Source: a virus
Taxonomy: Duplodnaviria; Heunggongvirae; Uroviricota; Caudoviricetes
IMG/VR virus record: IMGVR_UViG_3300044765_000092
Span: 158,679-222,678 of that record
Strand: one strand, 5' to 3'
Length of the DNA stretch: 64,000 bases
This document shows positions 1-64,000 of the stretch, in pieces. The position numbers and the translations under genes were made by a program. The notes beneath the pieces were generated by a model. That model made no database searches. It saw nothing but the letters and a program-made list of their open reading frames with translations, and was not told the DNA's origin. Within the stretch, counting starts at the first letter, position 1. Each line of letters begins with the position of its first letter.

Positions 1-155
1 GAGCCGCCCGACCGTGAGACGGTGATTATGGCGAGCGTGGAGCCAAAATCAAACTTCGGGGGCTTGATGCCGTTCGCGACCAGGAAGGCGGTGGCCAGGG
101 TATGACCGTGCTCGACCAGTTGGTCGCGGTCCATAGAGTAGGCGTCGATGGTCAT
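1..155 (-). CDS. hypothetical protein; only the N-terminal ~51 codons are in the window and the gene continues beyond the window start
   Basis: ATG at 153-155 on the minus strand. The frame is open to position 1 (MTIDAYSMDRDQLVEHGHTLATAF...). Confidence 0.3.
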   Translation of the reverse strand, partial: MTIDAYSMDRDQLVEHGHTLATAFLVANGIKPPKFDFGSTLAIITVSRSGG

Positions 156-180
156 GGCTAATGTGCGTGTGGCTGAGTTG

Positions 181-215
181 GGTCGTGAAACGACCGAAGG
201 GGGCACGAGGCCCCC
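181..215 (-). terminator. two tandem GC hairpins downstream of CDS 248..934; weak intrinsic terminator candidate
   Basis: GGTCGTgaaACGACC at 181-195 and GGGGGCacgagGCCCCC at 199-215. In minus sense the hairpins are followed by TTCGGTCGTTTC. Confidence 0.3.
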
Positions 216-247
216 GGATCTGATGGTGATGATACCGGTCGCGGGTC

Positions 248-934
248 TTACTTCCCGCGCTTCCGGACGATGTAGTTGTTCTCGCTCAGGATGCGCGCCA
301 TGTCCTGGAGCTCGGCAGTTGTGTAGGTCTGGTTTTCGACTTCAGCCTCGGACACGATGTCGGTGAACATCTCGTCCTGCACGAACTCGATGCACTGCCG
401 TTCCAAGAACTCGAACAGCTTGTGGTAGCCGTCCTGCGACGAGACGAACTCGACGTCCATGGGACACTCGCCCTGGATATGGCCGAACGCCATTTCGAGC
501 GTTTGCTCGACATCGATGGTCTTGCCGTCGGCCTCGTACTCGAGGGTGGTCTTGAGCGGCAGAAAGCCGGTGTCCACCCAGAAGGCACGATGGTCGTCGT
601 CGGACCAGAACTCGAACATCAGCGCGTAGAGCGCACCGGGCACGTTGAGGACGCGCCACAGATTCGGGCAGCTCTTCTCGACGGTGGTGAGCGTCTCGAG
701 CACGCGCGCTTCGCCTGAGGTCTGGGCACGGCGTCGCGCCGGCTTTGCCTTGCCTTCGCCGTCCGGGGTCCTGTGCTTCGTGTAGAAGGCGAGGGTCGAG
801 CCGGTCAGGTCGTCGCAGAAATCTTCGCTCAGCGAGCGAAGGTTGGCGACCGACGTCATCGCCGTCATCGCCGGGATATTGATCAGGGGGATGTTGAGTT
901 CGTCGCGTTGGGTCTTGGCCATGAGGCACTCCAA
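248..934 (-). CDS. hypothetical protein
   Basis: 228-aa ORF with protein-like composition. The competing -2 frame ORF 342..971 is Arg-rich GC-frame noise. The start is probably the internal MAKTQ. Confidence 0.55.
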   Translation of the reverse strand: MECLMAKTQRDELNIPLINIPAMTAMTSVANLRSLSEDFCDDLTGSTLAFYTKHRTPDGEGKAKPARRRAQTSGEARVLETLTTVEKSCPNLWRVLNVPGALYALMFEFWSDDDHRAFWVDTGFLPLKTTLEYEADGKTIDVEQTLEMAFGHIQGECPMDVEFVSSQDGYHKLFEFLERQCIEFVQDEMFTDIVSEAEVENQTYTTAELQDMARILSENNYIVRKRGK

Positions 935-980
935 TGGTTGAGTTGGGACACAGGCGCATGAGTACAGCCACGGTCAGCCA

Positions 981-1000
981 AATGTAACAGAATGTAACAG
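981..1000 (-). promoter_or_regulatory. tandem direct repeat AATGTAACAG x2 (TGTAACA boxes 10 bp apart) upstream of CDS 248..934
   Basis: Exact 10-mer repeated twice. The same TGTAACA-N3-TGTAACA arrangement recurs at 31470-31486. Confidence 0.35.
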
Positions 1001-1061
1001 ATGGCGGGGCTGGCGCCTACCCCATTGTACCACACCCGGCCAGCCCTAGCACCCCCTAGTC

Positions 1062-1757
1062 TTAGGGGTGCGGCCACAGGGCAGGGGCTTGGTCCTCTGG
1101 ATGGATGCGTGGATCGTATCCATGACTGAGTAGCTTTGCCGCATGGAGGAACGAGCGGCATCTGATCACACCGGAAGCTAGCTCGGCGTCCGCGTTCCAA
1201 GGCGAAGAAATCAGGTAGCCTGCGTATCCAGCACGAGCCGCAGCATTGACCTGCTTCACGTTATCGTCCACGATGCCAAAGGTACCGGGTGAAAACACCG
1301 TATGCTTGTCGTAGCCCTGGTCTACTACCTTGAGGCTGTCGATCGATAGACCCCAACGTGAGAACCAGGCCCATGAGGTATCCCACGGACTGTGGTCGAC
1401 AACGCAGCCTAGTCGAGCAGTCACCACCTGAATCCGGTCGAACTTGTCGGCCACACTGGCGAGCGCTGCTCTGGTGGCCGGTACGCTGTGAAGCGGCAGT
1501 AGCCCCATGTAGAAGTCTCGGCAAAAGATTTGCCGGCGTATCAAGACCAGATCCTGTTCCGAGTAGACGCATGGCTCGTTGAGCCATCGCATATTCACCT
1601 CAGCGTCCGTGAGGCGATACCCGGTTATGCGATGAGCTACGTCTCGTGCTGCGTTCATGAAGTCGCACAGCGTATCGTCCAGGTCGAGGACAATAGTGCG
1701 GCTTGGGCTTGGCTGTGCGACAGGTGGTGGGGCGGCTGTGTTGTTAGTCGAGTCCAT
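1062..1757 (-). CDS. HAD-superfamily hydrolase / phosphatase
   Basis: N-terminal IVLDLDDTLCDF is the DxDxT motif I of HAD phosphatases. Confidence 0.6.
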   Translation of the reverse strand: MDSTNNTAAPPPVAQPSPSRTIVLDLDDTLCDFMNAARDVAHRITGYRLTDAEVNMRWLNEPCVYSEQDLVLIRRQIFCRDFYMGLLPLHSVPATRAALASVADKFDRIQVVTARLGCVVDHSPWDTSWAWFSRWGLSIDSLKVVDQGYDKHTVFSPGTFGIVDDNVKQVNAAARAGYAGYLISSPWNADAELASGVIRCRSFLHAAKLLSHGYDPRIHPEDQAPALWPHP

Positions 1758-1781
1758 GGAGAATGTACACGCGCGTTGTGT

Positions 1782-2192
1782 CTAGTGGTCTAGTGGAGTA
1801 AGCGTCCAGTCGGTCCATTGACCCTGTTCGTCGTGGATGCGGATCGAGTGGTAGCCGAATAACGTGTGGAATACCCGCTTGGTCACCGGAACTGGAAACG
1901 AATTGTCGAGCACGTACTGGTTGCAGATTACAAGGACGCCGTGTTTGTGCCTACTATCGACCACGACGCTGGCTAACGTGAGTGATGAGGGTGGAAAGCC
2001 GCGGTCGACCAGAGCAGCATACTTGCGAACCGCACAATTGCTGGTCTGTTCGGTGGCCAGCAACTGGAACCACGGCTGGTCCTCATAGTGAAGTGCAGTG
2101 GATGGCAGGTGCTCCGAATTCACCTGTTCGTGGATCTGGTACATGAGGTCCTTCCATGCAACAGGAAGGTCTGTCTGAACTGGCTGCAACAT
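1782..2192 (-). CDS. hypothetical protein
   Basis: ORF 1782..2216. The internal ATG at 2190-2192 (MLQPVQ) is preceded by AGGAGG. Confidence 0.5.
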   Translation of the reverse strand: MLQPVQTDLPVAWKDLMYQIHEQVNSEHLPSTALHYEDQPWFQLLATEQTSNCAVRKYAALVDRGFPPSSLTLASVVVDSRHKHGVLVICNQYVLDNSFPVPVTKRVFHTLFGYHSIRIHDEQGQWTDWTLTPLDH

Positions 2193-2255
2193 ACCGATAC
2201 CTCCTTGGTCCGTCAAGCCTGCTGATACACGATGTACGTGTGACGTGGTCTAAAA

Positions 2256-2561
2256 TTAGCGCCCTCGTGCTATCAGCCGCTGTAACCTGTAGTGAGACTT
2301 CAGTAGGCGCGACCTGAGCTTGGTCAGCTCCTCTCGATTCTGTGTAGTTCTTGGTAGTATGGCCCACACGTCACGAGCCAGTACCTGTTGCTTCAATGTA
2401 GACATGTCCTTGACCGAACCAAGATCAAATGCCTTGGCTGGCTTGATCACGATCTCTCGGTCGTTGACTCTGATCAGGCGCCCGCTAATCACCTGAAAGA
2501 CGACCCCGAACGCGTAACGCTTGCACAACAGATAGACTGGGTCACCTTTCTTGAGCTTCAT
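2256..2561 (-). CDS. hypothetical protein
   Basis: ORF 2256..2588 whose first codon is TTG. The first ATG (MKLKKGDPVY) is at 2559-2561. Confidence 0.45.
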   Translation of the reverse strand: MKLKKGDPVYLLCKRYAFGVVFQVISGRLIRVNDREIVIKPAKAFDLGSVKDMSTLKQQVLARDVWAILPRTTQNREELTKLRSRLLKSHYRLQRLIARGR

Positions 2562-2596
2562 GGTAGTCGCAGGCAAAACAGTTTCCAATAGTGGAA

Positions 2597-2836
2597 TCAG
2601 GAATTCAGATTAGACCAATCTCGTACTTCGCCTGTGACTGGGTTGAACCAACGTCCATCACCTCGAAGGAAGAAAAGCCCACCGTACTCTTTATCGGGTT
2701 CCGATGACGGCACCACTGCCAGTTTTTGGTCTGGCACCCAGACCTGTTTAACCGGCATCAAGATGCCGGAACGCGCGACGGCCGGTGCTGTGGCCGCCGC
2801 GAGGATCGCGCCTAGAAATCCACGTCTGCTCACCAT
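2597..2836 (-). CDS. small exported protein with a twin-arginine (Tat) signal peptide
   Basis: N-terminus MVSRRGFLGAILAAATAPAVA matches the S-R-R-x-F-L Tat consensus plus an AxA cleavage site. Confidence 0.5.
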   Translation of the reverse strand: MVSRRGFLGAILAAATAPAVARSGILMPVKQVWVPDQKLAVVPSSEPDKEYGGLFFLRGDGRWFNPVTGEVRDWSNLNS

Positions 2837-3099
2837 GATTCGTTCAGCTTCCCGATTTCTTTCAAGTAGCCACGTACCAGGGCTCCGAGTTCCGCGAGCC
2901 CGTCTTGATTGTCACGAAACCCCTGCACGACCATTCGTCGACGAACAAGAGCGTTTAGCGCGGTTGCTTCGTCTTGAGTCAGTGGGTCAGACTGCCATTG
3001 CTCAACGTCCACGTGAGCATAGCTAGCCCGCTTAGGTTCTGTGAGAATGCCGTAGTCCAGATCCACGTAGTATGTGCGATTACTGGATTTGATGCTCAT
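2830..3099 (-). CDS. hypothetical protein
   Basis: ORF 2830..3195. The internal ATG at 3097-3099 (MSIKSS) is preceded by GAGGA. Confidence 0.45.
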   Translation of the reverse strand: MSIKSSNRTYYVDLDYGILTEPKRASYAHVDVEQWQSDPLTQDEATALNALVRRRMVVQGFRDNQDGLAELGALVRGYLKEIGKLNESW

Positions 3100-3106
3100 A
3101 CGGTCC

Positions 3107-3304
3107 TCAGTAGAGAGTGCAACGATGCCTGGATTTCGGGAACAGCACGAGCTGCGTGACTGGAAAGTCCACCTCGGCTGCGTGGTTCTGCACAATCTGC
3201 CCGTTGATCAGAACGGCACCCTGCTTGAACCACTGCCGCAGTTCACCGTTCGAGCTTTCGTTGCATTTACCGGTCTTGGCGTCCTTAGGATTGCTCTTGC
3301 TCAT
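3107..3304 (-). CDS. hypothetical small protein
   Basis: ORF 3107..3331 with the MSKSNPKD start at 3302-3304. It fills the gap between the neighbouring genes. Confidence 0.35.
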   Translation of the reverse strand: MSKSNPKDAKTGKCNESSNGELRQWFKQGAVLINGQIVQNHAAEVDFPVTQLVLFPKSRHRCTLY

Positions 3305-3998
3305 AGGCAGAGCCGGACGTAGGCTGATCAAAAACTCCAGTGCTGTGATTCCCGTTTTCAGTTGTTTCTCCGGGTAGTTGAGGTAGTTGAGGTAGTTGAG
3401 GTAGTTGTGGCAGTTGGGGCAATTCAGGGTTGCTGTTCATTGCTCTTGTTTCTCCTGGTAGTTGTGTCAGGTTCTGTGTCTGGGCCGCGATGGCTGAGTT
3501 CAGTAGGTCGCACAGCCATTGAGAGTAGGCCAGTCTCTGTCCTTCACCAAAGTCACCAGAAACCCGTAGTCCAGCATCGTAGATGAAATCGTCGTCATCA
3601 ATGATTCCACCATCGGCAGACGGTTCAAACCTCAGAGGTCTGCTCCGCTGGTTGCTGGTATGAATGAGCGTGGCCTGCGCAATACTATCGGGCTGCGGAT
3701 ACGCATCCATACGAATGCGGTCGATGTGAGGACCCAAGATAGCAGCGATCTGCTTTTCGGTAGCTTGTGAGTGGATCCGGCCGCTCCTATCAACGCAGAC
3801 GACTAGCACGTCTGACTTCAGTCTGGGCACAGTCCGTAGCTTCTGCACGATGCGACGCGCTGTCCACCCTTCCCAATGTTCTTCTTTGTTGGGTGGTGGT
3901 TCGTCGTTGCACAGGATCTCGTACACCGCCTGAACTTGAGGATCTCGCCACGGAGGTAGAGGAAGCGACTGGTCGTTGTTGCTGTTGCTACTGCTCAT
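3285..3998 (-). CDS. hypothetical protein with an internal (PQL)n repeat
   Basis: 237-aa ORF. Its start overlaps the upstream stop (ATGA). It contains PQLPQLPQLPQLPQLP encoded by a 9-bp tandem repeat. Confidence 0.55.
   Translation of the reverse strand: MSSSNSNNDQSLPLPPWRDPQVQAVYEILCNDEPPPNKEEHWEGWTARRIVQKLRTVPRLKSDVLVVCVDRSGRIHSQATEKQIAAILGPHIDRIRMDAYPQPDSIAQATLIHTSNQRSRPLRFEPSADGGIIDDDDFIYDAGLRVSGDFGEGQRLAYSQWLCDLLNSAIAAQTQNLTQLPGETRAMNSNPELPQLPQLPQLPQLPQLPGETTENGNHSTGVFDQPTSGSAYEQEQS
3374..3418 (-). repeat. about five tandem copies of a 9-bp unit (GTAGTTGAG on plus), in-frame within CDS 3285..3998
   Basis: ggtagttgag gtagttgag gtagttgag gtagttgtg gcagttggg. Confidence 0.6.
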
Positions 3999-4462
3999 TG
4001 CTCTTGTTCCACCTTGATGTTGATCTCGGCCGTGACTTGCACTGGATTGATGGCCAGCACTTTGTATGGGTTGCGGCCACTTGTTGGTCCAACGATCATC
4101 CTGCGCACGCCTTCCTTGAGGCTATCTTCGGTGCGATATACACGCATGACCGCGTGCGAGCAGTAATCACCTTCAGCGTTTCGAAAATCGGCAAAGGTGA
4201 CGATCACAAAGCACTTTTCGTTTGGGATATCCTCCAAACGATCGATAGCATAGCCGTCTGAGGGAAGCAGGTTGGGCATTGTCGGTTCCTCAGCCTTTGG
4301 CTGAGTCTCAGTCTTGGTCTTGGTCGTGACCTTGGGCGTTGGCTTTGTGTTCGCACACGTTCTGCACAATTGGGGCAATGGGTACAGAGCTTCGTGGGCA
4401 AACGAAGAGTGCATGTATCGACCACATACGCCACAGTGGTAGTCGGGATTTCGATTGGTCAT
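3995..4462 (-). CDS. hypothetical protein with a Cys4 zinc-ribbon-like motif
   Basis: ORF 3995..4570. The probable start MTNRNPDYHCGVCG...CRTC is at 4460-4462. Confidence 0.45.
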   Translation of the reverse strand: MTNRNPDYHCGVCGRYMHSSFAHEALYPLPQLCRTCANTKPTPKVTTKTKTETQPKAEEPTMPNLLPSDGYAIDRLEDIPNEKCFVIVTFADFRNAEGDYCSHAVMRVYRTEDSLKEGVRRMIVGPTSGRNPYKVLAINPVQVTAEINIKVEQEQ

Positions 4463-4464
4463 TT

Positions 4465-4935
4465 CTACACTACTGATGACAATGTGAACGGAACAGGCTT
4501 GATCGGAACTATGGCGTCCACACGCCCGTTGTTCCCAAACACAATAGCCCACTTGCTGTTGGCCGGGCATGGGTGCTGTGGATCAGGCATAAATATCGCT
4601 GTGTAGTCACGGCACAGGTCGCGGAACTTATGAGCTCGAACCATATTGAGCTCGAACTTACGGGTCACGAGTTCCAGACCGCCTGACCGTAGTTCAACAA
4701 GAGTTAGGCGTGCGACCCCGGAACTATCGATCACCACATATCCACCTTTATAGGTGTTGTTTTCCTTGTTCAGCTCGCGGGTCTGCACGTTACTTTCGAC
4801 ATACTGCAAAACAGTCCCGCTCGCGTTAGGTTTGAGTTTGTAGTCGACGTTGTAGACCAGACGTCGGCCCGGTAGGAAGACTACTCGGGGTTCGATCTCG
4901 GTTGTACTGCTGCAGATGCTGGCTTCGGAAGTCAT
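4465..4935 (-). CDS. hypothetical protein
   Basis: ORF 4465..5205. The N-terminal 90 aa of that ORF are S/T/R-rich junk that overlaps CDS 4946..5233. The start MTSEASI is at 4933-4935. Confidence 0.45.
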   Translation of the reverse strand: MTSEASICSSTTEIEPRVVFLPGRRLVYNVDYKLKPNASGTVLQYVESNVQTRELNKENNTYKGGYVVIDSSGVARLTLVELRSGGLELVTRKFELNMVRAHKFRDLCRDYTAIFMPDPQHPCPANSKWAIVFGNNGRVDAIVPIKPVPFTLSSVV

Positions 4936-4945
4936 GTTGAGATTC

Positions 4946-5233
4946 TCAAGTCGAGGCACAGTTGCCGTGATCGATGTTCTGGGCGCAGAGCATACATGGG
5001 CTCTGCGCGTGTTCGTCCACGTACCCGTTCTCCACGTACTCGGCGTAGATGCGTTGCCGCGCCAGATGCACGTTGGTCTGGTAGAAAAGGTCGGGGTCGA
5101 TGATGGTTGGGAAGTGAGTGTTGAGAAAAGCTTGACCAAGACGCTGGTTCGGCCATTTACGAGCGTCGTAATACTGACGCTCAAATTCGACGTAGGTCTC
5201 GGCACTGATACGTGGATGGATCGTGCTTGCCAT
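4946..5233 (-). CDS. hypothetical protein
   Basis: 95-aa ORF that fits between its neighbours. Confidence 0.4.
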   Translation of the reverse strand: MASTIHPRISAETYVEFERQYYDARKWPNQRLGQAFLNTHFPTIIDPDLFYQTNVHLARQRIYAEYVENGYVDEHAQSPCMLCAQNIDHGNCAST

Positions 5234-5238
5234 GATTG

Positions 5239-5508
5239 CTATTCGCTTAGTTCACCTGGAGGCCGTGGCCTCAAGTAGCCACGTCGGCGCTCCTCGTCTT
5301 TGTCACGAACAGGCATTGCGCACCATGCGATAATGCCCTTGTCTTTCTCCGGTCGGCCAGACAGCATGCCGAAGACGGCCACCCCACCCTCCTGTAAGAG
5401 GATCATCTTCTGGCCGATGGGTGCGTCTGCCAGATTATAGTTGAAGGGAATGCGGCGATCAGTAACTACGTCTTTACTGTTTGGCCGTGGCAGATTGGGG
5501 TGTTCCAT
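5239..5508 (-). CDS. hypothetical protein
   Basis: 89-aa ORF. Confidence 0.45.
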   Translation of the reverse strand: MEHPNLPRPNSKDVVTDRRIPFNYNLADAPIGQKMILLQEGGVAVFGMLSGRPEKDKGIIAWCAMPVRDKDEERRRGYLRPRPPGELSE

Positions 5509-5515
5509 TCAATTG

Positions 5516-5743
5516 TCAGTCGTGATGGTCGTGGTGGTTGGACAGCGCACCGATGATGTCGGTGATATCAGCGCCATCCAGGATTTCACCGGAGTAAGCC
5601 AGGATGTTGATGATAAGAACACACCCTAGCCCTATCCATAGGCCGGGTGTCGCACTGCTGTCGACGGTGTACTGAATAGCGGCTCCACCAAAGCCGCCAA
5701 CCGCATAGAGAAGCGCCCAGACAAAAAGCATGCTCGTCTTCAT
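5516..5743 (-). CDS. small membrane protein
   Basis: 75 aa with two hydrophobic helices and a C-terminal HHDHHD tail. Confidence 0.5.
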   Translation of the reverse strand: MKTSMLFVWALLYAVGGFGGAAIQYTVDSSATPGLWIGLGCVLIINILAYSGEILDGADITDIIGALSNHHDHHD

Positions 5744-5770
5744 GTTCGTTCCTTTTGGTCGCCAATGGAC

Positions 5771-5791
5771 AACAAGGGGCGCGAGGCCCCT
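5771..5791 (-). other. perfect 8-bp GC hairpin (CAAGGGGC gcgag GCCCCTTG) immediately 3' of motif copy 1
   Basis: Seen directly in the sequence. There is no U-tract after it. Confidence 0.5.
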
Positions 5792-5798
5792 TGTGCTA

Positions 5799-5808
5799 CT
5801 TCATTTAC
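5799..5808 (-). promoter_or_regulatory. conserved intergenic motif TCATTTACAG (gene-sense CTGTAAATGA), copy 1
   Basis: Overlaps the TGA stop of the AAA+ ATPase gene. It lies 55 nt upstream of the next start. Confidence 0.45.
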
Positions 5809-7093
5809 AGTTGTCGTCTACCGCAACACGAAAGCCGCGTCCGATCCGGACGCTGGACACCCCTGCAACCTTGGGCTTTGGCTTGTCGCTGGACGCTGTG
5901 TCGTCCCCAACACTGACCAAGGGCTTGGTATCGTACTCGATACTGTCGCCGCTTCGGAGCCCGTCATCCAGAATTCGCATACGAGCAACCGCATCTTCGA
6001 GTGATTCTTCGTCTTCTTCAGCCGATTGCGTATGGTCTGCTCCAGATTCTGGCTTGATCTGGATCATCTCGTCGTTCGAGCTTGACCGCGTTTGCAAAAA
6101 GCCTGGGCCACCGGCGTCGAAGTCGGCTGAAGATTTCTCTCGGGCGATCCAGTTGATGCGCTGGATTGCGGTGTCCAAGTCTTGCCCGAAGCATGACAGG
6201 AGCACAACCAATTCGCGCAAGTGAGCGATGGAGTACCCTTTGGTCTTGGCGATAGCAGTATCAAGATCGGCCCCTTGAAGTGAGGGAAGCTTCCACCGGA
6301 GATACTGTCGACGAGCGCCATCGCTGGGCATGCCGACACGTTGAATTGTGTCGAAGCGAGAAGGACGATTGGTAAATCGCTTGTCCAGCTTCTCGATGTA
6401 ATTGGTTGTGGCCAGAAACACGACCTTGTCAACTTGCGTCTCGCCGTCGAGTAGCGCAAGATACGCTGATTCGTCGTACCGATTGACCAGTGCATCGAAG
6501 TCTTCCATCAGCACCAGAATCAGTCGATGCGGCTCGATACGTCGGATCATGCGCAAGCACTCGGCACCCAGATTCGGATGCTCCAAGAACAATACGATGC
6601 CACCTCGGGCAATCACGTCTTGGACCAGAAGGTTGAGAGTACTGGTCTTGCCTGACCCCGGAGGCCCGTACAGAAGGATTCCACGTTTGTGCAAGAACCC
6701 ATGCTCTCGGAACTTGTTCTCCAGAGCCAGAAAGCGATCGACTTCGTTGAGCACCCAGCTCGACACGCAGTCTTCTAGCAGAAGAAGCGAATCGCTCTTG
6801 ATATCTACCTTTACCAAGTAGGTACCTAGAGCATCACTGTGACCGCACTTGTACAGAGCTGGTGGCAGTTCCTTGTAGGTCTCTTTGCTCGGCCAGTACA
6901 AACCGTTTGTCGAGCTCCACATCGAAGTGTGGTCCAGCGATCGCCCCCTGTTTGACGCCAGCTCGCTTAACTCAGCATGCGACGACGGAATAAGGGTGCT
7001 ATCTGATTCATGTCTTGCCATTTGTTTAACCCGTTCAGCTATGTCTGGAGGTGGAGGATCGCCGTTGATCAGGCTACCGATGTATCCTGGCAT
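5801..7093 (-). CDS. AAA+ ATPase (classical AAA clade)
   Basis: Walker A GPPGSGKTS, Walker B LVLMEDFD and second region of homology ...NRPSRFD. Confidence 0.8.
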   Translation of the reverse strand: MPGYIGSLINGDPPPPDIAERVKQMARHESDSTLIPSSHAELSELASNRGRSLDHTSMWSSTNGLYWPSKETYKELPPALYKCGHSDALGTYLVKVDIKSDSLLLLEDCVSSWVLNEVDRFLALENKFREHGFLHKRGILLYGPPGSGKTSTLNLLVQDVIARGGIVLFLEHPNLGAECLRMIRRIEPHRLILVLMEDFDALVNRYDESAYLALLDGETQVDKVVFLATTNYIEKLDKRFTNRPSRFDTIQRVGMPSDGARRQYLRWKLPSLQGADLDTAIAKTKGYSIAHLRELVVLLSCFGQDLDTAIQRINWIAREKSSADFDAGGPGFLQTRSSSNDEMIQIKPESGADHTQSAEEDEESLEDAVARMRILDDGLRSGDSIEYDTKPLVSVGDDTASSDKPKPKVAGVSSVRIGRGFRVAVDDNCK

Positions 7094-7366
7094 TCAAAAT
7101 CCGACTATAAGAGCACCGAACATCACGCCAACAAAATACCCGATGAAGTCCGTGAGGTTGTCGATGAACTTCTGCTTCGGTACTTCGTAAGTGGCATCAA
7201 ACCAGAACTCCTTGACCGCAAAGGTAACCAGCAACAGGCAGATGATCAGGAAATTGGAGTGGAACAGCATACCCATGCTGAACGCAAACCAGAAGTGCGC
7301 CATCGCCGCAACGAACGTCAAGTTCGTGCCGGCCTTGGCTACCAGATTGATCAAGGATTGCATCAT
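7094..7366 (-). CDS. small membrane protein
   Basis: 90 aa and hydrophobic. Its stop abuts the downstream start. Confidence 0.5.
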   Translation of the reverse strand: MMQSLINLVAKAGTNLTFVAAMAHFWFAFSMGMLFHSNFLIICLLLVTFAVKEFWFDATYEVPKQKFIDNLTDFIGYFVGVMFGALIVGF

Positions 7367-7390
7367 GACCCGATGGTTCTAACTGTGATG

Positions 7391-7466
7391 TGGTGGAAAG
7401 TAGTGGGATCGAACCACTGACCACCTCCTTATGAAGGAGGCGCTCTACCGACTGAGCTAACTTTCC
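7391..7466 (-). tRNA. tRNA with CAT anticodon (Met or lysidine-Ile)
   Basis: Hand-folded cloverleaf: GGAAAGT/ACTTTCC acceptor, D-arm GCTC-AGTCGGTA-GAGC, loop TTCATAA, T-arm TTCGATC, CCA encoded. Confidence 0.85.
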
Positions 7467-7470
7467 ACTG

Positions 7471-7546
7471 TGGTGGATCGTGACGGGCTCGAACCGCCGA
7501 CCTACGCCTTGTAAGGGCGCCGCTCTACCAACTGAGCTAACAATCC
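7471..7546 (-). tRNA. tRNA-Val (TAC)
   Basis: Acceptor GGATTGT/ACGATCC, anticodon loop CTTACAA, T-loop TTCGAGC, CCA encoded. Confidence 0.85.
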
Positions 7547-7549
7547 AAA

Positions 7550-7627
7550 TGGTCCGGGTGACAGGGATCGAACCTGCGACCTCATGCTCCCAAAGCACGC
7601 GCGCTACCAGACTGCGCTACACCCGGA
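7550..7627 (-). tRNA. tRNA-Pro (TGG)
   Basis: Acceptor CCGGGTG/CACCCGG, anticodon loop TTTGGGA, T-loop TTCGATC, CCA encoded. Confidence 0.8.
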
Positions 7628-7638
7628 TATGTCGAAGA

Positions 7639-8109
7639 TTAGGCGTCGCCTTGAACACGCCACTGGCTGAGGCCAGCGACCCACTTGCGACGAACACCGG
7701 TCACTGGTTCACGACCAGTCCGGGTATACGCGCCAAACTGGTCTTGCAACGGGTGCTTATGCTGCTTATGCTTGCGAAACGGGCCGAGCTTGACACCGTG
7801 ATGGCCGAAAGTCGAATGGACCGGCATGTGCTTACCCAACCCGTTGATTCGTTCACCCATCACGTACTTTTTGAACTGTCGATGCGAAACAATCGCGCCG
7901 TGTTCGCGAAGCTGTCGGATGAACAGCTTGATCTTGTTCTTTTTCTCGCTAGTCTTGTGCAAAACAAATCGAGCCGGCGCCTTTGGCCCCTCGGGGTCCG
8001 ACAGCAGCTTTGCGTAAGCATTGCTACGAGCGCGGCGCGCCTTGTAGTCTTCTTGTGATTCGCCGTCCAGTCGGGCAGGCCAGTGGAGAGTTTCGATCGA
8101 AGTGGTCAT
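7639..8109 (-). CDS. hypothetical basic protein
   Basis: 156-aa ORF. Confidence 0.5.
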   Translation of the reverse strand: MTTSIETLHWPARLDGESQEDYKARRARSNAYAKLLSDPEGPKAPARFVLHKTSEKKNKIKLFIRQLREHGAIVSHRQFKKYVMGERINGLGKHMPVHSTFGHHGVKLGPFRKHKQHKHPLQDQFGAYTRTGREPVTGVRRKWVAGLSQWRVQGDA

Positions 8110-8486
8110 GGTTCGGTTTTTTCCTCGTATTCGGAGTACCAGTCGATTTCACGGTCTTTCCCGTGCTCGTCGAGTTCAAAGATGGCAATAGTGTTCGACA
8201 GTGCCTTGGCCTTGCCATCGAAGCTCAGGTCGGTACGTTCCCAACCGTAATGCGCTAGATACACGCAATTGATATCTTTGAACGCCTGGAGGATCAGATC
8301 TTCTGTCTTCTCTTGCAGTTGCCGTATTGCAGCTTCATCCAGGCCAGTAATCTCCACTTCTATGTCTTGTAGTTCGGGTTCGATGACCCTAGGTTTTCCG
8401 GTTTTGCTGTCACGCCCGAGCTTCCATTCAGGATTCTCGTGCTCCTTCAGCAGCCAGTAGTTACCGGCCTGGACAAAGGTCTTCAT
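8106..8486 (-). CDS. hypothetical protein
   Basis: ORF 8106..8600. The ATG at 8484-8486 (MKTFVQAG) is preceded by AAGAGG. Confidence 0.5.
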   Translation of the reverse strand: MKTFVQAGNYWLLKEHENPEWKLGRDSKTGKPRVIEPELQDIEVEITGLDEAAIRQLQEKTEDLILQAFKDINCVYLAHYGWERTDLSFDGKAKALSNTIAIFELDEHGKDREIDWYSEYEEKTEP

Positions 8487-8499
8487 GGTGATAGCCTCT

Positions 8500-9345
8500 T
8501 TAGGCAGGGTCGGCTTTTGCCGCCGAGACGGAGATGCCGCTAACTGAAGGGGCGTCCGCTGCTTTCGGGAAATGTTCAGCCAGTTTCTGGACCGGAACAC
8601 CGAGGTAGCTGGCGATCATCTGCTGCATTTGCTGTATCAACTGACCGACCGTGCCTGAACAGACGGTCCCTGAGCCGGTACCGTATACCGTTCGTGTTGC
8701 GGATGCATCGTCCATCGTGTTTGCAACTAGCAGCGATGACGAACCGAAGCCGAGGCTACTACGGCCGATGTGGGTCTCCTCGGGTGTAGGCACTGAATCG
8801 CGACCTTTGATGACTACAACATCGACCGATTTTGGCTTACCAGCACCAGCTGTATAGTAGAATGACCGTATCCCGCTGTTGAACTTTTCGGTTTGTGGAT
8901 CTTGGTCCGTAGCAAGAGGCGCCCGAACCTGAACCTGGGTCTGGGTCGGTGTCTGGGTCTCAGCACTTGCTGCTCGAGACTTCTCGGCCATGTCCGACAG
9001 TTCGCTCAAAGAGTAGCGGAAGCTCAGCTTGCCGGTCGCACGATCTTTCGTGAGGCCACTACTGTTCGTGGAGTAGGCGGCCTTGTTGATGGAGCGGTCT
9101 CTCGTGTTGAAGAGGCCAACTTCGTCTTGGTGTTTGGATTCGCTGAACGCTTTAGTCAAGCGTTCAATTTGTTTTCTGACAGAGGTCTCCGGCTTAAACA
9201 CCGGCAGCGGATCGAATGCGTTGAGTGCGTCGTTCTTGTGATACACGTGGATTCTCCATGATGCTTTGGTGACTACTGTTCTACACGTTAGCCGCGAATT
9301 GCAAAGCCCAAGACCAACCTCGGGTACTAGGCTCGAAACGGGCAA
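8500..9345 (-). CDS. hypothetical protein (Ser/Thr/Gly-rich)
   Basis: 281-aa ORF. Confidence 0.5.
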   Translation of the reverse strand: MPVSSLVPEVGLGLCNSRLTCRTVVTKASWRIHVYHKNDALNAFDPLPVFKPETSVRKQIERLTKAFSESKHQDEVGLFNTRDRSINKAAYSTNSSGLTKDRATGKLSFRYSLSELSDMAEKSRAASAETQTPTQTQVQVRAPLATDQDPQTEKFNSGIRSFYYTAGAGKPKSVDVVVIKGRDSVPTPEETHIGRSSLGFGSSSLLVANTMDDASATRTVYGTGSGTVCSGTVGQLIQQMQQMIASYLGVPVQKLAEHFPKAADAPSVSGISVSAAKADPA

Positions 9346-9447
9346 TTGGCGACATGCCAGCCTGTGAGAAATGTGGATCCAGCGTCGTGGTGTTCATGAT
9401 GTCGATGGCAGAAACATCCTTGAACACTAGGATATTTTCTTACCTTC

Positions 9448-9481
9448 GTTGTTCGTGCATCCTGGATAATGCACGAACAAC
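9448..9481. promoter_or_regulatory. perfect 13-bp inverted repeat GTTGTTCGTGCAT-N8-ATGCACGAACAAC inside a 395-bp ORF-free intergenic region
   Basis: Seen directly in the sequence. Candidate operator or RNA hairpin. Confidence 0.4.
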
Positions 9482-9736
9482 ACCATGTTCTTACCTACTT
9501 GCTCCGCTTTCTCGACACGGAACACGCTCGGATTCGGATTAGAGTTCGACGACGCGTATGGGCTCGAACTGCAACTACTCCGATAACTTCCTCGTCCAAC
9601 GCCAACACCCAATTACGACCTCCGTTTGGTTAGAACAGACAGACGAGTAACGAACTCGTGCTCGGGCAGTCCCAACCCACTCACTGTGGTGAATAAATTG
9701 TCCCGAGTTTTGCAACTAAACTACTGTCTGTGTTGC

Positions 9737-9746
9737 TCATTTACAG
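9737..9746 (-). promoter_or_regulatory. TCATTTACAG motif, copy 2
   Basis: Overlaps the TAA stop of CDS 9741..10043. Confidence 0.45.
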
Positions 9747-10043
9747 TTCGTCGTCTTCGATCGGTGGACCAAGAACTTCGGCCAGACCGTCTTTGAGGTC
9801 CTGGATCTGCCGGAGCTCAGGCAGTGTTAGACCTTGTCCAGGATTGGCCCAAAGGTTACGTCGAACATTGCCGCAGCCTTCGCAGCTGCACGCCTTACGG
9901 TTGTTGACCAACGCTCGATTCATGACCTCGGCGTGAGCCGGATCGTCGCGTTGAACCCAACGGGTTGTTAGGTATTCACTGCGCATCCACTTGAGCAGTC
10001 GTGCTCGATGGTGACGACGAAGTGCTCGCTTGGTGTCTTTCAT
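9741..10043 (-). CDS. hypothetical basic protein
   Basis: 100-aa ORF. Confidence 0.5.
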   Translation of the reverse strand: MKDTKRALRRHHRARLLKWMRSEYLTTRWVQRDDPAHAEVMNRALVNNRKACSCEGCGNVRRNLWANPGQGLTLPELRQIQDLKDGLAEVLGPPIEDDEL

Positions 10044-10162
10044 GCTGATCCGGTGGCGGCCCAGATGCCGTCGTCACCGGGATCAGCGAACTGCCAAAGA
10101 TAGCAGCGAATTGGTCGTTCAAACGTTTTGTCACGTTAGTGGACGGGAGGTCGGTCCGGTGG

Positions 10163-10531
10163 TCACCCGTTTTGGTCACTGCGGCGGGTACTGCGTGATC
10201 GTGAGGGTTTAGCCGAATCGGCTCCACCATTTGGAAGTTCATGGGGTTGCTCCTCAACTATGGTCCACACTAGGACCGAAGACTTCAGAACTGCGCTTGG
10301 CAGCACGAATGATCGACCTGTCAACCTGTTTCCGTCGGTTAGTTCCCACACAAGCAGGAACGATGTATGACCGCCAGCAATACCCTGCTGGTTCTGGTCG
10401 ATCACCGTCGATGCCTGTTTTAGTGTCATCGCCATTTGGGCGTTGACATTGGCAGTGCCTACCGTGCCGCGGAACACTCCTACTGGCGTGTGGCACTCTA
10501 CTAGAGGACGAAAGGTTGAATTGTCGGTCAT
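10163..10531 (-). CDS. hypothetical protein
   Basis: 122-aa ORF. The gene structure between 9976 and 10790 is uncertain. Confidence 0.3.
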   Translation of the reverse strand: MTDNSTFRPLVECHTPVGVFRGTVGTANVNAQMAMTLKQASTVIDQNQQGIAGGHTSFLLVWELTDGNRLTGRSFVLPSAVLKSSVLVWTIVEEQPHELPNGGADSAKPSRSRSTRRSDQNG

Positions 10532-10778
10532 ACTACGTTATAAGGGGGCGCACGCTATCACACTACGCTTAGGTCGACTCGGGCAGAACGCGCAAATGGT
10601 CACCTTCCGAATAGAGTCGTTCCCACCTGTCCGTGTACCAGCGAACAGATGCCCACCTTACGATGGGGCACTGAGTCTCGTTCTCAGCCTGTAGGTGCTA
10701 ATGTCGTTTTCCTCGGTACTCCGGAACTCCCGAGGGTTTAACATGCCGACCGGATCGGCTTTTCGGTTCAACACTATC

Positions 10779-10786
10779 CCTTTACA
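10779..10786 (-). promoter_or_regulatory. variant motif CTTTACAG (gene-sense CTGTAAAG) in a 260-bp hairpin-rich leader
   Basis: Matches the motif core. Followed by several short hairpins, for example GCCGA-tccgg-TCGGC and CCTCGG-N13-CCGAGG. Confidence 0.3.
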
Positions 10787-10794
10787 GTAAGGAA

Positions 10795-11649
10795 TTAACC
10801 ACCGTGCAGACCGTGCTTACGCAGGATCTTGCGGCTGGCAGTCAGCTTCTCGCTGTAATAGCGACCGGGCGGACAGGTCTTGCGGTCAAGAAGCCGCCAG
10901 GGCCAGGTGTCAGCCGGGTTGTCGAGCGGTGTGTATCCACGGACCCAGACCGGGTGACCACGCCGCTCGCGCTCCGTCCGGCTGAGAGTCGACCACTCGA
11001 TAGGAGAAATACCGATAGGGCGATGATATTCACGACGAGGTGCCGGAATATCAGCCAGCTTGTAGACGAACCACACGCCGTCAATCAGGTACAGGTGCGT
11101 GTCACGGTCATGGACACGAAATCGGGCATGGCGCTCGGCGTCGCGTTCCTCAGCCTTACGCTTTGCCGAACCAGTGGCGTTGGGCTCGAAGTTCGAACAC
11201 AGAACGCCGGTCACGGGATGCGCGTAGTAGGTAGCCCACTTCTGATTGTCAGTCGGCTTGATAGGCTCCCAGCCATCCCAACGGCTGAACGCGTGGATCT
11301 TCCCATCGATCAGACAGACGTTATTTTCTATGCAGTCGCGTTCGACGTGCTGCATGATATGCTTGTTCGTGAACTTGCGCTGATCGAACGTCTGGCAGAT
11401 TTCAGAGTAAACGTCGTTCCAAGGGCGGCCAACATTCTTGGCCATGAACCGACGCAGAGGGCTGAGGTGATCGCCAAAGCTCTTGCGCTCACCGCGGGCG
11501 ACGCGGCGGCGCTTCATCATCGATTCCTTACCGCCGGAGAATTCGTCGTCGAAGACGGCGTTTTCCTTGGCGTTACGGATCGGGTGGAACGTGGAACGGC
11601 TGAGGCGGCGTGGGTCCTCGGTCAGGACCTTGTGGAAATCCTTTCGCAT
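10795..11649 (-). CDS. hypothetical protein
   Basis: 284-aa ORF. The opposite-strand 612-aa ORF is antisense noise. Confidence 0.6.
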   Translation of the reverse strand: MRKDFHKVLTEDPRRLSRSTFHPIRNAKENAVFDDEFSGGKESMMKRRRVARGERKSFGDHLSPLRRFMAKNVGRPWNDVYSEICQTFDQRKFTNKHIMQHVERDCIENNVCLIDGKIHAFSRWDGWEPIKPTDNQKWATYYAHPVTGVLCSNFEPNATGSAKRKAEERDAERHARFRVHDRDTHLYLIDGVWFVYKLADIPAPRREYHRPIGISPIEWSTLSRTERERRGHPVWVRGYTPLDNPADTWPWRLLDRKTCPPGRYYSEKLTASRKILRKHGLHGG

Positions 11650-11757
11650 GATGCTCCTTTCAGTGAGAGTCTACATCGCGTTCGATATAGATTACTTACT
11701 GATTGGAAGCCCGAGCGACGGACGGCGGTGAAGACAAACATGATGATTCCTTGTGCG

Positions 11758-11982
11758 TCAGGTGTGAGTGAAGAAAACGCCCATCAAGACAGCGATACCA
11801 GCAATCGAGAGGCCACCGGTGACGATATTTTTGGCCTTACGCCTATTGACGGCCGAAGCATCGGCTGGCGTTATGATTCGCAGGAGGATGGAGAGCAACA
11901 ACACCAAGATGGCTACGAAGTAGCACATCCAGCCGAACAGATGGAGCAGCGAGTGGCCGAGCAGAACTGCGGCATGGAGCAT
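11758..11982 (-). CDS. small membrane protein
   Basis: 74 aa with two transmembrane segments. Immediately downstream of rtcB. Confidence 0.5.
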   Translation of the reverse strand: MLHAAVLLGHSLLHLFGWMCYFVAILVLLLSILLRIITPADASAVNRRKAKNIVTGGLSIAGIAVLMGVFFTHT

Positions 11983-13269
11983 TTAGTTTCCCTTGACGCA
12001 GAGCACGGCCTTGAGCGTGTGGACCACTTCGACCAGATCTGCCTGATTGGCCATCACCTGATCGATGTCCTTGTACGCCGATGGGATTTCGTCGAGCACC
12101 GATTCATCCTTGCGGCATTCGACACCTTGGGTCTGGGCCACGAGGTCGTCGACAGTGAACAGGCGCTTGGCCTCTTTCCGTCCGTGACGTCGGCCAGCTC
12201 CATGCGAACAACTGCAATACGACTCCGTATTGCCTTTGCCACGCACGATGTAAGACCGCTGGCCCATGGAACCCGGAATGATCCCCAGGTCGCCGGTGCG
12301 AGCACGGATCGCACCCTTGCGCGTCACCCACACGTTCTGGCCGAAGTGGCTCTCCTGCTCCACGTAGTTGTGGTGGCAGTTGATGGCTTCTTCGGTAGTC
12401 TGGAGATCTGGAAATGTACGCTTGAGCGCCGACAGCACGCGACGCATCATAAGATGCCGGTTGATCCAAGCGTAGTTTTGTGCCCAGGTCACGGCCGTCG
12501 TGTATTCCTTGAATTCCGGCGTGCCTTCCGGAAAGTACGCGAGGTCCTTGTCCGGCAGGTTGATGAACCATTTGGCAGCCAACGTCCGTGCCCGATCGAT
12601 GAACGACGTGCCGATCTTGTTGCCGATGCCACGCGAACCTGAGTGGAGCATCACCCATACGTTATGATTTTCGTCCAGGCACAGCTCGATGAAATGGTTG
12701 CCAGAACCCAGAGTCCCGAGTTGAGCCCAGGCATTGTCCACAGTCGTGTCTCCGACCACTGTCCCGATAAAGCCAAGATCGTCGGTCAGAATACGATTAA
12801 ACTCTCGCCGGGCGTCGACGACAGCTTCCTTGTTCTCGACGATCTCCTGTTCGCGCCGATGTGCACCACCAGGACCCAACGGTATGTCACGCTCGATCTG
12901 GTGGCGAATCGCGGTCAAGCTGTCCGGCAGCTGATCGGCCCGTAGATTGGTGCGAACCGCGTTCATCCCGCAGCCGATATCGACACCGACGGCCGCCGGT
13001 ATGATGGCCTTGACCGTGGGCACAACCGATCCGACGGTTGCACCGATCCCCAGGTGGACGTCAGGCATGAGCGCTACACCATTCGGATGAATGAACGGAA
13101 GCCGGGCGATGTTCTTGGCCTGTTGAAGAGCAGCGTCTTCGATGTCGAGGCCTTTGACCACGCGCTCGATCTCCGCGTCGAGTTCGTGGTTGATGTCCGT
13201 GACCACTTTGGTCGTTTCATTGACCCACGCCTTGATCGGCCGCGCGCCATGTTCGTGAATCACCTTCAT
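11983..13269 (-). CDS. rtcB: RtcB RNA 3'-phosphate/2',3'-cyclic-phosphate ligase
   Basis: MPDVHLGIGATVGSVVPT...AIIPAAVGVDIGCGMNAVRT...GTGNHFIE...HSGSRGIGN...INCHHNY...SCSHGAGR are near-identical to the E. coli RtcB motifs. Confidence 0.9.
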   Translation of the reverse strand: MKVIHEHGARPIKAWVNETTKVVTDINHELDAEIERVVKGLDIEDAALQQAKNIARLPFIHPNGVALMPDVHLGIGATVGSVVPTVKAIIPAAVGVDIGCGMNAVRTNLRADQLPDSLTAIRHQIERDIPLGPGGAHRREQEIVENKEAVVDARREFNRILTDDLGFIGTVVGDTTVDNAWAQLGTLGSGNHFIELCLDENHNVWVMLHSGSRGIGNKIGTSFIDRARTLAAKWFINLPDKDLAYFPEGTPEFKEYTTAVTWAQNYAWINRHLMMRRVLSALKRTFPDLQTTEEAINCHHNYVEQESHFGQNVWVTRKGAIRARTGDLGIIPGSMGQRSYIVRGKGNTESYCSCSHGAGRRHGRKEAKRLFTVDDLVAQTQGVECRKDESVLDEIPSAYKDIDQVMANQADLVEVVHTLKAVLCVKGN

Positions 13270-13400
13270 TTCTGTTCTCCAATTCGTGTTCTTCGAACTT
13301 CAGCATCAATTGCGTTCCCTGCAACCATACTGAATAACGGTAGGACGACAGGAATGGTTGACAATTCATCACCATTCCATGCGCCCGAAAGAAAGCCGAG

Positions 13401-13811
13401 TCAGGTGCCTTGATCCTGATCCTTTGCCACTGCGAAAAGCTCGGACTCGCTGTTGGGAGGTTGTTTGTCGGCCGGTTGGTGCTCATTTGCAGATGGCTCC
13501 AAATCAACGTCGATGTTCGCCTGCCAGAAATCGAGGAGGTCCTTGCCATTCAAAATACAGCATGCAGTGGCGTCGTCCCAACCCTCGAATGCACTCTTGA
13601 ACTTCGGGATTGAGATATCAGAGGTCTTGAGCCCATACGCCTGCATGAACCAGCCTTCGCTGGCATAAGCGCGGGCTGCCGCTGACGACGAAAAGCCGTG
13701 GTTCACGTACGAACTGCCGGAATCGGACAGCAAGTACCACTTGTCGATGTCCATGCGAAGGCCGGAGCCTTGTTCGACGAACGAACGGATAGTCTTGGGG
13801 TCAAGTGTCAT
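13401..13811 (-). CDS. hypothetical protein
   Basis: 136-aa ORF. Confidence 0.5.
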   Translation of the reverse strand: MTLDPKTIRSFVEQGSGLRMDIDKWYLLSDSGSSYVNHGFSSSAAARAYASEGWFMQAYGLKTSDISIPKFKSAFEGWDDATACCILNGKDLLDFWQANIDVDLEPSANEHQPADKQPPNSESELFAVAKDQDQGT

Positions 13812-13812
13812 G

Positions 13813-14637
13813 TCAGCGGTCTCTCGATTTGAGGGTCACGGGACGGCGAAGCTTCATCAGCTTGGTGCCACCGATCAGAGTACACAGACCGGCGAGAAGC
13901 AGTAGAGGTGACGGCAGCTCAGGCACTGGTGACGGTGGCGGAACCACGATCGGCGGCGGCTCTGGCTGCTTGTCACAGCAAGGACACGGCTCAGGAATGT
14001 AGATCGGTGGCAGATAACTCATCAGCGGAGGCCAATTGATGGGTGGCACGCCATACACCGGCCGATCAGGTGGTACTGAGGACAACGTGTCGGGTGGCAG
14101 CGGACCAGCGTCAAACACTACGGCTGTCGGTGTCACTGGCTGAGGAGTAAAGTCAATGGTACCACCGCCGCCGCCACCATCAGTGGCAGGCGGCACTTGT
14201 CTCACATGTTCGTACACACGGGTAACGCGGGCCACGTTATCGCACACCGTAGGAACGATCACGCAGTTTTCAGCGCCAGAAGCACCAACGGCCGAGCAGA
14301 ACACCAGTCCACGCTCAGCCATTGAATCTGTCCACTTTGCTCTGGACACAGAGTGACACACAGGACCATGCCCGCTGTGCATGTCCCGAAAGTCGGTGTA
14401 TTCGTATCGACCTGAGATGCGCGTGGCCGTGATGTCTGCCACGTCGTCATAGGCGTGAACCCGAATCTTTGTTTTGAGATCAGCCCGTTGTTCGGGCGGG
14501 ATATCCTTGTAGTCGTCGACGGCAGCCGCGATGTCAGAGTGGTTGTCGCGGTACGGATTGGCCCCCGGATGGTCCCAGGAACACGATGCAGACGCCATGT
14601 TGGAGCTGAGCACCAGAGCCGAAAGTAGCATTGTCAT
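13813..14637 (-). CDS. secreted protein: signal peptide, unknown globular domain, Pro-rich linker and a PEP-CTERM-like C-terminal anchor
   Basis: N-terminal MTMLLSALVLSSNMASASC. C-terminal ...VPELPSPLLLLAGLCTLIGGTKLMKLRRP resembles the VPEP + TM + basic-tail sorting signal. Confidence 0.5.
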   Translation of the reverse strand: MTMLLSALVLSSNMASASCSWDHPGANPYRDNHSDIAAAVDDYKDIPPEQRADLKTKIRVHAYDDVADITATRISGRYEYTDFRDMHSGHGPVCHSVSRAKWTDSMAERGLVFCSAVGASGAENCVIVPTVCDNVARVTRVYEHVRQVPPATDGGGGGGTIDFTPQPVTPTAVVFDAGPLPPDTLSSVPPDRPVYGVPPINWPPLMSYLPPIYIPEPCPCCDKQPEPPPIVVPPPSPVPELPSPLLLLAGLCTLIGGTKLMKLRRPVTLKSRDR

Positions 14638-14662
14638 GGCTATTCCTCCTGTTGTTGAACGC

Positions 14663-14671
14663 CATTTACAG
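14663..14671 (-). promoter_or_regulatory. CATTTACAG motif, copy 3 (gene-sense CTGTAAATGG)
   Basis: Overlaps the TAA stop of CDS 14666..15112. It lies 25 nt upstream of the next ATG, with AGGAGG between. Confidence 0.45.
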
Positions 14672-15112
14672 TTGCGAGGTCGCGGGGACTACTGAGTGAG
14701 CGTGAACCCGCCTAGCTTCTAACCAAGCGTATTCGAGAGAATCGTCCAGTTGGTCCAACATATGCTCAGTACGAGCCAGTTCCAACTTGTCGAGCCTGCG
14801 TTGTTCGCGCCATTCCTCGAGAAGCGTGCGCGCTCTGTGTTGCGATTCCTCGTCTCGAGGCATTTCACGAAATTCGTCGCAAGCACTACGAACGAGGTTC
14901 GCCCTGTAGCGTCGATTGTCGATCGACTCTGGATCAATGATGTAGCTGAACTCAGGCACGTATTCTTCGACGACTTCTGGCTCCTCGTCCTCGACATCAT
15001 CGTCATTATTGACATTATCGATGTGGTCAGAAATCAACGCGTACCCAAACACGACTAATACGACTAACCACCACGGTACGTTGGTCAGGAGACTGCCTAT
15101 TGAGTCAATCAT
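14666..15112 (-). CDS. membrane-anchored acidic protein
   Basis: N-terminal transmembrane helix followed by a D/E-rich region. Confidence 0.5.
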   Translation of the reverse strand: MIDSIGSLLTNVPWWLVVLVVFGYALISDHIDNVNNDDDVEDEEPEVVEEYVPEFSYIIDPESIDNRRYRANLVRSACDEFREMPRDEESQHRARTLLEEWREQRRLDKLELARTEHMLDQLDDSLEYAWLEARRVHAHSVVPATSQL

Positions 15113-15296
15113 GATGATCCTCCATTAGTTCGGGGTTAAGGACACAGTTATCGAGGTAAGCATCGAGACGATCGTCCCGGAGAATGACAACTAGACCCGG
15201 CCAGCGGGTTTCGTAGTCGGCAGGCATACAGCCTGATTGCCTGAGTTTGAGATATCGCTGAGCGTAAAGCTCAAGTTGTGCTTGTGTGAGCTTCAT
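15105..15296 (-). CDS. hypothetical small protein
   Basis: 63-aa ORF. Confidence 0.4.
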   Translation of the reverse strand: MKLTQAQLELYAQRYLKLRQSGCMPADYETRWPGLVVILRDDRLDAYLDNCVLNPELMEDHHD

Positions 15297-15300
15297 GATA

Positions 15301-15390
15301 TTTGGCGGAGAGACTGGGAGTCGAACCCAGTGACCACGTTACCGCAGTCTACGGATTAGCAATCCGCTGCCTTACCATCCAGCCCTCTCT
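15301..15390 (-). tRNA. tRNA-Ser (GCT), long variable arm
   Basis: Acceptor GGAGAGA/TCTCTCC, anticodon loop TTGCTAA, 19-nt variable arm, T-loop TTCGACT, CCA encoded. Confidence 0.8.
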
Positions 15391-15396
15391 CCGTTG

Positions 15397-15472
15397 AGTG
15401 GTGCCGCCACGAGGAATCGAACCCCGGACCTACTGCTTACAAGGCAGTTGCTCTACCGACTGAGCTATGACG
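15397..15472 (-). tRNA. tRNA-Thr (TGT)
   Basis: Acceptor GCCGTCA/TGGCGGC, D-arm GCTC-AGTCGGTA-GAGC, anticodon loop CTTGTAA, CCA encoded. Confidence 0.85.
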
Positions 15473-15482
15473 GCGAATTGGT

Positions 15483-15584
15483 TGTTGACAGTGCCTTCAC
15501 GTTCAAAGCGTACGAAGACCCCGTGTGTTGTGAGGACAAAGCCTGCGCGCGCACAATCTCAGAACAAGCCTGACACTGTCAACA
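15483..15584. repeat. 11-bp perfect inverted repeat TGTTGACAGTG / CACTGTCAACA flanking an 80-nt spacer
   Basis: 15483-15493 and 15574-15584. Located between the tRNA pair and CDS 15619..16206. Confidence 0.4.
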
Positions 15585-15618
15585 TGGAAGCACAGGCTCG
15601 CTGCGCTTCGATGTTGAG

Positions 15619-16206
15619 TCACTCACCGTGACTTTGAAGTGGCGGTGGATCATAATCCGAATCAGCCCATCCGTCTTCGACGTCCTTGACTTCATCGTCT
15701 GATGGCATCGGCTTTGGACACGGCTGCGAGGCCGCACGTAGAGCCTTGACTTCCTGAGCCAGGATATACATGGCGATGGTACCAAGCGAGAAGCAGTCAC
15801 GCACACCTTGGGTGTTGCTCGTCCACTCAGCTATCCTCTCCAGCGCCCAATCCACTGTGTATTCGTTTTCCGGTGCAGATGGGTGTTTCTTCTGTTGCAG
15901 TTGCGCCAGCGAAATGACACTCAGCTGATCGAAGAGCCGTGTGTTCTTACGCGAAAGCTCTTCTAGCTGACCCTGAAGGGTTCTGATCGTACATGCTGCG
16001 CATGGTTGCCCTTGCATCACAGCCTTGTGGTCCTTGCACAAGTTGTTTGCCAGGGAATTGGCCATCAATTGGCTTAGATACTGCAAATGAATCCGGTCAT
16101 CGGCATGAGTGTTCATCAGGTCGTTGATGAACTTATCAACCGCATCCGCGTCGTATACTCTAGCCCCATCTACGAACGATTGCTGAAAACGTCTACTCAG
16201 GTCCAT
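15619..16206 (-). CDS. hypothetical protein
   Basis: 195-aa ORF. Confidence 0.55.
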   Translation of the reverse strand: MDLSRRFQQSFVDGARVYDADAVDKFINDLMNTHADDRIHLQYLSQLMANSLANNLCKDHKAVMQGQPCAACTIRTLQGQLEELSRKNTRLFDQLSVISLAQLQQKKHPSAPENEYTVDWALERIAEWTSNTQGVRDCFSLGTIAMYILAQEVKALRAASQPCPKPMPSDDEVKDVEDGWADSDYDPPPLQSHGE

Positions 16207-16829
16207 TGGTTTGCTAAATATTTGCGGAGCTGGCTCTTGGCCTTGAGATCTGCACGGAGCATGCGTCGTGCCTCGGCTACTACAGCGAGGTTGAACTTGG
16301 CGTCAGCGACGGCCGTGTGCTGTTGTCCTGGGTGTTTGACATCCACACCCAGGAACTTTCTTAGAGTAGACACATCTCGTACGATCTTGTAATTCCAAGG
16401 TGCTTCTAGTCCACAGGACTCAAACAACGAGCCAAGTCGGGCCAGATCGAAGTCAGGATGATTACACCACAGTTCTTCAGCTTTGCTGAAGGCCTGAACG
16501 AGCGAATAATGGAGTTCTTCGACAGTTGAGGTGCCAGACGCGTAACCTAAGAATCGTTTGTTCCCGTGAGTACGTATCTGGAAGTCCAGCGTATTCTTGG
16601 TGTAAGAGCGGCCGAGCGCCAACTGCTCGGCTACCGACATGTAGTGCGTTTCCTCAAAGTCGATGCCGACGCTGAAGTCATCCGGGCTGATGTACTGACC
16701 GTATACACCCACTTCGTGGATAATGCAGTCGTACCTAAGAGAAAGGGTCTCGATATCGAGACCCACGATCTTGATTTCTTCCATGTTCTTGGACGTTGAG
16801 TGGAGCGGGAGTGCCGAGTCAAACGGCAC
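16197..16829 (-). CDS. DEDDh-family 3'-5' exonuclease (RNase T / DnaQ-like)
   Basis: Exo I IVGLDIET, Exo II NHPDFDLARL, Exo III HTAVADA. The start may be the internal MEEIKIV at 16784. Confidence 0.65.
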   Translation of the reverse strand: MPFDSALPLHSTSKNMEEIKIVGLDIETLSLRYDCIIHEVGVYGQYISPDDFSVGIDFEETHYMSVAEQLALGRSYTKNTLDFQIRTHGNKRFLGYASGTSTVEELHYSLVQAFSKAEELWCNHPDFDLARLGSLFESCGLEAPWNYKIVRDVSTLRKFLGVDVKHPGQQHTAVADAKFNLAVVAEARRMLRADLKAKSQLRKYLANQWT

Positions 16830-16902
16830 GCTTAGAGTGGCCGGATGTTAACCCGGGGCCATCCGGTCTCCTATAGGGTTCACACCCTCCCGCGTGAATA
16901 GT

Positions 16903-16990
16903 GGCCACGGCCGGGACTTGAACCCGGATTTTCGTCCCAAGGCTGTGCCCGGGGTCGACGTCCTATCCCTTAGACGACCACGACCTTTGT
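16903..16990 (-). ncRNA. tRNA-like elements that do not fold into one cloverleaf: a 5'-half-like piece and a T-arm piece
   Basis: 5'-half-like piece (gene sense): GGTCGTG-GT-CGTC-TAAGGGATAG-GACG. T-arm piece: CCGGG-TTCAAGT-CCCGG-CCGTGGC. The acceptor strands do not pair with each other. Confidence 0.3.
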
Positions 16991-17121
16991 TGATGCCATC
17001 GGCTTGCTTGAACACACAGGCTATGCGCTCAAGAAAGCCCCCGAGTTGGTCGTATCCAGTCCTCGTCGGGAGCATCTGCTCTAAATCTACACTGCCGTTT
17101 TAACAACGATCACGAATAAAA

Positions 17122-17214
17122 TGGCGCGCTCTACCGCTGAGCTACCCGCCCTTAGAATGCACAACGAAATGCACTGTGGAGGGCGGGACAGGATTTGAAC
17201 CTGTGGCCTAGCCA
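17122..17214 (-). tRNA. candidate circularly permuted tRNA gene
   Basis: Gene sense 17214->17177: TGGCT-AGGCC-ACAGG-TTCAAAT-CCTGT-CCCGCCC-T-CCA. Gene sense 17151->17122: GGGCGGG-TA-GCTC-AGCGGTA-GAGC-G-CGCCA. Acceptor strands pair 7/7 and anticodon-stem strands pair 4/5. The two halves are joined 3'-to-5' by a 25-nt linker. Confidence 0.45.
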
Positions 17215-17304
17215 TTTAGAGTATGGGTCGGAACTGTCAGAATTGAGAGCAGTCTTTGACAACGTATATCGGCAAAACTACAAGGAGCAACATCAGAGCT
17301 TTCA

Positions 17305-17398
17305 TCGGAATCGCTTCCGAGGCCATATCCAATTTGGCTTCCGTCGTGTGCATAACTCGTGCAGAACTATGCACACGACGGGCAGGACTCGAACCTGC
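17305..17398 (-). ncRNA. second permuted-tRNA-like element: T-arm and 3' acceptor strand, then a 26-nt TGCA-repeat linker, then the 5' acceptor strand and a D-arm-like hairpin
   Basis: GCAGG-TTCGAGT-CCTGC then CCGTCGT-G; linker TGCAtagttcTGCAcgagttaTGCA; then C-ACGACGG-AA-GCC-AAATTGGATAT-GGC. Acceptor pairs 7/7 and extends to an 11-bp helix. The anticodon region is non-canonical. Confidence 0.3.
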
Positions 17399-17448
17399 AA
17401 GCTCATATCACTACAACGATCACGGATAGCCGATAACTTTGTCGATGA

Positions 17449-17468
17449 GGCTGAGTCCTAGCTCAGCC
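17449..17468 (-). other. 7-bp hairpin GGCTGAG-ctagga-CTCAGCC immediately 3' of motif copy 4, at the head of the tRNA-like cluster
   Basis: Seen directly in the sequence. Confidence 0.4.
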
Positions 17469-17478
17469 CCTATGGGTG

Positions 17479-17488
17479 TCATTTACAG
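17479..17488 (-). promoter_or_regulatory. TCATTTACAG motif, copy 4
   Basis: 23 nt downstream of the stop of CDS 17511..18296. Directly upstream of the tRNA-like cluster. Confidence 0.45.
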
Positions 17489-17510
17489 TACGAGGCGCTG
17501 CGCGCTAGGC

Positions 17511-18296
17511 TCAGCCTCGCACATTGGTCACGGTGCCGAACTGTTCCATGATCAGGTCGGCGATAGCGTTGCCGATCTTGGAGTCGATGGCCTCGATGTC
17601 GTTGGCGCGATTGCGTGCCTGATGGCAGGCCACGATCATCTCGTCCAGCAGCTCCAGAACCTTGGCCTTCTCGGCGGCCGAAACGGCGCCAGACCAGATC
17701 TTCGTGGTGAAGGTGCCGACCACCACATCCTTGCTGGCTTCCTTGACCTGCGCCGGATGCTTGTCGGTCGCCGGAGCCAAGACCACCGGAGTCATGACCT
17801 TCTCGGTCTTGCTCACATGGGTCTCGTCGGTGACCCACGCACCTTCGATGTTGTTGGAGTCCGGTTGCCACGACCTGGAGGCATCGAGCGTCGGCATAGT
17901 GGACAGCAACGCCCTGAGCTTGCCAAGGCGATTCTCCAGGCCCATCAGCTCGTCGACCGGGACACTGGTCGCCACAGTGTTGCCGCGTACCACCAGATCG
18001 GCCTTGGCGTTCTGGTTGCTGGCGTTCTTGCTGGCCATCACGTTCTCGGCCTTGGCCCAGAACTGCAGAAAGTAGTCGACGGTCAGCGGCACAGTGGTGC
18101 TCAGCTCTTTCTTGACCATCGCAGCCTTTTCCAGAGAATCGTTCTCCGGGCTCTCGGCCAGCATCTTGAGCGTCTTGGTCTCACCGCGGAAGTAGCTCTC
18201 CGCTTTGGAGAACTTGGTCCGGGTGTCGTCGGCCATCTGATTGGCGGTAGCAACCGCAGTCTTTTCAGCGGCCAGGAGTTCGTAGAGCTTTCCCAT
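17511..18296 (-). CDS. hypothetical protein
   Basis: ORF 17511..18443. The N-terminal 49 aa are Arg-rich junk. The probable start MGKLYELL is at 18294-18296. Confidence 0.55.
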   Translation of the reverse strand: MGKLYELLAAEKTAVATANQMADDTRTKFSKAESYFRGETKTLKMLAESPENDSLEKAAMVKKELSTTVPLTVDYFLQFWAKAENVMASKNASNQNAKADLVVRGNTVATSVPVDELMGLENRLGKLRALLSTMPTLDASRSWQPDSNNIEGAWVTDETHVSKTEKVMTPVVLAPATDKHPAQVKEASKDVVVGTFTTKIWSGAVSAAEKAKVLELLDEMIVACHQARNRANDIEAIDSKIGNAIADLIMEQFGTVTNVRG

Positions 18297-19078
18297 GGTG
18301 ATTCTTTCTTGACGTTGATGATCACAGCAATAGCGGATCCAACCTCTGCCGCGTTTGGCTGGATCCTGGTCACAAAACCCTCGCTCCGGGCTGCGATGAG
18401 CGTTACGTAGAGTAGCTCCTGGGCGGACTCGGTGCCTATCCACCTGTCAAAACCTGGGTCTCGAATCCGAGTGTAGGCCACGGATCGTCAAAGCGGGAGT
18501 GTGAGACTGGCTGAGAGGCAAATTCATCTCACTACTACAGGCGACGGACTTCAAGGCGAGCTTACCCACGCTATCGCTCGCACCGGCACCGACGATCAAC
18601 CGTAGCAGTCGTCAGTGGTTTCTTGGGTGGGGCGATGGCCGGAGTCACGATCCCTACTAACCGAATTGCCGCTATCACGCGTATCGCGTGCAATCCAGAT
18701 TCGGCACCCCACAGATGGCGAGACCGCACGGCACTCGGCAACAGGAGCGACCTATCACCAAATGACAGTCCTCTAGGCGACCGTGATTTGCACTGACATC
18801 GCTTCTCTTGCGGTCGAGGATGGAACCCGCGCTAAGTCTCATTGAAGAAAGCTCTACAGCCGTATTAAGCGAGTGCGCTGCGGTAGCAACGCACCCGAAG
18901 GGAGGAGGATGAGAGATCAACAAGCCTCTTGGCAGGGACTTGGTCAAAAGAGCAATGGCTGTAGAGCGTAAAGGTGTAAGGTGCGACCCTTCGCAGGTAG
19001 GTCGCACGCCCCTCGGTTAACTGCGTGTCACGAACCCCTCTTGCGCAGGGCCGTAGGACAGATCAGGGGAATTCAGCG

Positions 19079-19498
19079 TTAGCCGATTACTGACAGGTCC
19101 ATGCCGCAGGCGCGGACCTTACTCACGGTTTCTAGATTGATCGTGCGATAACCAGCAGCCTGAACATCGAAGATCGTCATATAAGGGCGATCGATCGCAA
19201 CTGTTTTGTTGTCGCCTCCCTTCAGATGCTTGCGCACCTGGAAGCGACCAGTCAGCTTGCGGTATGAACCGTCCTGTTTAACGAACTCCACCGTCAGAAA
19301 ACGATCCGCTTGTGCCCGCAGGAATTCCTTCAGGTTCACTCGGTGGATCTGGATCTGGGTCTCTGCTTTCGCAGCTGTGACCGCAGAAGCTGCTTTTTCG
19401 GCTGGAACAGTTTGGGCCACAGGTTGAAGCGTGAGGGAGGGCACACTCAGGTCTGAGGCAGAAGACTGCGCAGTCTCGATGGTGGTTTGTTGGCACAT
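19079..19498 (-). CDS. hypothetical protein
   Basis: ORF 19079..19549. The ATG at 19496-19498 (MCQQTTIE) is preceded by AAGGA. Confidence 0.5.
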   Translation of the reverse strand: MCQQTTIETAQSSASDLSVPSLTLQPVAQTVPAEKAASAVTAAKAETQIQIHRVNLKEFLRAQADRFLTVEFVKQDGSYRKLTGRFQVRKHLKGGDNKTVAIDRPYMTIFDVQAAGYRTINLETVSKVRACGMDLSVIG

Positions 19499-19640
19499 GA
19501 TGTCGTCCTTTCTACTAAACCGCATCCACATTGATGCGCGCTCGAACATCGCAGTGGATTATGTGCAACGTAGCAGAACGGAACAGACTCAACCTAGTAC
19601 GCTGCCGAAGCCCTAGTGCGTGCCTCGGTTTGCATACTGC

Positions 19641-19650
19641 TCATTTACAG
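19641..19650 (-). promoter_or_regulatory. TCATTTACAG motif, copy 5
   Basis: 8 nt downstream of the TAA stop of CDS 19659..21446. Confidence 0.45.
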
Positions 19651-19658
19651 TTCGACTT

Positions 19659-21446
19659 TTAGTCCCAACGGTCGATCTTGATGCGGCGCTTGACCATCGA
19701 GCCGTCGTCGATGATAACGACCATCGGATGCGGCGATGGACCGTCGGAGAACATAAAGCCGCAGGCTGTGGCTTCAGCTGCACCGGTCGGAGACTTGGAG
19801 TTCGAGTGCGCCTCGATGGTCGAGCGTACTTCGTGCAACTCGGCGTGGAGGAAGTCCGGGAACAGTCCGAGACCCGTCTGACCACGTTCGGCCTGACGAT
19901 CGTACATACCGTCGAGGAAGAACGTCACCGACTTCTGATGTTGTGGGTACTCGTTCAGGTCGTCCCACATGTGAGGCGCGTAGGCAACGCCTGTCACATC
20001 GACCCAGCCTGGGCGGAGGTTCCAGATGTCAGGGGTTGACCCCTCGACATACACGTACCAAGACACCGGATTGCGGCACTCCGGCCGATCCCATTGGATA
20101 ATCGGTGGTGCGTCAGGATACACGGCAGTCATGAACGCAGTAAACGGCTGCCGGTTGTACGTGATTTCGACAGCGATTCGCTTGGCCTGCGGCAGAACCT
20201 GCGCCTGGAACCGCGCCCAGGTCATGTTCACCGTAGGCAAAAGCTCGGCAGTCTTTGGCTCGTTCTTCTGCTTGGACTTCAGGTGGCCGAACACACCGCC
20301 TTGGTACTCCGATTCCGGTTCCGGAATCGTAGGTGACCACAACATCTGTTGGATGTCTTCCAGACGTGCGAACCGCCGTTCGAGCGACGGTGCAAGGCCG
20401 AGCTTGGCGATCAACTCCTCAGCTCGCTTGATGTTGCCGTCAGTAGGCGCAGCCTGCGGCCGCTTGTACTTATCGGGAGCCACCTTTTGTTCGAATGACG
20501 CCTTGACCTGTGCGATTGGCACCCCGCTTTCCAGATCGGCGAGCAGTGAGCCAACGAGCGACGCTCGTGGATGGCAGAAACCTTCCGGGGCCGATGCCAC
20601 GGCTCGCCACAGGATGTTCCGGCGTTCACGCTGGGACTTCACTTGGTCCAACGTATACCGCAGGTCTGCCAGGAAGTTGATCGGGCCCGTCACCTTCTCG
20701 TTGCCACGGAGCACATCGCTTTCGATGATCGTCTTAGCCTTTTGGAGAAGTCCGGCGTCGAACTCAGACAGAGCCCGGCTCATCGTCTGGTAGCGGTGCT
20801 TGATGTTGGCGGCGGCCTGGAACGGCGTCTTGGTTTTCGACGAGAACACGAACCGATAGTGTGGCTTGACCGCAAAGTGCGTCCACACACCGGTCTTCGC
20901 CGTACCCCACATCTTGTGGTCGGTCTTGAACACGTCGCTGATTTCGCACTTCGGGATCAGGCGTTCGAACGCTGCGGCCACCGGCTTGTAGTGATCAGGC
21001 GCGTCGTACTCAGACCACAGAGCCGACTTCAGCTGACCGTTTGGCAACACGATCGCCAGTGATCCATAGCTGTTGATGAACTTGCGGCACTCGCTGCACG
21101 TATGGTACTGACGCCACTCGATCGGAAACGTCGACAGGTAGTAGTCGTAGAGAGTAGGCGCACCCTGCACACCGTCGGCGGTCAATCCGCGGGGGTCGGT
21201 CATACCTCCGGGCCGAACACCCATCTGATGGAGGATGGGGCCGACGTTGGCGACAAACAGATTGTCCTGCGTTGCGGTCGTCGTGTCGAATCGGCGTTGG
21301 AGCCGGAGCATGTACTCGTTGAATTCGGCTTGACGCTCGGCATTTGGTGCCGAGGTATGGACGTGAGCAGCCGTAACTGATGCTGCTGCTGCGGCGGCAG
21401 AGATGGTCGAAGCCTTGGTGTTTGTACTGCTAGCAGTTCTGGACAT
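19659..21446 (-). CDS. hypothetical protein (595 aa)
   Basis: Long ORF. The internal 255-aa and 163-aa plus-strand ORFs are antisense artefacts. Confidence 0.6.
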   Translation of the reverse strand: MSRTASSTNTKASTISAAAAAASVTAAHVHTSAPNAERQAEFNEYMLRLQRRFDTTTATQDNLFVANVGPILHQMGVRPGGMTDPRGLTADGVQGAPTLYDYYLSTFPIEWRQYHTCSECRKFINSYGSLAIVLPNGQLKSALWSEYDAPDHYKPVAAAFERLIPKCEISDVFKTDHKMWGTAKTGVWTHFAVKPHYRFVFSSKTKTPFQAAANIKHRYQTMSRALSEFDAGLLQKAKTIIESDVLRGNEKVTGPINFLADLRYTLDQVKSQRERRNILWRAVASAPEGFCHPRASLVGSLLADLESGVPIAQVKASFEQKVAPDKYKRPQAAPTDGNIKRAEELIAKLGLAPSLERRFARLEDIQQMLWSPTIPEPESEYQGGVFGHLKSKQKNEPKTAELLPTVNMTWARFQAQVLPQAKRIAVEITYNRQPFTAFMTAVYPDAPPIIQWDRPECRNPVSWYVYVEGSTPDIWNLRPGWVDVTGVAYAPHMWDDLNEYPQHQKSVTFFLDGMYDRQAERGQTGLGLFPDFLHAELHEVRSTIEAHSNSKSPTGAAEATACGFMFSDGPSPHPMVVIIDDGSMVKRRIKIDRWD

Positions 21447-21525
21447 GGTTGTTGTTCCTTCGCGTAAGGGGTAGCGCGCGCACGCACGGGCTGTGGTTTT
21501 GGTTTACCTTTCGCGCCGCTACCCT

Positions 21526-21535
21526 TCATTTACAG
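21526..21535 (-). promoter_or_regulatory. TCATTTACAG motif, copy 6
   Basis: 47 nt downstream of the stop of CDS 21582..22466. Followed in gene sense by AGGGTAGCG...CGCTACCCCT, an 8-bp inverted repeat. Confidence 0.45.
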
Positions 21536-21581
21536 TTTGGTTTAAGTGCGCGCGCGTGAGCGCGTCTTCTTCTGCCAGTAA

Positions 21582-22466
21582 TCACGTGCCCGGAAAGAAC
21601 GAGTTCACACGACTGGTGAGTCTGCGCAGTTCGGCGTCGGCATCACGTAGCGCCTCACGCATTTCACGGGCGTCGGTCACCGGGTCGGTGCCGAATTCCT
21701 TGACGTAGGCACTGACACGCGACAGGATGTCGTGGATTTGTTGAAGTTCAGTGTCGGTGAACAGGCCGTCTGTCTGTTCCACTTTGGTGGCCGTTGTTAC
21801 GAACTTCGGGGACGGCCACTTCGGCCCATCGGTCGCCTGGGTAGCTTGGCGATGCAAGTGAATCTCCCACATGGCATTGGCCAATTCATCGACCGTGAAT
21901 TCGGACTCGCGGTCCATACGGTGGAGGTAGGTCCTGAACAGTTTCCAGCTGAGCCGCTTGGGTTTTCCGGCCTCAATTCGCCGATCTGTGTAGTCGTCCA
22001 GGTAATACTCGGCTTCATAGCGAAGCTTGGACGACATGTCCTCGACGTCCCGCCACTGGTCGTCCTTGTGTGCCGTCACCTCGTTGTATTCCGGGTTGAG
22101 CGACTCGGGCTTTACCTTGGACTTGCCTTTCTTGGCCTTCTGTTTGGGCTTGCTGGCGTTGAATCGCTCCTCGATCAGCTTGGTGACTTCCTGGGACAGA
22201 TGCTTGATCTCGGTACCCGAGAACGAAGTCCGGGTACGTTGATTGGCAATCGTTTTGGTGTATCTGAGGTACTTGAACGCCGCACGTTGGGCCTCGGGAA
22301 GGGACTTCCTGACGTCGCTGTTTGAGGGGCTTCCAAACTCCTCGCCTTCAGCCCATTCGGTTTCATACAAAGCAAAGAGTGATTGGAAGAGTTGATCGGC
22401 CAGCGCGTTGACGACAGCGTCGCGCTCTTCTTGCGTCCAGCGAATGGGGGTGGGGTGGTTTGCCAT
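21582..22466 (-). CDS. hypothetical protein
   Basis: 294-aa ORF. Confidence 0.6.
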   Translation of the reverse strand: MANHPTPIRWTQEERDAVVNALADQLFQSLFALYETEWAEGEEFGSPSNSDVRKSLPEAQRAAFKYLRYTKTIANQRTRTSFSGTEIKHLSQEVTKLIEERFNASKPKQKAKKGKSKVKPESLNPEYNEVTAHKDDQWRDVEDMSSKLRYEAEYYLDDYTDRRIEAGKPKRLSWKLFRTYLHRMDRESEFTVDELANAMWEIHLHRQATQATDGPKWPSPKFVTTATKVEQTDGLFTDTELQQIHDILSRVSAYVKEFGTDPVTDAREMREALRDADAELRRLTSRVNSFFPGT

Positions 22467-22527
22467 GATGAGTTCCTTTGGTTGAGTACTGCAGATTGAG
22501 CAATGGTTGCGCGCGCGACCGGCTAGG

Positions 22528-23133
22528 TCAGTCGAGAAACGAGACTGGCTCGCGCTTTGGACTAACCTTAGCCTTTGGAGGTTGAGTTGTAGCCACGGAC
22601 GGTGGCGGTGGTTGAGTTTGGTCGGTCTGTGGCTGAATCGGGTCCTGTGCCGGTGTTGTAGGTGGCGACGACGGCAGTTGATCGGAGATACGCCGATTCT
22701 TGGTGGTCACCACATCTTGCTTGACGCGTTCCACTGGAGGGAACACCAGATCGCGATGCGAGTCAAGGAAGATGGTGTCGTAGCCATCCGCGTAACGCCG
22801 GATCTCAAGGCGCAAGAACAAACCCTGTTCAGGGTTCTCACGGTAGTAGACCCCACGACCTTGGTAGTGCGGAGGATTTTTCCGGTCGGACTTGCGACGT
22901 TCGAACGGTGCGAACCGAACGTGCGCCTCCAACCCCTTGAGCAGTTTGCTTGCCTCCTCACCCGTCAGGCGTTCGACTCGGAGTTCGACACTCTGAACGA
23001 GCTGGACGTGGCGTACTTCGTCGTTCGACACGCGGCGCAACACATGGATCGGCCGTTTGGGTGACAGCCGTTTGAGCACAGTCTCTAAGGCTTTGCTGAG
23101 CATAGCTCGGGCTCCTTCTTGTTCACCAAGCAA
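22528..23133 (-). CDS. hypothetical protein with a Pro/Thr/Gln-rich C-terminus
   Basis: 201-aa ORF. Confidence 0.5.
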   Translation of the reverse strand: MLGEQEGARAMLSKALETVLKRLSPKRPIHVLRRVSNDEVRHVQLVQSVELRVERLTGEEASKLLKGLEAHVRFAPFERRKSDRKNPPHYQGRGVYYRENPEQGLFLRLEIRRYADGYDTIFLDSHRDLVFPPVERVKQDVVTTKNRRISDQLPSSPPTTPAQDPIQPQTDQTQPPPPSVATTQPPKAKVSPKREPVSFLD

Positions 23134-23165
23134 CGAAAGGTCGTGCGAATCACGTTCGCACGACC
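23126..23165 (-). terminator. intrinsic terminator: 11-bp perfect stem GGTCGTGCGAA-tcacg-TTCGCACGACC followed by TTTCGTTGCTT in gene sense
   Basis: 33 nt downstream of the stop of CDS 23198..23566. Confidence 0.55.
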
Positions 23166-23197
23166 TTGCCCTTACGCGCGTGGGCGCGCGCGCCTTC

Positions 23198-23566
23198 TTA
23201 GTAGGTGTTGATGTGGAGCCGGCGCTGGAGCATCACCTTCTCAATGGCCTTGCGTTTCAGGTAGTCCTTGTACTCAGCCATCCGCTGGCTGCGGACCTCG
23301 TCGTCGTGGTCCTTGGTGAAGACCGGTGCCGACTTGACCGAGAAACGTTCGAGCGCTCGTTGGCGGCGTGCCTGCCGACGCTGTGTCGAGCACGGCGACT
23401 TTGCGGCCTTACCCGCCGACTGGACGAACTCCTTGTCCATGTGGCCGACCACGCTGTTGAAGTCCAGGTGGGCGCCAGGGCCAGCGATCGTCTGCGACTT
23501 CTGGTCCTTGGACTCGATGCGATTGTGGCGTTGCTTTTGCTGCTTCTTACCTTCGTTGATCGACAT
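23198..23566 (-). CDS. hypothetical basic protein
   Basis: ORF 23198..23638. The N-terminal extension of that ORF overlaps the tRNA. The ATG at 23564-23566 (MSINEGKK) is preceded by GGAG. Confidence 0.5.
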   Translation of the reverse strand: MSINEGKKQQKQRHNRIESKDQKSQTIAGPGAHLDFNSVVGHMDKEFVQSAGKAAKSPCSTQRRQARRQRALERFSVKSAPVFTKDHDDEVRSQRMAEYKDYLKRKAIEKVMLQRRLHINTY

Positions 23567-23604
23567 GGTGATCTCCAGTAGAGAATGAACGTGGAACAGG
23601 AATG

Positions 23605-23681
23605 TGGTAGGCCGGGTTGGGTTCGAACCAACGACCAAAGGATTATGAGTCCTCTGCTCTGACCAACTGAGCTACCGGCCC
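23605..23681 (-). tRNA. tRNA with CAT anticodon (second copy; Met or Ile2)
   Basis: Acceptor GGGCCGG/CCGGCCT, D-arm GCTC-AGTTGGTCA-GAGC, anticodon loop CTCATAA, T-loop TTCGAAC, CCA encoded. Confidence 0.8.
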
Positions 23682-23700
23682 GGGCTGCTGCTGCTACTGC

Positions 23701-24474
23701 TTATTCGGCAGCCGACTCCAGGCGCTTGTACAGAGCCTTGATCTCAGCTGCCGACGGGAACGGCAGAACCTTGGTGAACGCGGCAGGCATGAACTTCAGG
23801 GCCTTGCGCAGAGTCCGCCATTCGACCGTGGGCTTGCCCGTCTTCTTGTCCTTCTTGATGTCGATGGCCTTGCCATCCTTGCCGACCTTCATCCGGGCTT
23901 CGCGCAGCGCCACCATCAGGCTGTCGTCGGCCTTGCGGGCACCGACGCGCATCAGCATGTCGAACTTGGCGTTGCCGGGCAGGCGCTTGCTGTCGTTGCG
24001 AATGAACGTGGGACCGGCGAAGCGCGTGGCCATCCGGCGTTCGGTGTCCGGATCATAGACCGACAGGTCCAGCGTCTTGGCGTTCTCGTTCGTGGGGCTG
24101 CCCTTGATGCGAGTGGCCTTGACATCGGTGATGATGCCGTCCTTGGCAGTCAGCATGGTCACGCGCATGAAGAAGGGCTTGAATTCAGCCGGAGCCTTGA
24201 ACGTCGGGATGGGCTTGCGTGCCGGACGCTTCCGGGCTGCAGCACCGGTCTTCTTGGCAGGGAATCCCTTCTTGACCGGGGGCGGCACTGGCTTGGCGTC
24301 GACGGCCTTGGCATTGAGCTTGCCTTTCGCACCGGCGACGGGCTTGGTCTTGCCGGCCGGAGCAGCGGCCACCTTCTTATTGGGAGCGGCCTTCTTGCCG
24401 GCGTCCTTGACTGCGTTCGTACGATTGGCTTTCTTGGCAGTTGCCATGATGTTCTTCCTTGAAATTGAGCTCAA
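23701..24474 (-). CDS. DNA-binding-like protein with a histone-H1-like Lys/Ala/Pro-rich N-terminal tail
   Basis: Residues 10-90 are KKAxPxKK-type low-complexity sequence, followed by a globular C-terminal domain. Confidence 0.5.
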   Translation of the reverse strand: MSSISRKNIMATAKKANRTNAVKDAGKKAAPNKKVAAAPAGKTKPVAGAKGKLNAKAVDAKPVPPPVKKGFPAKKTGAAARKRPARKPIPTFKAPAEFKPFFMRVTMLTAKDGIITDVKATRIKGSPTNENAKTLDLSVYDPDTERRMATRFAGPTFIRNDSKRLPGNAKFDMLMRVGARKADDSLMVALREARMKVGKDGKAIDIKKDKKTGKPTVEWRTLRKALKFMPAAFTKVLPFPSAAEIKALYKRLESAAE

Positions 24475-24520
24475 AACGAGCAGGATTCAATTAGTGGCGG
24501 AGGTTTGGACCCCTCTACCC

Positions 24521-24530
24521 TCATTTACAG
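24521..24530 (-). promoter_or_regulatory. TCATTTACAG motif, copy 7
   Basis: 20 nt downstream of the stop of CDS 24550..24966. Followed in gene sense by GGGTAG, as in copy 6. Confidence 0.45.
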
Positions 24531-24549
24531 CACGAAATGTAGAGTTTGA

Positions 24550-24966
24550 TCAGCCTTCTCCTCTCGCTTCCATGTTGTTGAACTTCTGCTCCAATGCCTG
24601 AGACCTCTTGACGAACTCTTCGACCCGTTCACCGACCAACGATGACGTGAAGTCGCCACCATCGATCTCCTGCAGTGCCAGGACGTAACCGTCCAATCGT
24701 CCGTAGGCTTGCTTGAAGTTGCGAACGCTTGGTTCGTCCTTGTGTTTCTCCAACTCGCTGCACCAGAACTCCGCCGAGGTCACGAGATTGAAAAACCGCG
24801 AAGTGAGGCGGGCTCGCATCATTTCCAACGAAGCTTGGGCAGTGCGAGCCCGATCGCCACCGTCGTGCTCGACCACCGTCTGGATAGCGGTCTCACCGTT
24901 GGACTTCCGTTTGAAGATGTTGTTCCCGTAGAACGTCAGGGACTCCAGGATTTTGGACAGGTTCAT
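24550..24966 (-). CDS. hypothetical protein
   Basis: 138-aa ORF. Confidence 0.5.
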   Translation of the reverse strand: MNLSKILESLTFYGNNIFKRKSNGETAIQTVVEHDGGDRARTAQASLEMMRARLTSRFFNLVTSAEFWCSELEKHKDEPSVRNFKQAYGRLDGYVLALQEIDGGDFTSSLVGERVEEFVKRSQALEQKFNNMEARGEG

Positions 24967-24976
24967 GGCGTTTCTC

Positions 24977-26185
24977 CTATGCGTTGAGCGCGAAGCTGGT
25001 ATCCCCGGCAGCCCCTTCAGGTTCCTTGGGAGGTGCCAGATTCACCATCTGGCGGAACCACTCCGGCATCTGTTGGTAGCGAGACCACGCCAGCTCGTCC
25101 CACGCGTGATACTTGCCTGGACCACGGCCATCGTTCTTGGTGTCAGCCCACGACAGAAACATGAAAGTACGCTGGTCGCCATGGTTGGCAGGCCACGGGT
25201 TAAGGAACTTGCCACCTTCCTTCATACGGTGAAGGCGAGCACGGAAGCCGGAACGGGTATCGTGGTACCCGAAGAGATACAGATCGTCCGGTTCCGGTTC
25301 ATCGCGACTCCATCCACGCCCATTCGACTCGGAAAGCCAGCAGCCAGAAGACATCCAGTGACCGCGGTGCCTGAACTCCATGTTGTTCGGCCGGAAGGCA
25401 TAGTACATCTTCATCGAGTTGATACCTTCCTGGCCTGCTTCCGGCAGATTGCCGTCGTCATCACGATAGCGATAGGTGTCGAAGTGGACGACGACGCCAA
25501 GCTCTCGGTTGGCGTGCACTTCCATCAGGTCAGTAAAGTCCTGCGGCACGTCATTGGTGTCCAGGTGAGCAAACTCGTGATAGTGGACACGCTCGAAGCC
25601 TTCGAGTTCGAGGAACCGACGGATGTCGGTGACCTTCAGGCTCAGGTACTTGCGTTCCCACCGGTCGGTACAGGCGTATCCGGTGTCGGTGGGTTCGACA
25701 GGCCCCTCGTCCTCGGGTTCGTCGTAACCATCGTCATAGTCATCGAGGCCACGCATCGCGGCGCTGAACTCGGCGTCCTCGATGGCCGCTTCGACAACCC
25801 TGGGATGCAAACCTGCGTAGACTTCACGCACAAAGCGCTCGGCCTGACGACAGGTCGAAAACGATTGGGCTCGTCCGTAGCTGTGCGCCTCCGACAGATA
25901 GCCGGCAATGTGGTAGTAGTCTACTGGCGTCCGACTCGTGGTGATGTCGACCCTGCCGTCGTTCATGTACTTGCCGTCACGCTTCTTCCAGAAGAAATAT
26001 GGGTTGCGCGACAGAACCTTTGTCGGATCCATGAACGACGTGTGCTTTTGCATCACCTTCTTGCCCAGCACCTGCTGTTGGCGAATCCGGTGGGACAGCA
26101 CACCGTCGGTCGTGGCAGTGATCAGTACTCGCCAGAATGTGTGACCGGCGCGGAGCTTGTGGGAATTGCTTTGAGTGTAGCGCAT
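24977..26185 (-). CDS. hypothetical protein (about 400 aa)
   Basis: ORF 24977..26278. The ATG at 26183-26185 (MRYTQSN) is preceded by GAGGG. Confidence 0.55.
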   Translation of the reverse strand: MRYTQSNSHKLRAGHTFWRVLITATTDGVLSHRIRQQQVLGKKVMQKHTSFMDPTKVLSRNPYFFWKKRDGKYMNDGRVDITTSRTPVDYYHIAGYLSEAHSYGRAQSFSTCRQAERFVREVYAGLHPRVVEAAIEDAEFSAAMRGLDDYDDGYDEPEDEGPVEPTDTGYACTDRWERKYLSLKVTDIRRFLELEGFERVHYHEFAHLDTNDVPQDFTDLMEVHANRELGVVVHFDTYRYRDDDGNLPEAGQEGINSMKMYYAFRPNNMEFRHRGHWMSSGCWLSESNGRGWSRDEPEPDDLYLFGYHDTRSGFRARLHRMKEGGKFLNPWPANHGDQRTFMFLSWADTKNDGRGPGKYHAWDELAWSRYQQMPEWFRQMVNLAPPKEPEGAAGDTSFALNA

Positions 26186-26195
26186 GATGGGGCCC

Positions 26196-26630
26196 TCAGT
26201 TCGATTGAGTGGATTGGGGAGGTTGAATGGTTTTGACCCGGTCTTCAGCCACGAGCTTCTCCAGTGAATGAAGAGCACACGCCTCGTTGATGGCGGCTGC
26301 CGCGATCTTGGCTGCGAGGTATTCCAGGTCTTGGACCGACACGCGTGGCATCTGCAGCGTATCGTCCGAACCCCAGGTCACGTATTCGCCGTTGCGACAC
26401 TTGCATTTGATCCATTCGCGGACAACGCCGAGCCATTGACCGCCTGTTTTCTGGAGCAGCTCCGTAGAATTGACTGGTGCCGACAAGTCGTCCAGTTGGC
26501 GCTGCACATGATGGATGTCCAGCCGTGCGTTGACGTATTCGTCACCAGACCCCGGCTGGACCTTCGCCAGCTGATCGTGATAGAAGTGCAACGCACAGCG
26601 GATCAGCGATTGGTTGATAAGTCTGAGCAT
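26196..26630 (-). CDS. hypothetical protein
   Basis: ORF 26196..26768. The ATG at 26628-26630 (MLRLINQ) is preceded by GGAGG. Confidence 0.5.
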   Translation of the reverse strand: MLRLINQSLIRCALHFYHDQLAKVQPGSGDEYVNARLDIHHVQRQLDDLSAPVNSTELLQKTGGQWLGVVREWIKCKCRNGEYVTWGSDDTLQMPRVSVQDLEYLAAKIAAAAINEACALHSLEKLVAEDRVKTIQPPQSTQSN

Positions 26631-26725
26631 GCTCAACCTCCAGTGTGGAACAGATAGACGATGCCGCGGTAGAACTCGTAGTCGAGGTACACGGCAAGAG
26701 ACAACACCACCCATGAAAGGATGGG

Positions 26726-27895
26726 TCAGGGCAGGATCACCGGCGTCTTGTACTCGCCCTGCATGCACTGGAGGCAGAGCCAGAACGTCGGGTTCTTGGT
26801 CTGGTCAAAGCGTGTGAAGTACACGATCGGTCCGGAATTGGTGAACACAATCTCCGGGTCAGCACGCGCGACATCAGGTTGGTCGGGCGTGAGCTTGCGC
26901 ATGAATGGGTTGGCTGGATCGAAGCTGATGACCCAGATGGACGACGGGTAGTTCTGCCCAGGTTTGGTGTACTGCGCCAGGACGTAGCTCTTGCCCTGGT
27001 AAACAAACGGTTCGGTCGAGAACCATGTTCCACCATCAGGTGCAGTGGCCGCTTGAGCTTGCACCCAGGAGCCGTTCTGCTGTGTGTAGATGGCAACAAC
27101 ATTCGAGTTGATGACCGTGAGCATCGCCATCTGATTGCCGTAGTCCGGTGCCGTCCACACCCACGGCTGATTCTTGCTACCAGCATCGTAGGTCAATTGA
27201 GTCAGCGCGTGAGCATCGAGATCGTAAGTGAACACCTGTGGAATGCCGGTCGCGGGGTCAACAGCCGGATACACGACAATGTTCTGCGTGTCGGAGAACC
27301 GAACGCCGGGCGTCAGGCCAGTGCCCGTCAGCATCGGGAGCGCCGTTTCGGTCGCCGGATTGGCGACGTCACGCACGTAGTGATTGCCGTAGGCATCGTT
27401 GTACGACATTTTCGGCACACTGTTGTGTGACCGACTCCCATACGGAGCGTTTCGTTGCAACGGTGTCGTCACGTGAGTGGTCCACGTGCCATCGGCGTTG
27501 GGCGTTGCCGCCGCGATTTCACCGGTGGTCGTCGACGGCTGAACGCCTTGCGGGTATCGCGTGTAGACAATGTAGTCCTGTGTCGACGACGTGCCCATCG
27601 CCCACTCGGGTCCGTTGAGCGTGACCCAGAAACTGGAGAACGGCTCGGCCTTGGCTTCGATCAGAAAGCCCTGACCGTTGGCCGGGATCAGATTGCCGGT
27701 CACAGGGTCGAGGCCACAGACCCAGATGTTGCCGTTGCTCATGTCGATCCACGTCACCTGATTGGTGCGGAAATTGAACTCCGGGTCCAGGAGCCAACGG
27801 TATGGAGTGGCCGGCGCCTCGGCCGGGACATAGGTCTGGGCCGAGCACAGGCTGGACAGAACGAGAGCACAGAGGCCCATGATGATGCGTTTCAT
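26726..27895 (-). CDS. secreted protein, possibly beta-propeller-like
   Basis: Signal peptide MKRIIMGLCALVLSSLCSA, with GAGGAG upstream. Confidence 0.55.
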   Translation of the reverse strand: MKRIIMGLCALVLSSLCSAQTYVPAEAPATPYRWLLDPEFNFRTNQVTWIDMSNGNIWVCGLDPVTGNLIPANGQGFLIEAKAEPFSSFWVTLNGPEWAMGTSSTQDYIVYTRYPQGVQPSTTTGEIAAATPNADGTWTTHVTTPLQRNAPYGSRSHNSVPKMSYNDAYGNHYVRDVANPATETALPMLTGTGLTPGVRFSDTQNIVVYPAVDPATGIPQVFTYDLDAHALTQLTYDAGSKNQPWVWTAPDYGNQMAMLTVINSNVVAIYTQQNGSWVQAQAATAPDGGTWFSTEPFVYQGKSYVLAQYTKPGQNYPSSIWVISFDPANPFMRKLTPDQPDVARADPEIVFTNSGPIVYFTRFDQTKNPTFWLCLQCMQGEYKTPVILP

Positions 27896-27934
27896 GAGAA
27901 AACTCCTCAGAGGTTGGTGGTTGTACTGCGGATA

Positions 27935-28090
27935 GTCAGAAGATGTAGGTGAGACCACGGCTGATCAGGGCACCGAGCTGGTAACCCAAGAAGCCGATGG
28001 CAACGATTAGCACCACGAAGAAAAACAGCAGACCGCGCGGGGACCAGCGAAGGCCAAGCTCGATGGCCTTGGTGATGAGTGTGTCGAACA
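27935..28090 (-). CDS. small membrane protein (51 aa), below the ORF-track size cutoff
   Basis: MFDTLITKAIELGLRWSPRGLLFFFVVLIVAIGFLGYQLGALISRGLTYIF, with GAGGG upstream. Fills a 200-nt gap. Confidence 0.35.
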
Positions 28091-28102
28091 TACGTGGGAC
28101 CC

Positions 28103-28429
28103 TCACTTGAGTTGAGGTGTCGCGCCACTGGCCGCCATTTCGATAGCGTCAGCAGACACGAACGGTTGATGGGTTGACTCGGCGGTCAGAGCCACCGATG
28201 CCTTTACGCGATCGAGCTCGATAAGCGTCTCGATCAAAATACCTGTGGCGATGAGCGCCAGCATGACGAGCAGGGCGAGTACGTAGACTTCGCAGTGCCT
28301 CCAAGCCAGTGGCCTACGTTGGCGTTCGCTCTGCCGTTGGCGTTTTTGTGCCGTCGCCAGTGCGTTCTTGCCGATGGCCGTGAGCGTTGAATCGCTGAAC
28401 GGCCAGTGATCAGTTGCCTTGGGGTTCAC
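28103..28429 (-). CDS. membrane protein
   Basis: 108 aa with a transmembrane helix. Confidence 0.45.
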   Translation of the reverse strand: MNPKATDHWPFSDSTLTAIGKNALATAQKRQRQSERQRRPLAWRHCEVYVLALLVMLALIATGILIETLIELDRVKASVALTAESTHQPFVSADAIEMAASGATPQLK

Positions 28430-28460
28430 GATTCCTCCTCCAGTAGTCGAGGTATTTGGG

Positions 28461-28733
28461 TCACGCGGCCCTGACGTCGGTCAAGCAGGAATTGGCGATG
28501 GTCCAGAACTCGACCTCGCGGATGCCCAGCTTATCAGCTGCGTCCCGAACTTCGGCCTGGATCAGCCCCATGATCTCCTGTCGACGGCCAGTCAAGCCAC
28601 CAGCATAGGGCCAACTCTTGGCGATGGACGCCGTGGCGTCCGCCAGATAGAGAGCATCACGCAGGGTCGCGTATGCTTGGCGCGGTGGGACTGCTTGGTC
28701 TTGGGGTTGGCGGTCAGTTGTATTGGCGTTCAT
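28461..28733 (-). CDS. hypothetical protein
   Basis: 90-aa ORF. Confidence 0.45.
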   Translation of the reverse strand: MNANTTDRQPQDQAVPPRQAYATLRDALYLADATASIAKSWPYAGGLTGRRQEIMGLIQAEVRDAADKLGIREVEFWTIANSCLTDVRAA

Positions 28734-28779
28734 GGTTGTCTCATGTGGTTGAGTGTTCTGGGCTGGGACGGCGCGCGCT

Positions 28780-29028
28780 TCAGCGGGAGGTAACCCGGAT
28801 CAGGCCGTTTTCGCCGTGGGCGGCGATCTCGCCGATCAGGAACATGATGTCCTGCGCGGGGCCAGTCGCCCGGGTCAGTGGCACGAGTGAAGAGGTCTCG
28901 CTTTCGTCCGTGATGGTGACGATGGTAGTGTCACCGGTGCGCTTGTCCATCTCGGACAGGGCGTGCTGCACGACCTTGATGTCGGTGTTAAAAACGGCAG
29001 AGAGGCTACGGGTGGTGTGATCGACCAT
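28780..29028 (-). CDS. hypothetical protein
   Basis: 82-aa ORF. Confidence 0.45.
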   Translation of the reverse strand: MVDHTTRSLSAVFNTDIKVVQHALSEMDKRTGDTTIVTITDESETSSLVPLTRATGPAQDIMFLIGEIAAHGENGLIRVTSR

Positions 29029-29089
29029 GATGCGGTCTCCGTGTTGAGTTGAGGCTTGGTTGAGAACTCGTGGCGTATGTGCGCATTGG

Positions 29090-29281
29090 TCAGCGCTTCA
29101 CCACGTAGTAGGGTTGAGCAGCGATGTCGGCCCGAAGTTGTTCGAGCAGCGCACAAATCGCCGGATCGGTCACTCGCCAGCCAGAAGGCGTGAACGTGGC
29201 AAAGCACTGTTCAAGGTCATCGACCTGTTCGGCCTTCATCTGGCCGAGCACTCCCGTGGTTGTTAGTGTCTTGAGGGTCAT
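29090..29281 (-). CDS. hypothetical small protein
   Basis: 63-aa ORF. Confidence 0.35.
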   Translation of the reverse strand: MTLKTLTTTGVLGQMKAEQVDDLEQCFATFTPSGWRVTDPAICALLEQLRADIAAQPYYVVKR

Positions 29282-29296
29282 GATCAGACGCGCCTT

Positions 29297-29587
29297 CTAC
29301 ACCATCAGGTGTTGTTTGTGTGGTTTGACACTGGCTGGAACCACTGACGACTCTGGGGTAGGTGCCGGAGCTGGAGCCGGCGCACGTTGTACCGAAGGTG
29401 GAGTGACACTCGGCACGCAGTTGTGTTGAAACGCGCGAGCATCGAGATACGACGTGATGGCCGAAGCCACGATCCCAGACAGCAGGGCCATCACGAAGTG
29501 AGAAACGTTGGTCATGTTGAACGCCTCCATGAGGGCTGAATTAGAGTTTCCAGTCGCCAACGCCGCGCCAGTAAGCATCACCCTCAC
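29297..29587 (-). CDS. hypothetical membrane protein
   Basis: 96-aa ORF. The start may be the internal MEAFNM. Confidence 0.4.
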   Translation of the reverse strand: MRVMLTGAALATGNSNSALMEAFNMTNVSHFVMALLSGIVASAITSYLDARAFQHNCVPSVTPPSVQRAPAPAPAPTPESSVVPASVKPHKQHLMV

Positions 29588-29897
29588 CGCGAGCTTCTGT
29601 GTCGAAGCACATGTCGGGCAGTGCCTCGACCACCAGACGGACGAGTAGCCAGACTGAAGCGATGGCTTGGCCGCGCTTCACGTGCTGACGCCACGCGCCG
29701 ACGACCGTGCGGTCGGTGCTGGTCATACGAAGGCGCCATCTCTGATAGCTGATAGCGCGAGCAAGCAACACAATCAGCTCAGCAAAGAACCCGGCTAGGC
29801 GCCACAGCGGAATCGCAATCGCGAGGCCAACTGCGAGCCCAAGCCAGAAGCCAACTTGGACGTTGGTGACACAGGTGTCCATCGAAACCATAATCAT
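29541..29897 (-). CDS. membrane protein
   Basis: ORF 29541..30083. The probable start MIMVSMD is at 29895-29897. Confidence 0.4.
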   Translation of the reverse strand: MIMVSMDTCVTNVQVGFWLGLAVGLAIAIPLWRLAGFFAELIVLLARAISYQRWRLRMTSTDRTVVGAWRQHVKRGQAIASVWLLVRLVVEALPDMCFDTEARGEGDAYWRGVGDWKL

Positions 29898-29901
29898 CTC
29901 C

Positions 29902-30246
29902 TCAGTACAGAGTGTGGTGGAAACTCCAGCCACAGCGAAGGCAGTGACCGGCCACGCAACCGCTCTCGGGACCGCCGTAGCTGTCGTCCACCATCTTTGG
30001 ATGTTTGCACTTCTTAGCCCGACGCTTCGACAGAATCGCGTAGGGTTTGGAACGCTTCGGCACTGGACCGTTCGAATCGCCATACCAGTGAGTCGCGACG
30101 TAACGAGCGTGGTCTCTCATCTGCCTGTGAGACCAGTCGAAGCGGCTCGTCATCTTGGTGCCGGGCACCTTGTAGTTGTTCGAGCTGGTGTGATTCTGCA
30201 GCAGCATCATGATCGCCTCCTCAGTAGACCGAGTACCGAACACCAA
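29902..30246 (-). CDS. hypothetical basic protein
   Basis: 114-aa ORF. Confidence 0.4.
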   Translation of the reverse strand: MVFGTRSTEEAIMMLLQNHTSSNNYKVPGTKMTSRFDWSHRQMRDHARYVATHWYGDSNGPVPKRSKPYAILSKRRAKKCKHPKMVDDSYGGPESGCVAGHCLRCGWSFHHTLY

Positions 30247-30520
30247 GGGAGGCCAGGAACTCGCACCGGTCCATGAACGCCGAACCCCACACGTTGTGAT
30301 CGCAGGACAACTCGATCACACCGTCGTGGGCCCAAACCTCGAACGACATCGAGCGGGTGCGGTCCAGCCGAACGATCTGGACATCGGCCAGTGCCAGATA
30401 TTTGTCCGGCTCGTTCGGGTTTTCATCGTCGAGACGATCCAGCTTTTCGCTGTAGAACTTGACCTGGACGTTCGGGTTACCGATCAGGTCGGCGGCGTTG
30501 AAGGAAAGACGTTGGCCCAT
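30221..30520 (-). CDS. hypothetical protein
   Basis: 99-aa ORF. Confidence 0.45.
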   Translation of the reverse strand: MGQRLSFNAADLIGNPNVQVKFYSEKLDRLDDENPNEPDKYLALADVQIVRLDRTRSMSFEVWAHDGVIELSCDHNVWGSAFMDRCEFLASLGVRYSVY

Positions 30521-30561
30521 GATTGGCTCCTGTTGGGTTGTGTGAACGATGGTTGAGTTGG

Positions 30562-30768
30562 TCAGACGACCGCGGCTTCGATATCGAGATCGAGAAGCCG
30601 AGTCGGCAAGAAGACGACGTGGTTGGCGTTCGGCCGTTCGAGAGCCGTTCGCCCGACGATCGAAGCCACTTCGTGCTTCAACGTGTAGACCAGGACGTCG
30701 CGCAGCTTCACTGCGTCGTCAGCAGTCATCGCCGGGTGATCGATGTTGAGTACGAGGTTGATTGCCAT
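30562..30768 (-). CDS. hypothetical small protein
   Basis: 68-aa ORF. Confidence 0.4.
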   Translation of the reverse strand: MAINLVLNIDHPAMTADDAVKLRDVLVYTLKHEVASIVGRTALERPNANHVVFLPTRLLDLDIEAAVV

Positions 30769-30851
30769 TACGGTCTTCTTGGTGGTGGATGTTGAGTACG
30801 AGTCTAGGCCACAAAGGGCCTAAACAATTGGGACTGCATGGATCCGACCGG

Positions 30852-31334
30852 TCAGTGCGTCGTGGCAGGGCGCAAGCTCTTGCGGTCGTAGAGAAAGAGG
30901 CTGCGCTTGCCGACCTTGGCGTGATAACCGAACTTGCCGCTCTGTTCGTCACGAACGAGATCGCTGGTGATCTTGGCTTCGTCGCGCTCGCCGTCAGGCC
31001 CGACGAAGCTCACGCGGTCACCACGCGTGAAGCGCCCCTGGCGGGTCGCCGCCGCTTCGGTGCCGAGCCAGAACTGCTTGACCGCACGAACGAACGCGCG
31101 GTCGGCGGTCGGCGCCTTGACATCGCCGATCACGTGGCGACGCTCGCTGGCTTCGGCGACGAACTTGCCGATTTCGTCGTCCATCTCGATATGCAGCGTC
31201 GGCAGTCCCGCGCTCTTGACGCGATACGCGTCGACGCCGATCTTGCGGAAGCCGACCTTCACGTCGTCGCCGATGCGGACCATCAGGCGGACGGGCTTGT
31301 TCTTCGCGGTGTTGCGGGTGCGGGTTGCATTCAT
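30852..31334 (-). CDS. hypothetical protein
   Basis: ORF 30852..31439. The ATG at 31332-31334 (MNATRTRN) is preceded by AAGGAG. Confidence 0.5.
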   Translation of the reverse strand: MNATRTRNTAKNKPVRLMVRIGDDVKVGFRKIGVDAYRVKSAGLPTLHIEMDDEIGKFVAEASERRHVIGDVKAPTADRAFVRAVKQFWLGTEAAATRQGRFTRGDRVSFVGPDGERDEAKITSDLVRDEQSGKFGYHAKVGKRSLFLYDRKSLRPATTH

Positions 31335-31419
31335 GGTGTAGCTCCTTGGCTGGGTTTGGGGTAAGGGGGCTGGGTTAGGGTTTGCGCCGCCCGTGGTTCG
31401 GACAGTCCTCCCCACAGCC

Positions 31420-31487
31420 ACATGATACCATAAATCCACGACTTTTTACCGCAAAATCGCGAAGAAAAGTGTAACAATTTGTAACAG
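31420..31487 (-). promoter_or_regulatory. candidate host-type promoter: TGTAACA-N3-TGTAACA direct repeat, then TTTTGCGG, then a 17-nt spacer and TATGGT
   Basis: Gene sense: CTGTTACAAATTGTTACAC...GATTTTGCGGtaaaaagtcgtggatttATGGTATCAT. Located between a terminator and the first gene of the next block. Confidence 0.3.
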
Positions 31488-31491
31488 AAAA

Positions 31492-31521
31492 ACGGCCCTG
31501 CGAAGAGGGCCGTTTGGGTCA
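31492..31521 (-). terminator. intrinsic terminator (GGCCCT-gcgaag-AGGGCC followed by GTTTTTCTGTT in gene sense)
   Basis: 18 nt downstream of the stop of the SPFH gene. Confidence 0.6.
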
Positions 31522-31538
31522 CACGTGGTCAACGGTGG

Positions 31539-32456
31539 TTACTGTCGCGGAGTCGGACTGCCGTATTGCTTGCCCACGTCGAGAAACGGGACTGGAGCAC
31601 CTGCGTAGATGGCAGTCGGAAGCTGACCGTTCCAGTTCTTGGCTTTCTGCATCTCGACCTCGATGCGGCGCAGTTCCAGCACATCGCGATTCTGCGCCAG
31701 TGCCGCGTTCTGGATCTTGAGTGCTTCTGCCTCGGCTTCTGCCTTCTTGGTGATGGCGTATGCAGCACCGTCGGCTTGAGCTTTGGTGGCGTTGGCTTCG
31801 GCCTCTGCGGTCACGACCTTGGCACGCTGCTGAGCCTCAACGGTCTTGACCTGGTTTTCGGCCGCGAGTCGCAACTGCTCTTGCGTGACCTTCTGGTTGA
31901 TGGCCTGCATGTAGCTGTCGCTGAAGCTAAAGTTGCGCATGTCGATGTTGATGACATGCGCGCCGTAGATGCCGAGCTTGGTCTGCAGTGCTGAATTGAT
32001 GTCGCTCGACACCCGCGCTCGTTGGGCAATCAGGTCAGGTGCTGTGTACTTGGCGGTCACTGCCTTGAACACTTCCTGAGTAGCGGTCTGCACGTAGCTC
32101 GAGAGGTCACCGTTGTGCGTGTACTTTTCGTAGACCTCGGCCACGCGGTCAGGCGAGATGTTGTAGCGGACGGTCATGCTCACCTTCACGGGTTGCTGGT
32201 CTGAGGTCGAGCCCTCCGCGTCGTTGATATCGGCCTGTTCGGACCGAATGCTAAACAGCGTCAGGTTCTTCCACGGAGGCAGAACCACAAGGCCCTCGGG
32301 TTCGATCCCTTTGATGGCCCCGAATTGGGTGATCACGCCACGCGCGCCAGTGGGCACCGATCGGAACGGCCACAGAGACACGATGGTCACCAGCAAGATG
32401 ATGCCGGCGATCACCGCGCCGACAGCCATCCCAAACATCTTTTCTTTACGATCCAT
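31539..32456 (-). CDS. SPFH/band-7 (prohibitin/HflC-like) membrane protein
   Basis: N-terminal transmembrane helix, band-7 core (...VITQFGAI...), then a long Ala/Glu/Gln coiled coil. Confidence 0.7.
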   Translation of the reverse strand: MDRKEKMFGMAVGAVIAGIILLVTIVSLWPFRSVPTGARGVITQFGAIKGIEPEGLVVLPPWKNLTLFSIRSEQADINDAEGSTSDQQPVKVSMTVRYNISPDRVAEVYEKYTHNGDLSSYVQTATQEVFKAVTAKYTAPDLIAQRARVSSDINSALQTKLGIYGAHVINIDMRNFSFSDSYMQAINQKVTQEQLRLAAENQVKTVEAQQRAKVVTAEAEANATKAQADGAAYAITKKAEAEAEALKIQNAALAQNRDVLELRRIEVEMQKAKNWNGQLPTAIYAGAPVPFLDVGKQYGSPTPRQ

Positions 32457-32489
32457 AGTTCATTCTCTCAGTTGGTTGGAGATCGACGA

Positions 32490-32840
32490 TCACTCGTCGT
32501 CCCATGCTTTAGCACCTTTGGGTGCGGGTTTGGCTCGGATTGTGTTCTTGGATTTCTTCTTGGCAGACTCCTCATCTTTAGACTTGGACTTGCCCTTGTT
32601 GTCACGCGGTTCGAGCGTGCGTGCCTCTTCGTCGACGTTGGCAAGCGCCAGCCTCAGAGCTTTGATCAGTCTCGGTGCGTTGTCCACGTGAACCGACATG
32701 CCCTGTCGGGTGGGGATCCAATCAGCGTTCTCGTCCTTCTTCCAGAACTTGCGAACGTTCAGAAACTTCTCGCCTTCGTCGTTGCGGAACGAATCCACAA
32801 CGATCTTGTTGCTGTCGTCGATCTTGATGGCACGACCCAT
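32490..32840 (-). CDS. hypothetical protein with a Lys-rich tail
   Basis: 116-aa ORF. Confidence 0.45.
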   Translation of the reverse strand: MGRAIKIDDSNKIVVDSFRNDEGEKFLNVRKFWKKDENADWIPTRQGMSVHVDNAPRLIKALRLALANVDEEARTLEPRDNKGKSKSKDEESAKKKSKNTIRAKPAPKGAKAWDDE

Positions 32841-32857
32841 GTCAGGCTCTCCGGTAG

Positions 32858-33490
32858 TCAGAAGCTGTTGTAGCTGCCGTATTTGTACGGCGGCGCGAAC
32901 TTGAAGCTGTAGAACGGAAGCTGTGGAATGCAGAACTTCGAGCTATGAGGAGAAGAAGGACAGCCGTTTTGGTTGAAGTCTTGAACGTTGACCGTTGTAT
33001 TGTTCAGATAGCCGATGGTTCCAGACATGGCGACACCCACCACGTTTTGGAACATCGCAGTCACGAAGTTTTCGGTGTTTTCACGGATGGTCTTGGCGAT
33101 CACGTTGTCGATCGACTGAACGTGTGGCATGATCTGCTCTGTGTAGTTGAGATGCTGAATGTAGTCTGCAGCTACCTTCTTAAACTGCGTGACCACTTCG
33201 GTTTTGATCATGCCGGGCAACGTGTTGGGGTCGTCCTCTGGGCGATACGTGCATTCCGGAATTGGTACCTCGACCTCTACGTACTTGCCGCCGACATACT
33301 CCTGACCCTTCTTGAACCGTTTGTGTCGCGGCCCATTCAGGAATTCTTCCAGTTGCTTGTTGACCATCGCGTCGAACACGTCCTTGGGAATCAAGTCCAT
33401 GAACTGCTTCTTCAGCGTGTCCATCACGCGATCGCGAAAGATCTGGGCGAGATCGACGGTGCCACCACCAGTGGAGAGATCGGATGACAT
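32858..33490 (-). CDS. hypothetical protein
   Basis: 210-aa ORF. Confidence 0.5.
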   Translation of the reverse strand: MSSDLSTGGGTVDLAQIFRDRVMDTLKKQFMDLIPKDVFDAMVNKQLEEFLNGPRHKRFKKGQEYVGGKYVEVEVPIPECTYRPEDDPNTLPGMIKTEVVTQFKKVAADYIQHLNYTEQIMPHVQSIDNVIAKTIRENTENFVTAMFQNVVGVAMSGTIGYLNNTTVNVQDFNQNGCPSSPHSSKFCIPQLPFYSFKFAPPYKYGSYNSF

Positions 33491-33505
33491 ATTATCGTTT
33501 GCTTT

Positions 33506-33913
33506 TCAAGGAAGTTGGAGGAGTTTGTGACCAGTTGGGTCAACAGCTAGGCCACACCACACGATCGGTGGTGCGATGTGGGATTCACAGGAAGCGTGCT
33601 CTGCGGCTTCAGCGGTCACGAACGACTGTGACCAGTAACCTGTCTCGGCGTCGTATTTACGATAGTATCGTAGCTCCGAATACGTGGCTTGTGCATCAGC
33701 CAAGTCAGACAGCAGATGGACCGAATAGACGCCAGTCATTGTCGGAACCTGAACTTCGAGCAGGAACCACTTGGTGAGACGGAGGCGAAGCGCAGCGACA
33801 GGTCGCGACGATTGTGACGGTCTGGCTGTAGTACCGCCACTGCCGCCGCCCCCGGCCTTACTAGATCGAGTAGTCGCCATGATAGGCTCCCGTTTGATTG
33901 TATAGGTAGTCAC
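33506..33913 (-). CDS. hypothetical protein
   Basis: 135-aa ORF. Confidence 0.45.
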   Translation of the reverse strand: MTTYTIKREPIMATTRSSKAGGGGSGGTTARPSQSSRPVAALRLRLTKWFLLEVQVPTMTGVYSVHLLSDLADAQATYSELRYYRKYDAETGYWSQSFVTAEAAEHASCESHIAPPIVWCGLAVDPTGHKLLQLP

Positions 33914-34206
33914 AGCAGGCCCGGTCCATGTCCAGTAAACAACAGGGTGCCGCAGTCAGGATATCGCGTACATTCTGCGAGCAGAATCACGCTCTTGAGC
34001 GCACGCTCAGCCGGATAGCCAAGATCTGCCTTGTCACAGAACTCGCGCACCATGTTATAGGCCGTTGTCGGATCTGGTGCTACTACGTAGGACGTACCGT
34101 AACGGGGTCCTGTGACCGATATTTGCATGCCCTGCAACTCGACTCGATAGAGGTTGAGTTGTTGGACGCCCCACGCGCTCTGTTGTTGGTGATGATCGAC
34201 ACTCAT
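33910..34206 (-). CDS. hypothetical protein
   Basis: 98-aa ORF with 4-nt overlaps to both neighbours. Confidence 0.45.
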   Translation of the reverse strand: MSVDHHQQQSAWGVQQLNLYRVELQGMQISVTGPRYGTSYVVAPDPTTAYNMVREFCDKADLGYPAERALKSVILLAECTRYPDCGTLLFTGHGPGLL

Positions 34207-35285
34207 TTGCGTTTCCTTAGTTTCTGCACCACGATCGATGCGTGCTCAGACAGTGCGTCGTTCGACAACCGTGACAGCGCCGAGCAGTAGGTATTACGCA
34301 CAACATTTACAGCCTTCTTTAGCTGCCCAACTCCAGCCCCTAGTTGCTGGACTTTTAGTTCACGCCACAGGACTTCGATGCCTACCTGGAGCAACTCGTT
34401 GGTAGAGAACTTGAGTGGGTGTTTAGAGTGTTCCCGGATCACGTGGCCGTTCTTGGTGTAGACCACGACCTCGTCAGGTTTGCGAGTCTCCAACTGGTGG
34501 ACTACAGCATACGCCACAAACGACATGGTCTCCAGATTAAATGGCTTGACCGTGCCGCTCAGGACTGGGAGGTTCTCAATGTCCACCTCCTCATGCGAGC
34601 GCACCCACTGGTAGAGGCCACCGACTCCGGTCTCACACACAAAGTTCTGGCGCTGATCGGCTTGCACCAGCGACTTGAACATATAGAGCGGACCATACTG
34701 CGCGACGCCTGCCTGGACATTGCGCCCGTTGACCTGAACGTTCTTCACGTGATACACGACTTCAGCTACATCGTCCTCGTAGTCAAGGACCCGCCGTTCG
34801 TACGATCTGAACCATCGACTAGTCAGCTGACCTGAGTGGGTACTGCGCATCAACGCGATTGCAGTGTTGAGCCGATCGATGTATGTAGTGGCTGCCACCA
34901 ATGGCAGCGCCTGTGGCACTGACGTAGTAGTGTCGATCACACCTGCGTGGACATGAGGACCCGATGCAGCGTGTTCCATCACGGCGACTACTCGCCAGTT
35001 CGGGTTCATGCGTTTCGCCACCAGCGGTAACAACCGCATCTCGGCTTCAGTCACACGTTTGGCACCCAAAACGGTCATGGTCTTGCTGCGCTGAAACTGT
35101 GAGAAGTACCGGACGATCCGGTTCACAAACCCGGCGTACTGTCCATTGCCTGATCCACGCCGTGCCCGAGTTTTGGTTCCTTTGGTTCTCGGCTTTGTCT
35201 TAGCCGTGGTGACCGACCGTTGGCCCATACTTCGAGTTGTTCGGGCCGATATTTGTAGAGAGTTACTCTGCTGTGCCATACTCAC
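34203..35285 (-). CDS. hypothetical protein (360 aa) with a basic N-terminus
   Basis: Long ORF. The GPHVHAGVI sequence gives it an HxH motif, but that is not enough to call a function. Confidence 0.55.
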   Translation of the reverse strand: MSMAQQSNSLQISARTTRSMGQRSVTTAKTKPRTKGTKTRARRGSGNGQYAGFVNRIVRYFSQFQRSKTMTVLGAKRVTEAEMRLLPLVAKRMNPNWRVVAVMEHAASGPHVHAGVIDTTTSVPQALPLVAATTYIDRLNTAIALMRSTHSGQLTSRWFRSYERRVLDYEDDVAEVVYHVKNVQVNGRNVQAGVAQYGPLYMFKSLVQADQRQNFVCETGVGGLYQWVRSHEEVDIENLPVLSGTVKPFNLETMSFVAYAVVHQLETRKPDEVVVYTKNGHVIREHSKHPLKFSTNELLQVGIEVLWRELKVQQLGAGVGQLKKAVNVVRNTYCSALSRLSNDALSEHASIVVQKLRKRK

Positions 35286-35309
35286 ACGACTCTTCTTGTA
35301 GTTAAGTGA

Positions 35310-35432
35310 TCACGCGTAGTGTAGGGCCAGATGAACGAGCGGTACTACGACGAGCATGAACACAAGAATGGCCCCAACGGCCAGGACTGCTAGTGCGACT
35401 GGTGGGCTCAGATACTGCACGAGCAAAGTCAT
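35310..35432 (-). CDS. possible 40-aa hydrophobic peptide
   Basis: MTLLVQYLSPPVALAVLAVGAILVFMLVVVPLVHLALHYA. No clear SD. Below the ORF-track size cutoff. Confidence 0.25.
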   Translation of the reverse strand: MTLLVQYLSPPVALAVLAVGAILVFMLVVVPLVHLALHYA

Positions 35433-35449
35433 CAACCAGTCCAGCAGTT

Positions 35450-35872
35450 TCACGGTAGAAGTCCTTTCATTCGTACGAGGGCCTCCATCCAGTCCTTGAG
35501 GCCTGCCTTGGTGATCCAGACAAGCGCTGAAACCGGGGACATCTGCTGGTGCTCGGTCACGTAGTTCATCAGCTCGATGCGATGCTTGTCATAGATCGGG
35601 CCACCTTGCCCCCAATCAGTTGAGGGTGACCATGGAATGCTCCTGCTGCCTTGGTCGAGCCACAGTCGGCCCATCAAGTCAACAACTACAACCGGCTGTA
35701 GTTTGTTGCCGCAAGTCAGCTCTGTCGTTGCACCGTTCCCAGGCCAATTGACTCGCATGTCAAACGTTGGGTATTCCGCAACGATAGCGACAAGGAAGTC
35801 AACACGACTTACGGTATCGGCTTCGGTCCACCACTTCTGGGTCTTGATCTGAGCAAGAACTTCTGGAGTCAT
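35450..35872 (-). CDS. hypothetical protein
   Basis: 140-aa ORF. Confidence 0.45.
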   Translation of the reverse strand: MTPEVLAQIKTQKWWTEADTVSRVDFLVAIVAEYPTFDMRVNWPGNGATTELTCGNKLQPVVVVDLMGRLWLDQGSRSIPWSPSTDWGQGGPIYDKHRIELMNYVTEHQQMSPVSALVWITKAGLKDWMEALVRMKGLLP

Positions 35873-36078
35873 CGGGGATCTCCGTATGGATTTGAGGGTG
35901 GCGTTGGCTCGTCGAGTGGGTGACTCCGATCAGGATCGAATCGCTCGCGTTGCGCGCCGTAGATCTGCCCCGCTTGGAATCCGTATTCCCATGCCTGTGC
36001 CTTCTCGCGGCGCATTTTCTCGGCCAGGACAGCTTCGATGGGGTCTGTGTTCATGGTTTGAACGCAGCTTTCTTGCAC
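35869..36078 (-). CDS. hypothetical small protein
   Basis: 69-aa ORF. Confidence 0.4.
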   Translation of the reverse strand: MQESCVQTMNTDPIEAVLAEKMRREKAQAWEYGFQAGQIYGAQRERFDPDRSHPLDEPTPPSNPYGDPR

Positions 36079-36275
36079 GTCGAGCTGAAGGTGATGTTGC
36101 CCTGTGAATCTGGGTTCGAGTTAGTCTGCCAGAGGATGGTACCCGGCACACACGATTGCCAAATCGTATAGGCAGCGGTAGACGCACGATCACGCTCATC
36201 CATGGCTGGACCGTCACAGGCAGACACTAAAAACAGCAGCACGACGGCCAGCAAACTAAGCAGGAGAAGTTTCAT
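36051..36275 (-). CDS. small lipoprotein
   Basis: MKLLLLSLLAVVLLFLVSAC with the lipobox LVSAC. Preceded by GAGGA. Confidence 0.5.
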   Translation of the reverse strand: MKLLLLSLLAVVLLFLVSACDGPAMDERDRASTAAYTIWQSCVPGTILWQTNSNPDSQGNITFSSTCKKAAFKP

Positions 36276-37179
36276 TCGAGTCCTCGTCGGTTGTATGTGG
36301 ATCGAGCATCGTGGGCGACAGCAAAGTCTCACGGCACTGGAGCTCGACGGTCAACCCGTTCCTCAGATTGGCGAACATGCACCAGACGGTCCGCATCTGT
36401 CCCTGGAACGGCGAGTCAATGGGCTTGAGGTTATGGACTGCAAGCCGCTCGGCCAGCGCCTCGAACCGAGCACCGTGGTTCTTTGGAAAAGCCACGAGCT
36501 GAACCCGTTCACTTGGCTGATTCCACATAGCGGGGCCGCGAATCGACAGGTGATAGCCAACGCGCTCAGCTTCTGGCTCGAGGACGGCCAGCGTCGACAG
36601 ACAATCATCGAGAGTGACGGGCCGGGGTCCACCGTCCTTCATTTGCGCGAGCATCACACGCTCGTGCGCCGTCATGTACGTCGATTGCAGATTGTTGATT
36701 GGCTTGGCCGGCGTCGACTCTGGGGTTGGATTCGAAGCCTGAGCGGGGTCTGGAACAGGGACGGGTTCAGGTTCGGGTTCTACGTGCTCGACAATAGCAA
36801 ACCCGGAGATCAGGTTCACCGGATCGCCAAAGTCCATGAGCTGAGCAAAGCCTCGAACGCTTTCGATCAAGGCCGCGCGCACAACCATCGGGTCCTTGAT
36901 GCTGCGTTCGCGTAGTTCCTTGGCGTTGATTAGCACAAGGCGCCGAGGTTGGATCCGGATCATGTGTAGCGGCTTGGTCAACAGATCGGACATGGTGTGC
37001 GTCTCGATCCTGTACGTTCCAGCCTGTCCACACTGTTTCGTACACCAAAGCTTCAGTACTTCGGCCGATGTTGGGTCGTCGGTGACGATCAGTACGCCGG
37101 CGAACATCATGCCCGTAGGACGGCAGCGAAGGACCGACAAAATGTGGTCCTCGTCTTCAAAATTGGGTACTAGAGTCAT
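36256..37179 (-). CDS. hypothetical protein
   Basis: 307-aa ORF. Confidence 0.55.
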   Translation of the reverse strand: MTLVPNFEDEDHILSVLRCRPTGMMFAGVLIVTDDPTSAEVLKLWCTKQCGQAGTYRIETHTMSDLLTKPLHMIRIQPRRLVLINAKELRERSIKDPMVVRAALIESVRGFAQLMDFGDPVNLISGFAIVEHVEPEPEPVPVPDPAQASNPTPESTPAKPINNLQSTYMTAHERVMLAQMKDGGPRPVTLDDCLSTLAVLEPEAERVGYHLSIRGPAMWNQPSERVQLVAFPKNHGARFEALAERLAVHNLKPIDSPFQGQMRTVWCMFANLRNGLTVELQCRETLLSPTMLDPHTTDEDSNETSPA

Positions 37180-37787
37180 ACGTATGGTCTGTCAATGATA
37201 AAATCAGCAGCGATGCTGACTGCCAGATCACGCTCACCGATTAGCGCCAGAATCTGCAGAGCTGTGAACACGCCTTCGAACTGTAGGACGTGGTGGTCGA
37301 TCTGATTGTCGATCAGCATCTCGTAGATCTCGTAGTCAAGCTCCAGGCTTTCCTTGGCCGTCTGATTACGGCCCTTGGGGTTGTACGGGCGACTGGGATC
37401 GCGTGTGAGGAACACGTTGACCGACCGATGCTTGTGATGTGCTTCCAGGATCGTGTGGCGTAGACTCTGCAATTGCTGCTCGTGTGGGTAGTGGTGCATA
37501 TACACCAGACCCAGAAGGATCGGGCCGTCGGTCACCACGTAGTCCACTTCGTCGGCCACACGATTGATGCGGAAGTTCTGCTTGCCGAAGATATAGTCCT
37601 GGGCAGCAAAGACCTTATGACCGCGCTTCTCCCAAGCGGCGTCCTTGGCGAACTCAGTCACCAGCTCAGCATTGATGTTGAGCTTGAGCATGCCGGCCAG
37701 CAGATAGGCGGTCGTGCTCTTGCCGGTCCCCGGTCCTCCAAAAAGATTGATGATCGTGCCGTGTCCGTGTCTCTTGACGGTGGTCAT
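37176..37787 (-). CDS. P-loop NTPase, kinase-like (possibly nucleoside/nucleotide kinase)
   Basis: Walker A GGPGTGKST near the N-terminus. About 200 aa. Confidence 0.55.
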   Translation of the reverse strand: MTTVKRHGHGTIINLFGGPGTGKSTTAYLLAGMLKLNINAELVTEFAKDAAWEKRGHKVFAAQDYIFGKQNFRINRVADEVDYVVTDGPILLGLVYMHHYPHEQQLQSLRHTILEAHHKHRSVNVFLTRDPSRPYNPKGRNQTAKESLELDYEIYEMLIDNQIDHHVLQFEGVFTALQILALIGERDLAVSIAADFIIDRPYV

Positions 37788-38335
37788 ACAGCAACGGCTC
37801 CCGAACTGCGCACCAGTTTCTGGAGTTCGATTCGAGTCTGTTCAGGGCTGACGTGGTGAATGGCCTGACCACCACGGGCTCGCCACTGCTCGATGTTGCG
37901 AATCCGGTCGTCGATCAGCACGTCGGTCGAGTACTCGCAGTGGAACTGCTTATCCTCAGCGTAGGGACCAAACCGAACTTGCGAGTGATGAACCCCAAAT
38001 GTCTTCTTCATCCACTCGCGCTTGTGGGCTGTCACGTTGGGCCACGACCAACGCCGTGGAACGGCAGTCAGCACGATGACCATGCCAAACAGTTGAGAAT
38101 ACTGCCACGGACTACGAATGCCCGGCACTTCTTTGCCATCGAGGTAGATGTTCGGACATTTGGCGTGCAGTTCTTGCCACGTCCAAGCCGAATCGTCTTC
38201 CATGTCGATGCCCGGCATGTGTTGTGCGAACAGCGACCCGAAGTCATAGAGTACACCGTCCATGTCCCAGAAGAAACGCAGGCACGCGCCGAACGGCAGT
38301 GAGGTGGTCACAGCAGTAGATTGAGTGGTAGTCAT
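37784..38335 (-). CDS. 5'(3')-deoxyribonucleotidase-like HAD hydrolase (NT5C family)
   Basis: N-terminal FFWDMDGVLYDF matches the DMDGVLxDF motif of NT5C-type nucleotidases. Confidence 0.65.
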   Translation of the reverse strand: MTTTQSTAVTTSLPFGACLRFFWDMDGVLYDFGSLFAQHMPGIDMEDDSAWTWQELHAKCPNIYLDGKEVPGIRSPWQYSQLFGMVIVLTAVPRRWSWPNVTAHKREWMKKTFGVHHSQVRFGPYAEDKQFHCEYSTDVLIDDRIRNIEQWRARGGQAIHHVSPEQTRIELQKLVRSSGAVAV

Positions 38336-38583
38336 TGTGTTTGGGTGTCGAACACACGGATGTTCGAACTCAGGGTTTTGAACGCGGCTTCCAGCCTCTC
38401 ACTATAAGTGAAAACGATGTCCACTCGGTTAGGGGCATCGACCTGCGGCGTCGCTGACACGAACTGCGACCCTATACCGTTCGTGGCAAACAAGGTGTTG
38501 AGATCTGCGACGATTCGATCGATCGTAGCTTGGTCGACGGGCTTGCCATCTCTACTACCGAGAGTTGCTCCGATGCACTTCAT
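38332..38583 (-). CDS. hypothetical small protein
   Basis: 83-aa ORF. Confidence 0.4.
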   Translation of the reverse strand: MKCIGATLGSRDGKPVDQATIDRIVADLNTLFATNGIGSQFVSATPQVDAPNRVDIVFTYSERLEAAFKTLSSNIRVFDTQTQ

Positions 38584-38948
38584 TGCATGTCCTTGATGAG
38601 TGGGGCTTGGCGCACGTACTCACCGTAAAAGGTAGCGTATCGAGATTGAAAGGCCGCCGCACGTGGAAGCTCACTGATCTCGCGATTGGTCAATACCTTA
38701 GTAAGCGTCTGGGGTGTCGGTCGCTGCAACGTCGACCGCAAGACGAAGGTGTCGACCATAGCGTCGCGGAACGAAAGGGCAAACTCAGAATGAGATGAAC
38801 CGCGAAGGGATGAAAGCGCCTCATGTTGAAACGTCAGGGTCGAGGCGCCGAGCTTTAGAGCGGCTCTCCACTCCTCGCAATCGGCTGGCAGGCTGGCTGC
38901 CATGTCACCAAGCAACTTGGTCAAGCGATCGATCTGTGCTCTGTCCAT
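38580..38948 (-). CDS. hypothetical protein
   Basis: 122-aa ORF. Its start is preceded by GGAGAG. Confidence 0.45.
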   Translation of the reverse strand: MDRAQIDRLTKLLGDMAASLPADCEEWRAALKLGASTLTFQHEALSSLRGSSHSEFALSFRDAMVDTFVLRSTLQRPTPQTLTKVLTNREISELPRAAAFQSRYATFYGEYVRQAPLIKDMQ

Positions 38949-38983
38949 TCGACTCTCCTTCTGGCTGACTGATAAACGTGTGT

Positions 38984-39005
38984 GCTAGCGCGCACGCGCG
39001 CTAGC
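38984..39005 (-). other. perfect 10-bp GC hairpin GCTAGCGCGC-acg-GCGCGCTAGC, 4 nt 3' of motif copy 8 and 40 nt upstream of the next start
   Basis: Seen directly in the sequence. Confidence 0.5.
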
Positions 39006-39009
39006 AACA

Positions 39010-39019
39010 TCATTTACAG
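39010..39019 (-). promoter_or_regulatory. TCATTTACAG motif, copy 8
   Basis: Directly 3' of the stop of CDS 39014..40084. Confidence 0.45.
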
Positions 39020-40084
39020 TATGAACTTGTCGGCAGGCAGCACAGGCGGGCCGCCGAGTTTGCGTGTCCACAGCTGAAGCGCGATCTCAAGCATTGTCGA
39101 TCGGCTTTGATCAATACCCTTCTCGATTTCGTCGTCCTTAAGTTCAATGGAGAAGGCCTCTTCGTAGGCCATTACCAATTCGACGGTATCAAGTGAATCT
39201 GCCCCAAGGTCGCGAACTGTCTTGTTCCAGCCTTGGGCTACAAAGTCAGCCTGTTGAAGACCGAGTTGATCGCAGGTCGTTCGAATAAACTTTTCTTTGA
39301 AGGCGCTGAGACTGATGGTCCAGACCTGGTCCCCAACCTTGTAGCTGGCAGTTTGCAACCAGAAGGCTAATCCCTCGTTGGGGACCACTTTAATCTCGGT
39401 TGTCTTTGCTGTTTTTGCCGCCTTTGGCTTATAGACCGTGTCCTCATCGTCATCATCGTCATCATCGGGATCAGCTGACTTCTTGGGCGGCGTCGACCGC
39501 GGCGCAACACCCCGAGGCGGTCTGTACTTGTTGGTTGGCGCTTCGGTTCGTTCGATAAAAGGATTGTCGTGTACCAGTGGTTCGCCGCCCCACACCCGTT
39601 CGATCTGCTTGTTGATCCAGCGAATTGCCTCTTGTGGATGCCAGTTGCCAAGAACGTGGTTGCAGATGCCGAGAACGTACCATTTGTAGTACGAGCTCGG
39701 AACAAAGCCGACTAGGCTAGGACCGGCGGTGTGCAAGATCCCGTAACCGTCGAGTGCGCAATAGGATCGGCCCTGAACACCGATCCTGAGGTCCAAACCG
39801 CCCTGACCAGCCAACGGCCCCTGAACGACTTGACCCAAGTGAGTGACGATCGGCACTTCGGTCCTCGACCTAGGCCACTGCCGGTCGGCCGGTCGCCCAT
39901 GATCGTAGGCGATGAGGGCAACCATGTCATCGTATCGAAGAGACAGGGGGTTGGCATCCGTCGGTGGTTCGAGCAGCAGGAACATTGGGTTCTTTGCCGC
40001 CTGGTCATAGACACTAGTCCCGGTCCCTACCCTCGTCCGGTCTTGGATGGGCAACAGGTATTGGAAGTTGTTCATTTCTTTCAC
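39014..40084 (-). CDS. fusion protein: unknown N-terminal domain, poly-Asp linker and a C-terminal acyl carrier protein (phosphopantetheine-binding) domain
   Basis: C-terminal [30 protein letters not shown] is nearly identical to E. coli ACP helix II ([30 protein letters not shown]), including the DSL serine. Confidence 0.7.
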   Translation of the reverse strand: [356 protein letters not shown]

Positions 40085-40115
40085 TCCGTTTGTTGGTGTG
40101 GTAAGCGAGTAACAC

Positions 40116-40319
40116 CTAGATAGATCTGTCGGTTTGTCGCTCCAGTTCGAGCACCCGTTTCAACGCCTGTACCTCTCGGCTTCGAAAGAAGTCTTGAACC
40201 AGGACGCCGGTCATAAATCCAAGGACAAGGGCCAGCCACGGTGCATCCCCGTAGGCTTGGCCCAGGGCCATGATGGCGCATGCCACTATCCACAGCAACT
40301 CTCGGTTAGTTCTGTCCAT
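40116..40319 (-). CDS. small membrane protein
   Basis: ORF 40116..40382 with the ATG (MDRTNREL) at 40317-40319. Confidence 0.4.
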   Translation of the reverse strand: MDRTNRELLWIVACAIMALGQAYGDAPWLALVLGFMTGVLVQDFFRSREVQALKRVLELERQTDRSI

Positions 40320-40632
40320 CGGTGTTCTCCTGTTCGTCGGTCTGGGTCTCGGCCCAACGTTTGTGGGCTTTGATGGTGGCAACGCCTATAAATGGAGTGA
40401 TGGCCGTCACTACAACCTGAATGGTTACCCATCCCCATTTGCCATCGACAAGCAGTACAAGCCACCATACAACCAATGCACAGGCGGCTAGCCCACCTAG
40501 CATCACTACTGTGATAAGGCCTCCGTCTGAGGCCCAGAATTTCTGTACTACGTTACACAGCTCTTCGAGCCATACTCTAGTGAATGACATCTTCTCGTTC
40601 GTTGGTTCACCTGTGGCTGGTTGTTTGTTCAT
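40306..40632 (-). CDS. membrane protein
   Basis: 108 aa with two transmembrane segments. Confidence 0.45.
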   Translation of the reverse strand: MNKQPATGEPTNEKMSFTRVWLEELCNVVQKFWASDGGLITVVMLGGLAACALVVWWLVLLVDGKWGWVTIQVVVTAITPFIGVATIKAHKRWAETQTDEQENTDGQN

Positions 40633-40653
40633 TGTCGGTCCTTTTCTTTGTCG

Positions 40654-41007
40654 TCAATCATGCTGGTCATCTTTCGCCCGTTCGTCTTTCCATTGATTGA
40701 TCGCTCTACTGGTTATTGGCCATAGAATCGGTGTCAGTACCACTATCATCATTTCTGTTACAGCCCATCCGTAGGCTTTGACCGATACCAGGAACGTGCC
40801 TAAGAATAGCAGGCCAGTGAACGCACATGCGCCTGCTATCATGCAGAGCAGTTCACCAAATTCTGACCACCATTCTCTAATGGCCTTTAGGCAGACCGAC
40901 CACCAGATTTGAACAAAGGTACGGTCGCTGTTCGGCCGCCGCTCTTTTCCTTTATGTTCTACCCTGTCTGAATCCGAATCCGGATCTGTTATCGTTTGTT
41001 CGTTCAT
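40654..41007 (-). CDS. membrane protein
   Basis: ORF 40654..41055. The ATG at 41005-41007 (MNEQTITD) is preceded by AGGAAAGG. First gene of the leftward arm. Confidence 0.5.
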   Translation of the reverse strand: MNEQTITDPDSDSDRVEHKGKERRPNSDRTFVQIWWSVCLKAIREWWSEFGELLCMIAGACAFTGLLFLGTFLVSVKAYGWAVTEMMIVVLTPILWPITSRAINQWKDERAKDDQHD

Positions 41008-41058
41008 TGTCTGGCCTTTCCTTTGTGTGTGCAGAGCACTCGTGTCTAACAACACCTG

Positions 41059-41068
41059 TCATTTACAG
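41059..41068 (-). promoter_or_regulatory. TCATTTACAG motif, copy 9
   Basis: 52 nt upstream of the first leftward gene, at the edge of the divergent switch region. Confidence 0.45.
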
Positions 41069-41530
41069 GTTAAAACCTGTCTGTGTGGTTCACCGTTTTG
41101 ACCCTCTATCCAATGACTCCCCTGGATCTAGCTGATCCACTGGATAGAGGGTTTTTGTGGTCAACCTTCTTTTGGCTCCCATTTGCCCACCCAATTCGCC
41201 ATCTCGTGTATTTGATCTATTTTCGGAGACCCCCTGTTTTTCTCTGTGTCGAATGTTGATGGTGTTTGTCGCGGTCGAGTGTAGTGCGTGTGTGGAACAC
41301 ATTTGTGCTCGTTTTGACGGGTTCATCGTATTTCGTCTGTTTTTCTAGATGGGGCTGTGGTTTTGCCCTGTTTTGATGATCAATTCTGCTTGTTTCTTTA
41401 TTTTTGAGGGTTTGACCAATTTTGATCTAGTTGGGTATCATACCCTAGCTGCCATCGTGTCGTTTTGCTACCCCTCTACTGTACATCTATTACTATTAAG
41501 TGATAACGTGATGCTGCAAAAAGAGGCAAC
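41069..41530. promoter_or_regulatory. divergent intergenic switch region between the leftward and rightward arms; AT-richer; candidate divergent promoters and/or replication origin
   Basis: No ORF. A 12-bp inverted repeat ACCCTCTATCCA...TGGATAGAGGGT at 41101-41152 is followed by TTTTTGTGG. CTGTTTTTCT occurs twice (41238 and 41339), with related CTGTTTTG copies. Confidence 0.45.
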
Positions 41531-41863
41531 TTGACGGATTACACGACATTCACCAGTCAAACTGGAAGATCGGGTTCAACCCCGCAAAACAGGGTTCAGG
41601 TTGTAAATGCGCGGGTCATTAACTTTGGCTCAGAGCATCCTATGTCCAATCTTGCTGCTGTCGCTACCGATATTGCTGGTTGTATCATGGTCGTCAGTGT
41701 GGGTATCTCCTTACTGACGTTTTTGGCTGCAATGGTGATCTGCCAACCCGAACCGTATTCCACTTACGAAAAGGTGGTGGACGTGATACTGCGTATCGTC
41801 ACCTGCACAGGTGTTCTGAGCGCAACCTTTTTCTACTTGATGCTCGGTACTTCTGGAGGCTGA
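41531..41863 (+). CDS. membrane protein
   Basis: 110-aa ORF with hydrophobic segments. The start may be the internal MSNLAAV. Confidence 0.4.
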   Translation: MTDYTTFTSQTGRSGSTPQNRVQVVNARVINFGSEHPMSNLAAVATDIAGCIMVVSVGISLLTFLAAMVICQPEPYSTYEKVVDVILRIVTCTGVLSATFFYLMLGTSGG

Positions 41864-41864
41864 A

Positions 41865-42953
41865 ATGGAACAGTACAAACGACACGATCGGTTGGATGTG
41901 GTGTGTGCTATCCAACACGGATCTCACCTGTACGGAACAGCAAACGAACATTCGGACTACGACTTCAAATGCGTGTATCTGCCGTCGTTGCGGCAAACCA
42001 CGTTCAGCGTACGATCTCCGGGAGTGCGCCGCATCCGCTACGACAAAGACGGAAACACTGTTGGCGACCGCGAGGCGTTGAACGCAGGTGGTTCGGAGAG
42101 CGAGCATTTCACTGTCACTGATTTCGTAGCCGGCTTCTGCGCCGGACAGGCATGGGCGTTCGAGTTCTTGTTTGCAGTTCTGCAGAACAGGATGATCGAT
42201 CTACGGCACGACAGTATCGGGACTAACAGTCGCCGCGAGACTTGCAGTCAACTGTTCTACGAACTGTGTCATGTCCTGGCTGACAATCCGCATCGCAATG
42301 TGCAACCGATGCTCGGGTTTGCGGTTAAGCAAACGATGGACTACGTGCATCGTGGTGAACGGCTTGCGGTCGCACGTCGAGTTGCCGATGCGGTATACGG
42401 AGCGTGGGTTATTTGTGGGCTGGAGCCGAAATTACGGCTCGACTCAATGCTACCCGACCAGCAACTGACTGTCTTGGACCACATTGCGAATACGGCTCGC
42501 GTGGAAATCGGGCGCTCAACCAATGGTGGTCGCGAATTTCGCACACTGATTGTCAATGGTCGGGAGTATTTGGAAACTATGCCGTTGCGCGAGTTCCATC
42601 GGTCGATCAGCGCGTTGATCGAATCATACGGTGCTCGATCCATACGGGCTGAACAGGACGGTGTTGACTGGAAGTCGTTGAGTCACGCTGTTCGTGTGTA
42701 TGATCAGATTGTGGAGTACCTGGACCGCGGAACAATGGTGTTCCCACGCCCGAATCCGGTTCATTTGCTTGCCATCAAGAACGGGGAGCTGCCACTGGAG
42801 TTCGTCAAGCAGCGGATCACGTCCCTGGAACTTTGTGTCAATTCAATGCTCATGGACTCCAAGTTGCCAGACCCCACACCTGAGTGGATCCAGCATGTGT
42901 TTGATCAGTGCTGGCCTCTGGTCCGCACCATGTATCAGGTGACCGACCAATGA
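41865..42953 (+). CDS. Pol-beta-superfamily nucleotidyltransferase-fold protein
   Basis: N-terminal HGSHLYGTANEHSDYDF matches the GS-x9-SDxD NTase signature. Strong GGAGG RBS. 362 aa. Confidence 0.5.
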   Translation: MEQYKRHDRLDVVCAIQHGSHLYGTANEHSDYDFKCVYLPSLRQTTFSVRSPGVRRIRYDKDGNTVGDREALNAGGSESEHFTVTDFVAGFCAGQAWAFEFLFAVLQNRMIDLRHDSIGTNSRRETCSQLFYELCHVLADNPHRNVQPMLGFAVKQTMDYVHRGERLAVARRVADAVYGAWVICGLEPKLRLDSMLPDQQLTVLDHIANTARVEIGRSTNGGREFRTLIVNGREYLETMPLREFHRSISALIESYGARSIRAEQDGVDWKSLSHAVRVYDQIVEYLDRGTMVFPRPNPVHLLAIKNGELPLEFVKQRITSLELCVNSMLMDSKLPDPTPEWIQHVFDQCWPLVRTMYQVTDQ

Positions 42954-43366
42954 TAGTCACTAACGCTAAGGGTGTTGAACTGCCCACAGGAACTCGTATT
43001 ATGTACGAGGTCTGGCTCAACGAACATGGTGGCAACTACGCGACACGACAACTGGTCGCCATGTTCCAACAACGACCTACGGCAGAGCAGCTCGCGTCCC
43101 TCGCCGAGGACCAACGTGTGCGACCTGAGTGGCTGCGCGTTGGTCGAGTCTATGTGATCGCCAACACGATCGGTAAACTGTTCCGCGTGTACGCCACACC
43201 GATCGACACTCGCGCCATTCATGCTGCGGCCGTGGCAGTAGAACAAACTAGGCCCCAGATACGCCGTACAGCAGATCGGCCGCTCACTGACCTAGGTATT
43301 GTTGCGGTGTCGCACAGTGGTCAACACACGTCATCAACTGAGGACGACTATGACGAACCCTACTGA
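42950..43366 (+). CDS. hypothetical protein
   Basis: ORF 42908..43366. The ATG at 42950 overlaps the upstream stop (ATGA). Confidence 0.4.
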   Translation: MIVTNAKGVELPTGTRIMYEVWLNEHGGNYATRQLVAMFQQRPTAEQLASLAEDQRVRPEWLRVGRVYVIANTIGKLFRVYATPIDTRAIHAAAVAVEQTRPQIRRTADRPLTDLGIVAVSHSGQHTSSTEDDYDEPY

Positions 43367-43907
43367 GCAGCGAGCAGCTCTGCTAGCCCAGATTGATAAA
43401 GCGTTAGGCGAATTAGAAGTCAGTGCCTGTATCGCGGGCATGCACAAGAACAAGACCATCGATCACGACATGCAACGCCGACAGTTCATGGAACTGATCA
43501 GCCAGTCGATCAATCCTGAAGAGAAGTCTACGGGTCAGGTATACGGAATCATCGATCCCGACTATGGTCGTGTCTACACGATGGTACGCAAGCTCGCGTG
43601 GGAAGAAGGCTATGCCGTTGGTCTGCATGGTTCGTTCACGCGTGACCTCGATCTGATGATCGTTCCGTGGGCCGACCACAAGGTATGCGAACCTGAACAC
43701 CTGATTCGGCGGATAGTCAATGCAACAGGTCTTCACCGGCGAGGCGGTCCGCCGACACAGAAGCCGCATGGTCGCCTGTCATGGACTTTGCTGTTCCCAG
43801 AGTTCGGAGATCCACGATTCGTCGACATCTCGATCTTTCCTATGCCACCAGAACAACCTATCACAGCTAGAGAGGCACCCAAAGATGGACAACAAGCAAC
43901 TACTTGA
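43350..43907 (+). CDS. second nucleotidyltransferase-like protein
   Basis: VGLHGSFTRDLDLMIVPW is a compressed GS...DLDL NTase-like motif. ORF 43299..43907. Confidence 0.4.
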   Translation: MTNPTEQRAALLAQIDKALGELEVSACIAGMHKNKTIDHDMQRRQFMELISQSINPEEKSTGQVYGIIDPDYGRVYTMVRKLAWEEGYAVGLHGSFTRDLDLMIVPWADHKVCEPEHLIRRIVNATGLHRRGGPPTQKPHGRLSWTLLFPEFGDPRFVDISIFPMPPEQPITAREAPKDGQQATT

Positions 43908-44259
43908 ACTAGCTGCACGAGCAGCTGGAATCCAAGGTGCTGTCGAGGAAGTTCAAGGTACCGTGGTTATCTATCTTCCGGACTGTCGGATGTGGAATCC
44001 CTTGAATGATAACCGAGACGCACTCGATCTGGCAATTAAGCTGAAGATCACGGTGATTCCGGGCACGACCAGAGCTGCTACTCACTACGGTCTCAATCCT
44101 CAAAACGACGGACAGAGTAATGGTTGGGGATGTTACGTAGATCACAACGGTGACCCAGCCGCTGCTGTCAGATTAGCAATCGTTCGTGCGGCGGCCGGTA
44201 CGGCAAAAGTGATGGCGGAGCACGCGAATGGCATGGCAGATACTCCAGTGGGTAAATGA
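43885..44259 (+). CDS. hypothetical protein
   Basis: ORF 43720..44259 with the ATG (MDNKQLLE) at 43885. Confidence 0.45.
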   Translation: MDNKQLLELAARAAGIQGAVEEVQGTVVIYLPDCRMWNPLNDNRDALDLAIKLKITVIPGTTRAATHYGLNPQNDGQSNGWGCYVDHNGDPAAAVRLAIVRAAAGTAKVMAEHANGMADTPVGK

Positions 44260-44266
44260 TCGCAAC

Positions 44267-44443
44267 ATGGCAACCTTGCTGGTTGACCACAAGTGTGGTC
44301 ACCGCGGTGCCTACCATATTGTCGGCGGTCATGCTGCTGCCTACGCCGACGCTCCAATGTATGCCGAGCGCCTTTGCGCCGTGTGTCGCGAAAAGATTCT
44401 GGCACGCATCGATCACATACTGAAGACAGGACCTTTGAAATGA
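44267..44443 (+). CDS. hypothetical small Cys/His-rich protein
   Basis: ORF 44228..44443 with the internal MATLLVDHKCGHRG start. Confidence 0.35.
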   Translation: MATLLVDHKCGHRGAYHIVGGHAAAYADAPMYAERLCAVCREKILARIDHILKTGPLK

Positions 44444-45111
44444 GCGAACAACGAATCAAGGTACTTCAGTGGCCGCCGCTGGCAGGCCCCGGACCCGAAC
44501 CCACTGAATGGTTCACCTCCGATCTCCACTTCGGCCACAAGTCGATTGCTACACGCAGAGGGTTTGGAACCGTCGAGGCAATGGACTACCAGTTACTGGA
44601 AAACATCAACCGAGTGGTCAAGCCCACTGACCATCTCTACATCACGGGCGATTTCAGTTTCCGCAACCGGACACCCACTCTCGAGTATTTGCAGTCGTTC
44701 AAGTGCCGTCACATAGTGATTGTGCTCGGCAATCACGACAACAAGAGCGTGTTTCAACAGGCGTTAGATGACGGTCTGATCTACGCCCTGCACATGGATC
44801 GCACACAGATCCGCATCAAGGACGACGATGGCTTGAACGGCAAGCAACGGATCGTGCTTGACCATTTCCCGTTGCTCGTCTGGGACAACATCCATCGAGG
44901 AGCATGGATGCTCCACGGTCACAGCCACGGCGGGCTCAAGTATCCGCTACGGCAACGCATCATGGACATCGGGATCGACACGCATCCTGGCCTGATGCCC
45001 TGGTCGTATGGGGAGATCAAGGATCGACTTGGCACGTTGAAGGACGAAGAGCTTGACTTCCCTGACCATCACGTACCAAAGGAGCCTGACGAATGCAGCA
45101 CACCGGAATAG
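44440..45111 (+). CDS. calcineurin-like metallophosphoesterase
   Basis: Motifs DLHFGH (I), ITGDFSF (II), VLGNHDN (III) and later GHSHGG. The start overlaps the upstream stop. Confidence 0.7.
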   Translation: MSEQRIKVLQWPPLAGPGPEPTEWFTSDLHFGHKSIATRRGFGTVEAMDYQLLENINRVVKPTDHLYITGDFSFRNRTPTLEYLQSFKCRHIVIVLGNHDNKSVFQQALDDGLIYALHMDRTQIRIKDDDGLNGKQRIVLDHFPLLVWDNIHRGAWMLHGHSHGGLKYPLRQRIMDIGIDTHPGLMPWSYGEIKDRLGTLKDEELDFPDHHVPKEPDECSTPE

Positions 45112-45123
45112 TGGAGATTCCAA

Positions 45124-45315
45124 ATGACTGACGCAGCTCGAACAGTCCTCCTCGCCTTTGCTATATCCTCGGCCGTGACTCTCGTAGCCATGTGCGCCAA
45201 TGTGTCGAGCCAGCAAAACGAGCATGCGCGCGATCAGTGCGAGCACGCTGGCGGTACGTGGACGTGGGTGCGCACGCCCGGACGCATGGTTTGCATTCCA
45301 CCTTTCCATCGGTGA
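45124..45315 (+). CDS. small membrane protein
   Basis: 63-aa ORF. Confidence 0.35.
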   Translation: MTDAARTVLLAFAISSAVTLVAMCANVSSQQNEHARDQCEHAGGTWTWVRTPGRMVCIPPFHR

Positions 45316-45319
45316 CTAT

Positions 45320-45499
45320 ATGACTCTCTCACTCACATTGACTACAGGACCATGGATGGCTATTCCAATCGCATGGACGGTCTTTTCGGTCGTGCGCCTA
45401 GTCGTTGCGCTCGTCAATGAAGGATTCGACGAACTCGGTCCAATCCTTAGCGTGTGGCTCTTCTGGACGGTCGTCATCCTTGCGACACGTGGCCTCTAA
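45320..45499 (+). CDS. small membrane protein (59 aa)
   Basis: ATG at 45320 within ORF 45200..45499. Two hydrophobic helices. Confidence 0.35.
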   Translation: MTLSLTLTTGPWMAIPIAWTVFSVVRLVVALVNEGFDELGPILSVWLFWTVVILATRGL

Positions 45500-45503
45500 C
45501 ATC

Positions 45504-45992
45504 ATGGAGACTCCTACTACGAAAGTTGATCCTGACAGTATGGGACGCCAGCAGATTCTGACACTGACTGCTGAAGCAATGGGATACACTGACATTCTCT
45601 GGATCGAAGCTCTGGGCATAGTCGGTGCCGTGACCAACAGTGAGTTCGGTACCACGGCGCGCAAGCTCTGGGATCCGTTGGATGAAAACAAAGACTCGTT
45701 CCAACTGATGATCGGGTGTAAGGTCAGTGTCGTTCAGAACGAAGCGATCGAGCCACAGGGCAGCAATCCAGACGATGGGTATGTCATGGGTGTAAGCGCC
45801 TGGATGCAGTATGTTCATCCGCCTACAATCCGGCCAGATGGCTCGCGCGTTACTGAGATCGAAACGTTGGAGTGTCAAGTCGAGTATTACACGCTTGATG
45901 AAGCAGGTCGAGGCGCAGCCACTCGACAGGCCATTGCATCAGTTGTGGCTGAACACCAAAGGCGAAAGAATGAGTGTGCTTCCACCGAGTGA
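45504..45992 (+). CDS. hypothetical protein
   Basis: ORF 45405..45992 with the ATG (METPTTKV) at 45504. Confidence 0.5.
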   Translation: METPTTKVDPDSMGRQQILTLTAEAMGYTDILWIEALGIVGAVTNSEFGTTARKLWDPLDENKDSFQLMIGCKVSVVQNEAIEPQGSNPDDGYVMGVSAWMQYVHPPTIRPDGSRVTEIETLECQVEYYTLDEAGRGAATRQAIASVVAEHQRRKNECASTE

Positions 45993-46272
45993 TCCAGTGT
46001 GGCCTTTTCCGTCACCGTCAAGTCCAGTTGACGGTAAACTGCCTCCGGCGTATGCCGACTGTACCTGTCACTGTCATCGAATACCAAACGTCTTTCACTG
46101 CGTTCCGTGTTGCTACCCGGGCAAGACCTCAATATGGAAGAAACAGTGTACTCACCCTGAGCACGAACCGCCGACACATCTGTACATTGAACCGGGTGAA
46201 AGGAAGGTTCACACGTGTCCGGGCTGCGGGAACGAAGTGTTAATGGGTGGTGGGCCACAGGTGACGCTATGA
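45970..46272 (+). CDS. Cys-rich small protein
   Basis: ORF 45811..46272 with the ATG (MSVLPPSD) at 45970. Contains CxCHCH and CPGCG motifs. Confidence 0.4.
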   Translation: MSVLPPSDPVWPFPSPSSPVDGKLPPAYADCTCHCHRIPNVFHCVPCCYPGKTSIWKKQCTHPEHEPPTHLYIEPGERKVHTCPGCGNEVLMGGGPQVTL

Positions 46273-46904
46273 CTGACGAACAGACCAAGAAGCCAGGAAC
46301 CTACTGGAAGTGCTGCGCGTGTGGCAAGCGTTCCAACGACCAGTATGGGAACGACCCGATCGACGGTGGGTGGGATGAGAGTTGTATGCTCAATGCCATC
46401 GAGCTGGATGCGATCACCAATCAGGTTGTCACTCCGTTGCCACAACGGCGACCAATGCAAACCTTTAACGACATCCTTGACAAGCCTCTCGACACGGAAT
46501 TGTTGGCCGAGGCCCGGAAGGCTCTTGAACGTTTGGAACGACCAAAGCAACTTGACCCAGAAGTCGCTGAAGTGTTGGGTAAGTCTGGCTGGAGTTTGTA
46601 CGACGAGGATCCACCACAGACGAGCACTAACCCACTGAAGATTGGTCCAGACGTTGACTCGGTGCCTACGTGGTTCACATTCGAAGAAGTCGCCCACTTC
46701 AATCGTTGTCTGTTTCCGGAGGGACTCAAGCGTGACCTGATGGAACATGGATTGTCAGAGGCAGACGCTGATGAGTGTGCGCGTATCGTCGCAAAGAAAC
46801 GCAACATCGTAGATCTATATCAGGAGTGTATTTCCTGCAAGGACATTACTCGGGCCATCAATGCGGTGATGCGCAGTCACATCGCCAAATTTCCTAATCG
46901 CTGA
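46269..46904 (+). CDS. hypothetical protein with an N-terminal Zn-ribbon
   Basis: ORF 46215..46904 with the ATG (MTDEQTKK) at 46269. Contains WKCCACGK. Confidence 0.5.
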   Translation: MTDEQTKKPGTYWKCCACGKRSNDQYGNDPIDGGWDESCMLNAIELDAITNQVVTPLPQRRPMQTFNDILDKPLDTELLAEARKALERLERPKQLDPEVAEVLGKSGWSLYDEDPPQTSTNPLKIGPDVDSVPTWFTFEEVAHFNRCLFPEGLKRDLMEHGLSEADADECARIVAKKRNIVDLYQECISCKDITRAINAVMRSHIAKFPNR

Positions 46905-46926
46905 AACAACACAAGGAACCACGACC

Positions 46927-47337
46927 ATGATGAACATTCGCCAACGCTCTGTCAACGTCAGCCGTCTTCAGCTGCTCGAGAAGCTCAAGACCAATCTCGA
47001 GATCCATCGCCGAGAATACAAAGAAGCTGTGTCCGACTTTCGTACTAGGCTGATGACCGATCTGGAGAACGCTGTCCAGAAGGTGGGGACAATGTCGATC
47101 CCGGAGCTGCGCAAACTCCGTATCGACATCCAGCCGCCAGCCAATCACGAACGCGATTACACCGAAGTGATCGAGATGTTGGAAATGTCGGTGGACGACA
47201 ACATCAACCTTGACTCGGATTCGTTCCGAGCCTACATCAAGAACGAATGGCATTGGCAGAGCCGGTTCTCGACCCTCAAGGCAATGTACAAGAGCGGCAC
47301 GTTCCTGACAGGGGCGCAGGACGACGAAGATGAGTGA
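46927..47337 (+). CDS. hypothetical protein
   Basis: 136-aa ORF. Confidence 0.5.
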   Translation: MMNIRQRSVNVSRLQLLEKLKTNLEIHRREYKEAVSDFRTRLMTDLENAVQKVGTMSIPELRKLRIDIQPPANHERDYTEVIEMLEMSVDDNINLDSDSFRAYIKNEWHWQSRFSTLKAMYKSGTFLTGAQDDEDE

Positions 47338-47656
47338 GTGCGTGGCCGTCAATCCTATTAGAAACCGCGAACTGGTCTTGTCGGCATTGTCTGCGAATTT
47401 TGCAAAGTACGTAGACATACAGATTTCAGCCAAGCTTCGGATAGACCGCATCTCGCTGGACCCGTTTGATTCGGACATCGGTTCGCTGGTGACGCAAATC
47501 TCGGCTGAGGAGGACCGACAATTTCTTGAGGATGTCAATCATTATATCTCGACGATCTACATTCCGTCAGCGACTTTAAGGCACATTGTAGTCATGCACG
47601 GCGGTGATGGCGAAAAACGTGTTTGGGATTCCCCAAGATTCTTCACCTACATCTAG
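47330..47656 (+). CDS. hypothetical protein
   Basis: 108-aa ORF. Confidence 0.45.
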   Translation: MSECVAVNPIRNRELVLSALSANFAKYVDIQISAKLRIDRISLDPFDSDIGSLVTQISAEEDRQFLEDVNHYISTIYIPSATLRHIVVMHGGDGEKRVWDSPRFFTYI

Positions 47657-47683
47657 ATCTAGCGCGTACGAGGCCAATTCGCT

Positions 47684-47977
47684 ATGACAACTTCTTTTAT
47701 CGGTATGCCGTCAAAAGATCCAGCGCCACCCGCAATTTCAGCTGGGTCGGCGCTTTCGCCGCTCAAGAACCGTGATCTAGTGCTGGCCCAATTGAACGAA
47801 CACCGAACGCAGTGGTGGGACTCGAAACTCGGATCCGTTACTGTCAACATTCCAAAAGGATTGCCGCCCGGTACTGTGCTGTCGATTGTCGCAGCGTGGG
47901 ACTGCGAGGGTAATGTCGTAAGCACGCGCGTGTACGACGAGCGTGGTAAGCTGCTCTTGAGCAATACAACAAAATGA
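47684..47977 (+). CDS. hypothetical protein
   Basis: 97-aa ORF. Confidence 0.45.
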   Translation: MTTSFIGMPSKDPAPPAISAGSALSPLKNRDLVLAQLNEHRTQWWDSKLGSVTVNIPKGLPPGTVLSIVAAWDCEGNVVSTRVYDERGKLLLSNTTK

Positions 47978-48591
47978 ACAACAGCATTCAGAACAACCGA
48001 CAGACTGTGCTGTCGGCCTTGGCTCAAGTATCAGACAACCCATTGATCGGTGGTGAGTCAGTGCGTCGTGAATGTGCTTCACTACTTCCGCACAGAAGTT
48101 CACTACCTCCGTTCTTCTACACAGAACACGAGCTCGTTCGGTGGTGCATTGGTCGTACTCCAACCGCAATTCGGGACGGTATCAAGGTGGGTATGCAACT
48201 CAACGTGATTCCGAATACGCGCACACGTTTGAACCGACTGTGGGCTAGTCAGCAACTAGCTGCCTTTAGACCAAACGACATTGTGACGATCATGACTTTG
48301 GATGGTACCTGTGTACTGGCCGCGGTGCAGAATTCGTTTGCCACGTTGGGTTGGATGCCAGTGTCGAACAATCCTGCACTCGACTACCCGGATTTGCAGT
48401 TCGCTACCATTCATCACACGAATCTGCTGCACTACGATTTAGCGCGGTCCACTGACCACGACATGTGCAGCACATTTGGTGAGGATGGATACGACTTGAA
48501 CAAGTACCTATTGTTGTATTCCAACCGCTTTGACCACACAGTCGCCAAGCTCTCGAGCTTGAGTTCTGGTTTTCCGAGGTTTGACACATGA
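47974..48591 (+). CDS. hypothetical protein
   Basis: 205-aa ORF. Confidence 0.5.
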   Translation: MNNSIQNNRQTVLSALAQVSDNPLIGGESVRRECASLLPHRSSLPPFFYTEHELVRWCIGRTPTAIRDGIKVGMQLNVIPNTRTRLNRLWASQQLAAFRPNDIVTIMTLDGTCVLAAVQNSFATLGWMPVSNNPALDYPDLQFATIHHTNLLHYDLARSTDHDMCSTFGEDGYDLNKYLLLYSNRFDHTVAKLSSLSSGFPRFDT

Positions 48592-48995
48592 TCGAAATCA
48601 AAGACGACAAGCACGTTCTTTGCATTAAGTGCAGAGCCACGTTCACCGAAGCTGGATACCAGAATGCGAGTGGGTGTCCTTCGTGTGGAGACAAAGGGGT
48701 GCCAGCCACACTGCAGCGCCAGACTACGCTAGACATCACACATCACGAGCTGCGTGTTCTGTGTATCTGGGCCAGCAACTACGCAGACGGCATCAAAGAT
48801 CCAAAGATGCGTGATCCGATGAAGGCTGCGCTTCGCGGCATCTTCTCGGGCCTGCGTTCTCAAGACCCGAACCTGCCGGCCTTGTCGCTGTTCGACGAGA
48901 TTCAAGAAGTGGCTGACACGTTCAACACAAAGGCCAAGCTGCTCTCCAGTGACGGAGAGGTAGCGACGACCTTCGAACCAAGCACGAGACACTAA
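48588..48995 (+). CDS. Zn-ribbon protein
   Basis: 135 aa. Contains CIKC...CPSCGDKG. Confidence 0.5.
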   Translation: MIEIKDDKHVLCIKCRATFTEAGYQNASGCPSCGDKGVPATLQRQTTLDITHHELRVLCIWASNYADGIKDPKMRDPMKAALRGIFSGLRSQDPNLPALSLFDEIQEVADTFNTKAKLLSSDGEVATTFEPSTRH

Positions 48996-48997
48996 TC

Positions 48998-49246
48998 ATG
49001 TTGGGTATGCTAAAAACAGTGAGTGGTCAGCCACTCAGAATCAACGATGGTGAGCGTGCCTACCCTGTAGCAACAGAATCCAGTGTTCATCAGCGAGGAA
49101 TGTCGCTACGGGATCACTTTGCTGGCCTAGCAGTCCAAGGACTGTGTTCGGCGTCAGACGGCAGGGCTACTAGAGTTCCGTCGATTATTGCTGACGAAGC
49201 ATACAGAATTGCCGATGCAATGTTAGCACGGAGAGAGCTGCCATGA
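48998..49246 (+). CDS. hypothetical small protein
   Basis: 82-aa ORF. Confidence 0.4.
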   Translation: MLGMLKTVSGQPLRINDGERAYPVATESSVHQRGMSLRDHFAGLAVQGLCSASDGRATRVPSIIADEAYRIADAMLARRELP

Positions 49247-49767
49247 CCAAACTGCTTTTCTGTGGTGAGTGTGGTGACCTAGTCAGCCCCGGATTCAAGA
49301 ACAACGATCCTCGGTGGTGTTACTGCCATCGTCACGCTGTCTGGTGGCGTGATGCGAACAAGGGCCTGATCTCCGTGCACGACTCGTGGATGCCACAACG
49401 AAACGGTGGTGATGGTGGTCAAGCCTGGATCGTCGGGCTACACAACGAGGTGCTCCGGGGTCGTGGGCTAATAGCTAATGGTCCGCGAGCACTGCACGAG
49501 AATCCCGCAGATCCAATGGCAATCACTGGATGGACCAAGGGCAATCTCGTGACCGACAAAGAGTTCGTTGAGAACGTATTGGCTGTCACTCCTGATACCT
49601 ATCTGTTCAAGCGAGCAAACAGTCTGGTGATCAGATTCGCTCCCGGATCAACGTCCGACAGCCAGTGGGACGCCACGGTCCCGGTTCCTGGACAAGCCAA
49701 CAACGAAAAGCCCAATAACACGACGGGCTCAGCTGCTGATGCCGATGGACAATCCGCCGGTGTTTAG
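49243..49767 (+). CDS. hypothetical protein with an N-terminal Cys cluster
   Basis: 174-aa ORF. Confidence 0.5.
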   Translation: MTKLLFCGECGDLVSPGFKNNDPRWCYCHRHAVWWRDANKGLISVHDSWMPQRNGGDGGQAWIVGLHNEVLRGRGLIANGPRALHENPADPMAITGWTKGNLVTDKEFVENVLAVTPDTYLFKRANSLVIRFAPGSTSDSQWDATVPVPGQANNEKPNNTTGSAADADGQSAGV

Positions 49768-49875
49768 CAATTTTGTATTGGTACTGTTGTCAATCAACGT
49801 GACGTTCGTGTTGTTTGTGCTCTACACGTTGATCAAGGCGGTTGCCAAGTTCATCTCTAATCTGATTGATCGACC

Positions 49876-50034
49876 ATGAAGCGAATCCTCTTTGTCCTGG
49901 CCCTGGCCGTTGTGTCTATCACTTCGTTTGCCACTCCGGTCCAACAATTCAACACCAAGCCCGTCGATGTCACAATCGACATTCGCTGCTGCACGGAAGA
50001 CAGCCTGAACTGTTGCGGTCCCCGCCTTCCGTAA
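49876..50034 (+). CDS. 52-aa secreted cysteine-rich peptide, below the ORF-track cutoff
   Basis: MKRILFVLALAVVSITSFA signal peptide, then ...IRCCTEDSLNCCGPRLP. The ATG overlaps the stop of a preceding roughly 30-aa hydrophobic ORF (ATGA). Confidence 0.4.
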   Translation: MKRILFVLALAVVSITSFATPVQQFNTKPVDVTIDIRCCTEDSLNCCGPRLP

Positions 50035-50041
50035 TGGAACT

Positions 50042-50284
50042 ATGACTACCACCATTAGTGCGCTGCCGTTCCACGTAACGATCAATGATCCAGTTGGCGC
50101 GTCGTACTATGATGGTACGCCACATCAACTTTCGTATCGATTGATGTTCACCACGGCTGAAGTTCACGGAATTCATATTCTGCACAGACTCGTGCCGGAT
50201 GAGAGTGCGCGCAACGCTCTGATCCACCGACTGCTCACTGAACCGAATGGTACGCACGGTCGATTGTCGTGGCAACGAGATTGA
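50042..50284 (+). CDS. hypothetical protein
   Basis: 80-aa ORF. Last gene before the terminator. Confidence 0.45.
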   Translation: MTTTISALPFHVTINDPVGASYYDGTPHQLSYRLMFTTAEVHGIHILHRLVPDESARNALIHRLLTEPNGTHGRLSWQRD

Positions 50285-50317
50285 CAGTTCTAATTTGATT
50301 CTCCCGCGCGCGCCCAA

Positions 50318-50358
50318 GGGGCCAGTTCCGGTATGGAACTGGCCCCTTTTCTTTTGTG
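50318..50358 (+). terminator. intrinsic terminator (12-bp stem GGGGCCAGTTCC-ggtat-GGAACTGGCCCC followed by TTTTCTTTTGTG)
   Basis: Textbook rho-independent terminator, read directly. Confidence 0.75.
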
Positions 50359-50368
50359 CTTTCACTTT

Positions 50369-50402
50369 TCGTTTTGCGGGTTTTTGCTGCAAGTGCTAGT
50401 TT
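50369..50402 (+). promoter_or_regulatory. candidate promoter of the structural operon: CGTTTTGCGG, a 17-nt spacer, then TAGTTT
   Basis: Shares the TTTTGCGG box with the minus-strand element at 31449-31460. Both lie just downstream of terminators. Confidence 0.3.
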
Positions 50403-50458
50403 GATCATGCCGCGAAAGCGGAATCAACTGCAACACCACTGTGAAGGAGTTTGCGCAC

Positions 50459-52141
50459 ATGAGCAAACCTAACACCGAACGCAAAGCTAAGTTCGCAGAA
50501 CTGTCGGCTGCTTCGGGTGGGGTGTTTGTCTTCGCGTCTCGCGACCCGAACCTTCCGTCCTTGAAAGATCCGCGCACTGAAATCGCGTCGTATGCGTTCG
50601 CCGCCTACAACTGCGCTTCGTGCTCTACGGTCTTTCAAGGCATCAAGGCTGACGGTCTGAAACCACACTGCGTCTCTTGCGGCTCTAGCGAGCAAGTCAA
50701 GGCCAGTGTCGAGTCCGTGAAACAGCCAAACATTCCAGCCAACGAGCAGCTCGCCTATCTCGCGTGCCGTGGTTGCGGTTCTTTCAACGTTCTGGCGTCG
50801 GAAACTGCATCTGCGGTAAAGGGCGTTCACTGCGTTGTGTGTGGAACCGAAAACCCGTTCAAAACCACTGCTTCTGGTGATCTGGTGATGACGTCCGATA
50901 TGGACTTCGACACCGACATCTCCGACCTGCCGTCCGACGATACGCAAGATCTCGACGACATGGAACTGGTTGATGTTGACTCTGAACAGAGTGATGACCT
51001 GCCAGTCGCGCCGGAGACCGACATGCCGATGGCCAATACAACTGCTTCTGATACCGAAGCGCCGGACAATCCGCCGTCCGTGGAAGATCGCCCAGCGCCG
51101 CCTCCAAACTCGACGGATACCGACGTCCACGACGCGGAACCAAAGCCAGCCACCACTCCAGGTGTTGCTGACGATTCGACGCAACTGCCAGCCGGTGAAT
51201 CTCCGTCCAACGGAGGCACGAACTTCGCTCCTGGCTCTGACGCTGAGACGATGGCTAACGCCGACGAGATGCCGAATAACGACTACGGCTATGACGCCGA
51301 TTCGGATTCGGTTGACGTCGACATGATGGACGTGACGGACGCGAGCGCTGAACAGCTTGCTTTCGTGTACAGCGGCAAGAACGTGTCGATCGCCGCCGGC
51401 AACAAGATTGTCGCGACGCTGACACCCGAAACCGCCGGTGCTAACACCGACATTCTGCAAACCGAACATTTCCGCAAGGCCGTCGGTCATTCGATTGCCA
51501 CTCTTGGTCTGAAGAAGGCACTTGCCAACTACGGATTCCAGACGGCTAAGGTTCGTGTTCCAGTTGCTCAGGTGATCAAGACTCGCGTTGAGTCGGCTGT
51601 GCAAGAACGCACTGCTGAACTGAGCGCCAAGCTCGCTGAAGTCACTGCTGACTTCCAGCAAGCGCTTGACATCGCGGCTGCTGGCTATATCGCCAATTTC
51701 TGGCGCAACCGACAAGATCCAGTGCGTGCTGCTCTGGTTCAGGAACTCGAAACTGCTGGTCTGAAGTCTGCTTCGGCTCGTAGGCTCGTTGATCGAGTGT
51801 ACGCCGCTCATGGCGTTGCTCAACAACGTGAGATCCTAGCGCTGGCACGTGAACTGGCTGGCAAATCTGTTGAGACTCGTAACGAACTGGCTGCGTCTAT
51901 CGATCTGGCCAAGTATCAACCGACGTCCGTTCAACAGATGCAACAAATCGCGAGTGACGTCGAAGACGAAGACGATGACTCGGATGACGACGGCGAACCC
52001 GAAGAGGCGAGCCGAGTTTCGATCGCGACGGCGCTGCCCTCTTTTGAGCAGACGGCGTCGGGTCCAGTGGCGTCAACTGGCTATAAAAGCCCGCTGCTGC
52101 AACGCATTCTTGGCGACAAACCGCTTTTCAACACTCCCTAA
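50459..52141 (+). CDS. large acidic protein, scaffold-like (N-terminal Cys4 pairs, Asp/Glu-rich middle, Ala-rich helical C-terminus)
   Basis: ORF 50441..52141 with the ATG (MSKPNTER) at 50459. First gene after the terminator. Confidence 0.45.
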   Translation: MSKPNTERKAKFAELSAASGGVFVFASRDPNLPSLKDPRTEIASYAFAAYNCASCSTVFQGIKADGLKPHCVSCGSSEQVKASVESVKQPNIPANEQLAYLACRGCGSFNVLASETASAVKGVHCVVCGTENPFKTTASGDLVMTSDMDFDTDISDLPSDDTQDLDDMELVDVDSEQSDDLPVAPETDMPMANTTASDTEAPDNPPSVEDRPAPPPNSTDTDVHDAEPKPATTPGVADDSTQLPAGESPSNGGTNFAPGSDAETMANADEMPNNDYGYDADSDSVDVDMMDVTDASAEQLAFVYSGKNVSIAAGNKIVATLTPETAGANTDILQTEHFRKAVGHSIATLGLKKALANYGFQTAKVRVPVAQVIKTRVESAVQERTAELSAKLAEVTADFQQALDIAAAGYIANFWRNRQDPVRAALVQELETAGLKSASARRLVDRVYAAHGVAQQREILALARELAGKSVETRNELAASIDLAKYQPTSVQQMQQIASDVEDEDDDSDDDGEPEEASRVSIATALPSFEQTASGPVASTGYKSPLLQRILGDKPLFNTP

Positions 52142-52150
52142 GGAGCACAC

Positions 52151-52831
52151 ATGCTTTACTTCCCGCTGACCCGTGCCAATGTCTCGGGTGAATTCGCTGT
52201 CGATCCTTCCAACCTGGTGACCTCGGAAGGTCAAGCGCTGGTTTCGCAACTCGTGAATGGTGTTGTCGCCGTCAAGCCTTCGACTGGCGCGGCCAACACC
52301 GAACAGTTCATGGGTATTGCTGTCAGCCAGCAAATGACCATCACGTCGATGACCAAGGTTGAAGACATCGTCCAGCCTTCGTCCAATACCGTGACCCTCG
52401 ACTTCACGCCCAGCTCGGGTACCCTGTCGGTCTACGACCAGACTGCTGGTGCTGTCATCGCCTCTGGTGCTGGTGGCTGGACCCTGAGCGGCAACGTCGT
52501 GACACTGCAAGCCGGTACCGCCGGTCACAGCCTGACCTTCTACTACCGCTATGCTCCGACCTCGCTCCAGTCGGAACAGATTCAAGGCGACATCTATCCG
52601 GGCGGCCCGGCCGGCAACGTGGTGAACCAAGTCGGTATCATGCGTAACGGCGTGGTCTACACCAGCGAGTACGACACGACTGTCAACTGGAACGTTGCGC
52701 TGCCGGTCGTGAGCCTCGGTGCCAACGGTCGTTTCACGATCGGTGGTTCGGGTGCTGTCCTTAACGGCGCTCGTGTGATCGCTGTGCCGACCTCGACCTC
52801 GGCCTTCCTGGGCCTGCTGCTCACCCTCTAA
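52151..52831 (+). CDS. virion structural protein candidate (Gly/Ser/Thr-rich beta-type sequence)
   Basis: 226-aa ORF with a strong AAGGAG RBS. Confidence 0.5.
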   Translation: MLYFPLTRANVSGEFAVDPSNLVTSEGQALVSQLVNGVVAVKPSTGAANTEQFMGIAVSQQMTITSMTKVEDIVQPSSNTVTLDFTPSSGTLSVYDQTAGAVIASGAGGWTLSGNVVTLQAGTAGHSLTFYYRYAPTSLQSEQIQGDIYPGGPAGNVVNQVGIMRNGVVYTSEYDTTVNWNVALPVVSLGANGRFTIGGSGAVLNGARVIAVPTSTSAFLGLLLTL

Positions 52832-52871
52832 TCGGTCGCAGTCGTCTGAAAACACATTTGGAGATTGATTC

Positions 52872-53930
52872 ATGAAATCCAAGACCCCTGTGCTCGCGAC
52901 CGAGTATCGCGTCCCTGGCTCGATCGAAAACCTGGTCGGCCGCAACGGCGAAGTCAACGCCAGCAACAAGAAGGATCTGCTCCAGCAGCAGCTCAAGCTT
53001 CTGTCGGCTACTTCGCGTGGCGAAGTGACCCTGGCAGCCGCCCAAGACTCGCGCACGAGTGCTCAGCGCAACCGTGAACTGGTGCAAGCCATGTTCCAGT
53101 CGAGCGAAGCTCACGCCGAGATCGGCCAAGTGATGGCCACGAACCTGTACCAGACGGCCAACCGCCGTGGTTTTGCTCGTAAGTTCCTGGGTCGCCAAGA
53201 ACTGGTGCAAGGCCAATTCCCGGTTGCAAAGCTGCGTCGCAAGGACGTGTCCGTGGTGTACTCGACTTCGCCTACCAAGGTTGAGTCGCAGATCATCCGT
53301 GACAAGACCTTCACCCCGCCGGAAATCATGCTGGAAGCTCGCCCGTTCGTCGAACAGCGCGAAATCAACACCAGCTCTGGCGACGTGCTGGAAGAGAAGT
53401 ACACGGAAGCCATGGAATCCATCATGGTCGGTGAAGACCGTCTGTGGTATCAAGCTGCCAACGCCACCATCGGTGTGGACAACGACCTGACCATCGTGTC
53501 GGGTACGCTGACCCCGCTGACTCTGGCCGAAGTTCGCACCCAAGTGGCTCGTTGGAACCTGTCGGTGACCAACATGCTGATGGCTGCTGACCTGTGGCAA
53601 GACATCATCGGTGACTCGGACTTCATCCAGGCTATCGAGCCGGTGTCGCGTCACGAGCTGATCATGACCGGTGAACTGGCTGTTCTGTACGGCATGGCTC
53701 TGACGAGCGATGCGTACCGTCACCCGGAACACAAGGTCCTGAACCAGGGTGAGTTCTTCGCCATCGCGGCGCCGGAAACCCACGGTCAGTACACCGACCG
53801 TGGCGGCATCGAGACCGAAACGCTGACCGCTGCTACCGAGAAGGTGCCGGGCCGTGGCTGGCTGATGTACGAAGCGTTCTCGCTCGTGATCGCCAACACT
53901 CGTTCCGTGGCCAAGGGCATTCGCCGTTGA
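52872..53930 (+). CDS. putative major capsid protein
   Basis: 352 aa, inside the head module. Confidence 0.4.
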   Translation: MKSKTPVLATEYRVPGSIENLVGRNGEVNASNKKDLLQQQLKLLSATSRGEVTLAAAQDSRTSAQRNRELVQAMFQSSEAHAEIGQVMATNLYQTANRRGFARKFLGRQELVQGQFPVAKLRRKDVSVVYSTSPTKVESQIIRDKTFTPPEIMLEARPFVEQREINTSSGDVLEEKYTEAMESIMVGEDRLWYQAANATIGVDNDLTIVSGTLTPLTLAEVRTQVARWNLSVTNMLMAADLWQDIIGDSDFIQAIEPVSRHELIMTGELAVLYGMALTSDAYRHPEHKVLNQGEFFAIAAPETHGQYTDRGGIETETLTAATEKVPGRGWLMYEAFSLVIANTRSVAKGIRR

Positions 53931-53993
53931 TAGTTGGCACGGGAGCAGGGGATAACTCTGCTCCCTTCCACTAACGAATCCACGGAGAACCCC

Positions 53994-54770
53994 ATGAAAT
54001 ACCTGAAATCACTCGATTACATTCTGGCGGCTCTTCAGGCTTCGCAGGATGGCAAGCATAAGACGGCAGCGTCTCTGCTTGTCAAGGCTGGCAAGGAAAC
54101 TGACTTCGAAACTGCGGTTGCCGCGCTCGAACGTCATCAGGTGAAGGCTCACGCAGAAGCTGCTTCGACAAAGCGTATGGCTCTTTCGGCCTTCTTGGCA
54201 GAAGTTGCTGCTGCCAAGAAGAAGGCCAAGAAGAAAAAGCCAGTCGTCAAGAAGAAGGTCAAGGCTGATGCCAATGACGATGACTTCCAAGACATTCTCG
54301 ACGGTATGACCGAAGGGGACGAAACGGAAGTGTCTGATCTGGAAGACATTGATCTGGATATGGACGACGACACTGAAGGTGTTGACGAACTGCCAGAAGC
54401 CAATGTTGCTGGTGACGACGTCAATGACGTTGACTCGGATGATGACGACGACGTCGAACTGGATTTCGACGACGATCAAGCCGAAGCTACAGCTGACGCT
54501 GCTGACGGTGATCCAACTCCTGGTGAAGAGGACGACGAAGACGAGTCTGGTGAAGACGAAGACGCGTCGCTCGCTGCTCCAGTGGCTGTGCCTGTCCAAG
54601 CTAAGGCAAAGGCTGCAAATCATAACAAGCCTTCCTTGGCCAAGACTGTTCCAGTCGCCAAACCTGCGACGACCGCTGCGGTCGTCCCGGCTAAGAAGCC
54701 GTCTCTCGCTATCGCTAGTGCGAACCTCAAGGCCCTTGATCAGCTTGTGAAACGCAAGCCGTCTAAGTAA
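53994..54770 (+). CDS. highly acidic protein with a Lys-rich segment
   Basis: ORF 53934..54770 with the ATG (MKYLKSLD) at 53994. Contains long D/E runs. Confidence 0.5.
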   Translation: MKYLKSLDYILAALQASQDGKHKTAASLLVKAGKETDFETAVAALERHQVKAHAEAASTKRMALSAFLAEVAAAKKKAKKKKPVVKKKVKADANDDDFQDILDGMTEGDETEVSDLEDIDLDMDDDTEGVDELPEANVAGDDVNDVDSDDDDDVELDFDDDQAEATADAADGDPTPGEEDDEDESGEDEDASLAAPVAVPVQAKAKAANHNKPSLAKTVPVAKPATTAAVVPAKKPSLAIASANLKALDQLVKRKPSK

Positions 54771-54778
54771 AGAGCCGA

Positions 54779-54811
54779 AAAGTGGGCCTTCGGGCCCACT
54801 TTGTCTTTTGG
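54779..54811 (+). terminator. intrinsic terminator (10-bp stem AAAGTGGGCC-TTCG-GGCCCACTTT followed by GTCTTTTGG)
   Basis: UUCG tetraloop hairpin plus U-tract, 9 nt after the upstream stop. Confidence 0.7.
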
Positions 54812-54833
54812 CGACCAAAATGGAGATCTGCGC

Positions 54834-55640
54834 GTGTCCACGCCACCAGCCCCTTCGCCGTCACCTGCTCCGGCTCCGGTTCCAGTTCCACAAGCATCGA
54901 CCGAAACTCGGCTTGACAACAAGGTCAAACCCATAGAGGAATTCATCCATCAGGGTTTGGTTCAACGGTTCTACCAAGTGTTTGGTTGTCCACTGCAGAT
55001 CACCAATTCACCGAACAAAAAAGAGCAGTACGTCAAGGCACAAGGTGGAAAGGTCAAGTATCCGTTTGCGTTTGCGTCCATCTCGTCGTTTGCGTTGTCC
55101 GAAACCAGCGGATACAAGGCTCTGAGCATGGTTCGTCGCGGGATCTACAGTGGATCTAGTTCCGACAACCTCAAGACCTATCAGCTGCGTCAAATTCCAG
55201 TTGCTACCACGTTTGAGATCGAGTTCTACACTGCCGACTATCGGTCGACCCTCAATTTTGCTAAGAGCTGGTTGTTCTCAGCCGTGCAGGGTACGATGAA
55301 GTTCAGTGTCACGTATGGTGTGGCGTCCGTCGACATCCACATCGACATGGACAAGAATGTGAACGTGCCACCACCTGATGGCGATGGATTCAGTGCGCCC
55401 AAGGAATACAAGACAGCTGTGAACATGATCGTTCATGGATACATGAGCGACAATGGATTGAACGATGCGCAGGCAGTCACCTCCATCGAGGTCACAGGGT
55501 TGATGGCCGGTCCTGGTGCAGATGTACAAGCTCTGCTCAATAACGGGACAGCGCCTCAAGTCTTCTACTTCAAGAGCAAGTGGCCTGACGTTAACGGTCC
55601 AGACGGTAGTGCTGGCGACACCTACTCACCAGAGGATTGA
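54834..55640 (+). CDS. hypothetical structural protein
   Basis: ORF 54801..55640. The TTG at 54801 lies inside the terminator. The GTG at 54834 is preceded by TGGAGA. Confidence 0.4.
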   Translation: MSTPPAPSPSPAPAPVPVPQASTETRLDNKVKPIEEFIHQGLVQRFYQVFGCPLQITNSPNKKEQYVKAQGGKVKYPFAFASISSFALSETSGYKALSMVRRGIYSGSSSDNLKTYQLRQIPVATTFEIEFYTADYRSTLNFAKSWLFSAVQGTMKFSVTYGVASVDIHIDMDKNVNVPPPDGDGFSAPKEYKTAVNMIVHGYMSDNGLNDAQAVTSIEVTGLMAGPGADVQALLNNGTAPQVFYFKSKWPDVNGPDGSAGDTYSPED

Positions 55641-55645
55641 TATAC

Positions 55646-56011
55646 ATGCCGAGCATCAATAATCGTGCGTTGTTGTTGGACCTGACTGCATTCATCGCAG
55701 AAAACAACATTCGCCGAGGCGTCCTGACCGTGGCAACAAACACGCTGTCCACTGGCGAGGGTATTCTTGAACGGTCCATGATCTTGGACCCGACGGCAAC
55801 TACAACGTTGCAAGGTCTTACTGGAAATCAAGCAACCGTGATCAAGACAAATGTGCCCCTCAATGTGACCTTGTGGTTGGCACAAGGCGAGGGCGAAAAC
55901 GTACAGTTTGTGATCAACACGTTGTTTGTGTGGACGGATGCAATCGACCACATCGACATGACCAATTCGTCGTTAACCGATCAAGCGTCGGTGCGCATTC
56001 TGCACCTCTGA
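55646..56011 (+). CDS. hypothetical protein
   Basis: ATG at 55646 within ORF 55637..56011. Confidence 0.45.
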   Translation: MPSINNRALLLDLTAFIAENNIRRGVLTVATNTLSTGEGILERSMILDPTATTTLQGLTGNQATVIKTNVPLNVTLWLAQGEGENVQFVINTLFVWTDAIDHIDMTNSSLTDQASVRILHL

Positions 56012-56047
56012 CTTTCATCAGACTAGATCTAGACTCAGGAGCTTTCC

Positions 56048-56323
56048 ATGTCTCTTATCGTGAGCCGCGTTAATCATCCGGTGGTGCTGCAAGTTGTTGC
56101 ACCGGACGGTACCCTCGATTCCGTGAACCTGCAACCCGGTGGTCGTATCGAACTGCCGCAGGGTTACGCACTCGATCCGCGGATGGCTACCTACTATCGG
56201 AACAACTTTCTCAAGACCGATTCAATCGGTATGATGTCGATTCCTGCTCCAGCCACTGCCTCGCCAGTCGCGTCAAGTGATAGCGCGTCCCAAAAAACCA
56301 GTTCTGCTACGAAAGGCAGCTAA
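56048..56323 (+). CDS. hypothetical protein
   Basis: 91-aa ORF preceded by CAGGAG. Confidence 0.45.
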   Translation: MSLIVSRVNHPVVLQVVAPDGTLDSVNLQPGGRIELPQGYALDPRMATYYRNNFLKTDSIGMMSIPAPATASPVASSDSASQKTSSATKGS

Positions 56324-56386
56324 TTTTACCAAGTAGCGCGCGCAGCCTCGTGGTCTGCGCATCTCGTCACTTTGTGAGGGACCGTT

Positions 56387-58321
56387 ATGGCCTTGTATCA
56401 ACAATCAGCTGACGTTCGGATCCGCGAGATTGACCTCTCGTCTTCGCTCGTTAGCGCCAGCAGCTCTGAAGCTGCGATCATCCTCATCTCGAAGAAAGGC
56501 CGCACGTCGGTTTATCAGATCACCAACGCTCAGGACTTCATTACTGAGTACGGTACCCCTGATGCCAGTGTCTCGTTCGGCCACTACGCTGCGCTGGACT
56601 TCCTGAAGGAAGGTACGAGTCTGCGCGTGCTTCGCGTTGTCAACACCGACGCTCTGTATAGTGCGGCTCTGCTCAAGGACAACGGCACGGGGACCACGAG
56701 TATCGCGGCTATCAGCGGCGGTATCTCCAATCCATCGAGCATCAATTGGGCCTCCTATGTATCGGGTGCTGAAATCCCGATGCTGATGTTTGTGCCAAAA
56801 TCTGGCCCTGGCAGTTATGGCAATAGCATTGCCATCCAGGTGACGAGCCAGAACTTGACGACGCCAGCCGCTCCGTCGCTATCGAGTACGAGCACTGGTG
56901 GTCATTTGGCAAACGGCACCTATCAGTATCGCGTGTCGGCTATCAGCGCAGTGGGCGACACGTTGGCCTCGTCGCTGACGACCATCACCATCGGTGGTGT
57001 TACCAGCGCAGGTACCGTGACCATCACGCTCACTCCAGTGACTGGAGCGCGCGGCTACAAGATCTGGGGTCGCACCAGCGGCGGTGAGGGTCTGGTGGCC
57101 ACCGTGGGGGCAACCACTACTGTGTACGTGGACGACGGTTCGATCGCCCCCGATACGACCAAGGCACCGATCACTAGTCAAGCCAATTTGCCAACACCGG
57201 ATCCGACGTTCAACGTCGCGATCTACGACATGTCGGTCAACACAAGCACGCCGCAAGAGCAGTTCACTTGCACGTTGCTCGATTCGGTTGACAGCAACGG
57301 TGTCCAGCAGGAAGCGACTCAGCGGATCAACGGCTTTAGTGCCTACGTCAACGTCTATTCGTACGCGAAGCAGATCGTTGGTACAGTGCCGACATTGCGC
57401 AATACCTCGCAAGTTAGTCTGGCAGGTGGTTCGTCGGGCACCGCTCCGCTCAACAGTCAGATTGCACTTGCCTGGACCAATACGTTTGGCGACCCCGAAC
57501 TGTATCCCAGCAATCTGCTGATCAACGGTGGTTACACCGATCCGAACGTGCAAGCCTCGATGATTTCGGTGGCTGAGACACGCGGTGATGCGGTGGCTCT
57601 CCTCGACGTTCCGTACGCGAGCCAAGCCAGTCAGGACTTCATCACCTATCGCCAGCTGACGCTCAACGCCAACAGCTCGTATGGTGCTCTGTATGGTCCG
57701 TGGGTGTTGACAGCCGACAACTACAACGGGAAGCAGTTGTATACGCCGCCCTCGGGCTGGGCTGCTGCGATCTGTGCTCGTACCGATCGTCTGGTTGGTC
57801 CTCAAGGTGCGCCGGCCGGCCTGAATCGAGGCATCATCAACGTCAGTGGCCTGTTCCAGAAGTACAACCAGCAACAACGTACTGACCTGTTTAACGCGCA
57901 GTGCAACTACATTCGCCAGTTCCTGAGTGAAGGCATCTCGGTCTTCGAACAGGTGACGTTGCAGGCCAAGCAATCCGCGCTGTCGTGGGTGAACGTCCGC
58001 CGCATGATCAATGTGATCAAGGTGGCAGTACGTCAGTTCCTGTACTACAGCCTGCAAGAACCGAACGATGATTTTCTGCGTCGGCAGATCGTCAGCAGTG
58101 TTACCGATTACCTGAATGCGTGGGTTGCTGCGCGCGGCATCTCGGCCTTCACCGTGATCTCCGACGACTCGAACAACCCGCCTGCTCAGTACAACCTTGG
58201 TATCCTGAAGGTCACGATCATCGTTACTCCGGTGATTGCTGTTCACGAAATTCAGGTTGACATGGTGATCAGCAAGGCCGGTGTGTCGTTCTCGGAAATC
58301 AATATCACCAACCTGTCGTAA
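56387..58321 (+). CDS. contractile tail sheath protein
   Basis: 644 aa. The N-terminal ...YGTPDASVSFGHYAALDFLKEGTSLRVLRVV and C-terminal ...PPSGWAAAICARTDRLVGPQGAPAGLNRGIINV match the conserved tail-sheath termini. An internal FN3/Ig-like segment is present. Confidence 0.75.
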   Translation: MALYQQSADVRIREIDLSSSLVSASSSEAAIILISKKGRTSVYQITNAQDFITEYGTPDASVSFGHYAALDFLKEGTSLRVLRVVNTDALYSAALLKDNGTGTTSIAAISGGISNPSSINWASYVSGAEIPMLMFVPKSGPGSYGNSIAIQVTSQNLTTPAAPSLSSTSTGGHLANGTYQYRVSAISAVGDTLASSLTTITIGGVTSAGTVTITLTPVTGARGYKIWGRTSGGEGLVATVGATTTVYVDDGSIAPDTTKAPITSQANLPTPDPTFNVAIYDMSVNTSTPQEQFTCTLLDSVDSNGVQQEATQRINGFSAYVNVYSYAKQIVGTVPTLRNTSQVSLAGGSSGTAPLNSQIALAWTNTFGDPELYPSNLLINGGYTDPNVQASMISVAETRGDAVALLDVPYASQASQDFITYRQLTLNANSSYGALYGPWVLTADNYNGKQLYTPPSGWAAAICARTDRLVGPQGAPAGLNRGIINVSGLFQKYNQQQRTDLFNAQCNYIRQFLSEGISVFEQVTLQAKQSALSWVNVRRMINVIKVAVRQFLYYSLQEPNDDFLRRQIVSSVTDYLNAWVAARGISAFTVISDDSNNPPAQYNLGILKVTIIVTPVIAVHEIQVDMVISKAGVSFSEINITNLS

Positions 58322-58337
58322 TCGGAGGAGACGTCGT

Positions 58338-58916
58338 ATGAAAAGCAAAGCAAGTGCACGTCTCCGGTTTCAGCTGGAGACTGCTGGTCCTGACGACATC
58401 GTTCGTACACCTGAAGACGATAAGAAACTTCTTGCGGCATGTGACGCCGTGTTCAAGCTTCTAGGTACTCGTGTCCACTACAAGTGGGTTACTGAACCAG
58501 GTCTCGCTAGTGCCAACGGAGAGATCGCATGCAAAAATGATCTTGAAGTCGCTCAGCACCGACTCAAGATGCATGATCTGCTCGTCGGTAAGGGTATGAA
58601 ATACCGATACAGTTCAGACACTATCGGTGGGTGGTCTTACATCAGCCTAAACGCCGAAATCACGTTTAGGGCAGAGACGGGTGCGCTCGTAGTGAACGTC
58701 CTGGTATGGACGCCGGAATACAACAAACGATTCGGTGTGCGTTCTGCGTTGGCAAACCACCCTATAGTCAAGCTGGTCGAGCAGGGCGGCTGGTGGGACG
58801 AGCTGACGCCAGAGCAGCGCAAGACCTATCTGGAAGCGCATCCGGACTCGCGGTTCAATCATCCCGGCAACCGTCCGGACAACGCGTTGGCCGTCAAAGC
58901 AAAGGCAAAGACGTGA
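58338..58916 (+). CDS. hypothetical tail-module protein
   Basis: ORF 58281..58916 with the ATG (MKSKASAR) at 58338 and a GGAGGAG RBS. Confidence 0.5.
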   Translation: MKSKASARLRFQLETAGPDDIVRTPEDDKKLLAACDAVFKLLGTRVHYKWVTEPGLASANGEIACKNDLEVAQHRLKMHDLLVGKGMKYRYSSDTIGGWSYISLNAEITFRAETGALVVNVLVWTPEYNKRFGVRSALANHPIVKLVEQGGWWDELTPEQRKTYLEAHPDSRFNHPGNRPDNALAVKAKAKT

Positions 58917-59467
58917 TGAAAACACAAGCCATTGCACGCCTGCTTGCTCATGAAGAAGTCAGCTCGCCCGTAATGGTACACGGTCTTGATTGGATCGAGG
59001 ACCAGGAGACGCGACAGCACTTTGAATCGCTCTGCACGATGGTGACCGACCAGAAGGAAGACCCCATCTGTGCAGACGCAGCTAAGCGACTGCTAGATGC
59101 TAAGTACAGCTCGATCGAGGACCTGACGTCAGATACCAAGACCGTTATCACCTACCTGATCGAAGAACTGGTTGCCGAGATCACACAAACAACGTCTGAA
59201 GTGGTCGACGCACTGCACGGTCTGGTTGAGGATCAACGTGATGGCCTGTCAGACGAAAGTGAGGCTCTCGAAGACCTAGACAACGCTGAGCAGACTATTG
59301 ACGACATTCCGACGGCCGAAGGTGAAGACTCGGGTGACGACAACGTTGGCGACGATGGTGACTTCGACGAGGACGATAGCGAACCTGATGAAACCACTGA
59401 CGATCTCGAAGACAAGTCGGTGGACGAGTCGGACGAGGACGGGCCTTCCACTGACCAAAGCCAGTGA
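58916..59467 (+). CDS. acidic protein (D/E-rich C-terminal half)
   Basis: ORF 58706..59467. The ATG at 58916 overlaps the upstream TGA (GTGATGA). Confidence 0.45.
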   Translation: MKTQAIARLLAHEEVSSPVMVHGLDWIEDQETRQHFESLCTMVTDQKEDPICADAAKRLLDAKYSSIEDLTSDTKTVITYLIEELVAEITQTTSEVVDALHGLVEDQRDGLSDESEALEDLDNAEQTIDDIPTAEGEDSGDDNVGDDGDFDEDDSEPDETTDDLEDKSVDESDEDGPSTDQSQ

Positions 59468-59494
59468 CCCTATAGATAGCTAAGGAGTTCCCTC

Positions 59495-59998
59495 ATGGGA
59501 CGCACTTCACTTCAAGATGTTCGATCGCTGCCTGATGCACTGCAACAGTGGAACTGGGACCTGATCATTCCAGCTATGCCCGGTACGGCCAACAGTCGGG
59601 CGTTTACGATCAAGGCCATGACTACCAGCATTCCTGGTGCTCAGCTTGAACCAACGACCATCGATCTGCACGGCGTGACGATCAAGCAAGCAGGCCGTGT
59701 CAAGTACACGAATACACTGCCTGTCACCCTGCTGGAAACGCGCGACATGTCGACGCGGCTGATGATCCGCAATTGGCAGAAGATGGCACGTGATCTGGCG
59801 ACCAACAGCGGTTCGTACAAGTCGGTGTACGCCACCACCATCGAAATGGTGCTCTACGACGATGTGCCTCAAGTGGTTCAGCGTCTCCGCCTTGTAGGCG
59901 CATGGCCTGAATCGCTAGATGACACAAGTGTCGACAGCGGTCAAGCTGGTGCCGTCCAGTTCAACGTGACCTTCAGCTACGACTACGTCGACGAATAA
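59495..59998 (+). CDS. tail tube protein candidate
   Basis: 167 aa, positioned after the sheath. Sequence pattern ...SRAFTIKAMTTSIPGAQLEPTTIDLHGV... resembles a myophage tube protein. Confidence 0.5.
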   Translation: MGRTSLQDVRSLPDALQQWNWDLIIPAMPGTANSRAFTIKAMTTSIPGAQLEPTTIDLHGVTIKQAGRVKYTNTLPVTLLETRDMSTRLMIRNWQKMARDLATNSGSYKSVYATTIEMVLYDDVPQVVQRLRLVGAWPESLDDTSVDSGQAGAVQFNVTFSYDYVDE

Positions 59999-60003
59999 GC
60001 ATC

Positions 60004-60798
60004 ATGGCCGGACCTGATCTCAGTCAGGTAGCAGACTCTGTTGCTGGACTAGCCGGCTCTCGACTCACTGGCTCTGCGGCCAATGCAGTTGAGGCCGGCT
60101 ACTCATTGTTCAAGCAGTATCAAAACACTGCTGGTAACAGTGGGTTCCAACAAGCTAATCCGAGCGGAGCGCGCGACGCTCTGATGGCCGCGCTTAGTCG
60201 ACCTGATGCACTCACTTCCATCTACTGGTACGCAGACCTGCCAGTAATCAACACTGTATCACTCGGTTGGGAATACGTTGAAGAAGCGTCACTTCCAATG
60301 ATCGAGTTTGAAGTCGTGTCGAACTTCCGTGCCGGGAAGATGTTTCATTTCCCGACCAAGTACAACTTGAGCAACATGACACTCAAGTTTTTCGAGGATG
60401 TTCGAGGCAGCACCACCGCCTATTTCCAAGAGTGGTATAAGCTGATTCGTGACCCGGACACCGGATTGTTTCAACCGTCGTCCCTGTTCAAAAAGCCAAT
60501 ACGCATTACTGTCCTGGACATCGCACAGTACACTGTCATGTTCATGGAATATACGGGATGCTGGCCCACACGAATCGATACCTACAACATGCAGAGCGCG
60601 ACGGCCGAACGCATCACCCCAAGTGTTGAATTCGCAGTCGATGATCTACTTGTCAAGGTAGGCAAGTTCCAATCGAGCCAGATACCCTCTGTAGTGGATA
60701 CGATTGGAAATAACTTTCCCCAGACAGCTTCGCGTTTGCCTAGCGTATTTCCGCAAGCATTCACGTCGTCCGATCTAGGTAGTCTGCCAATCGGCTGA
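60004..60798 (+). CDS. second tube-like / tail structural protein
   Basis: 264 aa. The FEVVSNF...HFPTKYNLSNMTLKFFED...ITVLD...GCWPTRI pattern resembles the tube family. Confidence 0.4.
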   Translation: MAGPDLSQVADSVAGLAGSRLTGSAANAVEAGYSLFKQYQNTAGNSGFQQANPSGARDALMAALSRPDALTSIYWYADLPVINTVSLGWEYVEEASLPMIEFEVVSNFRAGKMFHFPTKYNLSNMTLKFFEDVRGSTTAYFQEWYKLIRDPDTGLFQPSSLFKKPIRITVLDIAQYTVMFMEYTGCWPTRIDTYNMQSATAERITPSVEFAVDDLLVKVGKFQSSQIPSVVDTIGNNFPQTASRLPSVFPQAFTSSDLGSLPIG

Positions 60799-60834
60799 CC
60801 ACCGACCATACTAGCCCACAACGAGGCCTTCTAA

Positions 60835-61899
60835 ATGAGCGAGCACAACGCCGATTCCATGCGCCAGCACCCAGTCGATCCTCGACGTTCAGTCAGAGTA
60901 GAGGAGGTTCGACAGGAATTCCATCCGTTCCCCGGTCGGGGCACTTCTCCAGCTATGGCCCAAGCAGCGCATCAACAAGCGCAATTCCAGGGCATCCCAC
61001 CGAATCCACCATCTAGTGGCGTTGCGTCTACACAAGCCGGCCACCACTACACACACATACACGGGCCTGACATTTCCCCCAGAGCAACACAGACGACCAT
61101 GACTTCAACCGGCGGACCATGGACCCAAGTGAAGTCGTTCGCTGAACAGAATCCCGAGTTCTACTCGTTTGAGTTGCCTTCGCGGTTTGCGTTCTATCCG
61201 TTCAAGACCATTAGTGCCAAGTATCTGACTGGCCTGCATATCAGCAAGATCAATCGGGCAAATACTGAAGGACGTATCCAGCATCTGGTTGAGGCGTTGA
61301 GCTCGACACTGGAGCCCGGGATCAGCGCGTTTGATCTGACGCCTGCTGACTTTTACTACTTCATGTACTGGCACAGGGTGAACTCGTACCCAAAGAGCCC
61401 GATGAAGATCACGGCTCAGTGCCAGAATCCCAAGCACATTCAAGACGTGCTCGCGCAGAAGTTGCCGGAGAAGAGCCTGGACATCGTCGACATTCTGAAC
61501 AAGACGACGCTGGATGTCAAAGACTTCAACGGCCTGCCTGAAGGCATGCAGCAATTGGCCGAGCACCTTGATCTCGATGTCGAGCGCATGCGCGATACGA
61601 TTGAGCTATCGGATCACGTGTTAGACTCTGAGGACGGGGACCCTGAGTTTGTTTATCTGGCGCAGTACGCGGCGTTTTTGCGTCGTAAGCCAGAGTGCGA
61701 AACCCTGCTACAACGAGTGGAAGTAGTCAGGTCCATGAGCCCCGATACCATTAGCGAACTCGATGAGTACATTCATGCTGTGTCGACCGACGCTTATGGG
61801 GTTAAGGAGTATGCAAACGTTCGATGCACGGAGTGTGGCGCTTCTACGCGAGTTCAAGTCTCGCTAGAAGCGCACCATTTTCTTCCGCAGCGTAACTGA
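60835..61899 (+). CDS. hypothetical tail-module protein (position of a tail assembly chaperone)
   Basis: 354 aa with a C-terminal CxxC. Lies between the tube-like genes and the tape-measure gene. Confidence 0.45.
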   Translation: MSEHNADSMRQHPVDPRRSVRVEEVRQEFHPFPGRGTSPAMAQAAHQQAQFQGIPPNPPSSGVASTQAGHHYTHIHGPDISPRATQTTMTSTGGPWTQVKSFAEQNPEFYSFELPSRFAFYPFKTISAKYLTGLHISKINRANTEGRIQHLVEALSSTLEPGISAFDLTPADFYYFMYWHRVNSYPKSPMKITAQCQNPKHIQDVLAQKLPEKSLDIVDILNKTTLDVKDFNGLPEGMQQLAEHLDLDVERMRDTIELSDHVLDSEDGDPEFVYLAQYAAFLRRKPECETLLQRVEVVRSMSPDTISELDEYIHAVSTDAYGVKEYANVRCTECGASTRVQVSLEAHHFLPQRN

Positions 61900-62074
61900 G
61901 GATGTGTTTCTGCACAAACTCGATGTGCTTGTGCGCGAAGCAGGTGTAATTCCTCCGATGTCGCTCGACGTTCGTACCCTAGTGTATTTGGCTGAGAAAG
62001 CTGAGCTGCGCGAAAAGCAACGACGAGAAGCAATGACCGCCCAACCCCGCTCTCAATTCTGATAGGAGAGCCGC

Positions 62075-64000
62075 ATGGCTGACAAGAAACCTGTCCCAAA
62101 GCCAAAGAAGGAACCACAACCTGGGAAGTTTGTAGACCCACTGAAGGAATGGGAAGGCGAAGAAAAGGAAGACGCTGCCGAGTCTCGAAATAGGTTGCGC
62201 AAGGCCCAGGACAAGATTACGTCTTCGTCCGACGAACTTGCGCGACTGATGCGTGAAGTCAACAAGCCAGGCATTTCACACAGCGAGCGTATGCTCTATC
62301 TGAAGTGGATTGCCGAGGCTAAGTCGAAGAAACGCGATTCGGAAGCCGAGGTCAAGAAGACCGTCGCTGAGCTGGCTAGTGGTCAACACCTGCAACAACA
62401 GGCAAAACTGCGAGCCGTTGCACTCACTGAGTTCCTGAAACAACAAGACAAGAAGCTGGGGGCTGCTCAAAAGCAATCGCTGAAGGAACTGCAGAGCAAG
62501 CTCGATCAAATGATGTCGGCAAAACTGACATCTAAGAACCATCGGCAAGTATCGGATCTTGTCGATGAGATCGAGACTCTGGTACAGATCCTGCCAGACA
62601 AGCTGCAGAAGACGTTTGCCGAACGTGATCGTCGATTGGATGAACTGCTGGAACACCAGGAAGCAGCTCGCAAGCTGCTTCTTGAACAACGGCAGGCAAT
62701 GGTTGACTTCACCAAGCGAGTGGGCATTGGCCTATTCAAGAACACGATTGGTCGTGTTGGGGTCGGTGAATTCAACATCAACAATCTGGTTCGGCTCGGA
62801 GTTGGCGGCTACAGGGCGGGTAAAGCCGCGTATTCAGCTGTCAAGCAGGCCAGGGACGCGCTGATACAGCGGCGTGACGCCAAGCGCGTATTGGCCGCTG
62901 TATCTCGTGGTCAGGCTTCGGTGGGCCAAGCCTCACCGTTGATAAAACAGAACGCAGTTGTCACTGATGAGGCTGTGCCAAAGAACCTTGTTGGTTCAGC
63001 CCAGATTCTTCAGTTTCCTGGTCAACATCGTGGTGGCGCTGCCAACGACGACAAGACGCCGAGCCGCTCGATCAAGACTTACGTGGCAGAGACCCACAAT
63101 TTCCGCATCCGGTTGCTGCGCAGTATCGAAGACCAGACCAAGAAGATCAAGGAAGGTGCGGCTGATGCCGGCGCTGGTCTGTTAGCTGGACTAAGTGGAC
63201 TGCTCGAAAGTCTGAGCACCAAGGTACTTGGCGGTTTCAAGTCCGTAGTCAAGGACTTGCTGATTGGTTCGCTGCCTACTCTGTTGCGTACCGTAATCGG
63301 TGGACTGCTGTCTCCACTAGGTGTAGTGGTCGAAGGTGGGGCTGCTGCCTCGTATTTGGCAGCACAGCAGTTGAAAGACAACCCACAATTGCGTGAGCAA
63401 TACGCGAAGAACGATCCGACTGGAATGCTCAGTGCTCTGAGTGGTGATCAGGGCATTGCCTCATCAATCATTGATCAAGCGCAGGGCAATGCTAGTGTCT
63501 TCAGCCGTAAGACGTGGTCTGATTCGTGGGATAAACTCTCGAATCTGTGGAACGGCCAAGAGTCAATGTCCGACAATATGAAGCGTATCTACGCTCCAGA
63601 GTCGTACGCTAGACTGCAGGCTCAACGCAAGGCCAATGCCCCTGTGCCACTGAGTAAGAGCCAGTCGAAGATGGCTGCTCTGTCGATGGAGTACTTTGCC
63701 AAGACGGGTAAGCAACTGAACCTGGGTGATCAGCTACCGCAAGCCAAGTCTGTTTCGCTGCCCGGTGCATCTCTGGGTGACGTAGGATCGAACAACGTAT
63801 CACAGGCAGATCAAGTCACTGAGCTCAAGCGACTGGGTCTGCTCGACAAGTACGGAATGGACGCTTCGGTCAGTGGCGGTAAACTCTCGTTGCGTGATCG
63901 CTCAGACTATCCGTCGGCACAACCTGTAGCCACCTCGACCGTTCCAGTGGCGAATGCTACGACCCTACCTGTCGATACGACAGACAAGGCTCCGTCAGCT
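62075..64000 (+). CDS. tail tape-measure protein, C-terminally truncated by the window end
   Basis: ATG at 62075 after TAGGAGAG. The frame stays open to 64000. It has a long coiled-coil N-terminus, a Gly/Ala-rich hydrophobic segment (GAADAGAGLLAGLSGLLESL...) and Q/A/S-rich repeats typical of tape-measure proteins. Confidence 0.6.
   Translation, partial: MADKKPVPKPKKEPQPGKFVDPLKEWEGEEKEDAAESRNRLRKAQDKITSSSDELARLMREVNKPGISHSERMLYLKWIAEAKSKKRDSEAEVKKTVAELASGQHLQQQAKLRAVALTEFLKQQDKKLGAAQKQSLKELQSKLDQMMSAKLTSKNHRQVSDLVDEIETLVQILPDKLQKTFAERDRRLDELLEHQEAARKLLLEQRQAMVDFTKRVGIGLFKNTIGRVGVGEFNINNLVRLGVGGYRAGKAAYSAVKQARDALIQRRDAKRVLAAVSRGQASVGQASPLIKQNAVVTDEAVPKNLVGSAQILQFPGQHRGGAANDDKTPSRSIKTYVAETHNFRIRLLRSIEDQTKKIKEGAADAGAGLLAGLSGLLESLSTKVLGGFKSVVKDLLIGSLPTLLRTVIGGLLSPLGVVVEGGAAASYLAAQQLKDNPQLREQYAKNDPTGMLSALSGDQGIASSIIDQAQGNASVFSRKTWSDSWDKLSNLWNGQESMSDNMKRIYAPESYARLQAQRKANAPVPLSKSQSKMAALSMEYFAKTGKQLNLGDQLPQAKSVSLPGASLGDVGSNNVSQADQVTELKRLGLLDKYGMDASVSGGKLSLRDRSDYPSAQPVATSTVPVANATTLPVDTTDKAPSA

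Follow-up and report, generated by a model that had tools for sequence, protein, structure and literature searches.

The window, by which we mean the whole 64,000-nucleotide (64-kb) stretch of DNA analysed here, comes from the genome of an uncultured jumbo phage of ~238 kb. A leftward and a rightward arm of genes diverge from a non-coding junction, and a short motif, (A/T)A-CTGTAAATGA in gene sense with the core word TGTAAATG, recurs at the places listed below.

5801-5810, minus strand: motif copy whose TGA ends the AAA-ATPase gene 5801-7093; gene 5516-5743 lies 57 nt downstream.
9737-9746, minus strand: motif copy whose TAA ends gene 9741-10043; a weak hairpin follows.
10774-10788, minus strand: decayed copy ACTGTAAAGGGATAG (gene sense) with a weak core at 10780-10787, directly past the stop of gene 10795-11649.
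14662-14671, minus strand: variant CTGTAAATGG (CCATTTACAG on the plus strand) whose TAA ends gene 14666-15112; no hairpin.
17479-17488, minus strand: motif copy; the first of two Y RNA-like genes lies 51 nt downstream.
19641-19650, minus strand: motif copy; the stop of the DUF8224 gene lies 18 nt upstream and the next gene 109-142 nt downstream.
21526-21535, minus strand: motif copy with an A-GGGTAG extension; the 595-aa DUF8224 gene lies 79 nt downstream.
24521-24530, minus strand: motif copy with a GGGTAG extension; gene 23701-24447, whose orthologue in a relative is likewise preceded by the motif, lies 73 nt downstream.
34303-34312, minus strand: variant CTGTAAATGT (ACATTTACAG on the plus strand) within gene 34203-35279 and 96 nt before gene 33910-34206; possibly an internal copy.
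39010-39019, minus strand: motif copy whose TAA ends the ACP-domain gene 39014-40075; gene 38580-38948 lies 61 nt downstream.
41008-41642, no strand: divergent junction, non-coding, 635 nt, AT-rich (40-48% GC), holding two outward-facing core copies.
41059-41068, minus strand: motif CTGTAAATGA heading the leftward arm; no hairpin after it; the first leftward gene (40654-41007) lies 51 nt downstream.
41601-41610, plus strand: core variant TTGTAAATGC, with the core TGTAAATG at 41602-41609; the first rightward gene (41643-41863) lies 33 nt downstream.

The 10-bp repeat described in an earlier note on this DNA is real. The exact word TCATTTACAG occurs eight times in the window, always on the plus strand, against 0.07 occurrences expected from shuffles, none of which reached eight (5801, 9737, 17479, 19641, 21526, 24521, 39010 and 41059). 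Seven of these sites had been given correctly, whereas the first had been placed at 5799; the one-off CCATTTACAG at 14662 is also present, as is the weak copy reported near 10779, which we place at 10780-10787. The same word is the top over-represented 8-, 9- and 10-mer of the window, the 10-mer being 377-fold over-represented compared with 22-fold for the next unrelated word, and a scan of the other gaps revealed no second motif class. The motif logo is sharp-edged, with only ~10-12 nt conserved among copies, unrelated flanks and a G at position 8 in every window copy. The GGGTAG extension noticed earlier in two copies is present at 21526 and 24521, and a GGGTAG-type extension is common to three copies, one of them decayed. 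The ATG within the motif does not serve as a start codon. No -35 element or sigma70-like hexamer accompanies the motif, no second conserved element was found at any fixed distance from it, and sigma70-type promoters are not enriched in the leftward arm (9 found, 9.2 expected).

All 11 occurrences of the core TGTAAAT on both strands of the window are in gene sense (P ~5e-4). Ten of them belong to the leftward arm, and the eleventh, at 41602 on the plus strand, heads the rightward arm. At least 9 of the 11 are located in non-coding or stop-overlapping sequence (P ~5e-6). The 21-kb structural arm holds zero copies, in line with the earlier note. The statement that the copies share one strand, the leftward arm and an intergenic position is correct for most of them, but two had been missed, at 34303 inside a gene and at 41602-41609 on the plus strand, and strict arm specificity has to be given up since a core copy also heads the rightward arm. 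The core is confined to non-structural units, not strictly to one arm. The units headed by the motif comprise accessory genes, an RtcB/exoribonuclease/tRNA module and the two Y RNA-like genes. The motif is missing from about three quarters of the gaps, and across 14 kb of the leftward arm there is just one variant copy; this sparseness fits operons and leaves the promoters of the remaining genes undefined.

As noticed earlier, several copies contain the stop codon of the gene upstream (TGA at 5801; TAA at 9737, 14662 and 39010). This is because TAA and TGA, in two frames, lie inside the motif and end whichever upstream gene enters it. The remaining copies do follow stops, at 18-56 nt rather than 8-47 nt, and they stand 24-142 nt ahead of the next gene, the exact figure varying with the gene call used, not 25 to ~390 nt. 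The copy at 17479 does precede what had been taken for a tRNA-like cluster, but this cluster is a pair of Y RNA-like (YrlA) elements. The motif thus stands ahead of non-coding RNA genes and protein genes alike, and therefore does not act as a translational signal. Inside genes, antisense core words are rarer than expected (TGTAAA 0 against 5.9 expected, P=0.002; GTAAAT 1 against 5.4, P=0.02), which points to a signal at the DNA level.

An independent gene call placed no gene within 41008-41642, where the two outward-facing copies precede the first gene of each arm by 51 nt (leftward) and 33 nt (rightward). At the same junction position three relatives have AATGTAAATA, the longest invariant block of their divergent junction. 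The related uncultured jumbo phages, with capsids 68-69% identical, carry the motif as A(A/C)TGTAAATA(A/G). In 30 kb of a 249-kb relative TGTAAAT has six occurrences, all of them in sense and one overlapping a stop. Position 8 is A in five of six arm copies of the relatives and in both extra junction copies; this difference from the G of the window is expected if the sites co-evolve with a factor. Upstream of one gene orthologous between window and relative the motif has been kept though the flanks no longer align. The leftward arm is a variable region, most of whose genes are absent from the relatives. Capsid similarity groups the phage with phiRSL1, BcepSauron and Motura; the motif was not found in the first 50 kb of phiRSL1 or in 50 kb of BcepSauron, which makes it sub-clade specific. 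According to PMC7824862, phiRSL1 and Motura belong to jumbo subgroup 2.2, and group 2 phages have genes for sigma factors and a gp33 orthologue, though none for an RNA polymerase. A search for such a factor gave no sigma, gp33-like protein or convincing transcription factor among the window genes, and T4 gp55 had no match in ~190 kb of lineage sequence.

Several motif copies are followed by a hairpin.

5768-5796, minus strand: hairpin with a 9-bp core stem ACAAGGGGC/GCCCCTTGT, starting 5 nt after motif 5801; tail TTGTTGTCC, no true U-tract.
17445-17472, minus strand: hairpin with a 9-bp stem GGGGCTGAG/CTCAGCCTC, starting 9 nt after motif 17479; no U-tract; z=-2.9.
19596-19638, minus strand: stable hairpin starting 3 nt after motif 19641; no U-tract; z=-2.7.
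21470-21525, minus strand: long-range hairpin GGGTAGCGGCGCG...CGCGCGCTACC directly after motif 21526; -21 kcal/mol.
38982-39008, minus strand: perfect GC-rich hairpin with a 10-bp stem GCTAGCGCGC/GCGCGCTAGC, starting ~3-5 nt after motif 39010; no U-tract; z=-3.2.

The four hairpins described earlier are all there, somewhat longer than stated (stems of 9-11 bp), and the one after 19641 is a fifth; their tie to the motif is not statistically secure. Stable hairpins follow 3 of 10 motif copies compared with 2 of 29 stops of motif-less gaps (Fisher p=0.10), so the link is only a trend and not significant. Hairpin sequences and sizes are entirely different between copies, and hairpins are missing at 4-5 of the 10 copies, including both head-of-arm copies. 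Textbook terminators with a hairpin and a U-tract occur elsewhere in the same genome (50318-50355, 54778-54809 and 16737-16764), and the motif hairpins, which have no U-tracts, are therefore not intrinsic terminators, in agreement with the earlier note.

Taken together, the position, orientation, conservation and avoidance data best support a promoter: judged from the sequence, the motif is probably the core element of a phage-specific promoter class, single-element, -10-like and T4-late-like, serving non-structural transcription units. The sequence itself shows the enrichment, strict sense orientation, position, conservation across phages and avoidance elsewhere, from which promoter activity, start site, factor, temporal class and hairpin role are inferred. 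The host RNA polymerase, redirected by a phage-encoded specificity factor, would bind the element; this factor, which would be encoded outside the window, might belong with T4 gp55 among the minimal sigmas or be of another kind. Transcription would start a few nucleotides downstream of the motif, and in about half of the units a GC-rich hairpin 1-9 nt past the motif would then form the extreme 5' end of the RNA, a position from which it could make the transcript more stable and perhaps dampen upstream read-through as well.

T4-type late promoters, TATAAATA, are read by the host RNA polymerase with gp55, gp33 and the gp45 clamp. Like them, the motif consists of one short, A/T-rich, -10-like element that no -35 partner accompanies, and TATAAATA is matched at 7 of 8 positions by TGTAAATA of the relatives and at 6 of 8 by TGTAAATG of the window. 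The phage lineage is also reported to have no RNA polymerase of its own while encoding sigma and gp33-type factors (PMC7824862). Unlike in T4, position 2 is invariably G and not A, and conservation extends over a longer stretch of 10-12 nt. Capsid and tail genes have no copy of the motif, which instead stands ahead of accessory and RNA-metabolism units, and the lineage sequence searched gave no homologue of gp55 or gp33. The T4-late-like promoter proposed earlier remains the best supported idea, with the correction that the motif, unlike T4 late promoters, does not occur at structural (late-type) genes and that the window encodes no sigma or other such factor. Some other phages have -10-only promoters read by phage-encoded sigma factors, for example phiEco32 gp36. 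These are likewise short, lineage-specific and strictly conserved with no -35 partner, and precede a temporal gene class; the window motif differs from them in sequence.

It is rather unlikely that the motif is read in RNA and not in DNA, either as a ribonuclease cleavage or landing site on polycistronic transcripts or as a boxA/boxB-like antitermination site. In the former case a phage or host enzyme would cut and the downstream hairpin would protect the new 5' end, for which T7 RNase III sites are a precedent; in the latter, the linear motif and hairpin would modify the elongating polymerase. The order of motif and hairpin, with a spacing of 1-9 nt, does resemble a linear element with a stem-loop, the copies stand at gene boundaries of long co-directional arms that could be polycistronic, and RNA-metabolism genes abound in the leftward arm (RtcB, an Rv2179c-like exoribonuclease and the Y RNA-like RNAs). 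Furthermore, the plus-strand core copy is preceded at a distance of 160 nt by a sigma70-like promoter (41412-41441), so the head-of-arm argument alone does not exclude a signal read in RNA. However, the junction of the relative L004 measures only ~190 nt, so that its leftward copy has little room for a promoter upstream. RNA processing, which the earlier note had offered as an alternative, is weakened by the antisense avoidance of the core, not predicted for an RNA signal, and by hairpins that are wholly divergent, often absent and not in significant excess over motif-less gaps. Lambda-type nut sites (boxA and boxB hairpin) share the linear conserved motif with a stem-loop within a few nt, downstream of possible early promoters; the window hairpins, in contrast, are unconserved, the motif is not like boxA, which is of the CGCTCTTA type, and there are at least 10 copies per arm instead of one, or ten and more in 40 kb.

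A binding site for an activator, repressor or other DNA-level factor adjoining promoters, rather than a polymerase recognition element, would share the position, orientation, conservation and two-strand avoidance that speak for a promoter, and is consistent with the finding of no sigma in the window. We regard it as improbable, since the motif is asymmetric and present as one copy per site, unlike typical dimeric operators, no -10, -35 or other conserved element is found at a fixed distance, and sigma70-like promoters are not enriched nearby. At 14662 the ATG at 14637 is only 24 nt downstream with an AGGAGG ribosome-binding site between, which leaves no room for a separate downstream promoter.

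There is a very slim chance that the copies are relics or edges of small mobile or recombination cassettes and matter mainly for genome plasticity, not for expression. The PeSL cassettes of T4-like phages are promoter-early stem-loops with a full sigma70-type -35/-10 promoter, an AT-rich upstream region and, upstream of the promoter, a stem-loop that is a terminator (PMC2839356, PMC4122927). Both they and the window elements are short repeated regulatory modules of promoter element and stem-loop among small, poorly conserved genes of a variable region, and the motif at 17479 with its hairpin is a clean ~50-nt indel relative to the orthologous junction (junction B) of a relative. The shared GGGTAG-type extension, which also occurs in L003, fits shuffling too. 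In contrast to PeSLs, the window element is single and non-sigma70, and its hairpin is downstream, without a U-tract and optional. Homologous recombination would need more than the ~10-12 conserved nt, and copies that strictly keep to gene sense and stand upstream of genes point to an expression signal, so that a cassette origin complements the promoter reading and does not replace it. Equally remote is a non-canonical (factor-dependent) terminator or 3'-end signal of the upstream gene: several copies lie at or just past stop codons with GC-rich hairpins after them, but the stop overlap follows from the TAA and TGA within the motif, U-tracts are lacking in a genome with canonical terminators, the head-of-arm copies in four phages have neither a same-strand gene upstream nor a hairpin, and the junction B element stands between a gene and Y RNA-like genes that need to be transcribed.

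As a candidate promoter of the non-structural units in this sub-clade, the motif is an ordinary kind of signal, and provides a promoter word useful for annotation.

The window comprises two divergent gene arms, a left arm on the minus strand from about 41007 down to 1 and a right arm on the plus strand from 41643 onward. The left arm encodes an AAA ATPase, RtcB, an SPFH protein, an ACP-domain protein, a thymidylate-kinase-like protein and six tRNAs, and many of its genes have no family match; gene coordinates in the window are approximate where pipeline calls were absent and our own gene calls were used. The right arm opens with about 9 kb of non-structural genes, followed by the virion genes:

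52872-53930, plus strand, capsid gene (right arm)
56387-58321, plus strand, tail sheath gene (right arm)
Right arm after the non-structural 9 kb or so, plus strand, tail tube and baseplate genes

The capsid shares 51-56% identity with its counterparts in the jumbo myoviruses BcepSauron, phiRSL1, BCSR5 and Motura, and at the DNA level no deposited phage was found to be close to the window. One window protein is also recorded on a 238,018-bp JGI contig, with the same sequence in Logan assemblies of SRR35359593, and the window thus represents about a quarter (~27%) of an uncultured jumbo genome. As relatives we used IMG/VR phages with capsids 68-69% identical to that of the window, among them a 249-kb relative (IMGVR_UViG_3300037312_000330). 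RtcB is too widespread to anchor relatives, and the left-arm AAA ATPase, ACP-domain protein, DUF8224 protein and nucleotidyltransferase gave no phage relatives. The 353-aa protein at 39014-40075 (minus) has its acyl-carrier-protein (PP-binding) domain only C-terminally, at residues 264-317; stand-alone ACPs are found in the equivalent arm of phiRSL1 and BCSR5.

The word TCATTTACAG, as read on the plus strand, was found eight times in the window against a shuffle expectation of 0.07, and every copy lies on the same strand, in gene sense for the left arm. The eight positions listed in the earlier note are all real exact copies, with the first starting at 5801 and not at 5799. Its one-off copy at 14662 is indeed a one-mismatch copy in the same orientation, its weaker copy was recovered as a decayed one at 10780, and a further one-mismatch copy in the same orientation is present at 34303. 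In an unbiased k-mer survey of the window the top word was CTGTAAATGA with its sub-words, at 377-fold compared with 22-fold for the next unrelated 10-mer. Aligning the copies showed a sharply bounded block, (A/T)A-CTGTAAATGA, and the information-content profile has no conservation from -50 to -3 or downstream.

The core, the 7-mer TGTAAAT, is present 11 times in the window when both strands are counted. Ten of these are left-arm copies and the other one is:

41602, plus strand, core TGTAAAT copy 33 nt upstream of the ATG of the first rightward gene

All 11 occurrences are in gene-sense orientation (P about 5e-4) and at least nine are non-coding or stop-spanning (P about 5e-6). Both strands of the structural genes are free of TGTAAAT over 21.4 kb, of which 7.9 kb lie beyond the window, and the gaps upstream of these genes hold no TAAAT-type element. 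The motif had been described as specific to the leftward arm, which is correct as far as the structural genes are concerned, but a core copy heads the rightward arm. A GGGTAG-like tail is common to the decayed copy ACTGTAAAGGGATAG (10774-10788, minus), two window copies and TGTAAATAGGTGGGTAGG at about 780-800 of L003, a locus of a relative; this shared tail hints that some copies are related through a cassette, somewhat larger than the motif, that was duplicated or transferred.

Four upstream genes stop on the TAA or TGA within the motif, an overlap already reported for several copies, and the remaining upstream genes end 18-56 nt before it (8-47 nt in the earlier note). The overlap is to be expected, given the tight gene packing and the stops that the motif carries in two of the three frames. 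From the motif to the next gene start there are 24-142 nt, depending on the gene call (25 to about 390 nt in the earlier note). The 595-aa DUF8224 (PF26675) protein at 19659-21446 (minus) has motif copies on both sides; homologues in its family number in the hundreds, are about 530 aa long with 36-44% identity, and come from metagenomes and bacteria (e.g. Archangium, Corallococcus). The motif is present in about a quarter of the left-arm gaps, and the motif-less gaps hold no second motif class, with Shine-Dalgarno words alone recurring. The ATG of the motif was rejected as a start codon: the resulting ORFs have just 2-43 codons (one has 109 and overlaps another gene), and the relatives' version lacks the ATG.

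The independent pipeline call has no gene at 41008-41642, and the arms are therefore separated by a 635-nt AT-rich divergent junction. Two core copies in it face outward, one 51 nt ahead of the first left-arm gene and the other 33 nt ahead of the first right-arm gene. The junction has 40-48% GC with a strongly T-rich plus strand, and a good match to a sigma70-like promoter, TTGACC-18-TATCAT, lies inside it at 41412-41441 (plus). Early promoters, or else an origin or another control function, may be located in the junction.

One copy had been placed directly upstream of a tRNA-like cluster. A cluster does lie downstream of the copy at 17479, but it consists of two Y RNA-like matches:

17289-17427, minus strand, Y RNA-like (YrlA, RF02553) match, 33.6 bits, E 2e-5, below the Rfam gathering score
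17103-17231, minus strand, Y RNA-like (YrlA, RF02553) match, 35.3 bits, E 7e-6, below the Rfam gathering score

Both matches are in tandem and have tRNA-like modules. Thus the motif fronts non-coding RNA genes too. The pair is flanked by a DUF7873 gene on one side and by the gene of an Rv2179c-like 3'-5' exoribonuclease (16197-16784) on the other; this arm also encodes tRNAs and RtcB, and the setting recalls the rsr-yrlBA-rtcBA arrangement of bacteria. The window yielded no Ro60/TROVE protein, and DUF8224 was rejected as a Ro60-like partner, having no sequence similarity to solved structures. The conserved Y RNA-like pair is a side-finding of this study: a relative with 69% capsid identity has both elements at the orthologous site, and there one of the two (14910-15012 of the relative's locus L009) scores YrlA-like with E 1.4e-3.

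The accessory arm of the 249-kb relative has, over 30 kb, six copies of TGTAAAT in sense and none in antisense orientation. Five of the six copies read TGTAAATA(A/G); by position, four are followed by a gene start after 37-91 nt, a further one overlaps a stop and the last is intragenic. The structural arm of the 249-kb relative/L004 has no TGTAAAT. In three relatives (L003, L004 and L006), AATGTAAATA is located in the divergent junction beside the structural module, pointing away from the module, and no other invariant block in the alignment of the junctions is as long; the whole junction gap in L004 is only about 190 nt. Position 8 of the motif is G in all window copies and A in nearly all copies of the relatives. 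For one ortholog pair (window 23701-24447, relative 18520-19203) the motif is upstream in both phages, within a spacer that is no longer alignable around it. At a second orthologous junction, where the DUF7873 gene is followed by the Y RNA-like genes, about 50 nt with motif and hairpin form a clean indel, which the window phage has and the relative lacks. In L004 at 4168-4702 (minus-strand sense), a motif copy lies between two direct repeats of about 35 nt, each of which itself folds into a hairpin (AAGCACTTTTCACCTTATCAACATATAAGGTGA), giving the order hairpin, motif, hairpin.

Of the more distant relatives, neither phiRSL1 (1-50 kb) nor BcepSauron (38-88 kb) has the motif, and the latter stretch has no comparable word. 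The accessory arm of phiRSL1 has its own sense-strand word TCCCATCGAAA, about 140-fold over-represented and about 22 nt upstream of the annotated start codon in at least three cases, which may be the counterpart signal of phiRSL1. Its six copies in the phiRSL1 sequence (L002) are:

6908, 7366, 7837, 16894, 43580 and 44012, sense, TCCCATCGAAA

A collection-wide scan with the relatives' 14-mer TGTAAATAATAGGG produced single hits attributable to chance, about 120 or more of them. Two loci with double hits were rejected, as they belong to unrelated AT-rich phages in which the word runs antisense to the genes. A literature search found no report of the motif.

The best-supported reading is that the motif is a phage-specific single-element promoter of non-structural transcription units, as predicted from sequence. 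It is favoured by the strict sense orientation at a short, variable distance to genes of any kind, by copies that head arms in each of four phages, by footprint-like conservation, and by the lineage-wide switch of one position, the lack of sigma70 features and the avoidance of the antisense core within genes. For the latter we used a codon shuffle that keeps the codon content of each gene. Antisense TGTAAA was found 0 times within genes against 5.9 expected (P=0.002), and antisense GTAAAT once against 5.4 (P=0.02); for the sense orientation the expectation was too low to test. Since selection against the word on the non-transcribed strand would be expected of a promoter element but not of a signal in RNA, this favours a promoter. 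It is the main computational argument separating a DNA-level from an RNA-level reading, and is moderate rather than decisive. The promoter proposed in the earlier note thus remains the best explanation, as a prediction and not as a proven function.

The earlier note had compared the core to T4 late promoters, and the T4 late promoter TATAAATA is its nearest sequence analogue, with matches at 6 of 8 positions in the window (TGTAAATG) and 7 of 8 in the relatives' TGTAAATA. TATAAATG is TGTAAATG with G2 changed to A. TATAAATA itself is absent from the window, and the sole TATAAAT is antisense within a gene. Like the motif, whose profile is flat from -50 to -3, the T4 late promoter has no -35 element, but it fronts the virion structural genes, from which the window motif is absent. 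T4-type late promoters depend on a phage-encoded gp55-type sigma, gp33 and sliding clamp, and their transcripts begin about 6-7 nt past the element. Among the proteins of the window, which is ~27% of the genome, Pfam and PHROGs revealed no sigma, gp33 or clamp, and a tblastn search with T4 gp55 against about 190 kb of lineage sequence gave no match. A strict T4-type late promoter was therefore rejected: the consensus differs, the structural genes lack the motif, and neither the window nor about 190 kb of lineage sequence yielded a homologue of gp55 or gp33. Sub-threshold hints among the window proteins were PC4-like, WYL_2 and 'transcriptional regulator'; the PC4 coactivator/ssDNA-binding match is in a 116-aa basic protein at 32490-32840 (minus), with E 1.7e-3 and 18.3 bits against a cutoff of 25. 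For the BcepSauron protein gp101 (YP_009904479.1, 242 aa, 20671-21399 of L134), the RefSeq product name 'RNA polymerase' is backed by no Pfam or PHROG match, and the protein has no homologue in the window or the relatives' loci. The host polymerase could plausibly be redirected to the motif by a phage-encoded factor, since group 2 jumbo phages, whose subgroup 2.2 includes phiRSL1 and Motura, encode no RNA polymerase but do encode sigma factors and a gp33 orthologue (PMC7824862).

Sigma70-type promoters have TTGACA-N16-18-TATAAT-like hexamers, with A at position 2 and T at position 6 of the -10. The motif contains no hexamer with this A2/T6 pair and lacks a -35 partner, and a scan of the arm for sigma70-type promoters gave no enrichment. 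Extended -10 and other host-sigma readings do not fit the sequence, and neither does a LexA box (CTGT-N8-ACAG). The left-arm genes are mostly not common to the relatives, and this variable-region setting, together with the single clean indel of motif and hairpin, recalls the PeSL elements of T4-like phages. PeSL cassettes consist of a sigma70-type -35/-10 promoter with an AT-rich upstream region and an upstream stem-loop acting as terminator (PMC2839356, PMC4122927); they occur in variable regions, where they mark the boundaries of indels. The motif has no -35/-10 hexamers, and its hairpins are downstream (1-9 nt) and have no U-tract.

The motif may instead act at the RNA level, in processing, stability or antitermination. 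The sigma70-like promoter 160 nt upstream of the plus-strand copy and the richness of the arm in RNA-metabolism genes speak for such a role; the antisense avoidance and the short L004 junction speak against it, as do the hairpins, which are optional and not conserved. The four hairpins described earlier are all real, with stems of 9-11 bp, and a fifth follows the copy at 19641. Hairpins are absent at 14662, 34303, 41059 and 41602 (four to five copies, including both at the heads of the arms) and share no sequence among themselves. Stable hairpins follow 3 of 10 motif copies vs 2 of 29 motif-less gaps, which is only a trend (Fisher p=0.10, Mann-Whitney p=0.16), and the 50 nt upstream of the motif fold unremarkably (mean z -0.5). 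Lambda-type nut sites combine a boxA consensus with a boxB hairpin of conserved sequence, and were rejected because the motif hairpins have no common sequence and are absent at four copies. We consider it improbable that the motif is RNA punctuation, in which a phage-encoded RNA-processing, RNA-repair or antitermination factor would recognise the 5' boundary of every expression unit by a strictly conserved 10-nt single-stranded tag, often accompanied by a clamp-like hairpin. If true, the tag would be functionally tied to the RNA module of the arm (RtcB, the Rv2179c-like exoribonuclease, the two Y RNA-like RNAs and the tRNAs), and a jumbo phage would have a multi-copy, sequence-specific RNA punctuation system.

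A terminator formed by the motif and its hairpin fails, both on the copies at the heads of the arms and on the U-tracts, which are missing after every motif hairpin (tails CATTGG, CGACAA, ACACGT, GTTGAG), as had been noted. Textbook intrinsic terminators, with a GC hairpin and a U-tract, exist in the same genome, and the motif hairpins are therefore not ordinary (Rho-independent) terminators:

50318-50355, plus strand, intrinsic terminator just before the structural module
54778-54809, plus strand, intrinsic terminator after the gene at 53994-54770
16737-16764, minus strand, intrinsic terminator downstream of the Y RNA-like unit

The capsid gene is followed by a hairpin without U-tract (53941-53965). 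Under the promoter reading the motif hairpins would be at the 5' ends of the predicted transcripts, where they may have a stabilising role and possibly attenuate read-through. A regulator-binding site fails as well, as no partner promoter element was found and at 14662 the start codon follows the motif after just 24 nt.

Single-element promoters confined to one lineage are a well-known feature of phages, and the motif is a new example of a familiar phage signal and reveals no new principle. If it is a promoter, it would be an annotation key for an uncultured jumbo sub-clade related to phiRSL1, defining the transcription units of the accessory arms, flagging the Y RNA-like unit as independently promoted and placing the structural genes in a different regulatory class. 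Furthermore, it would predict a specificity factor whose recognition changed at position 8 (G vs A) between sister phages, and this switch would be a natural experiment in promoter and factor co-evolution.

What the first reader, a model, noticed from the sequence alone, without database searches (positions are those of the whole stretch)
16830..17480. Compact tRNA-like cluster with further split or permuted-looking elements downstream of a motif/hairpin transcription start
Between CDS 17511..18296 and the exonuclease gene lies a 650-bp stretch with no credible ORF. In gene sense it begins with motif copy 4 (CTGTAAATGA, 17488->17479) and a 7-bp hairpin. It is packed with tRNA parts.

Second permuted-looking element (17398->17305):
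- T-arm GCAGG-TTCGAGT-CCTGC, then 3' acceptor strand CCGTCGT and discriminator G.
- A 26-nt linker TGCAtagttcTGCAcgagttaTGCA.
- A 5' acceptor strand ACGACGG, pairing 7/7 and extending to an 11-bp helix through the TGCA repeats, and a D-arm-like GCC-AAATTGGATAT-GGC.
- This has the same 3'-half / hairpin-linker / 5'-half order as the 17122-17214 element, with a similar linker length. Its anticodon region is non-canonical (TCGGA-agcgat-TCCGA, a 6-nt loop).

Further downstream (16990->16903):
- A clean 5'-half-like piece GGTCGTG-GT-CGTC-TAAGGGATAG-GACG.
- A T-arm CCGGG-TTCAAGT-CCCGG with 3' strand CCGTGGC.
- Their acceptor strands do not pair with each other, so these look like orphan halves.

Two independent instances of the same inverted half order, each with a hairpin linker, argue against a one-off deletion artefact. 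The whole block looks like a single transcription unit of unconventional tRNA precursors.
Basis: partly seen in the sequence, partly recalled or inferred. Interest (0 to 1): 0.7.

Follow-up and report, generated by a model that had tools for sequence, protein, structure and literature searches.

The report
tRNA-shaped noncoding RNAs beside DUF7873
The two "inside-out tRNAs" are real, but they are not split tRNA genes: they are tRNA-shaped noncoding RNAs of the bacterial Y-RNA (YrlA) type that always sit just after one uncharacterised gene (DUF7873) in many phages and hundreds of bacterial species, mostly without the Ro60 protein that normally partners such RNAs.

Summary
Two elements on the minus strand (cores 17398->17322 and 17204->17128) have T arm, closed acceptor helix and D arm in permuted order. 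Shuffled windows give 0.01 such hits; the window has 2.

They are not tRNA precursors. Rfam matches both only to YrlA (Y RNA-like), below threshold. Covariance models built without the window score them at 81.9 and 61.8 bits. About 92% of 152 loci that encode a homologue of the upstream gene (Pfam DUF7873) carry one or two such RNAs directly downstream on the same strand. These loci come from phages and from Streptomyces, Nostoc, Sorangium and other bacteria.

All helices covary, and the tRNA 15:48 tertiary pair covaries (p = 2e-37). No anticodon loop is conserved; element 2 has a GNRA-capped hairpin in that position.

No Ro60 gene lies nearby, and complete genomes of related phages lack one.

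The flanks carry 6-nt-periodic UAUCGU-type repeats.

The third "orphan halves" piece is one contiguous, degenerate cloverleaf with an 8-bp acceptor. It is not conserved in relatives.

Best reading: Y-RNA-like tRNA mimics in a conserved module with DUF7873. Their function is unknown.

The parts
17511..18296 (-). DUF7873 gene (261 aa). It is the conserved upstream partner of the RNAs.
   Evidence: Pfam PF25283, E = 1.2e-66. The family has 2,232 clusters at 50% identity, all stand-alone proteins of about 250 aa. No match to a solved or viral fold.
17479..17488 (-). Promoter-like phage motif CTGTAAATGA, 23 nt after the DUF7873 stop codon.
   Evidence: 9 exact copies, all on the minus strand and mostly intergenic or at gene ends. 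13 matches at <=1 mismatch against 2.5 expected. Relatives have AGTAAATAA in the same place.
17449..17468 (-). 7-bp hairpin, GGCUGAG-cuagga-CUCAGCC.
   Evidence: Read directly from the sequence. Its function was not tested.
17258..17443 (-). Element 2, a 'type A' tRNA-like RNA.
- Outer stem: GACAA.GUUAUCGGC / GCCGAUAUACGUUGUC.
- Internal loop holding the CGUGAUCGUUGU repeat.
- Middle stem: AGUGAUAU-GAGCUU / AAGCUC-ug-AUGUUGCU.
- tRNA-like head: T arm 17398-17382; closed 18-bp acceptor hairpin; class-II-like D arm 17338-17322; GNRA-capped hairpin 17320-17305.
   Evidence: Folds: (z = -4.07). Type-A model R2, built without the window: 61.8 bits, E = 1.4e-11 at 17406->17316. Rfam YrlA: 33.6 bits. 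A15:U48 pair present.
17101..17239 (-). Element 1, a 'type B' tRNA-like RNA.
- Outer pairs UGACAG/UUGUUA, CGA/UCG and CAU/GUG.
- Closing stem AAAUGGC/GCCAUUU at the anticodon-stem position.
- Variable loop UAGGCC.
- T arm 17204-17188.
- Acceptor CCCGCCC + U + CCA, hairpin linker, GGGCGGG.
- D arm GCUCAGCGGUAGAGC, ending at 17128.
- 3' flank with CGUGAUCGUUGU (17114-17103).
   Evidence: Fold: (z = -2.92). Type-B model R1, built without the window: 81.9 bits, E = 5e-18 at 17216->17120. Rfam YrlA: 35.3 bits. G15:C48 pair and U8 present.
16902..16985 (-). Third element: a contiguous, degenerate tRNA-like cloverleaf.
- 8-bp acceptor GGUCGUGG/CCGUGGCC.
- D arm CGUCU-aagggaua-GGACG.
- Irregular arm with a 3-nt loop where the anticodon arm should be.
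- T arm CCGGG-UUCAAGU-CCCGG.
- Discriminator A.
   Evidence: Fold: (z = -1.3, not significant). Not called by ARAGORN or the Rfam tRNA model. Only a weak mascRNA-like match, 24.1 bits. Relatives L171, L172 and L006 have no third T loop in the same gap. Its status is uncertain.

Best explanation
The region encodes two noncoding RNAs that fold into a tRNA-like L-shaped head. The head has a T arm, a D arm and an acceptor helix closed by a hairpin, so there is no free tRNA end. It sits on a long imperfect stem formed by the RNA's own 5' and 3' ends. This is the architecture of bacterial YrlA-type Y RNAs, which are tRNA mimics.

The two RNAs are paralogous types.
- Type A comes first. It has a class-II-like D arm, and the outer stem leaves at the variable-arm position.
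- Type B comes second. It has the D arm GCUCAGYGGUAGAGC, and the outer stem leaves at the anticodon-stem position.

Together with the upstream gene DUF7873 they form a conserved two- or three-gene module found in many phages and in hundreds of bacterial species, usually with no Ro60 gene nearby.

Inferred, not shown:
- The RNAs are transcribed with, or just after, DUF7873 from the phage motif.
- They are trimmed out of the transcript.
- They act as a ribonucleoprotein or adaptor. The tRNA-like head would engage enzymes that recognise tRNA, and the stem with its 6-nt repeats would bind an oligomeric protein, for which DUF7873 is the obvious candidate.
- In many phage type-B copies, including element 1, an encoded NCCA follows the 3' acceptor strand. 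This suggests RNase P cleavage and a CCA end, as shown for Mycobacterium smegmatis YrlA.
For: Identity:
- Rfam matches both elements full length to YrlA only (35.3 and 33.6 bits, E about 1e-5).
- A genuine Ro60-adjacent phage YrlA (ScottMcG) also scores only 36 bits in Rfam, and 51.5 bits with my model R1.
- Models built without the window hit element 1 at 81.9 bits and element 2 at 61.8 bits. No other true hits occur in the 64 kb.

Structure:
- Type B alignment: 94.4% of cells paired against 59% in shuffles and 39-48% in slid controls. All 21 pairs show compensatory changes.
- Type A alignment: 94.7% against 64%. This includes the extension helix, which the descriptor did not require.
- The closing stem averages 5.1 bp against 2.6 in controls, with tRNA spacing.
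- Levitt pair: G15 goes with C48 in 58/59 cases and A15 with U48 in 130/143 (Fisher p = 2e-37). U8 is present in 202/208.

Linkage to DUF7873:
- Descriptor hits: 224 on the gene strand against 1 on the other strand.
- 67 of 72 viral loci and 75 of 80 bacterial loci carry an RNA directly downstream.
- Other neighbours are not conserved.
- In an unbiased pattern scan, 4 of 8 permuted elements had DUF7873 upstream, against 0 of 89 tandem-tRNA junctions.

Not a decoding tRNA: no conserved anticodon loop, and tetraloop caps in type A.

No Ro60:
- None among the window ORFs tested.
- None within +-10 kb on the window's own contig.
- None within +-6 kb in 80 bacterial loci.
- TROVE phages and DUF7873 phages barely overlap. 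No Ralstonia, Klebsiella, Serratia, Rhizobium or Arthrobacter phage has a TROVE hit.

Repeats and NCCA:
- UAUCGU is 22-fold enriched in the flanks, and CGU-CGU spacing of exactly 6 nt occurs 23 times against 2.6 expected.
- Bacterial flanks form 6-nt-periodic duplexes.
- NCCA follows the acceptor strand in 49/66 phage type-B elements; chance is 1/64.
Against: - Both Rfam scores are below the family's gathering score of 69.
- The GNCGAAN0-1G motif thought to contact Ro60 is at background frequency (4/90 against about 5.8 expected) and is absent from both window elements.
- No Ro60 gene is nearby, so strict YrlA membership fails.
- Binding to DUF7873 is inferred from gene order alone.
- DUF7873 is mildly acidic (pI 5.6; family median 6.0). 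It has no recognisable RNA-binding or enzymatic fold.
- Expression and processing of the RNAs were not observed.
- Only 64 kb of a 238-kb genome could be searched for Ro60.
- NCCA is much rarer in bacterial copies (28/113), so a CCA end is not a general feature.
- Three of 8 permuted elements from the unbiased scan had neither DUF7873 nor Ro60 in the available flank.
Confidence: 0.75

Rival explanations
1. Circularly permuted tRNA genes. The transcript would be cut at both ends and circularised or ligated, for example by the phage RtcB, to close an anticodon loop. It would then be opened at the acceptor by RNase P and 3' trimming to give a working tRNA. For element 1 this would be an amber suppressor with anticodon CUA.
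For: - The 3'-half / linker / 5'-half order is real.
- Element 1 has an encoded UCCA after the acceptor strand, and CUCUAAA sits just 5' of the closing stem. That reads as a canonical anticodon loop (C32 U33 CUA A37 A38).
- RtcB is encoded 4 kb away.
- A few related elements (L069, L071, L080, L082) also show CU-NNN-RN at that place.
Against: - Across 64 type-B elements, position 33 is U in only 18, and no anticodon-loop signature is conserved.
- The would-be loop bases pair into the extended stem (AAA/UUU in element 1).
- The junction is a symmetric internal loop, not a bulge-helix-bulge.
- Type A has a GNRA or UUCG hairpin, or nothing, at the anticodon position.
- Most bacterial copies close the acceptor with a 6-8-nt loop and lack NCCA.
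- RtcB is not a conserved neighbour.
- No splicing endonuclease was seen among the ORFs tested.
Confidence: 0.04
2. Ordinary Ro60-bound Y RNAs. The RNAs would bind a Ro60/Rsr protein encoded elsewhere in the 238-kb phage genome or by the host, and DUF7873 would be an accessory or unrelated neighbour.
For: - The tRNA-like core is shared with Ro60-adjacent phage YrlAs (ScottMcG; L205).
- Some hosts of DUF7873 phages are known to have Rsr and YrlA. Rhizobium etli is an example (PMC4201824).
- Some jumbo phages do carry TROVE proteins (PMC7824862).
- Only 64 kb of the genome was visible.
Against: - Complete genomes of phiRSL1, the Klebsiella/Serratia jumbo phages and the Rhizobium RHph phages have DUF7873 plus the RNAs but no TROVE hit.
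- No TROVE lies within +-6 kb in 80 bacterial loci.
- The Ro-contact motif GNCGAAN0-1G is absent.
- The conserved linkage is to DUF7873, not to Ro60.
Confidence: 0.12
3. Cis-acting 3'-UTR elements. The tRNA-like structures would serve only to define and protect the 3' end of the DUF7873 mRNA. This resembles MALAT1/mascRNA processing, or tRNA-punctuated operons. The released RNA would have no role of its own.
For: - The elements are always immediately 3' of DUF7873 and co-oriented with it.
- The gene often sits inside tRNA arrays, where tRNA-processing enzymes would cut the transcript.
- DUF7873 is acidic and has no RNA-binding signature.
Against: - Two distinct paralogous RNA types are kept in tandem across phyla.
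- Tertiary tRNA pairs (15:48, U8) and long 6-nt-periodic outer stems are conserved. This is more than an exonuclease block would need.
- A promoter-like motif lies between the gene and the RNAs in this phage lineage.
Confidence: 0.08
4. Decayed or rearranged tRNA genes, tandem-tRNA junctions or chance matches with no function.
For: - tRNA arrays are common in these phages.
- Junctions of adjacent tRNAs do mimic the pattern (window 7434-7589).
- The third element looks degenerate.
Against: - The acceptor strands of each element pair 7/7 with each other, which junctions do not do.
- Shuffles give 0.01 hits per window.
- There is strong covariation across more than 140 loci.
- Neither flank holds a complete tRNA.
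Confidence: 0.01

Closest known systems
YrlA (Y RNA-like A; Rfam RF02553): bacterial and mycobacteriophage Y RNAs bound by Ro60/Rsr (Chen et al. 2014, PMC4201824; Wang et al. 2018, bioRxiv 10.1101/312249)
   Same: - Near-invariant T arm and D arm, with a closed 'acceptor' stem-loop between them.
- RNA ends that pair into a stem at the anticodon-stem position.
- tRNA tertiary pairs, including 15:48 covariation.
- Often two RNAs in tandem next to a protein gene.
- Found in phages.
   Different: - No Ro60 gene nearby, and none in complete related phage genomes.
- The GNCGAAN0-1G motif is absent.
- The conserved neighbour is DUF7873.
- The flanks carry 6-nt-periodic UAUCGU/UCNNNN repeats.
- There is a second type (A) whose stem leaves at the variable-arm position and whose D arm is class-II-like.
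- Rfam scores are half the gathering score.
Mycobacterium smegmatis YrlA processing (RNase P cleavage plus CCA addition, giving two halves that stay bound)
   Same: A 7-bp acceptor stem. Element 1 and 74% of phage type-B elements have N-CCA right after the 3' acceptor strand, often followed by a short A/U-rich linker. This is the layout of an RNase P substrate.
   Different: Here the CCA is encoded, not added. Cleavage was not tested. Type A and most bacterial copies lack NCCA.
Circularly permuted tRNA genes of Cyanidioschyzon merolae and other algae, and of Thermofilum (from my own knowledge; compare PMC4238349, listed)
   Same: The 3' half lies upstream of the 5' half, joined by a linker that closes the acceptor stem.
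   Different: Those genes rebuild a normal anticodon loop through a bulge-helix-bulge junction, a splicing endonuclease and a ligase, and they yield decoding tRNAs. Here no anticodon loop and no BHB junction is conserved.
Two-piece (permuted) tmRNA of alpha- and beta-proteobacteria and cyanobacteria
   Same: Order T arm, 3' acceptor strand, CCA, intervening segment, 5' acceptor strand. This explains the partial beta_tmRNA matches.
   Different: The elements have a full canonical D arm and no tag reading frame or pseudoknots. ARAGORN finds no tmRNA, and the Rfam score is 26.9 against a threshold of 84.
mascRNA/MALAT1-type tRNA-like 3'-end elements
   Same: A tRNA-like fold directly 3' of a gene, possibly used by tRNA-processing enzymes. 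The third element gives a weak mascRNA match.
   Different: That is a eukaryotic system with an open acceptor and no closed hairpin. The match is only 24 bits against a threshold of 42.5.

Membership tests
YrlA / bacterial Y RNA (Rfam RF02553; Chen et al. 2014) | tRNA-like domain: conserved T and D stem-loops with a third (acceptor-like) stem-loop between them, and RNA ends pairing at the anticodon-stem position | tested here: met
   Full-length alignment to the YrlA model (positions 1-114) for both elements.
YrlA / bacterial Y RNA (Rfam RF02553; Chen et al. 2014) | tRNA tertiary interactions, including compensatory G15:C48 / A15:U48 | tested here: met
   G15-C48 in 58/59 and A15-U48 in 130/143, p = 2e-37. 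Element 1 has G15:C48 and element 2 has A15:U48.
YrlA / bacterial Y RNA (Rfam RF02553; Chen et al. 2014) | Score at or above Rfam's gathering threshold (69 bits) | tested here: not met
   35.3 and 33.6 bits. A Ro60-adjacent mycobacteriophage YrlA also reaches only 36.1 bits, so this threshold is a weak discriminator for phage copies.
YrlA / bacterial Y RNA (Rfam RF02553; Chen et al. 2014) | GNCGAAN0-1G motif near the 5' end (proposed Ro60 contact) | tested here: not met
   Absent upstream of both window elements. Found in 4/90 elements against about 5.8 expected by chance.
YrlA / bacterial Y RNA (Rfam RF02553; Chen et al. 2014) | Encoded within about 4 kb of a Ro60/Rsr (TROVE) gene | tested here: not met
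   No TROVE among 20 window ORFs of 210 aa or more, including all those over 350 aa on the coding strands. None within +-10 kb on the window's own contig. None in 80 bacterial loci within +-6 kb. The rest of the 238-kb genome could not be read.
YrlA / bacterial Y RNA (Rfam RF02553; Chen et al. 2014) | Physical binding to Ro60/Rsr | not testable with these tools
   Needs immunoprecipitation.
Circularly permuted tRNA gene | 3' half upstream of the 5' half, with the acceptor strands complementary | tested here: met
Circularly permuted tRNA gene | The ends rebuild a 5-bp anticodon stem with a 7-nt loop (U33, R37) | tested here: not met
   Element 1 alone could give CUCUAAA, but across 64 homologues U33 occurs in only 18 and no signature is conserved. 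Element 2 has a GNRA-capped hairpin instead.
Circularly permuted tRNA gene | Bulge-helix-bulge junction and a splicing endonuclease | tested here: inconclusive
   The folds show symmetric internal loops, not BHB. No endonuclease family was found among the ORFs scanned, but not every ORF was scanned.
Standard tRNA | Detected by ARAGORN or by the Rfam tRNA model, with an anticodon | tested here: not met
   nothing in 16830-17480. The third element is also not called.
Two-piece tmRNA | Tag reading frame, pseudoknots and a tmRNA-type D-loop analogue | tested here: not met
   ARAGORN finds no tmRNA. Only a partial beta_tmRNA match over the T arm and acceptor (26.9 bits against 84).
DUF7873-linked tRNA-like RNAs (class defined here) | Significant match to models R1 (type B) or R2 (type A), both built without the window | tested here: met
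   81.9 bits, E = 5e-18. 61.8 bits, E = 1.4e-11.
DUF7873-linked tRNA-like RNAs (class defined here) | Directly downstream of a DUF7873 gene and co-oriented with it, in the order type A then type B | tested here: met
   phiRSL1, L006, L171 and L172 show the same order.

The most novel reading that the evidence does not exclude
DUF7873 and its one or two tandem tRNA-shaped RNAs may be a previously undescribed, Ro60-independent ribonucleoprotein module. It is spread across phages and at least 575 bacterial species, and the protein family has 2,232 clusters at 50% identity.

In this reading, DUF7873 would be the missing partner for a Y-RNA-like tRNA mimic. It might coat the 6-nt-periodic stem as an oligomer, while the tRNA-like head (with a CCA end in phage copies) recruits or decoys tRNA-recognising enzymes during infection.
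Probability: 0.45. Interest if true: 0.85.

Novelty: new variant of a known kind. Interest (0 to 1): 0.68.

Why it matters
Y RNAs are defined by their partner protein, Ro60. The YrlA subclass showed that bacteria and phages build tRNA look-alikes, but what the tRNA-like head is for remains unknown.

This work finds the same tRNA-mimic core tightly linked to a different, uncharacterised protein family in both phages and free-living bacteria, mostly where no Ro60 gene is present. It makes three things possible:
- It gives a concrete candidate partner to test.
- It offers tractable organisms: phiRSL1 with Ralstonia, Streptomyces, and Anabaena.
- It provides family-specific models for annotating RNAs that current tools miss or could misread as broken tRNAs.

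It also warns annotators that 'split tRNA halves' next to DUF7873 are functional RNAs, not pseudogenes.

Tried and rejected
- Megablast of the region against phage genomes found nothing. Relatives had to be reached through the protein.
- Gordonia phage Boopy's Ro60 locus served as a control. Its upstream gene is not DUF7873, and Rfam found no YrlA there.
- Anticodon or amber-suppressor reading of element 1: rejected on family-wide statistics.
- Conserved neighbours other than DUF7873 (RtcB, Rv2179c-like exonuclease, DUF8224): not conserved.
- The Ro-contact motif regex also missed the ScottMcG control by one base, so that negative result is softer than it looks.
- Literature searches for DUF7873, for permuted tRNA in phages and for YrlA found no description of this module. 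The 2020 Ro60 review could not be read.
Full report
**What is in the sequence**

All features lie on the minus strand, between the stop codon of CDS 17511..18296 and the exonuclease gene. Two elements show tRNA parts in permuted order.

- Element 2 has a T arm (GCAGG-TTCGAGT-CCTGC) at 17398->17382. Then come the 3' acceptor strand CCGTCGT, a hairpin linker, the 5' acceptor strand ACGACGG, AA, and a D arm (GCC-AAATTGGATAT-GGC) ending at 17322.
- Element 1 has a T arm (ACAGG-TTCAAAT-CCTGT) at 17204->17188. Then come CCCGCCC-T-CCA, a hairpin linker, and GGGCGGG-TA-GCTCAGCGGTAGAGC ending at 17128.

ARAGORN and Rfam at gathering thresholds call six ordinary tRNAs elsewhere in the window and none here. 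I wrote a strict descriptor: a 5-bp T stem with a TTCRA loop, an adjacent 7-nt strand that pairs 7/7 with a strand 3-90 nt downstream, then 2 nt and a D arm containing GG. It finds exactly these two sites in 64 kb. 300 dinucleotide shuffles give a mean of 0.01.

- The '6-nt anticodon loop' of element 2 is a 6-bp stem with a GNRA tetraloop, UCGGAA-GCGA-UUCCGA.
- The downstream 'orphan halves' are one contiguous cloverleaf (16985->16902). One register further on, GGUCGUGG pairs with CCGUGGCC over 8 bp, three of them G-U. The anticodon arm is aberrant and the fold energy is not significant (z = -1.3). No tRNA model accepts it. The closest relatives have no counterpart. I treat it as a degenerate tRNA-like element of uncertain status.
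These make the RNAs about 186 nt (17443->17258) and about 139 nt (17239->17101) long.

**What they resemble**

With relaxed thresholds, Rfam aligns both elements end to end to a single family, YrlA (Y RNA-like), at 35.3 and 33.6 bits (E about 1e-5). That is below the gathering score of 69. The only other hits are partial tmRNA matches over the T arm and acceptor.

YrlA RNAs are bacterial and mycobacteriophage Y RNAs. Their effector domain mimics tRNA: conserved T and D arms, a closed 'acceptor' stem-loop between them, and the RNA's ends pairing where the anticodon stem would be (PMC4201824; bioRxiv 10.1101/312249). That is exactly the 'permuted' order seen here.

**The conserved partner is DUF7873, not Ro60**

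The upstream gene is Pfam DUF7873 (E = 1e-66). Its nearest cultured homologue is ORF270 of Ralstonia jumbo phage phiRSL1, at about 50% identity. phiRSL1 has the same two elements in the same order directly after ORF270. So do Klebsiella phage KpLz-2_45, Rhizobium phages RHph_Y65 and TM16, Vibrio phage D505 and Gordonia phage GodonK.

I collected 80 IMG/VR loci and 80 bacterial loci through the protein. At least 575 species genomes matched, including Streptomyces, Actinomadura, Actinoplanes, Nostoc/Anabaena, Sorangium, Planctomycetota and Chloroflexia.

- The descriptor gives 224 hits on the DUF7873 strand and 1 on the opposite strand.
- 67 of 72 non-redundant viral loci and 75 of 80 bacterial loci carry one or two elements within a few hundred bases downstream of the gene.
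- Nothing else in the neighbourhood is conserved. In bacteria the flanking genes are unrelated housekeeping genes.
- The protein family is large (2,232 clusters at 50% identity), always about 250 aa, and never fused to another domain.

**Membership of the window elements in this class**

I built two covariance models from other loci only. R1 uses 12 type-B elements and R2 uses 18 type-A elements.

- R1 scores element 1 at 81.9 bits (E = 5e-18).
- R2 scores element 2 at 61.8 bits (E = 1.4e-11).
- The only other sizeable R1 hits in the window are junctions between adjacent ordinary tRNAs. Their acceptor strands do not pair.

**Structure is under selection**

- On 80 aligned type-B hits, 94.4% of cells are paired, against 59% in shuffles and 39-48% when partners are slid. 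All 21 pairs show double changes.
- Type A gives 94.7% against 64%. This includes a 7-bp extension of the acceptor helix that my descriptor never required.
- The closing stem, also not in the descriptor, averages 5.1 bp against 2.6 for mismatched flanks. It keeps tRNA geometry: one nucleotide after the D arm, and a 4-5-nt variable loop.
- The nucleotide before the T stem covaries with the second D-loop base as the tRNA Levitt pair does. G15 goes with C48 in 58/59 and A15 with U48 in 130/143 (p = 2e-37). U8 is present in 202/208.
- Element 1 has G15:C48 and element 2 has A15:U48.

These RNAs therefore fold as tRNA-like L shapes.

**Why they are not tRNA precursors**

Element 1 could in principle yield the anticodon loop CUCUAAA if its ends were ligated, and RtcB is encoded 4 kb away. 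Several findings argue against this.

- Across 64 homologues the corresponding seven bases show no U33/R37 signature. U33 occurs in 18 of 64.
- The bases in question pair into the extended stem.
- The junction is a symmetric internal loop, not a bulge-helix-bulge.
- Type A carries a GCGA- or UUCG-capped hairpin, or nothing, at the anticodon position.
- Bacterial copies close the acceptor with a 6-8-nt loop.
- RtcB is not a conserved neighbour.

**Why they are not ordinary YrlA either**

- No TROVE/Ro60 protein is found among the window ORFs tested, within +-10 kb on the window's own contig, or within +-6 kb in 80 bacterial loci.
- A Ro60 probe, validated against Pfam, finds 358 phage records. 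Almost all are actinophages. None is from Ralstonia, Klebsiella, Serratia, Rhizobium or Arthrobacter, and those groups hold many of the 75 DUF7873 phage records.
- The GNCGAAN0-1G motif proposed to contact Ro60 occurs at background frequency and is absent here.
- The core is nonetheless shared. A Ro60-adjacent YrlA in mycobacteriophage ScottMcG scores 51.5 bits with R1 and only 36 bits in Rfam.
- In an unbiased pattern scan of viral contigs, 8 permuted elements turned up among 124 matches. Four had DUF7873 upstream, one had Ro60 downstream and three had neither. None of 89 tandem-tRNA junctions had DUF7873.

**Extra features**

- The flanks are enriched 22-fold for UAUCGU. CGU-CGU spacing of exactly 6 nt occurs 23 times against 2.6 expected. 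The window's 12-mer is two such units.
- In bacteria the flanks form long imperfect duplexes with a 6-nt period, (GCUGAA)n opposite CUCAGA-CUCUCG-CUCCAG. This suggests an oligomeric binder.
- In phage type-B elements an N-CCA follows the 3' acceptor strand in 49/66 cases, including element 1. In bacteria the figure is 28/113. M. smegmatis YrlA is cut by RNase P and gains CCA, so similar processing is plausible here but unproven.

**The protein**

DUF7873 gave a fair AlphaFold model (pLDDT 77.8). It has no significant structural or sequence relative in PDB, BFVD, PADLOC or NCBIfam. It is mildly acidic, with pI 5.6. That does not favour simple electrostatic RNA binding. Its role rests on gene order alone.

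**Transcription**

CTGTAAATGA occurs 9 times exactly, always on the minus strand and mostly between genes. phiRSL1-like relatives have AGTAAATAA just upstream of their type-A element.

**Verdict**

Elements 1 and 2 are Y-RNA-like tRNA mimics. They belong to a widespread DUF7873-linked class that the literature available to me does not describe. The identity and the genomic linkage are well supported. The mechanism (a ribonucleoprotein with DUF7873, possible RNase P/CCA processing, engagement of tRNA-recognising enzymes) is inference.

Noticed in passing
window 5801-5810, 9737-9746, 17479-17488, 19641-19650, 21526-21535, 24521-24530, 39010-39019, 41059-41068 (all minus strand): The motif CTGTAAATGA recurs 9 times exactly, mostly between genes. 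13 matches at <=1 mismatch against 2.5 expected. It is probably the promoter-type motif of this phage lineage. Relatives show AGTAAATAA.
   Followed up: partly
L001:10608-10730 (phiRSL1); L008:4796-4929; L016:4670-4791; L012:6439-6559 and 6569-6691: tRNA-shaped genes with normal acceptor, D and T arms but a 50-62-nt insert in the anticodon arm. They are not annotated and ARAGORN does not call them. The L008, L016 and L012 inserts share GAUUAUC(C/G) near their 3' end. They could be introns or another kind of tRNA mimic.
   Followed up: no
window 11983-13269 (-), 16197-16784 (-), 41865-42953 (+): RNA-repair-type genes. RtcB ligase (Pfam E = 3e-131). An Rv2179c-like 3'-5' exoribonuclease directly downstream of the RNA cluster. 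A weak N-terminal RlaP (RNA-repair nucleotidyltransferase) match. None of these is a conserved neighbour of DUF7873 elsewhere.
   Followed up: partly
window 7434-7589 (-): Junctions between the adjacent tRNA-Met, tRNA-Val and tRNA-Pro genes score up to 47 bits with the permuted-element model. This is a reminder that tandem tRNAs are the main false positive for YrlA-type searches.
   Followed up: yes
L171:~4390-4620 and L172:~4385-4585: In two close relatives the acceptor hairpin of the type-A RNA carries a structured expansion of about 150-190 nt. This arm can therefore accept large insertions.
   Followed up: no
DUF7873 model (window 17511-18296): Weak, non-significant Foldseek rows to Cas7/Csm3/RAMP proteins recur in two libraries (E = 0.01-0.1, TM about 0.1). 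Combined with the 6-nt period of the RNA flanks, this is only a hint.
   Followed up: partly
L205:2731-2800 with a TROVE gene at 3228-4898: A Ro60-adjacent viral YrlA also has N-CCA plus a short linker after the 3' acceptor strand. Encoded CCA is therefore not specific to the DUF7873-linked class.
   Followed up: no
window 19659-21446 (-), 39014-40084 (-), 31539-32456 (-), 56387-58321 (+): Other gene content: a 595-aa DUF8224 protein, a protein with a phosphopantetheine-binding domain, an SPFH/Band 7 protein and a tail sheath protein. This fits a phiRSL1-like jumbo myovirus; the source contig is 238 kb.
   Followed up: no
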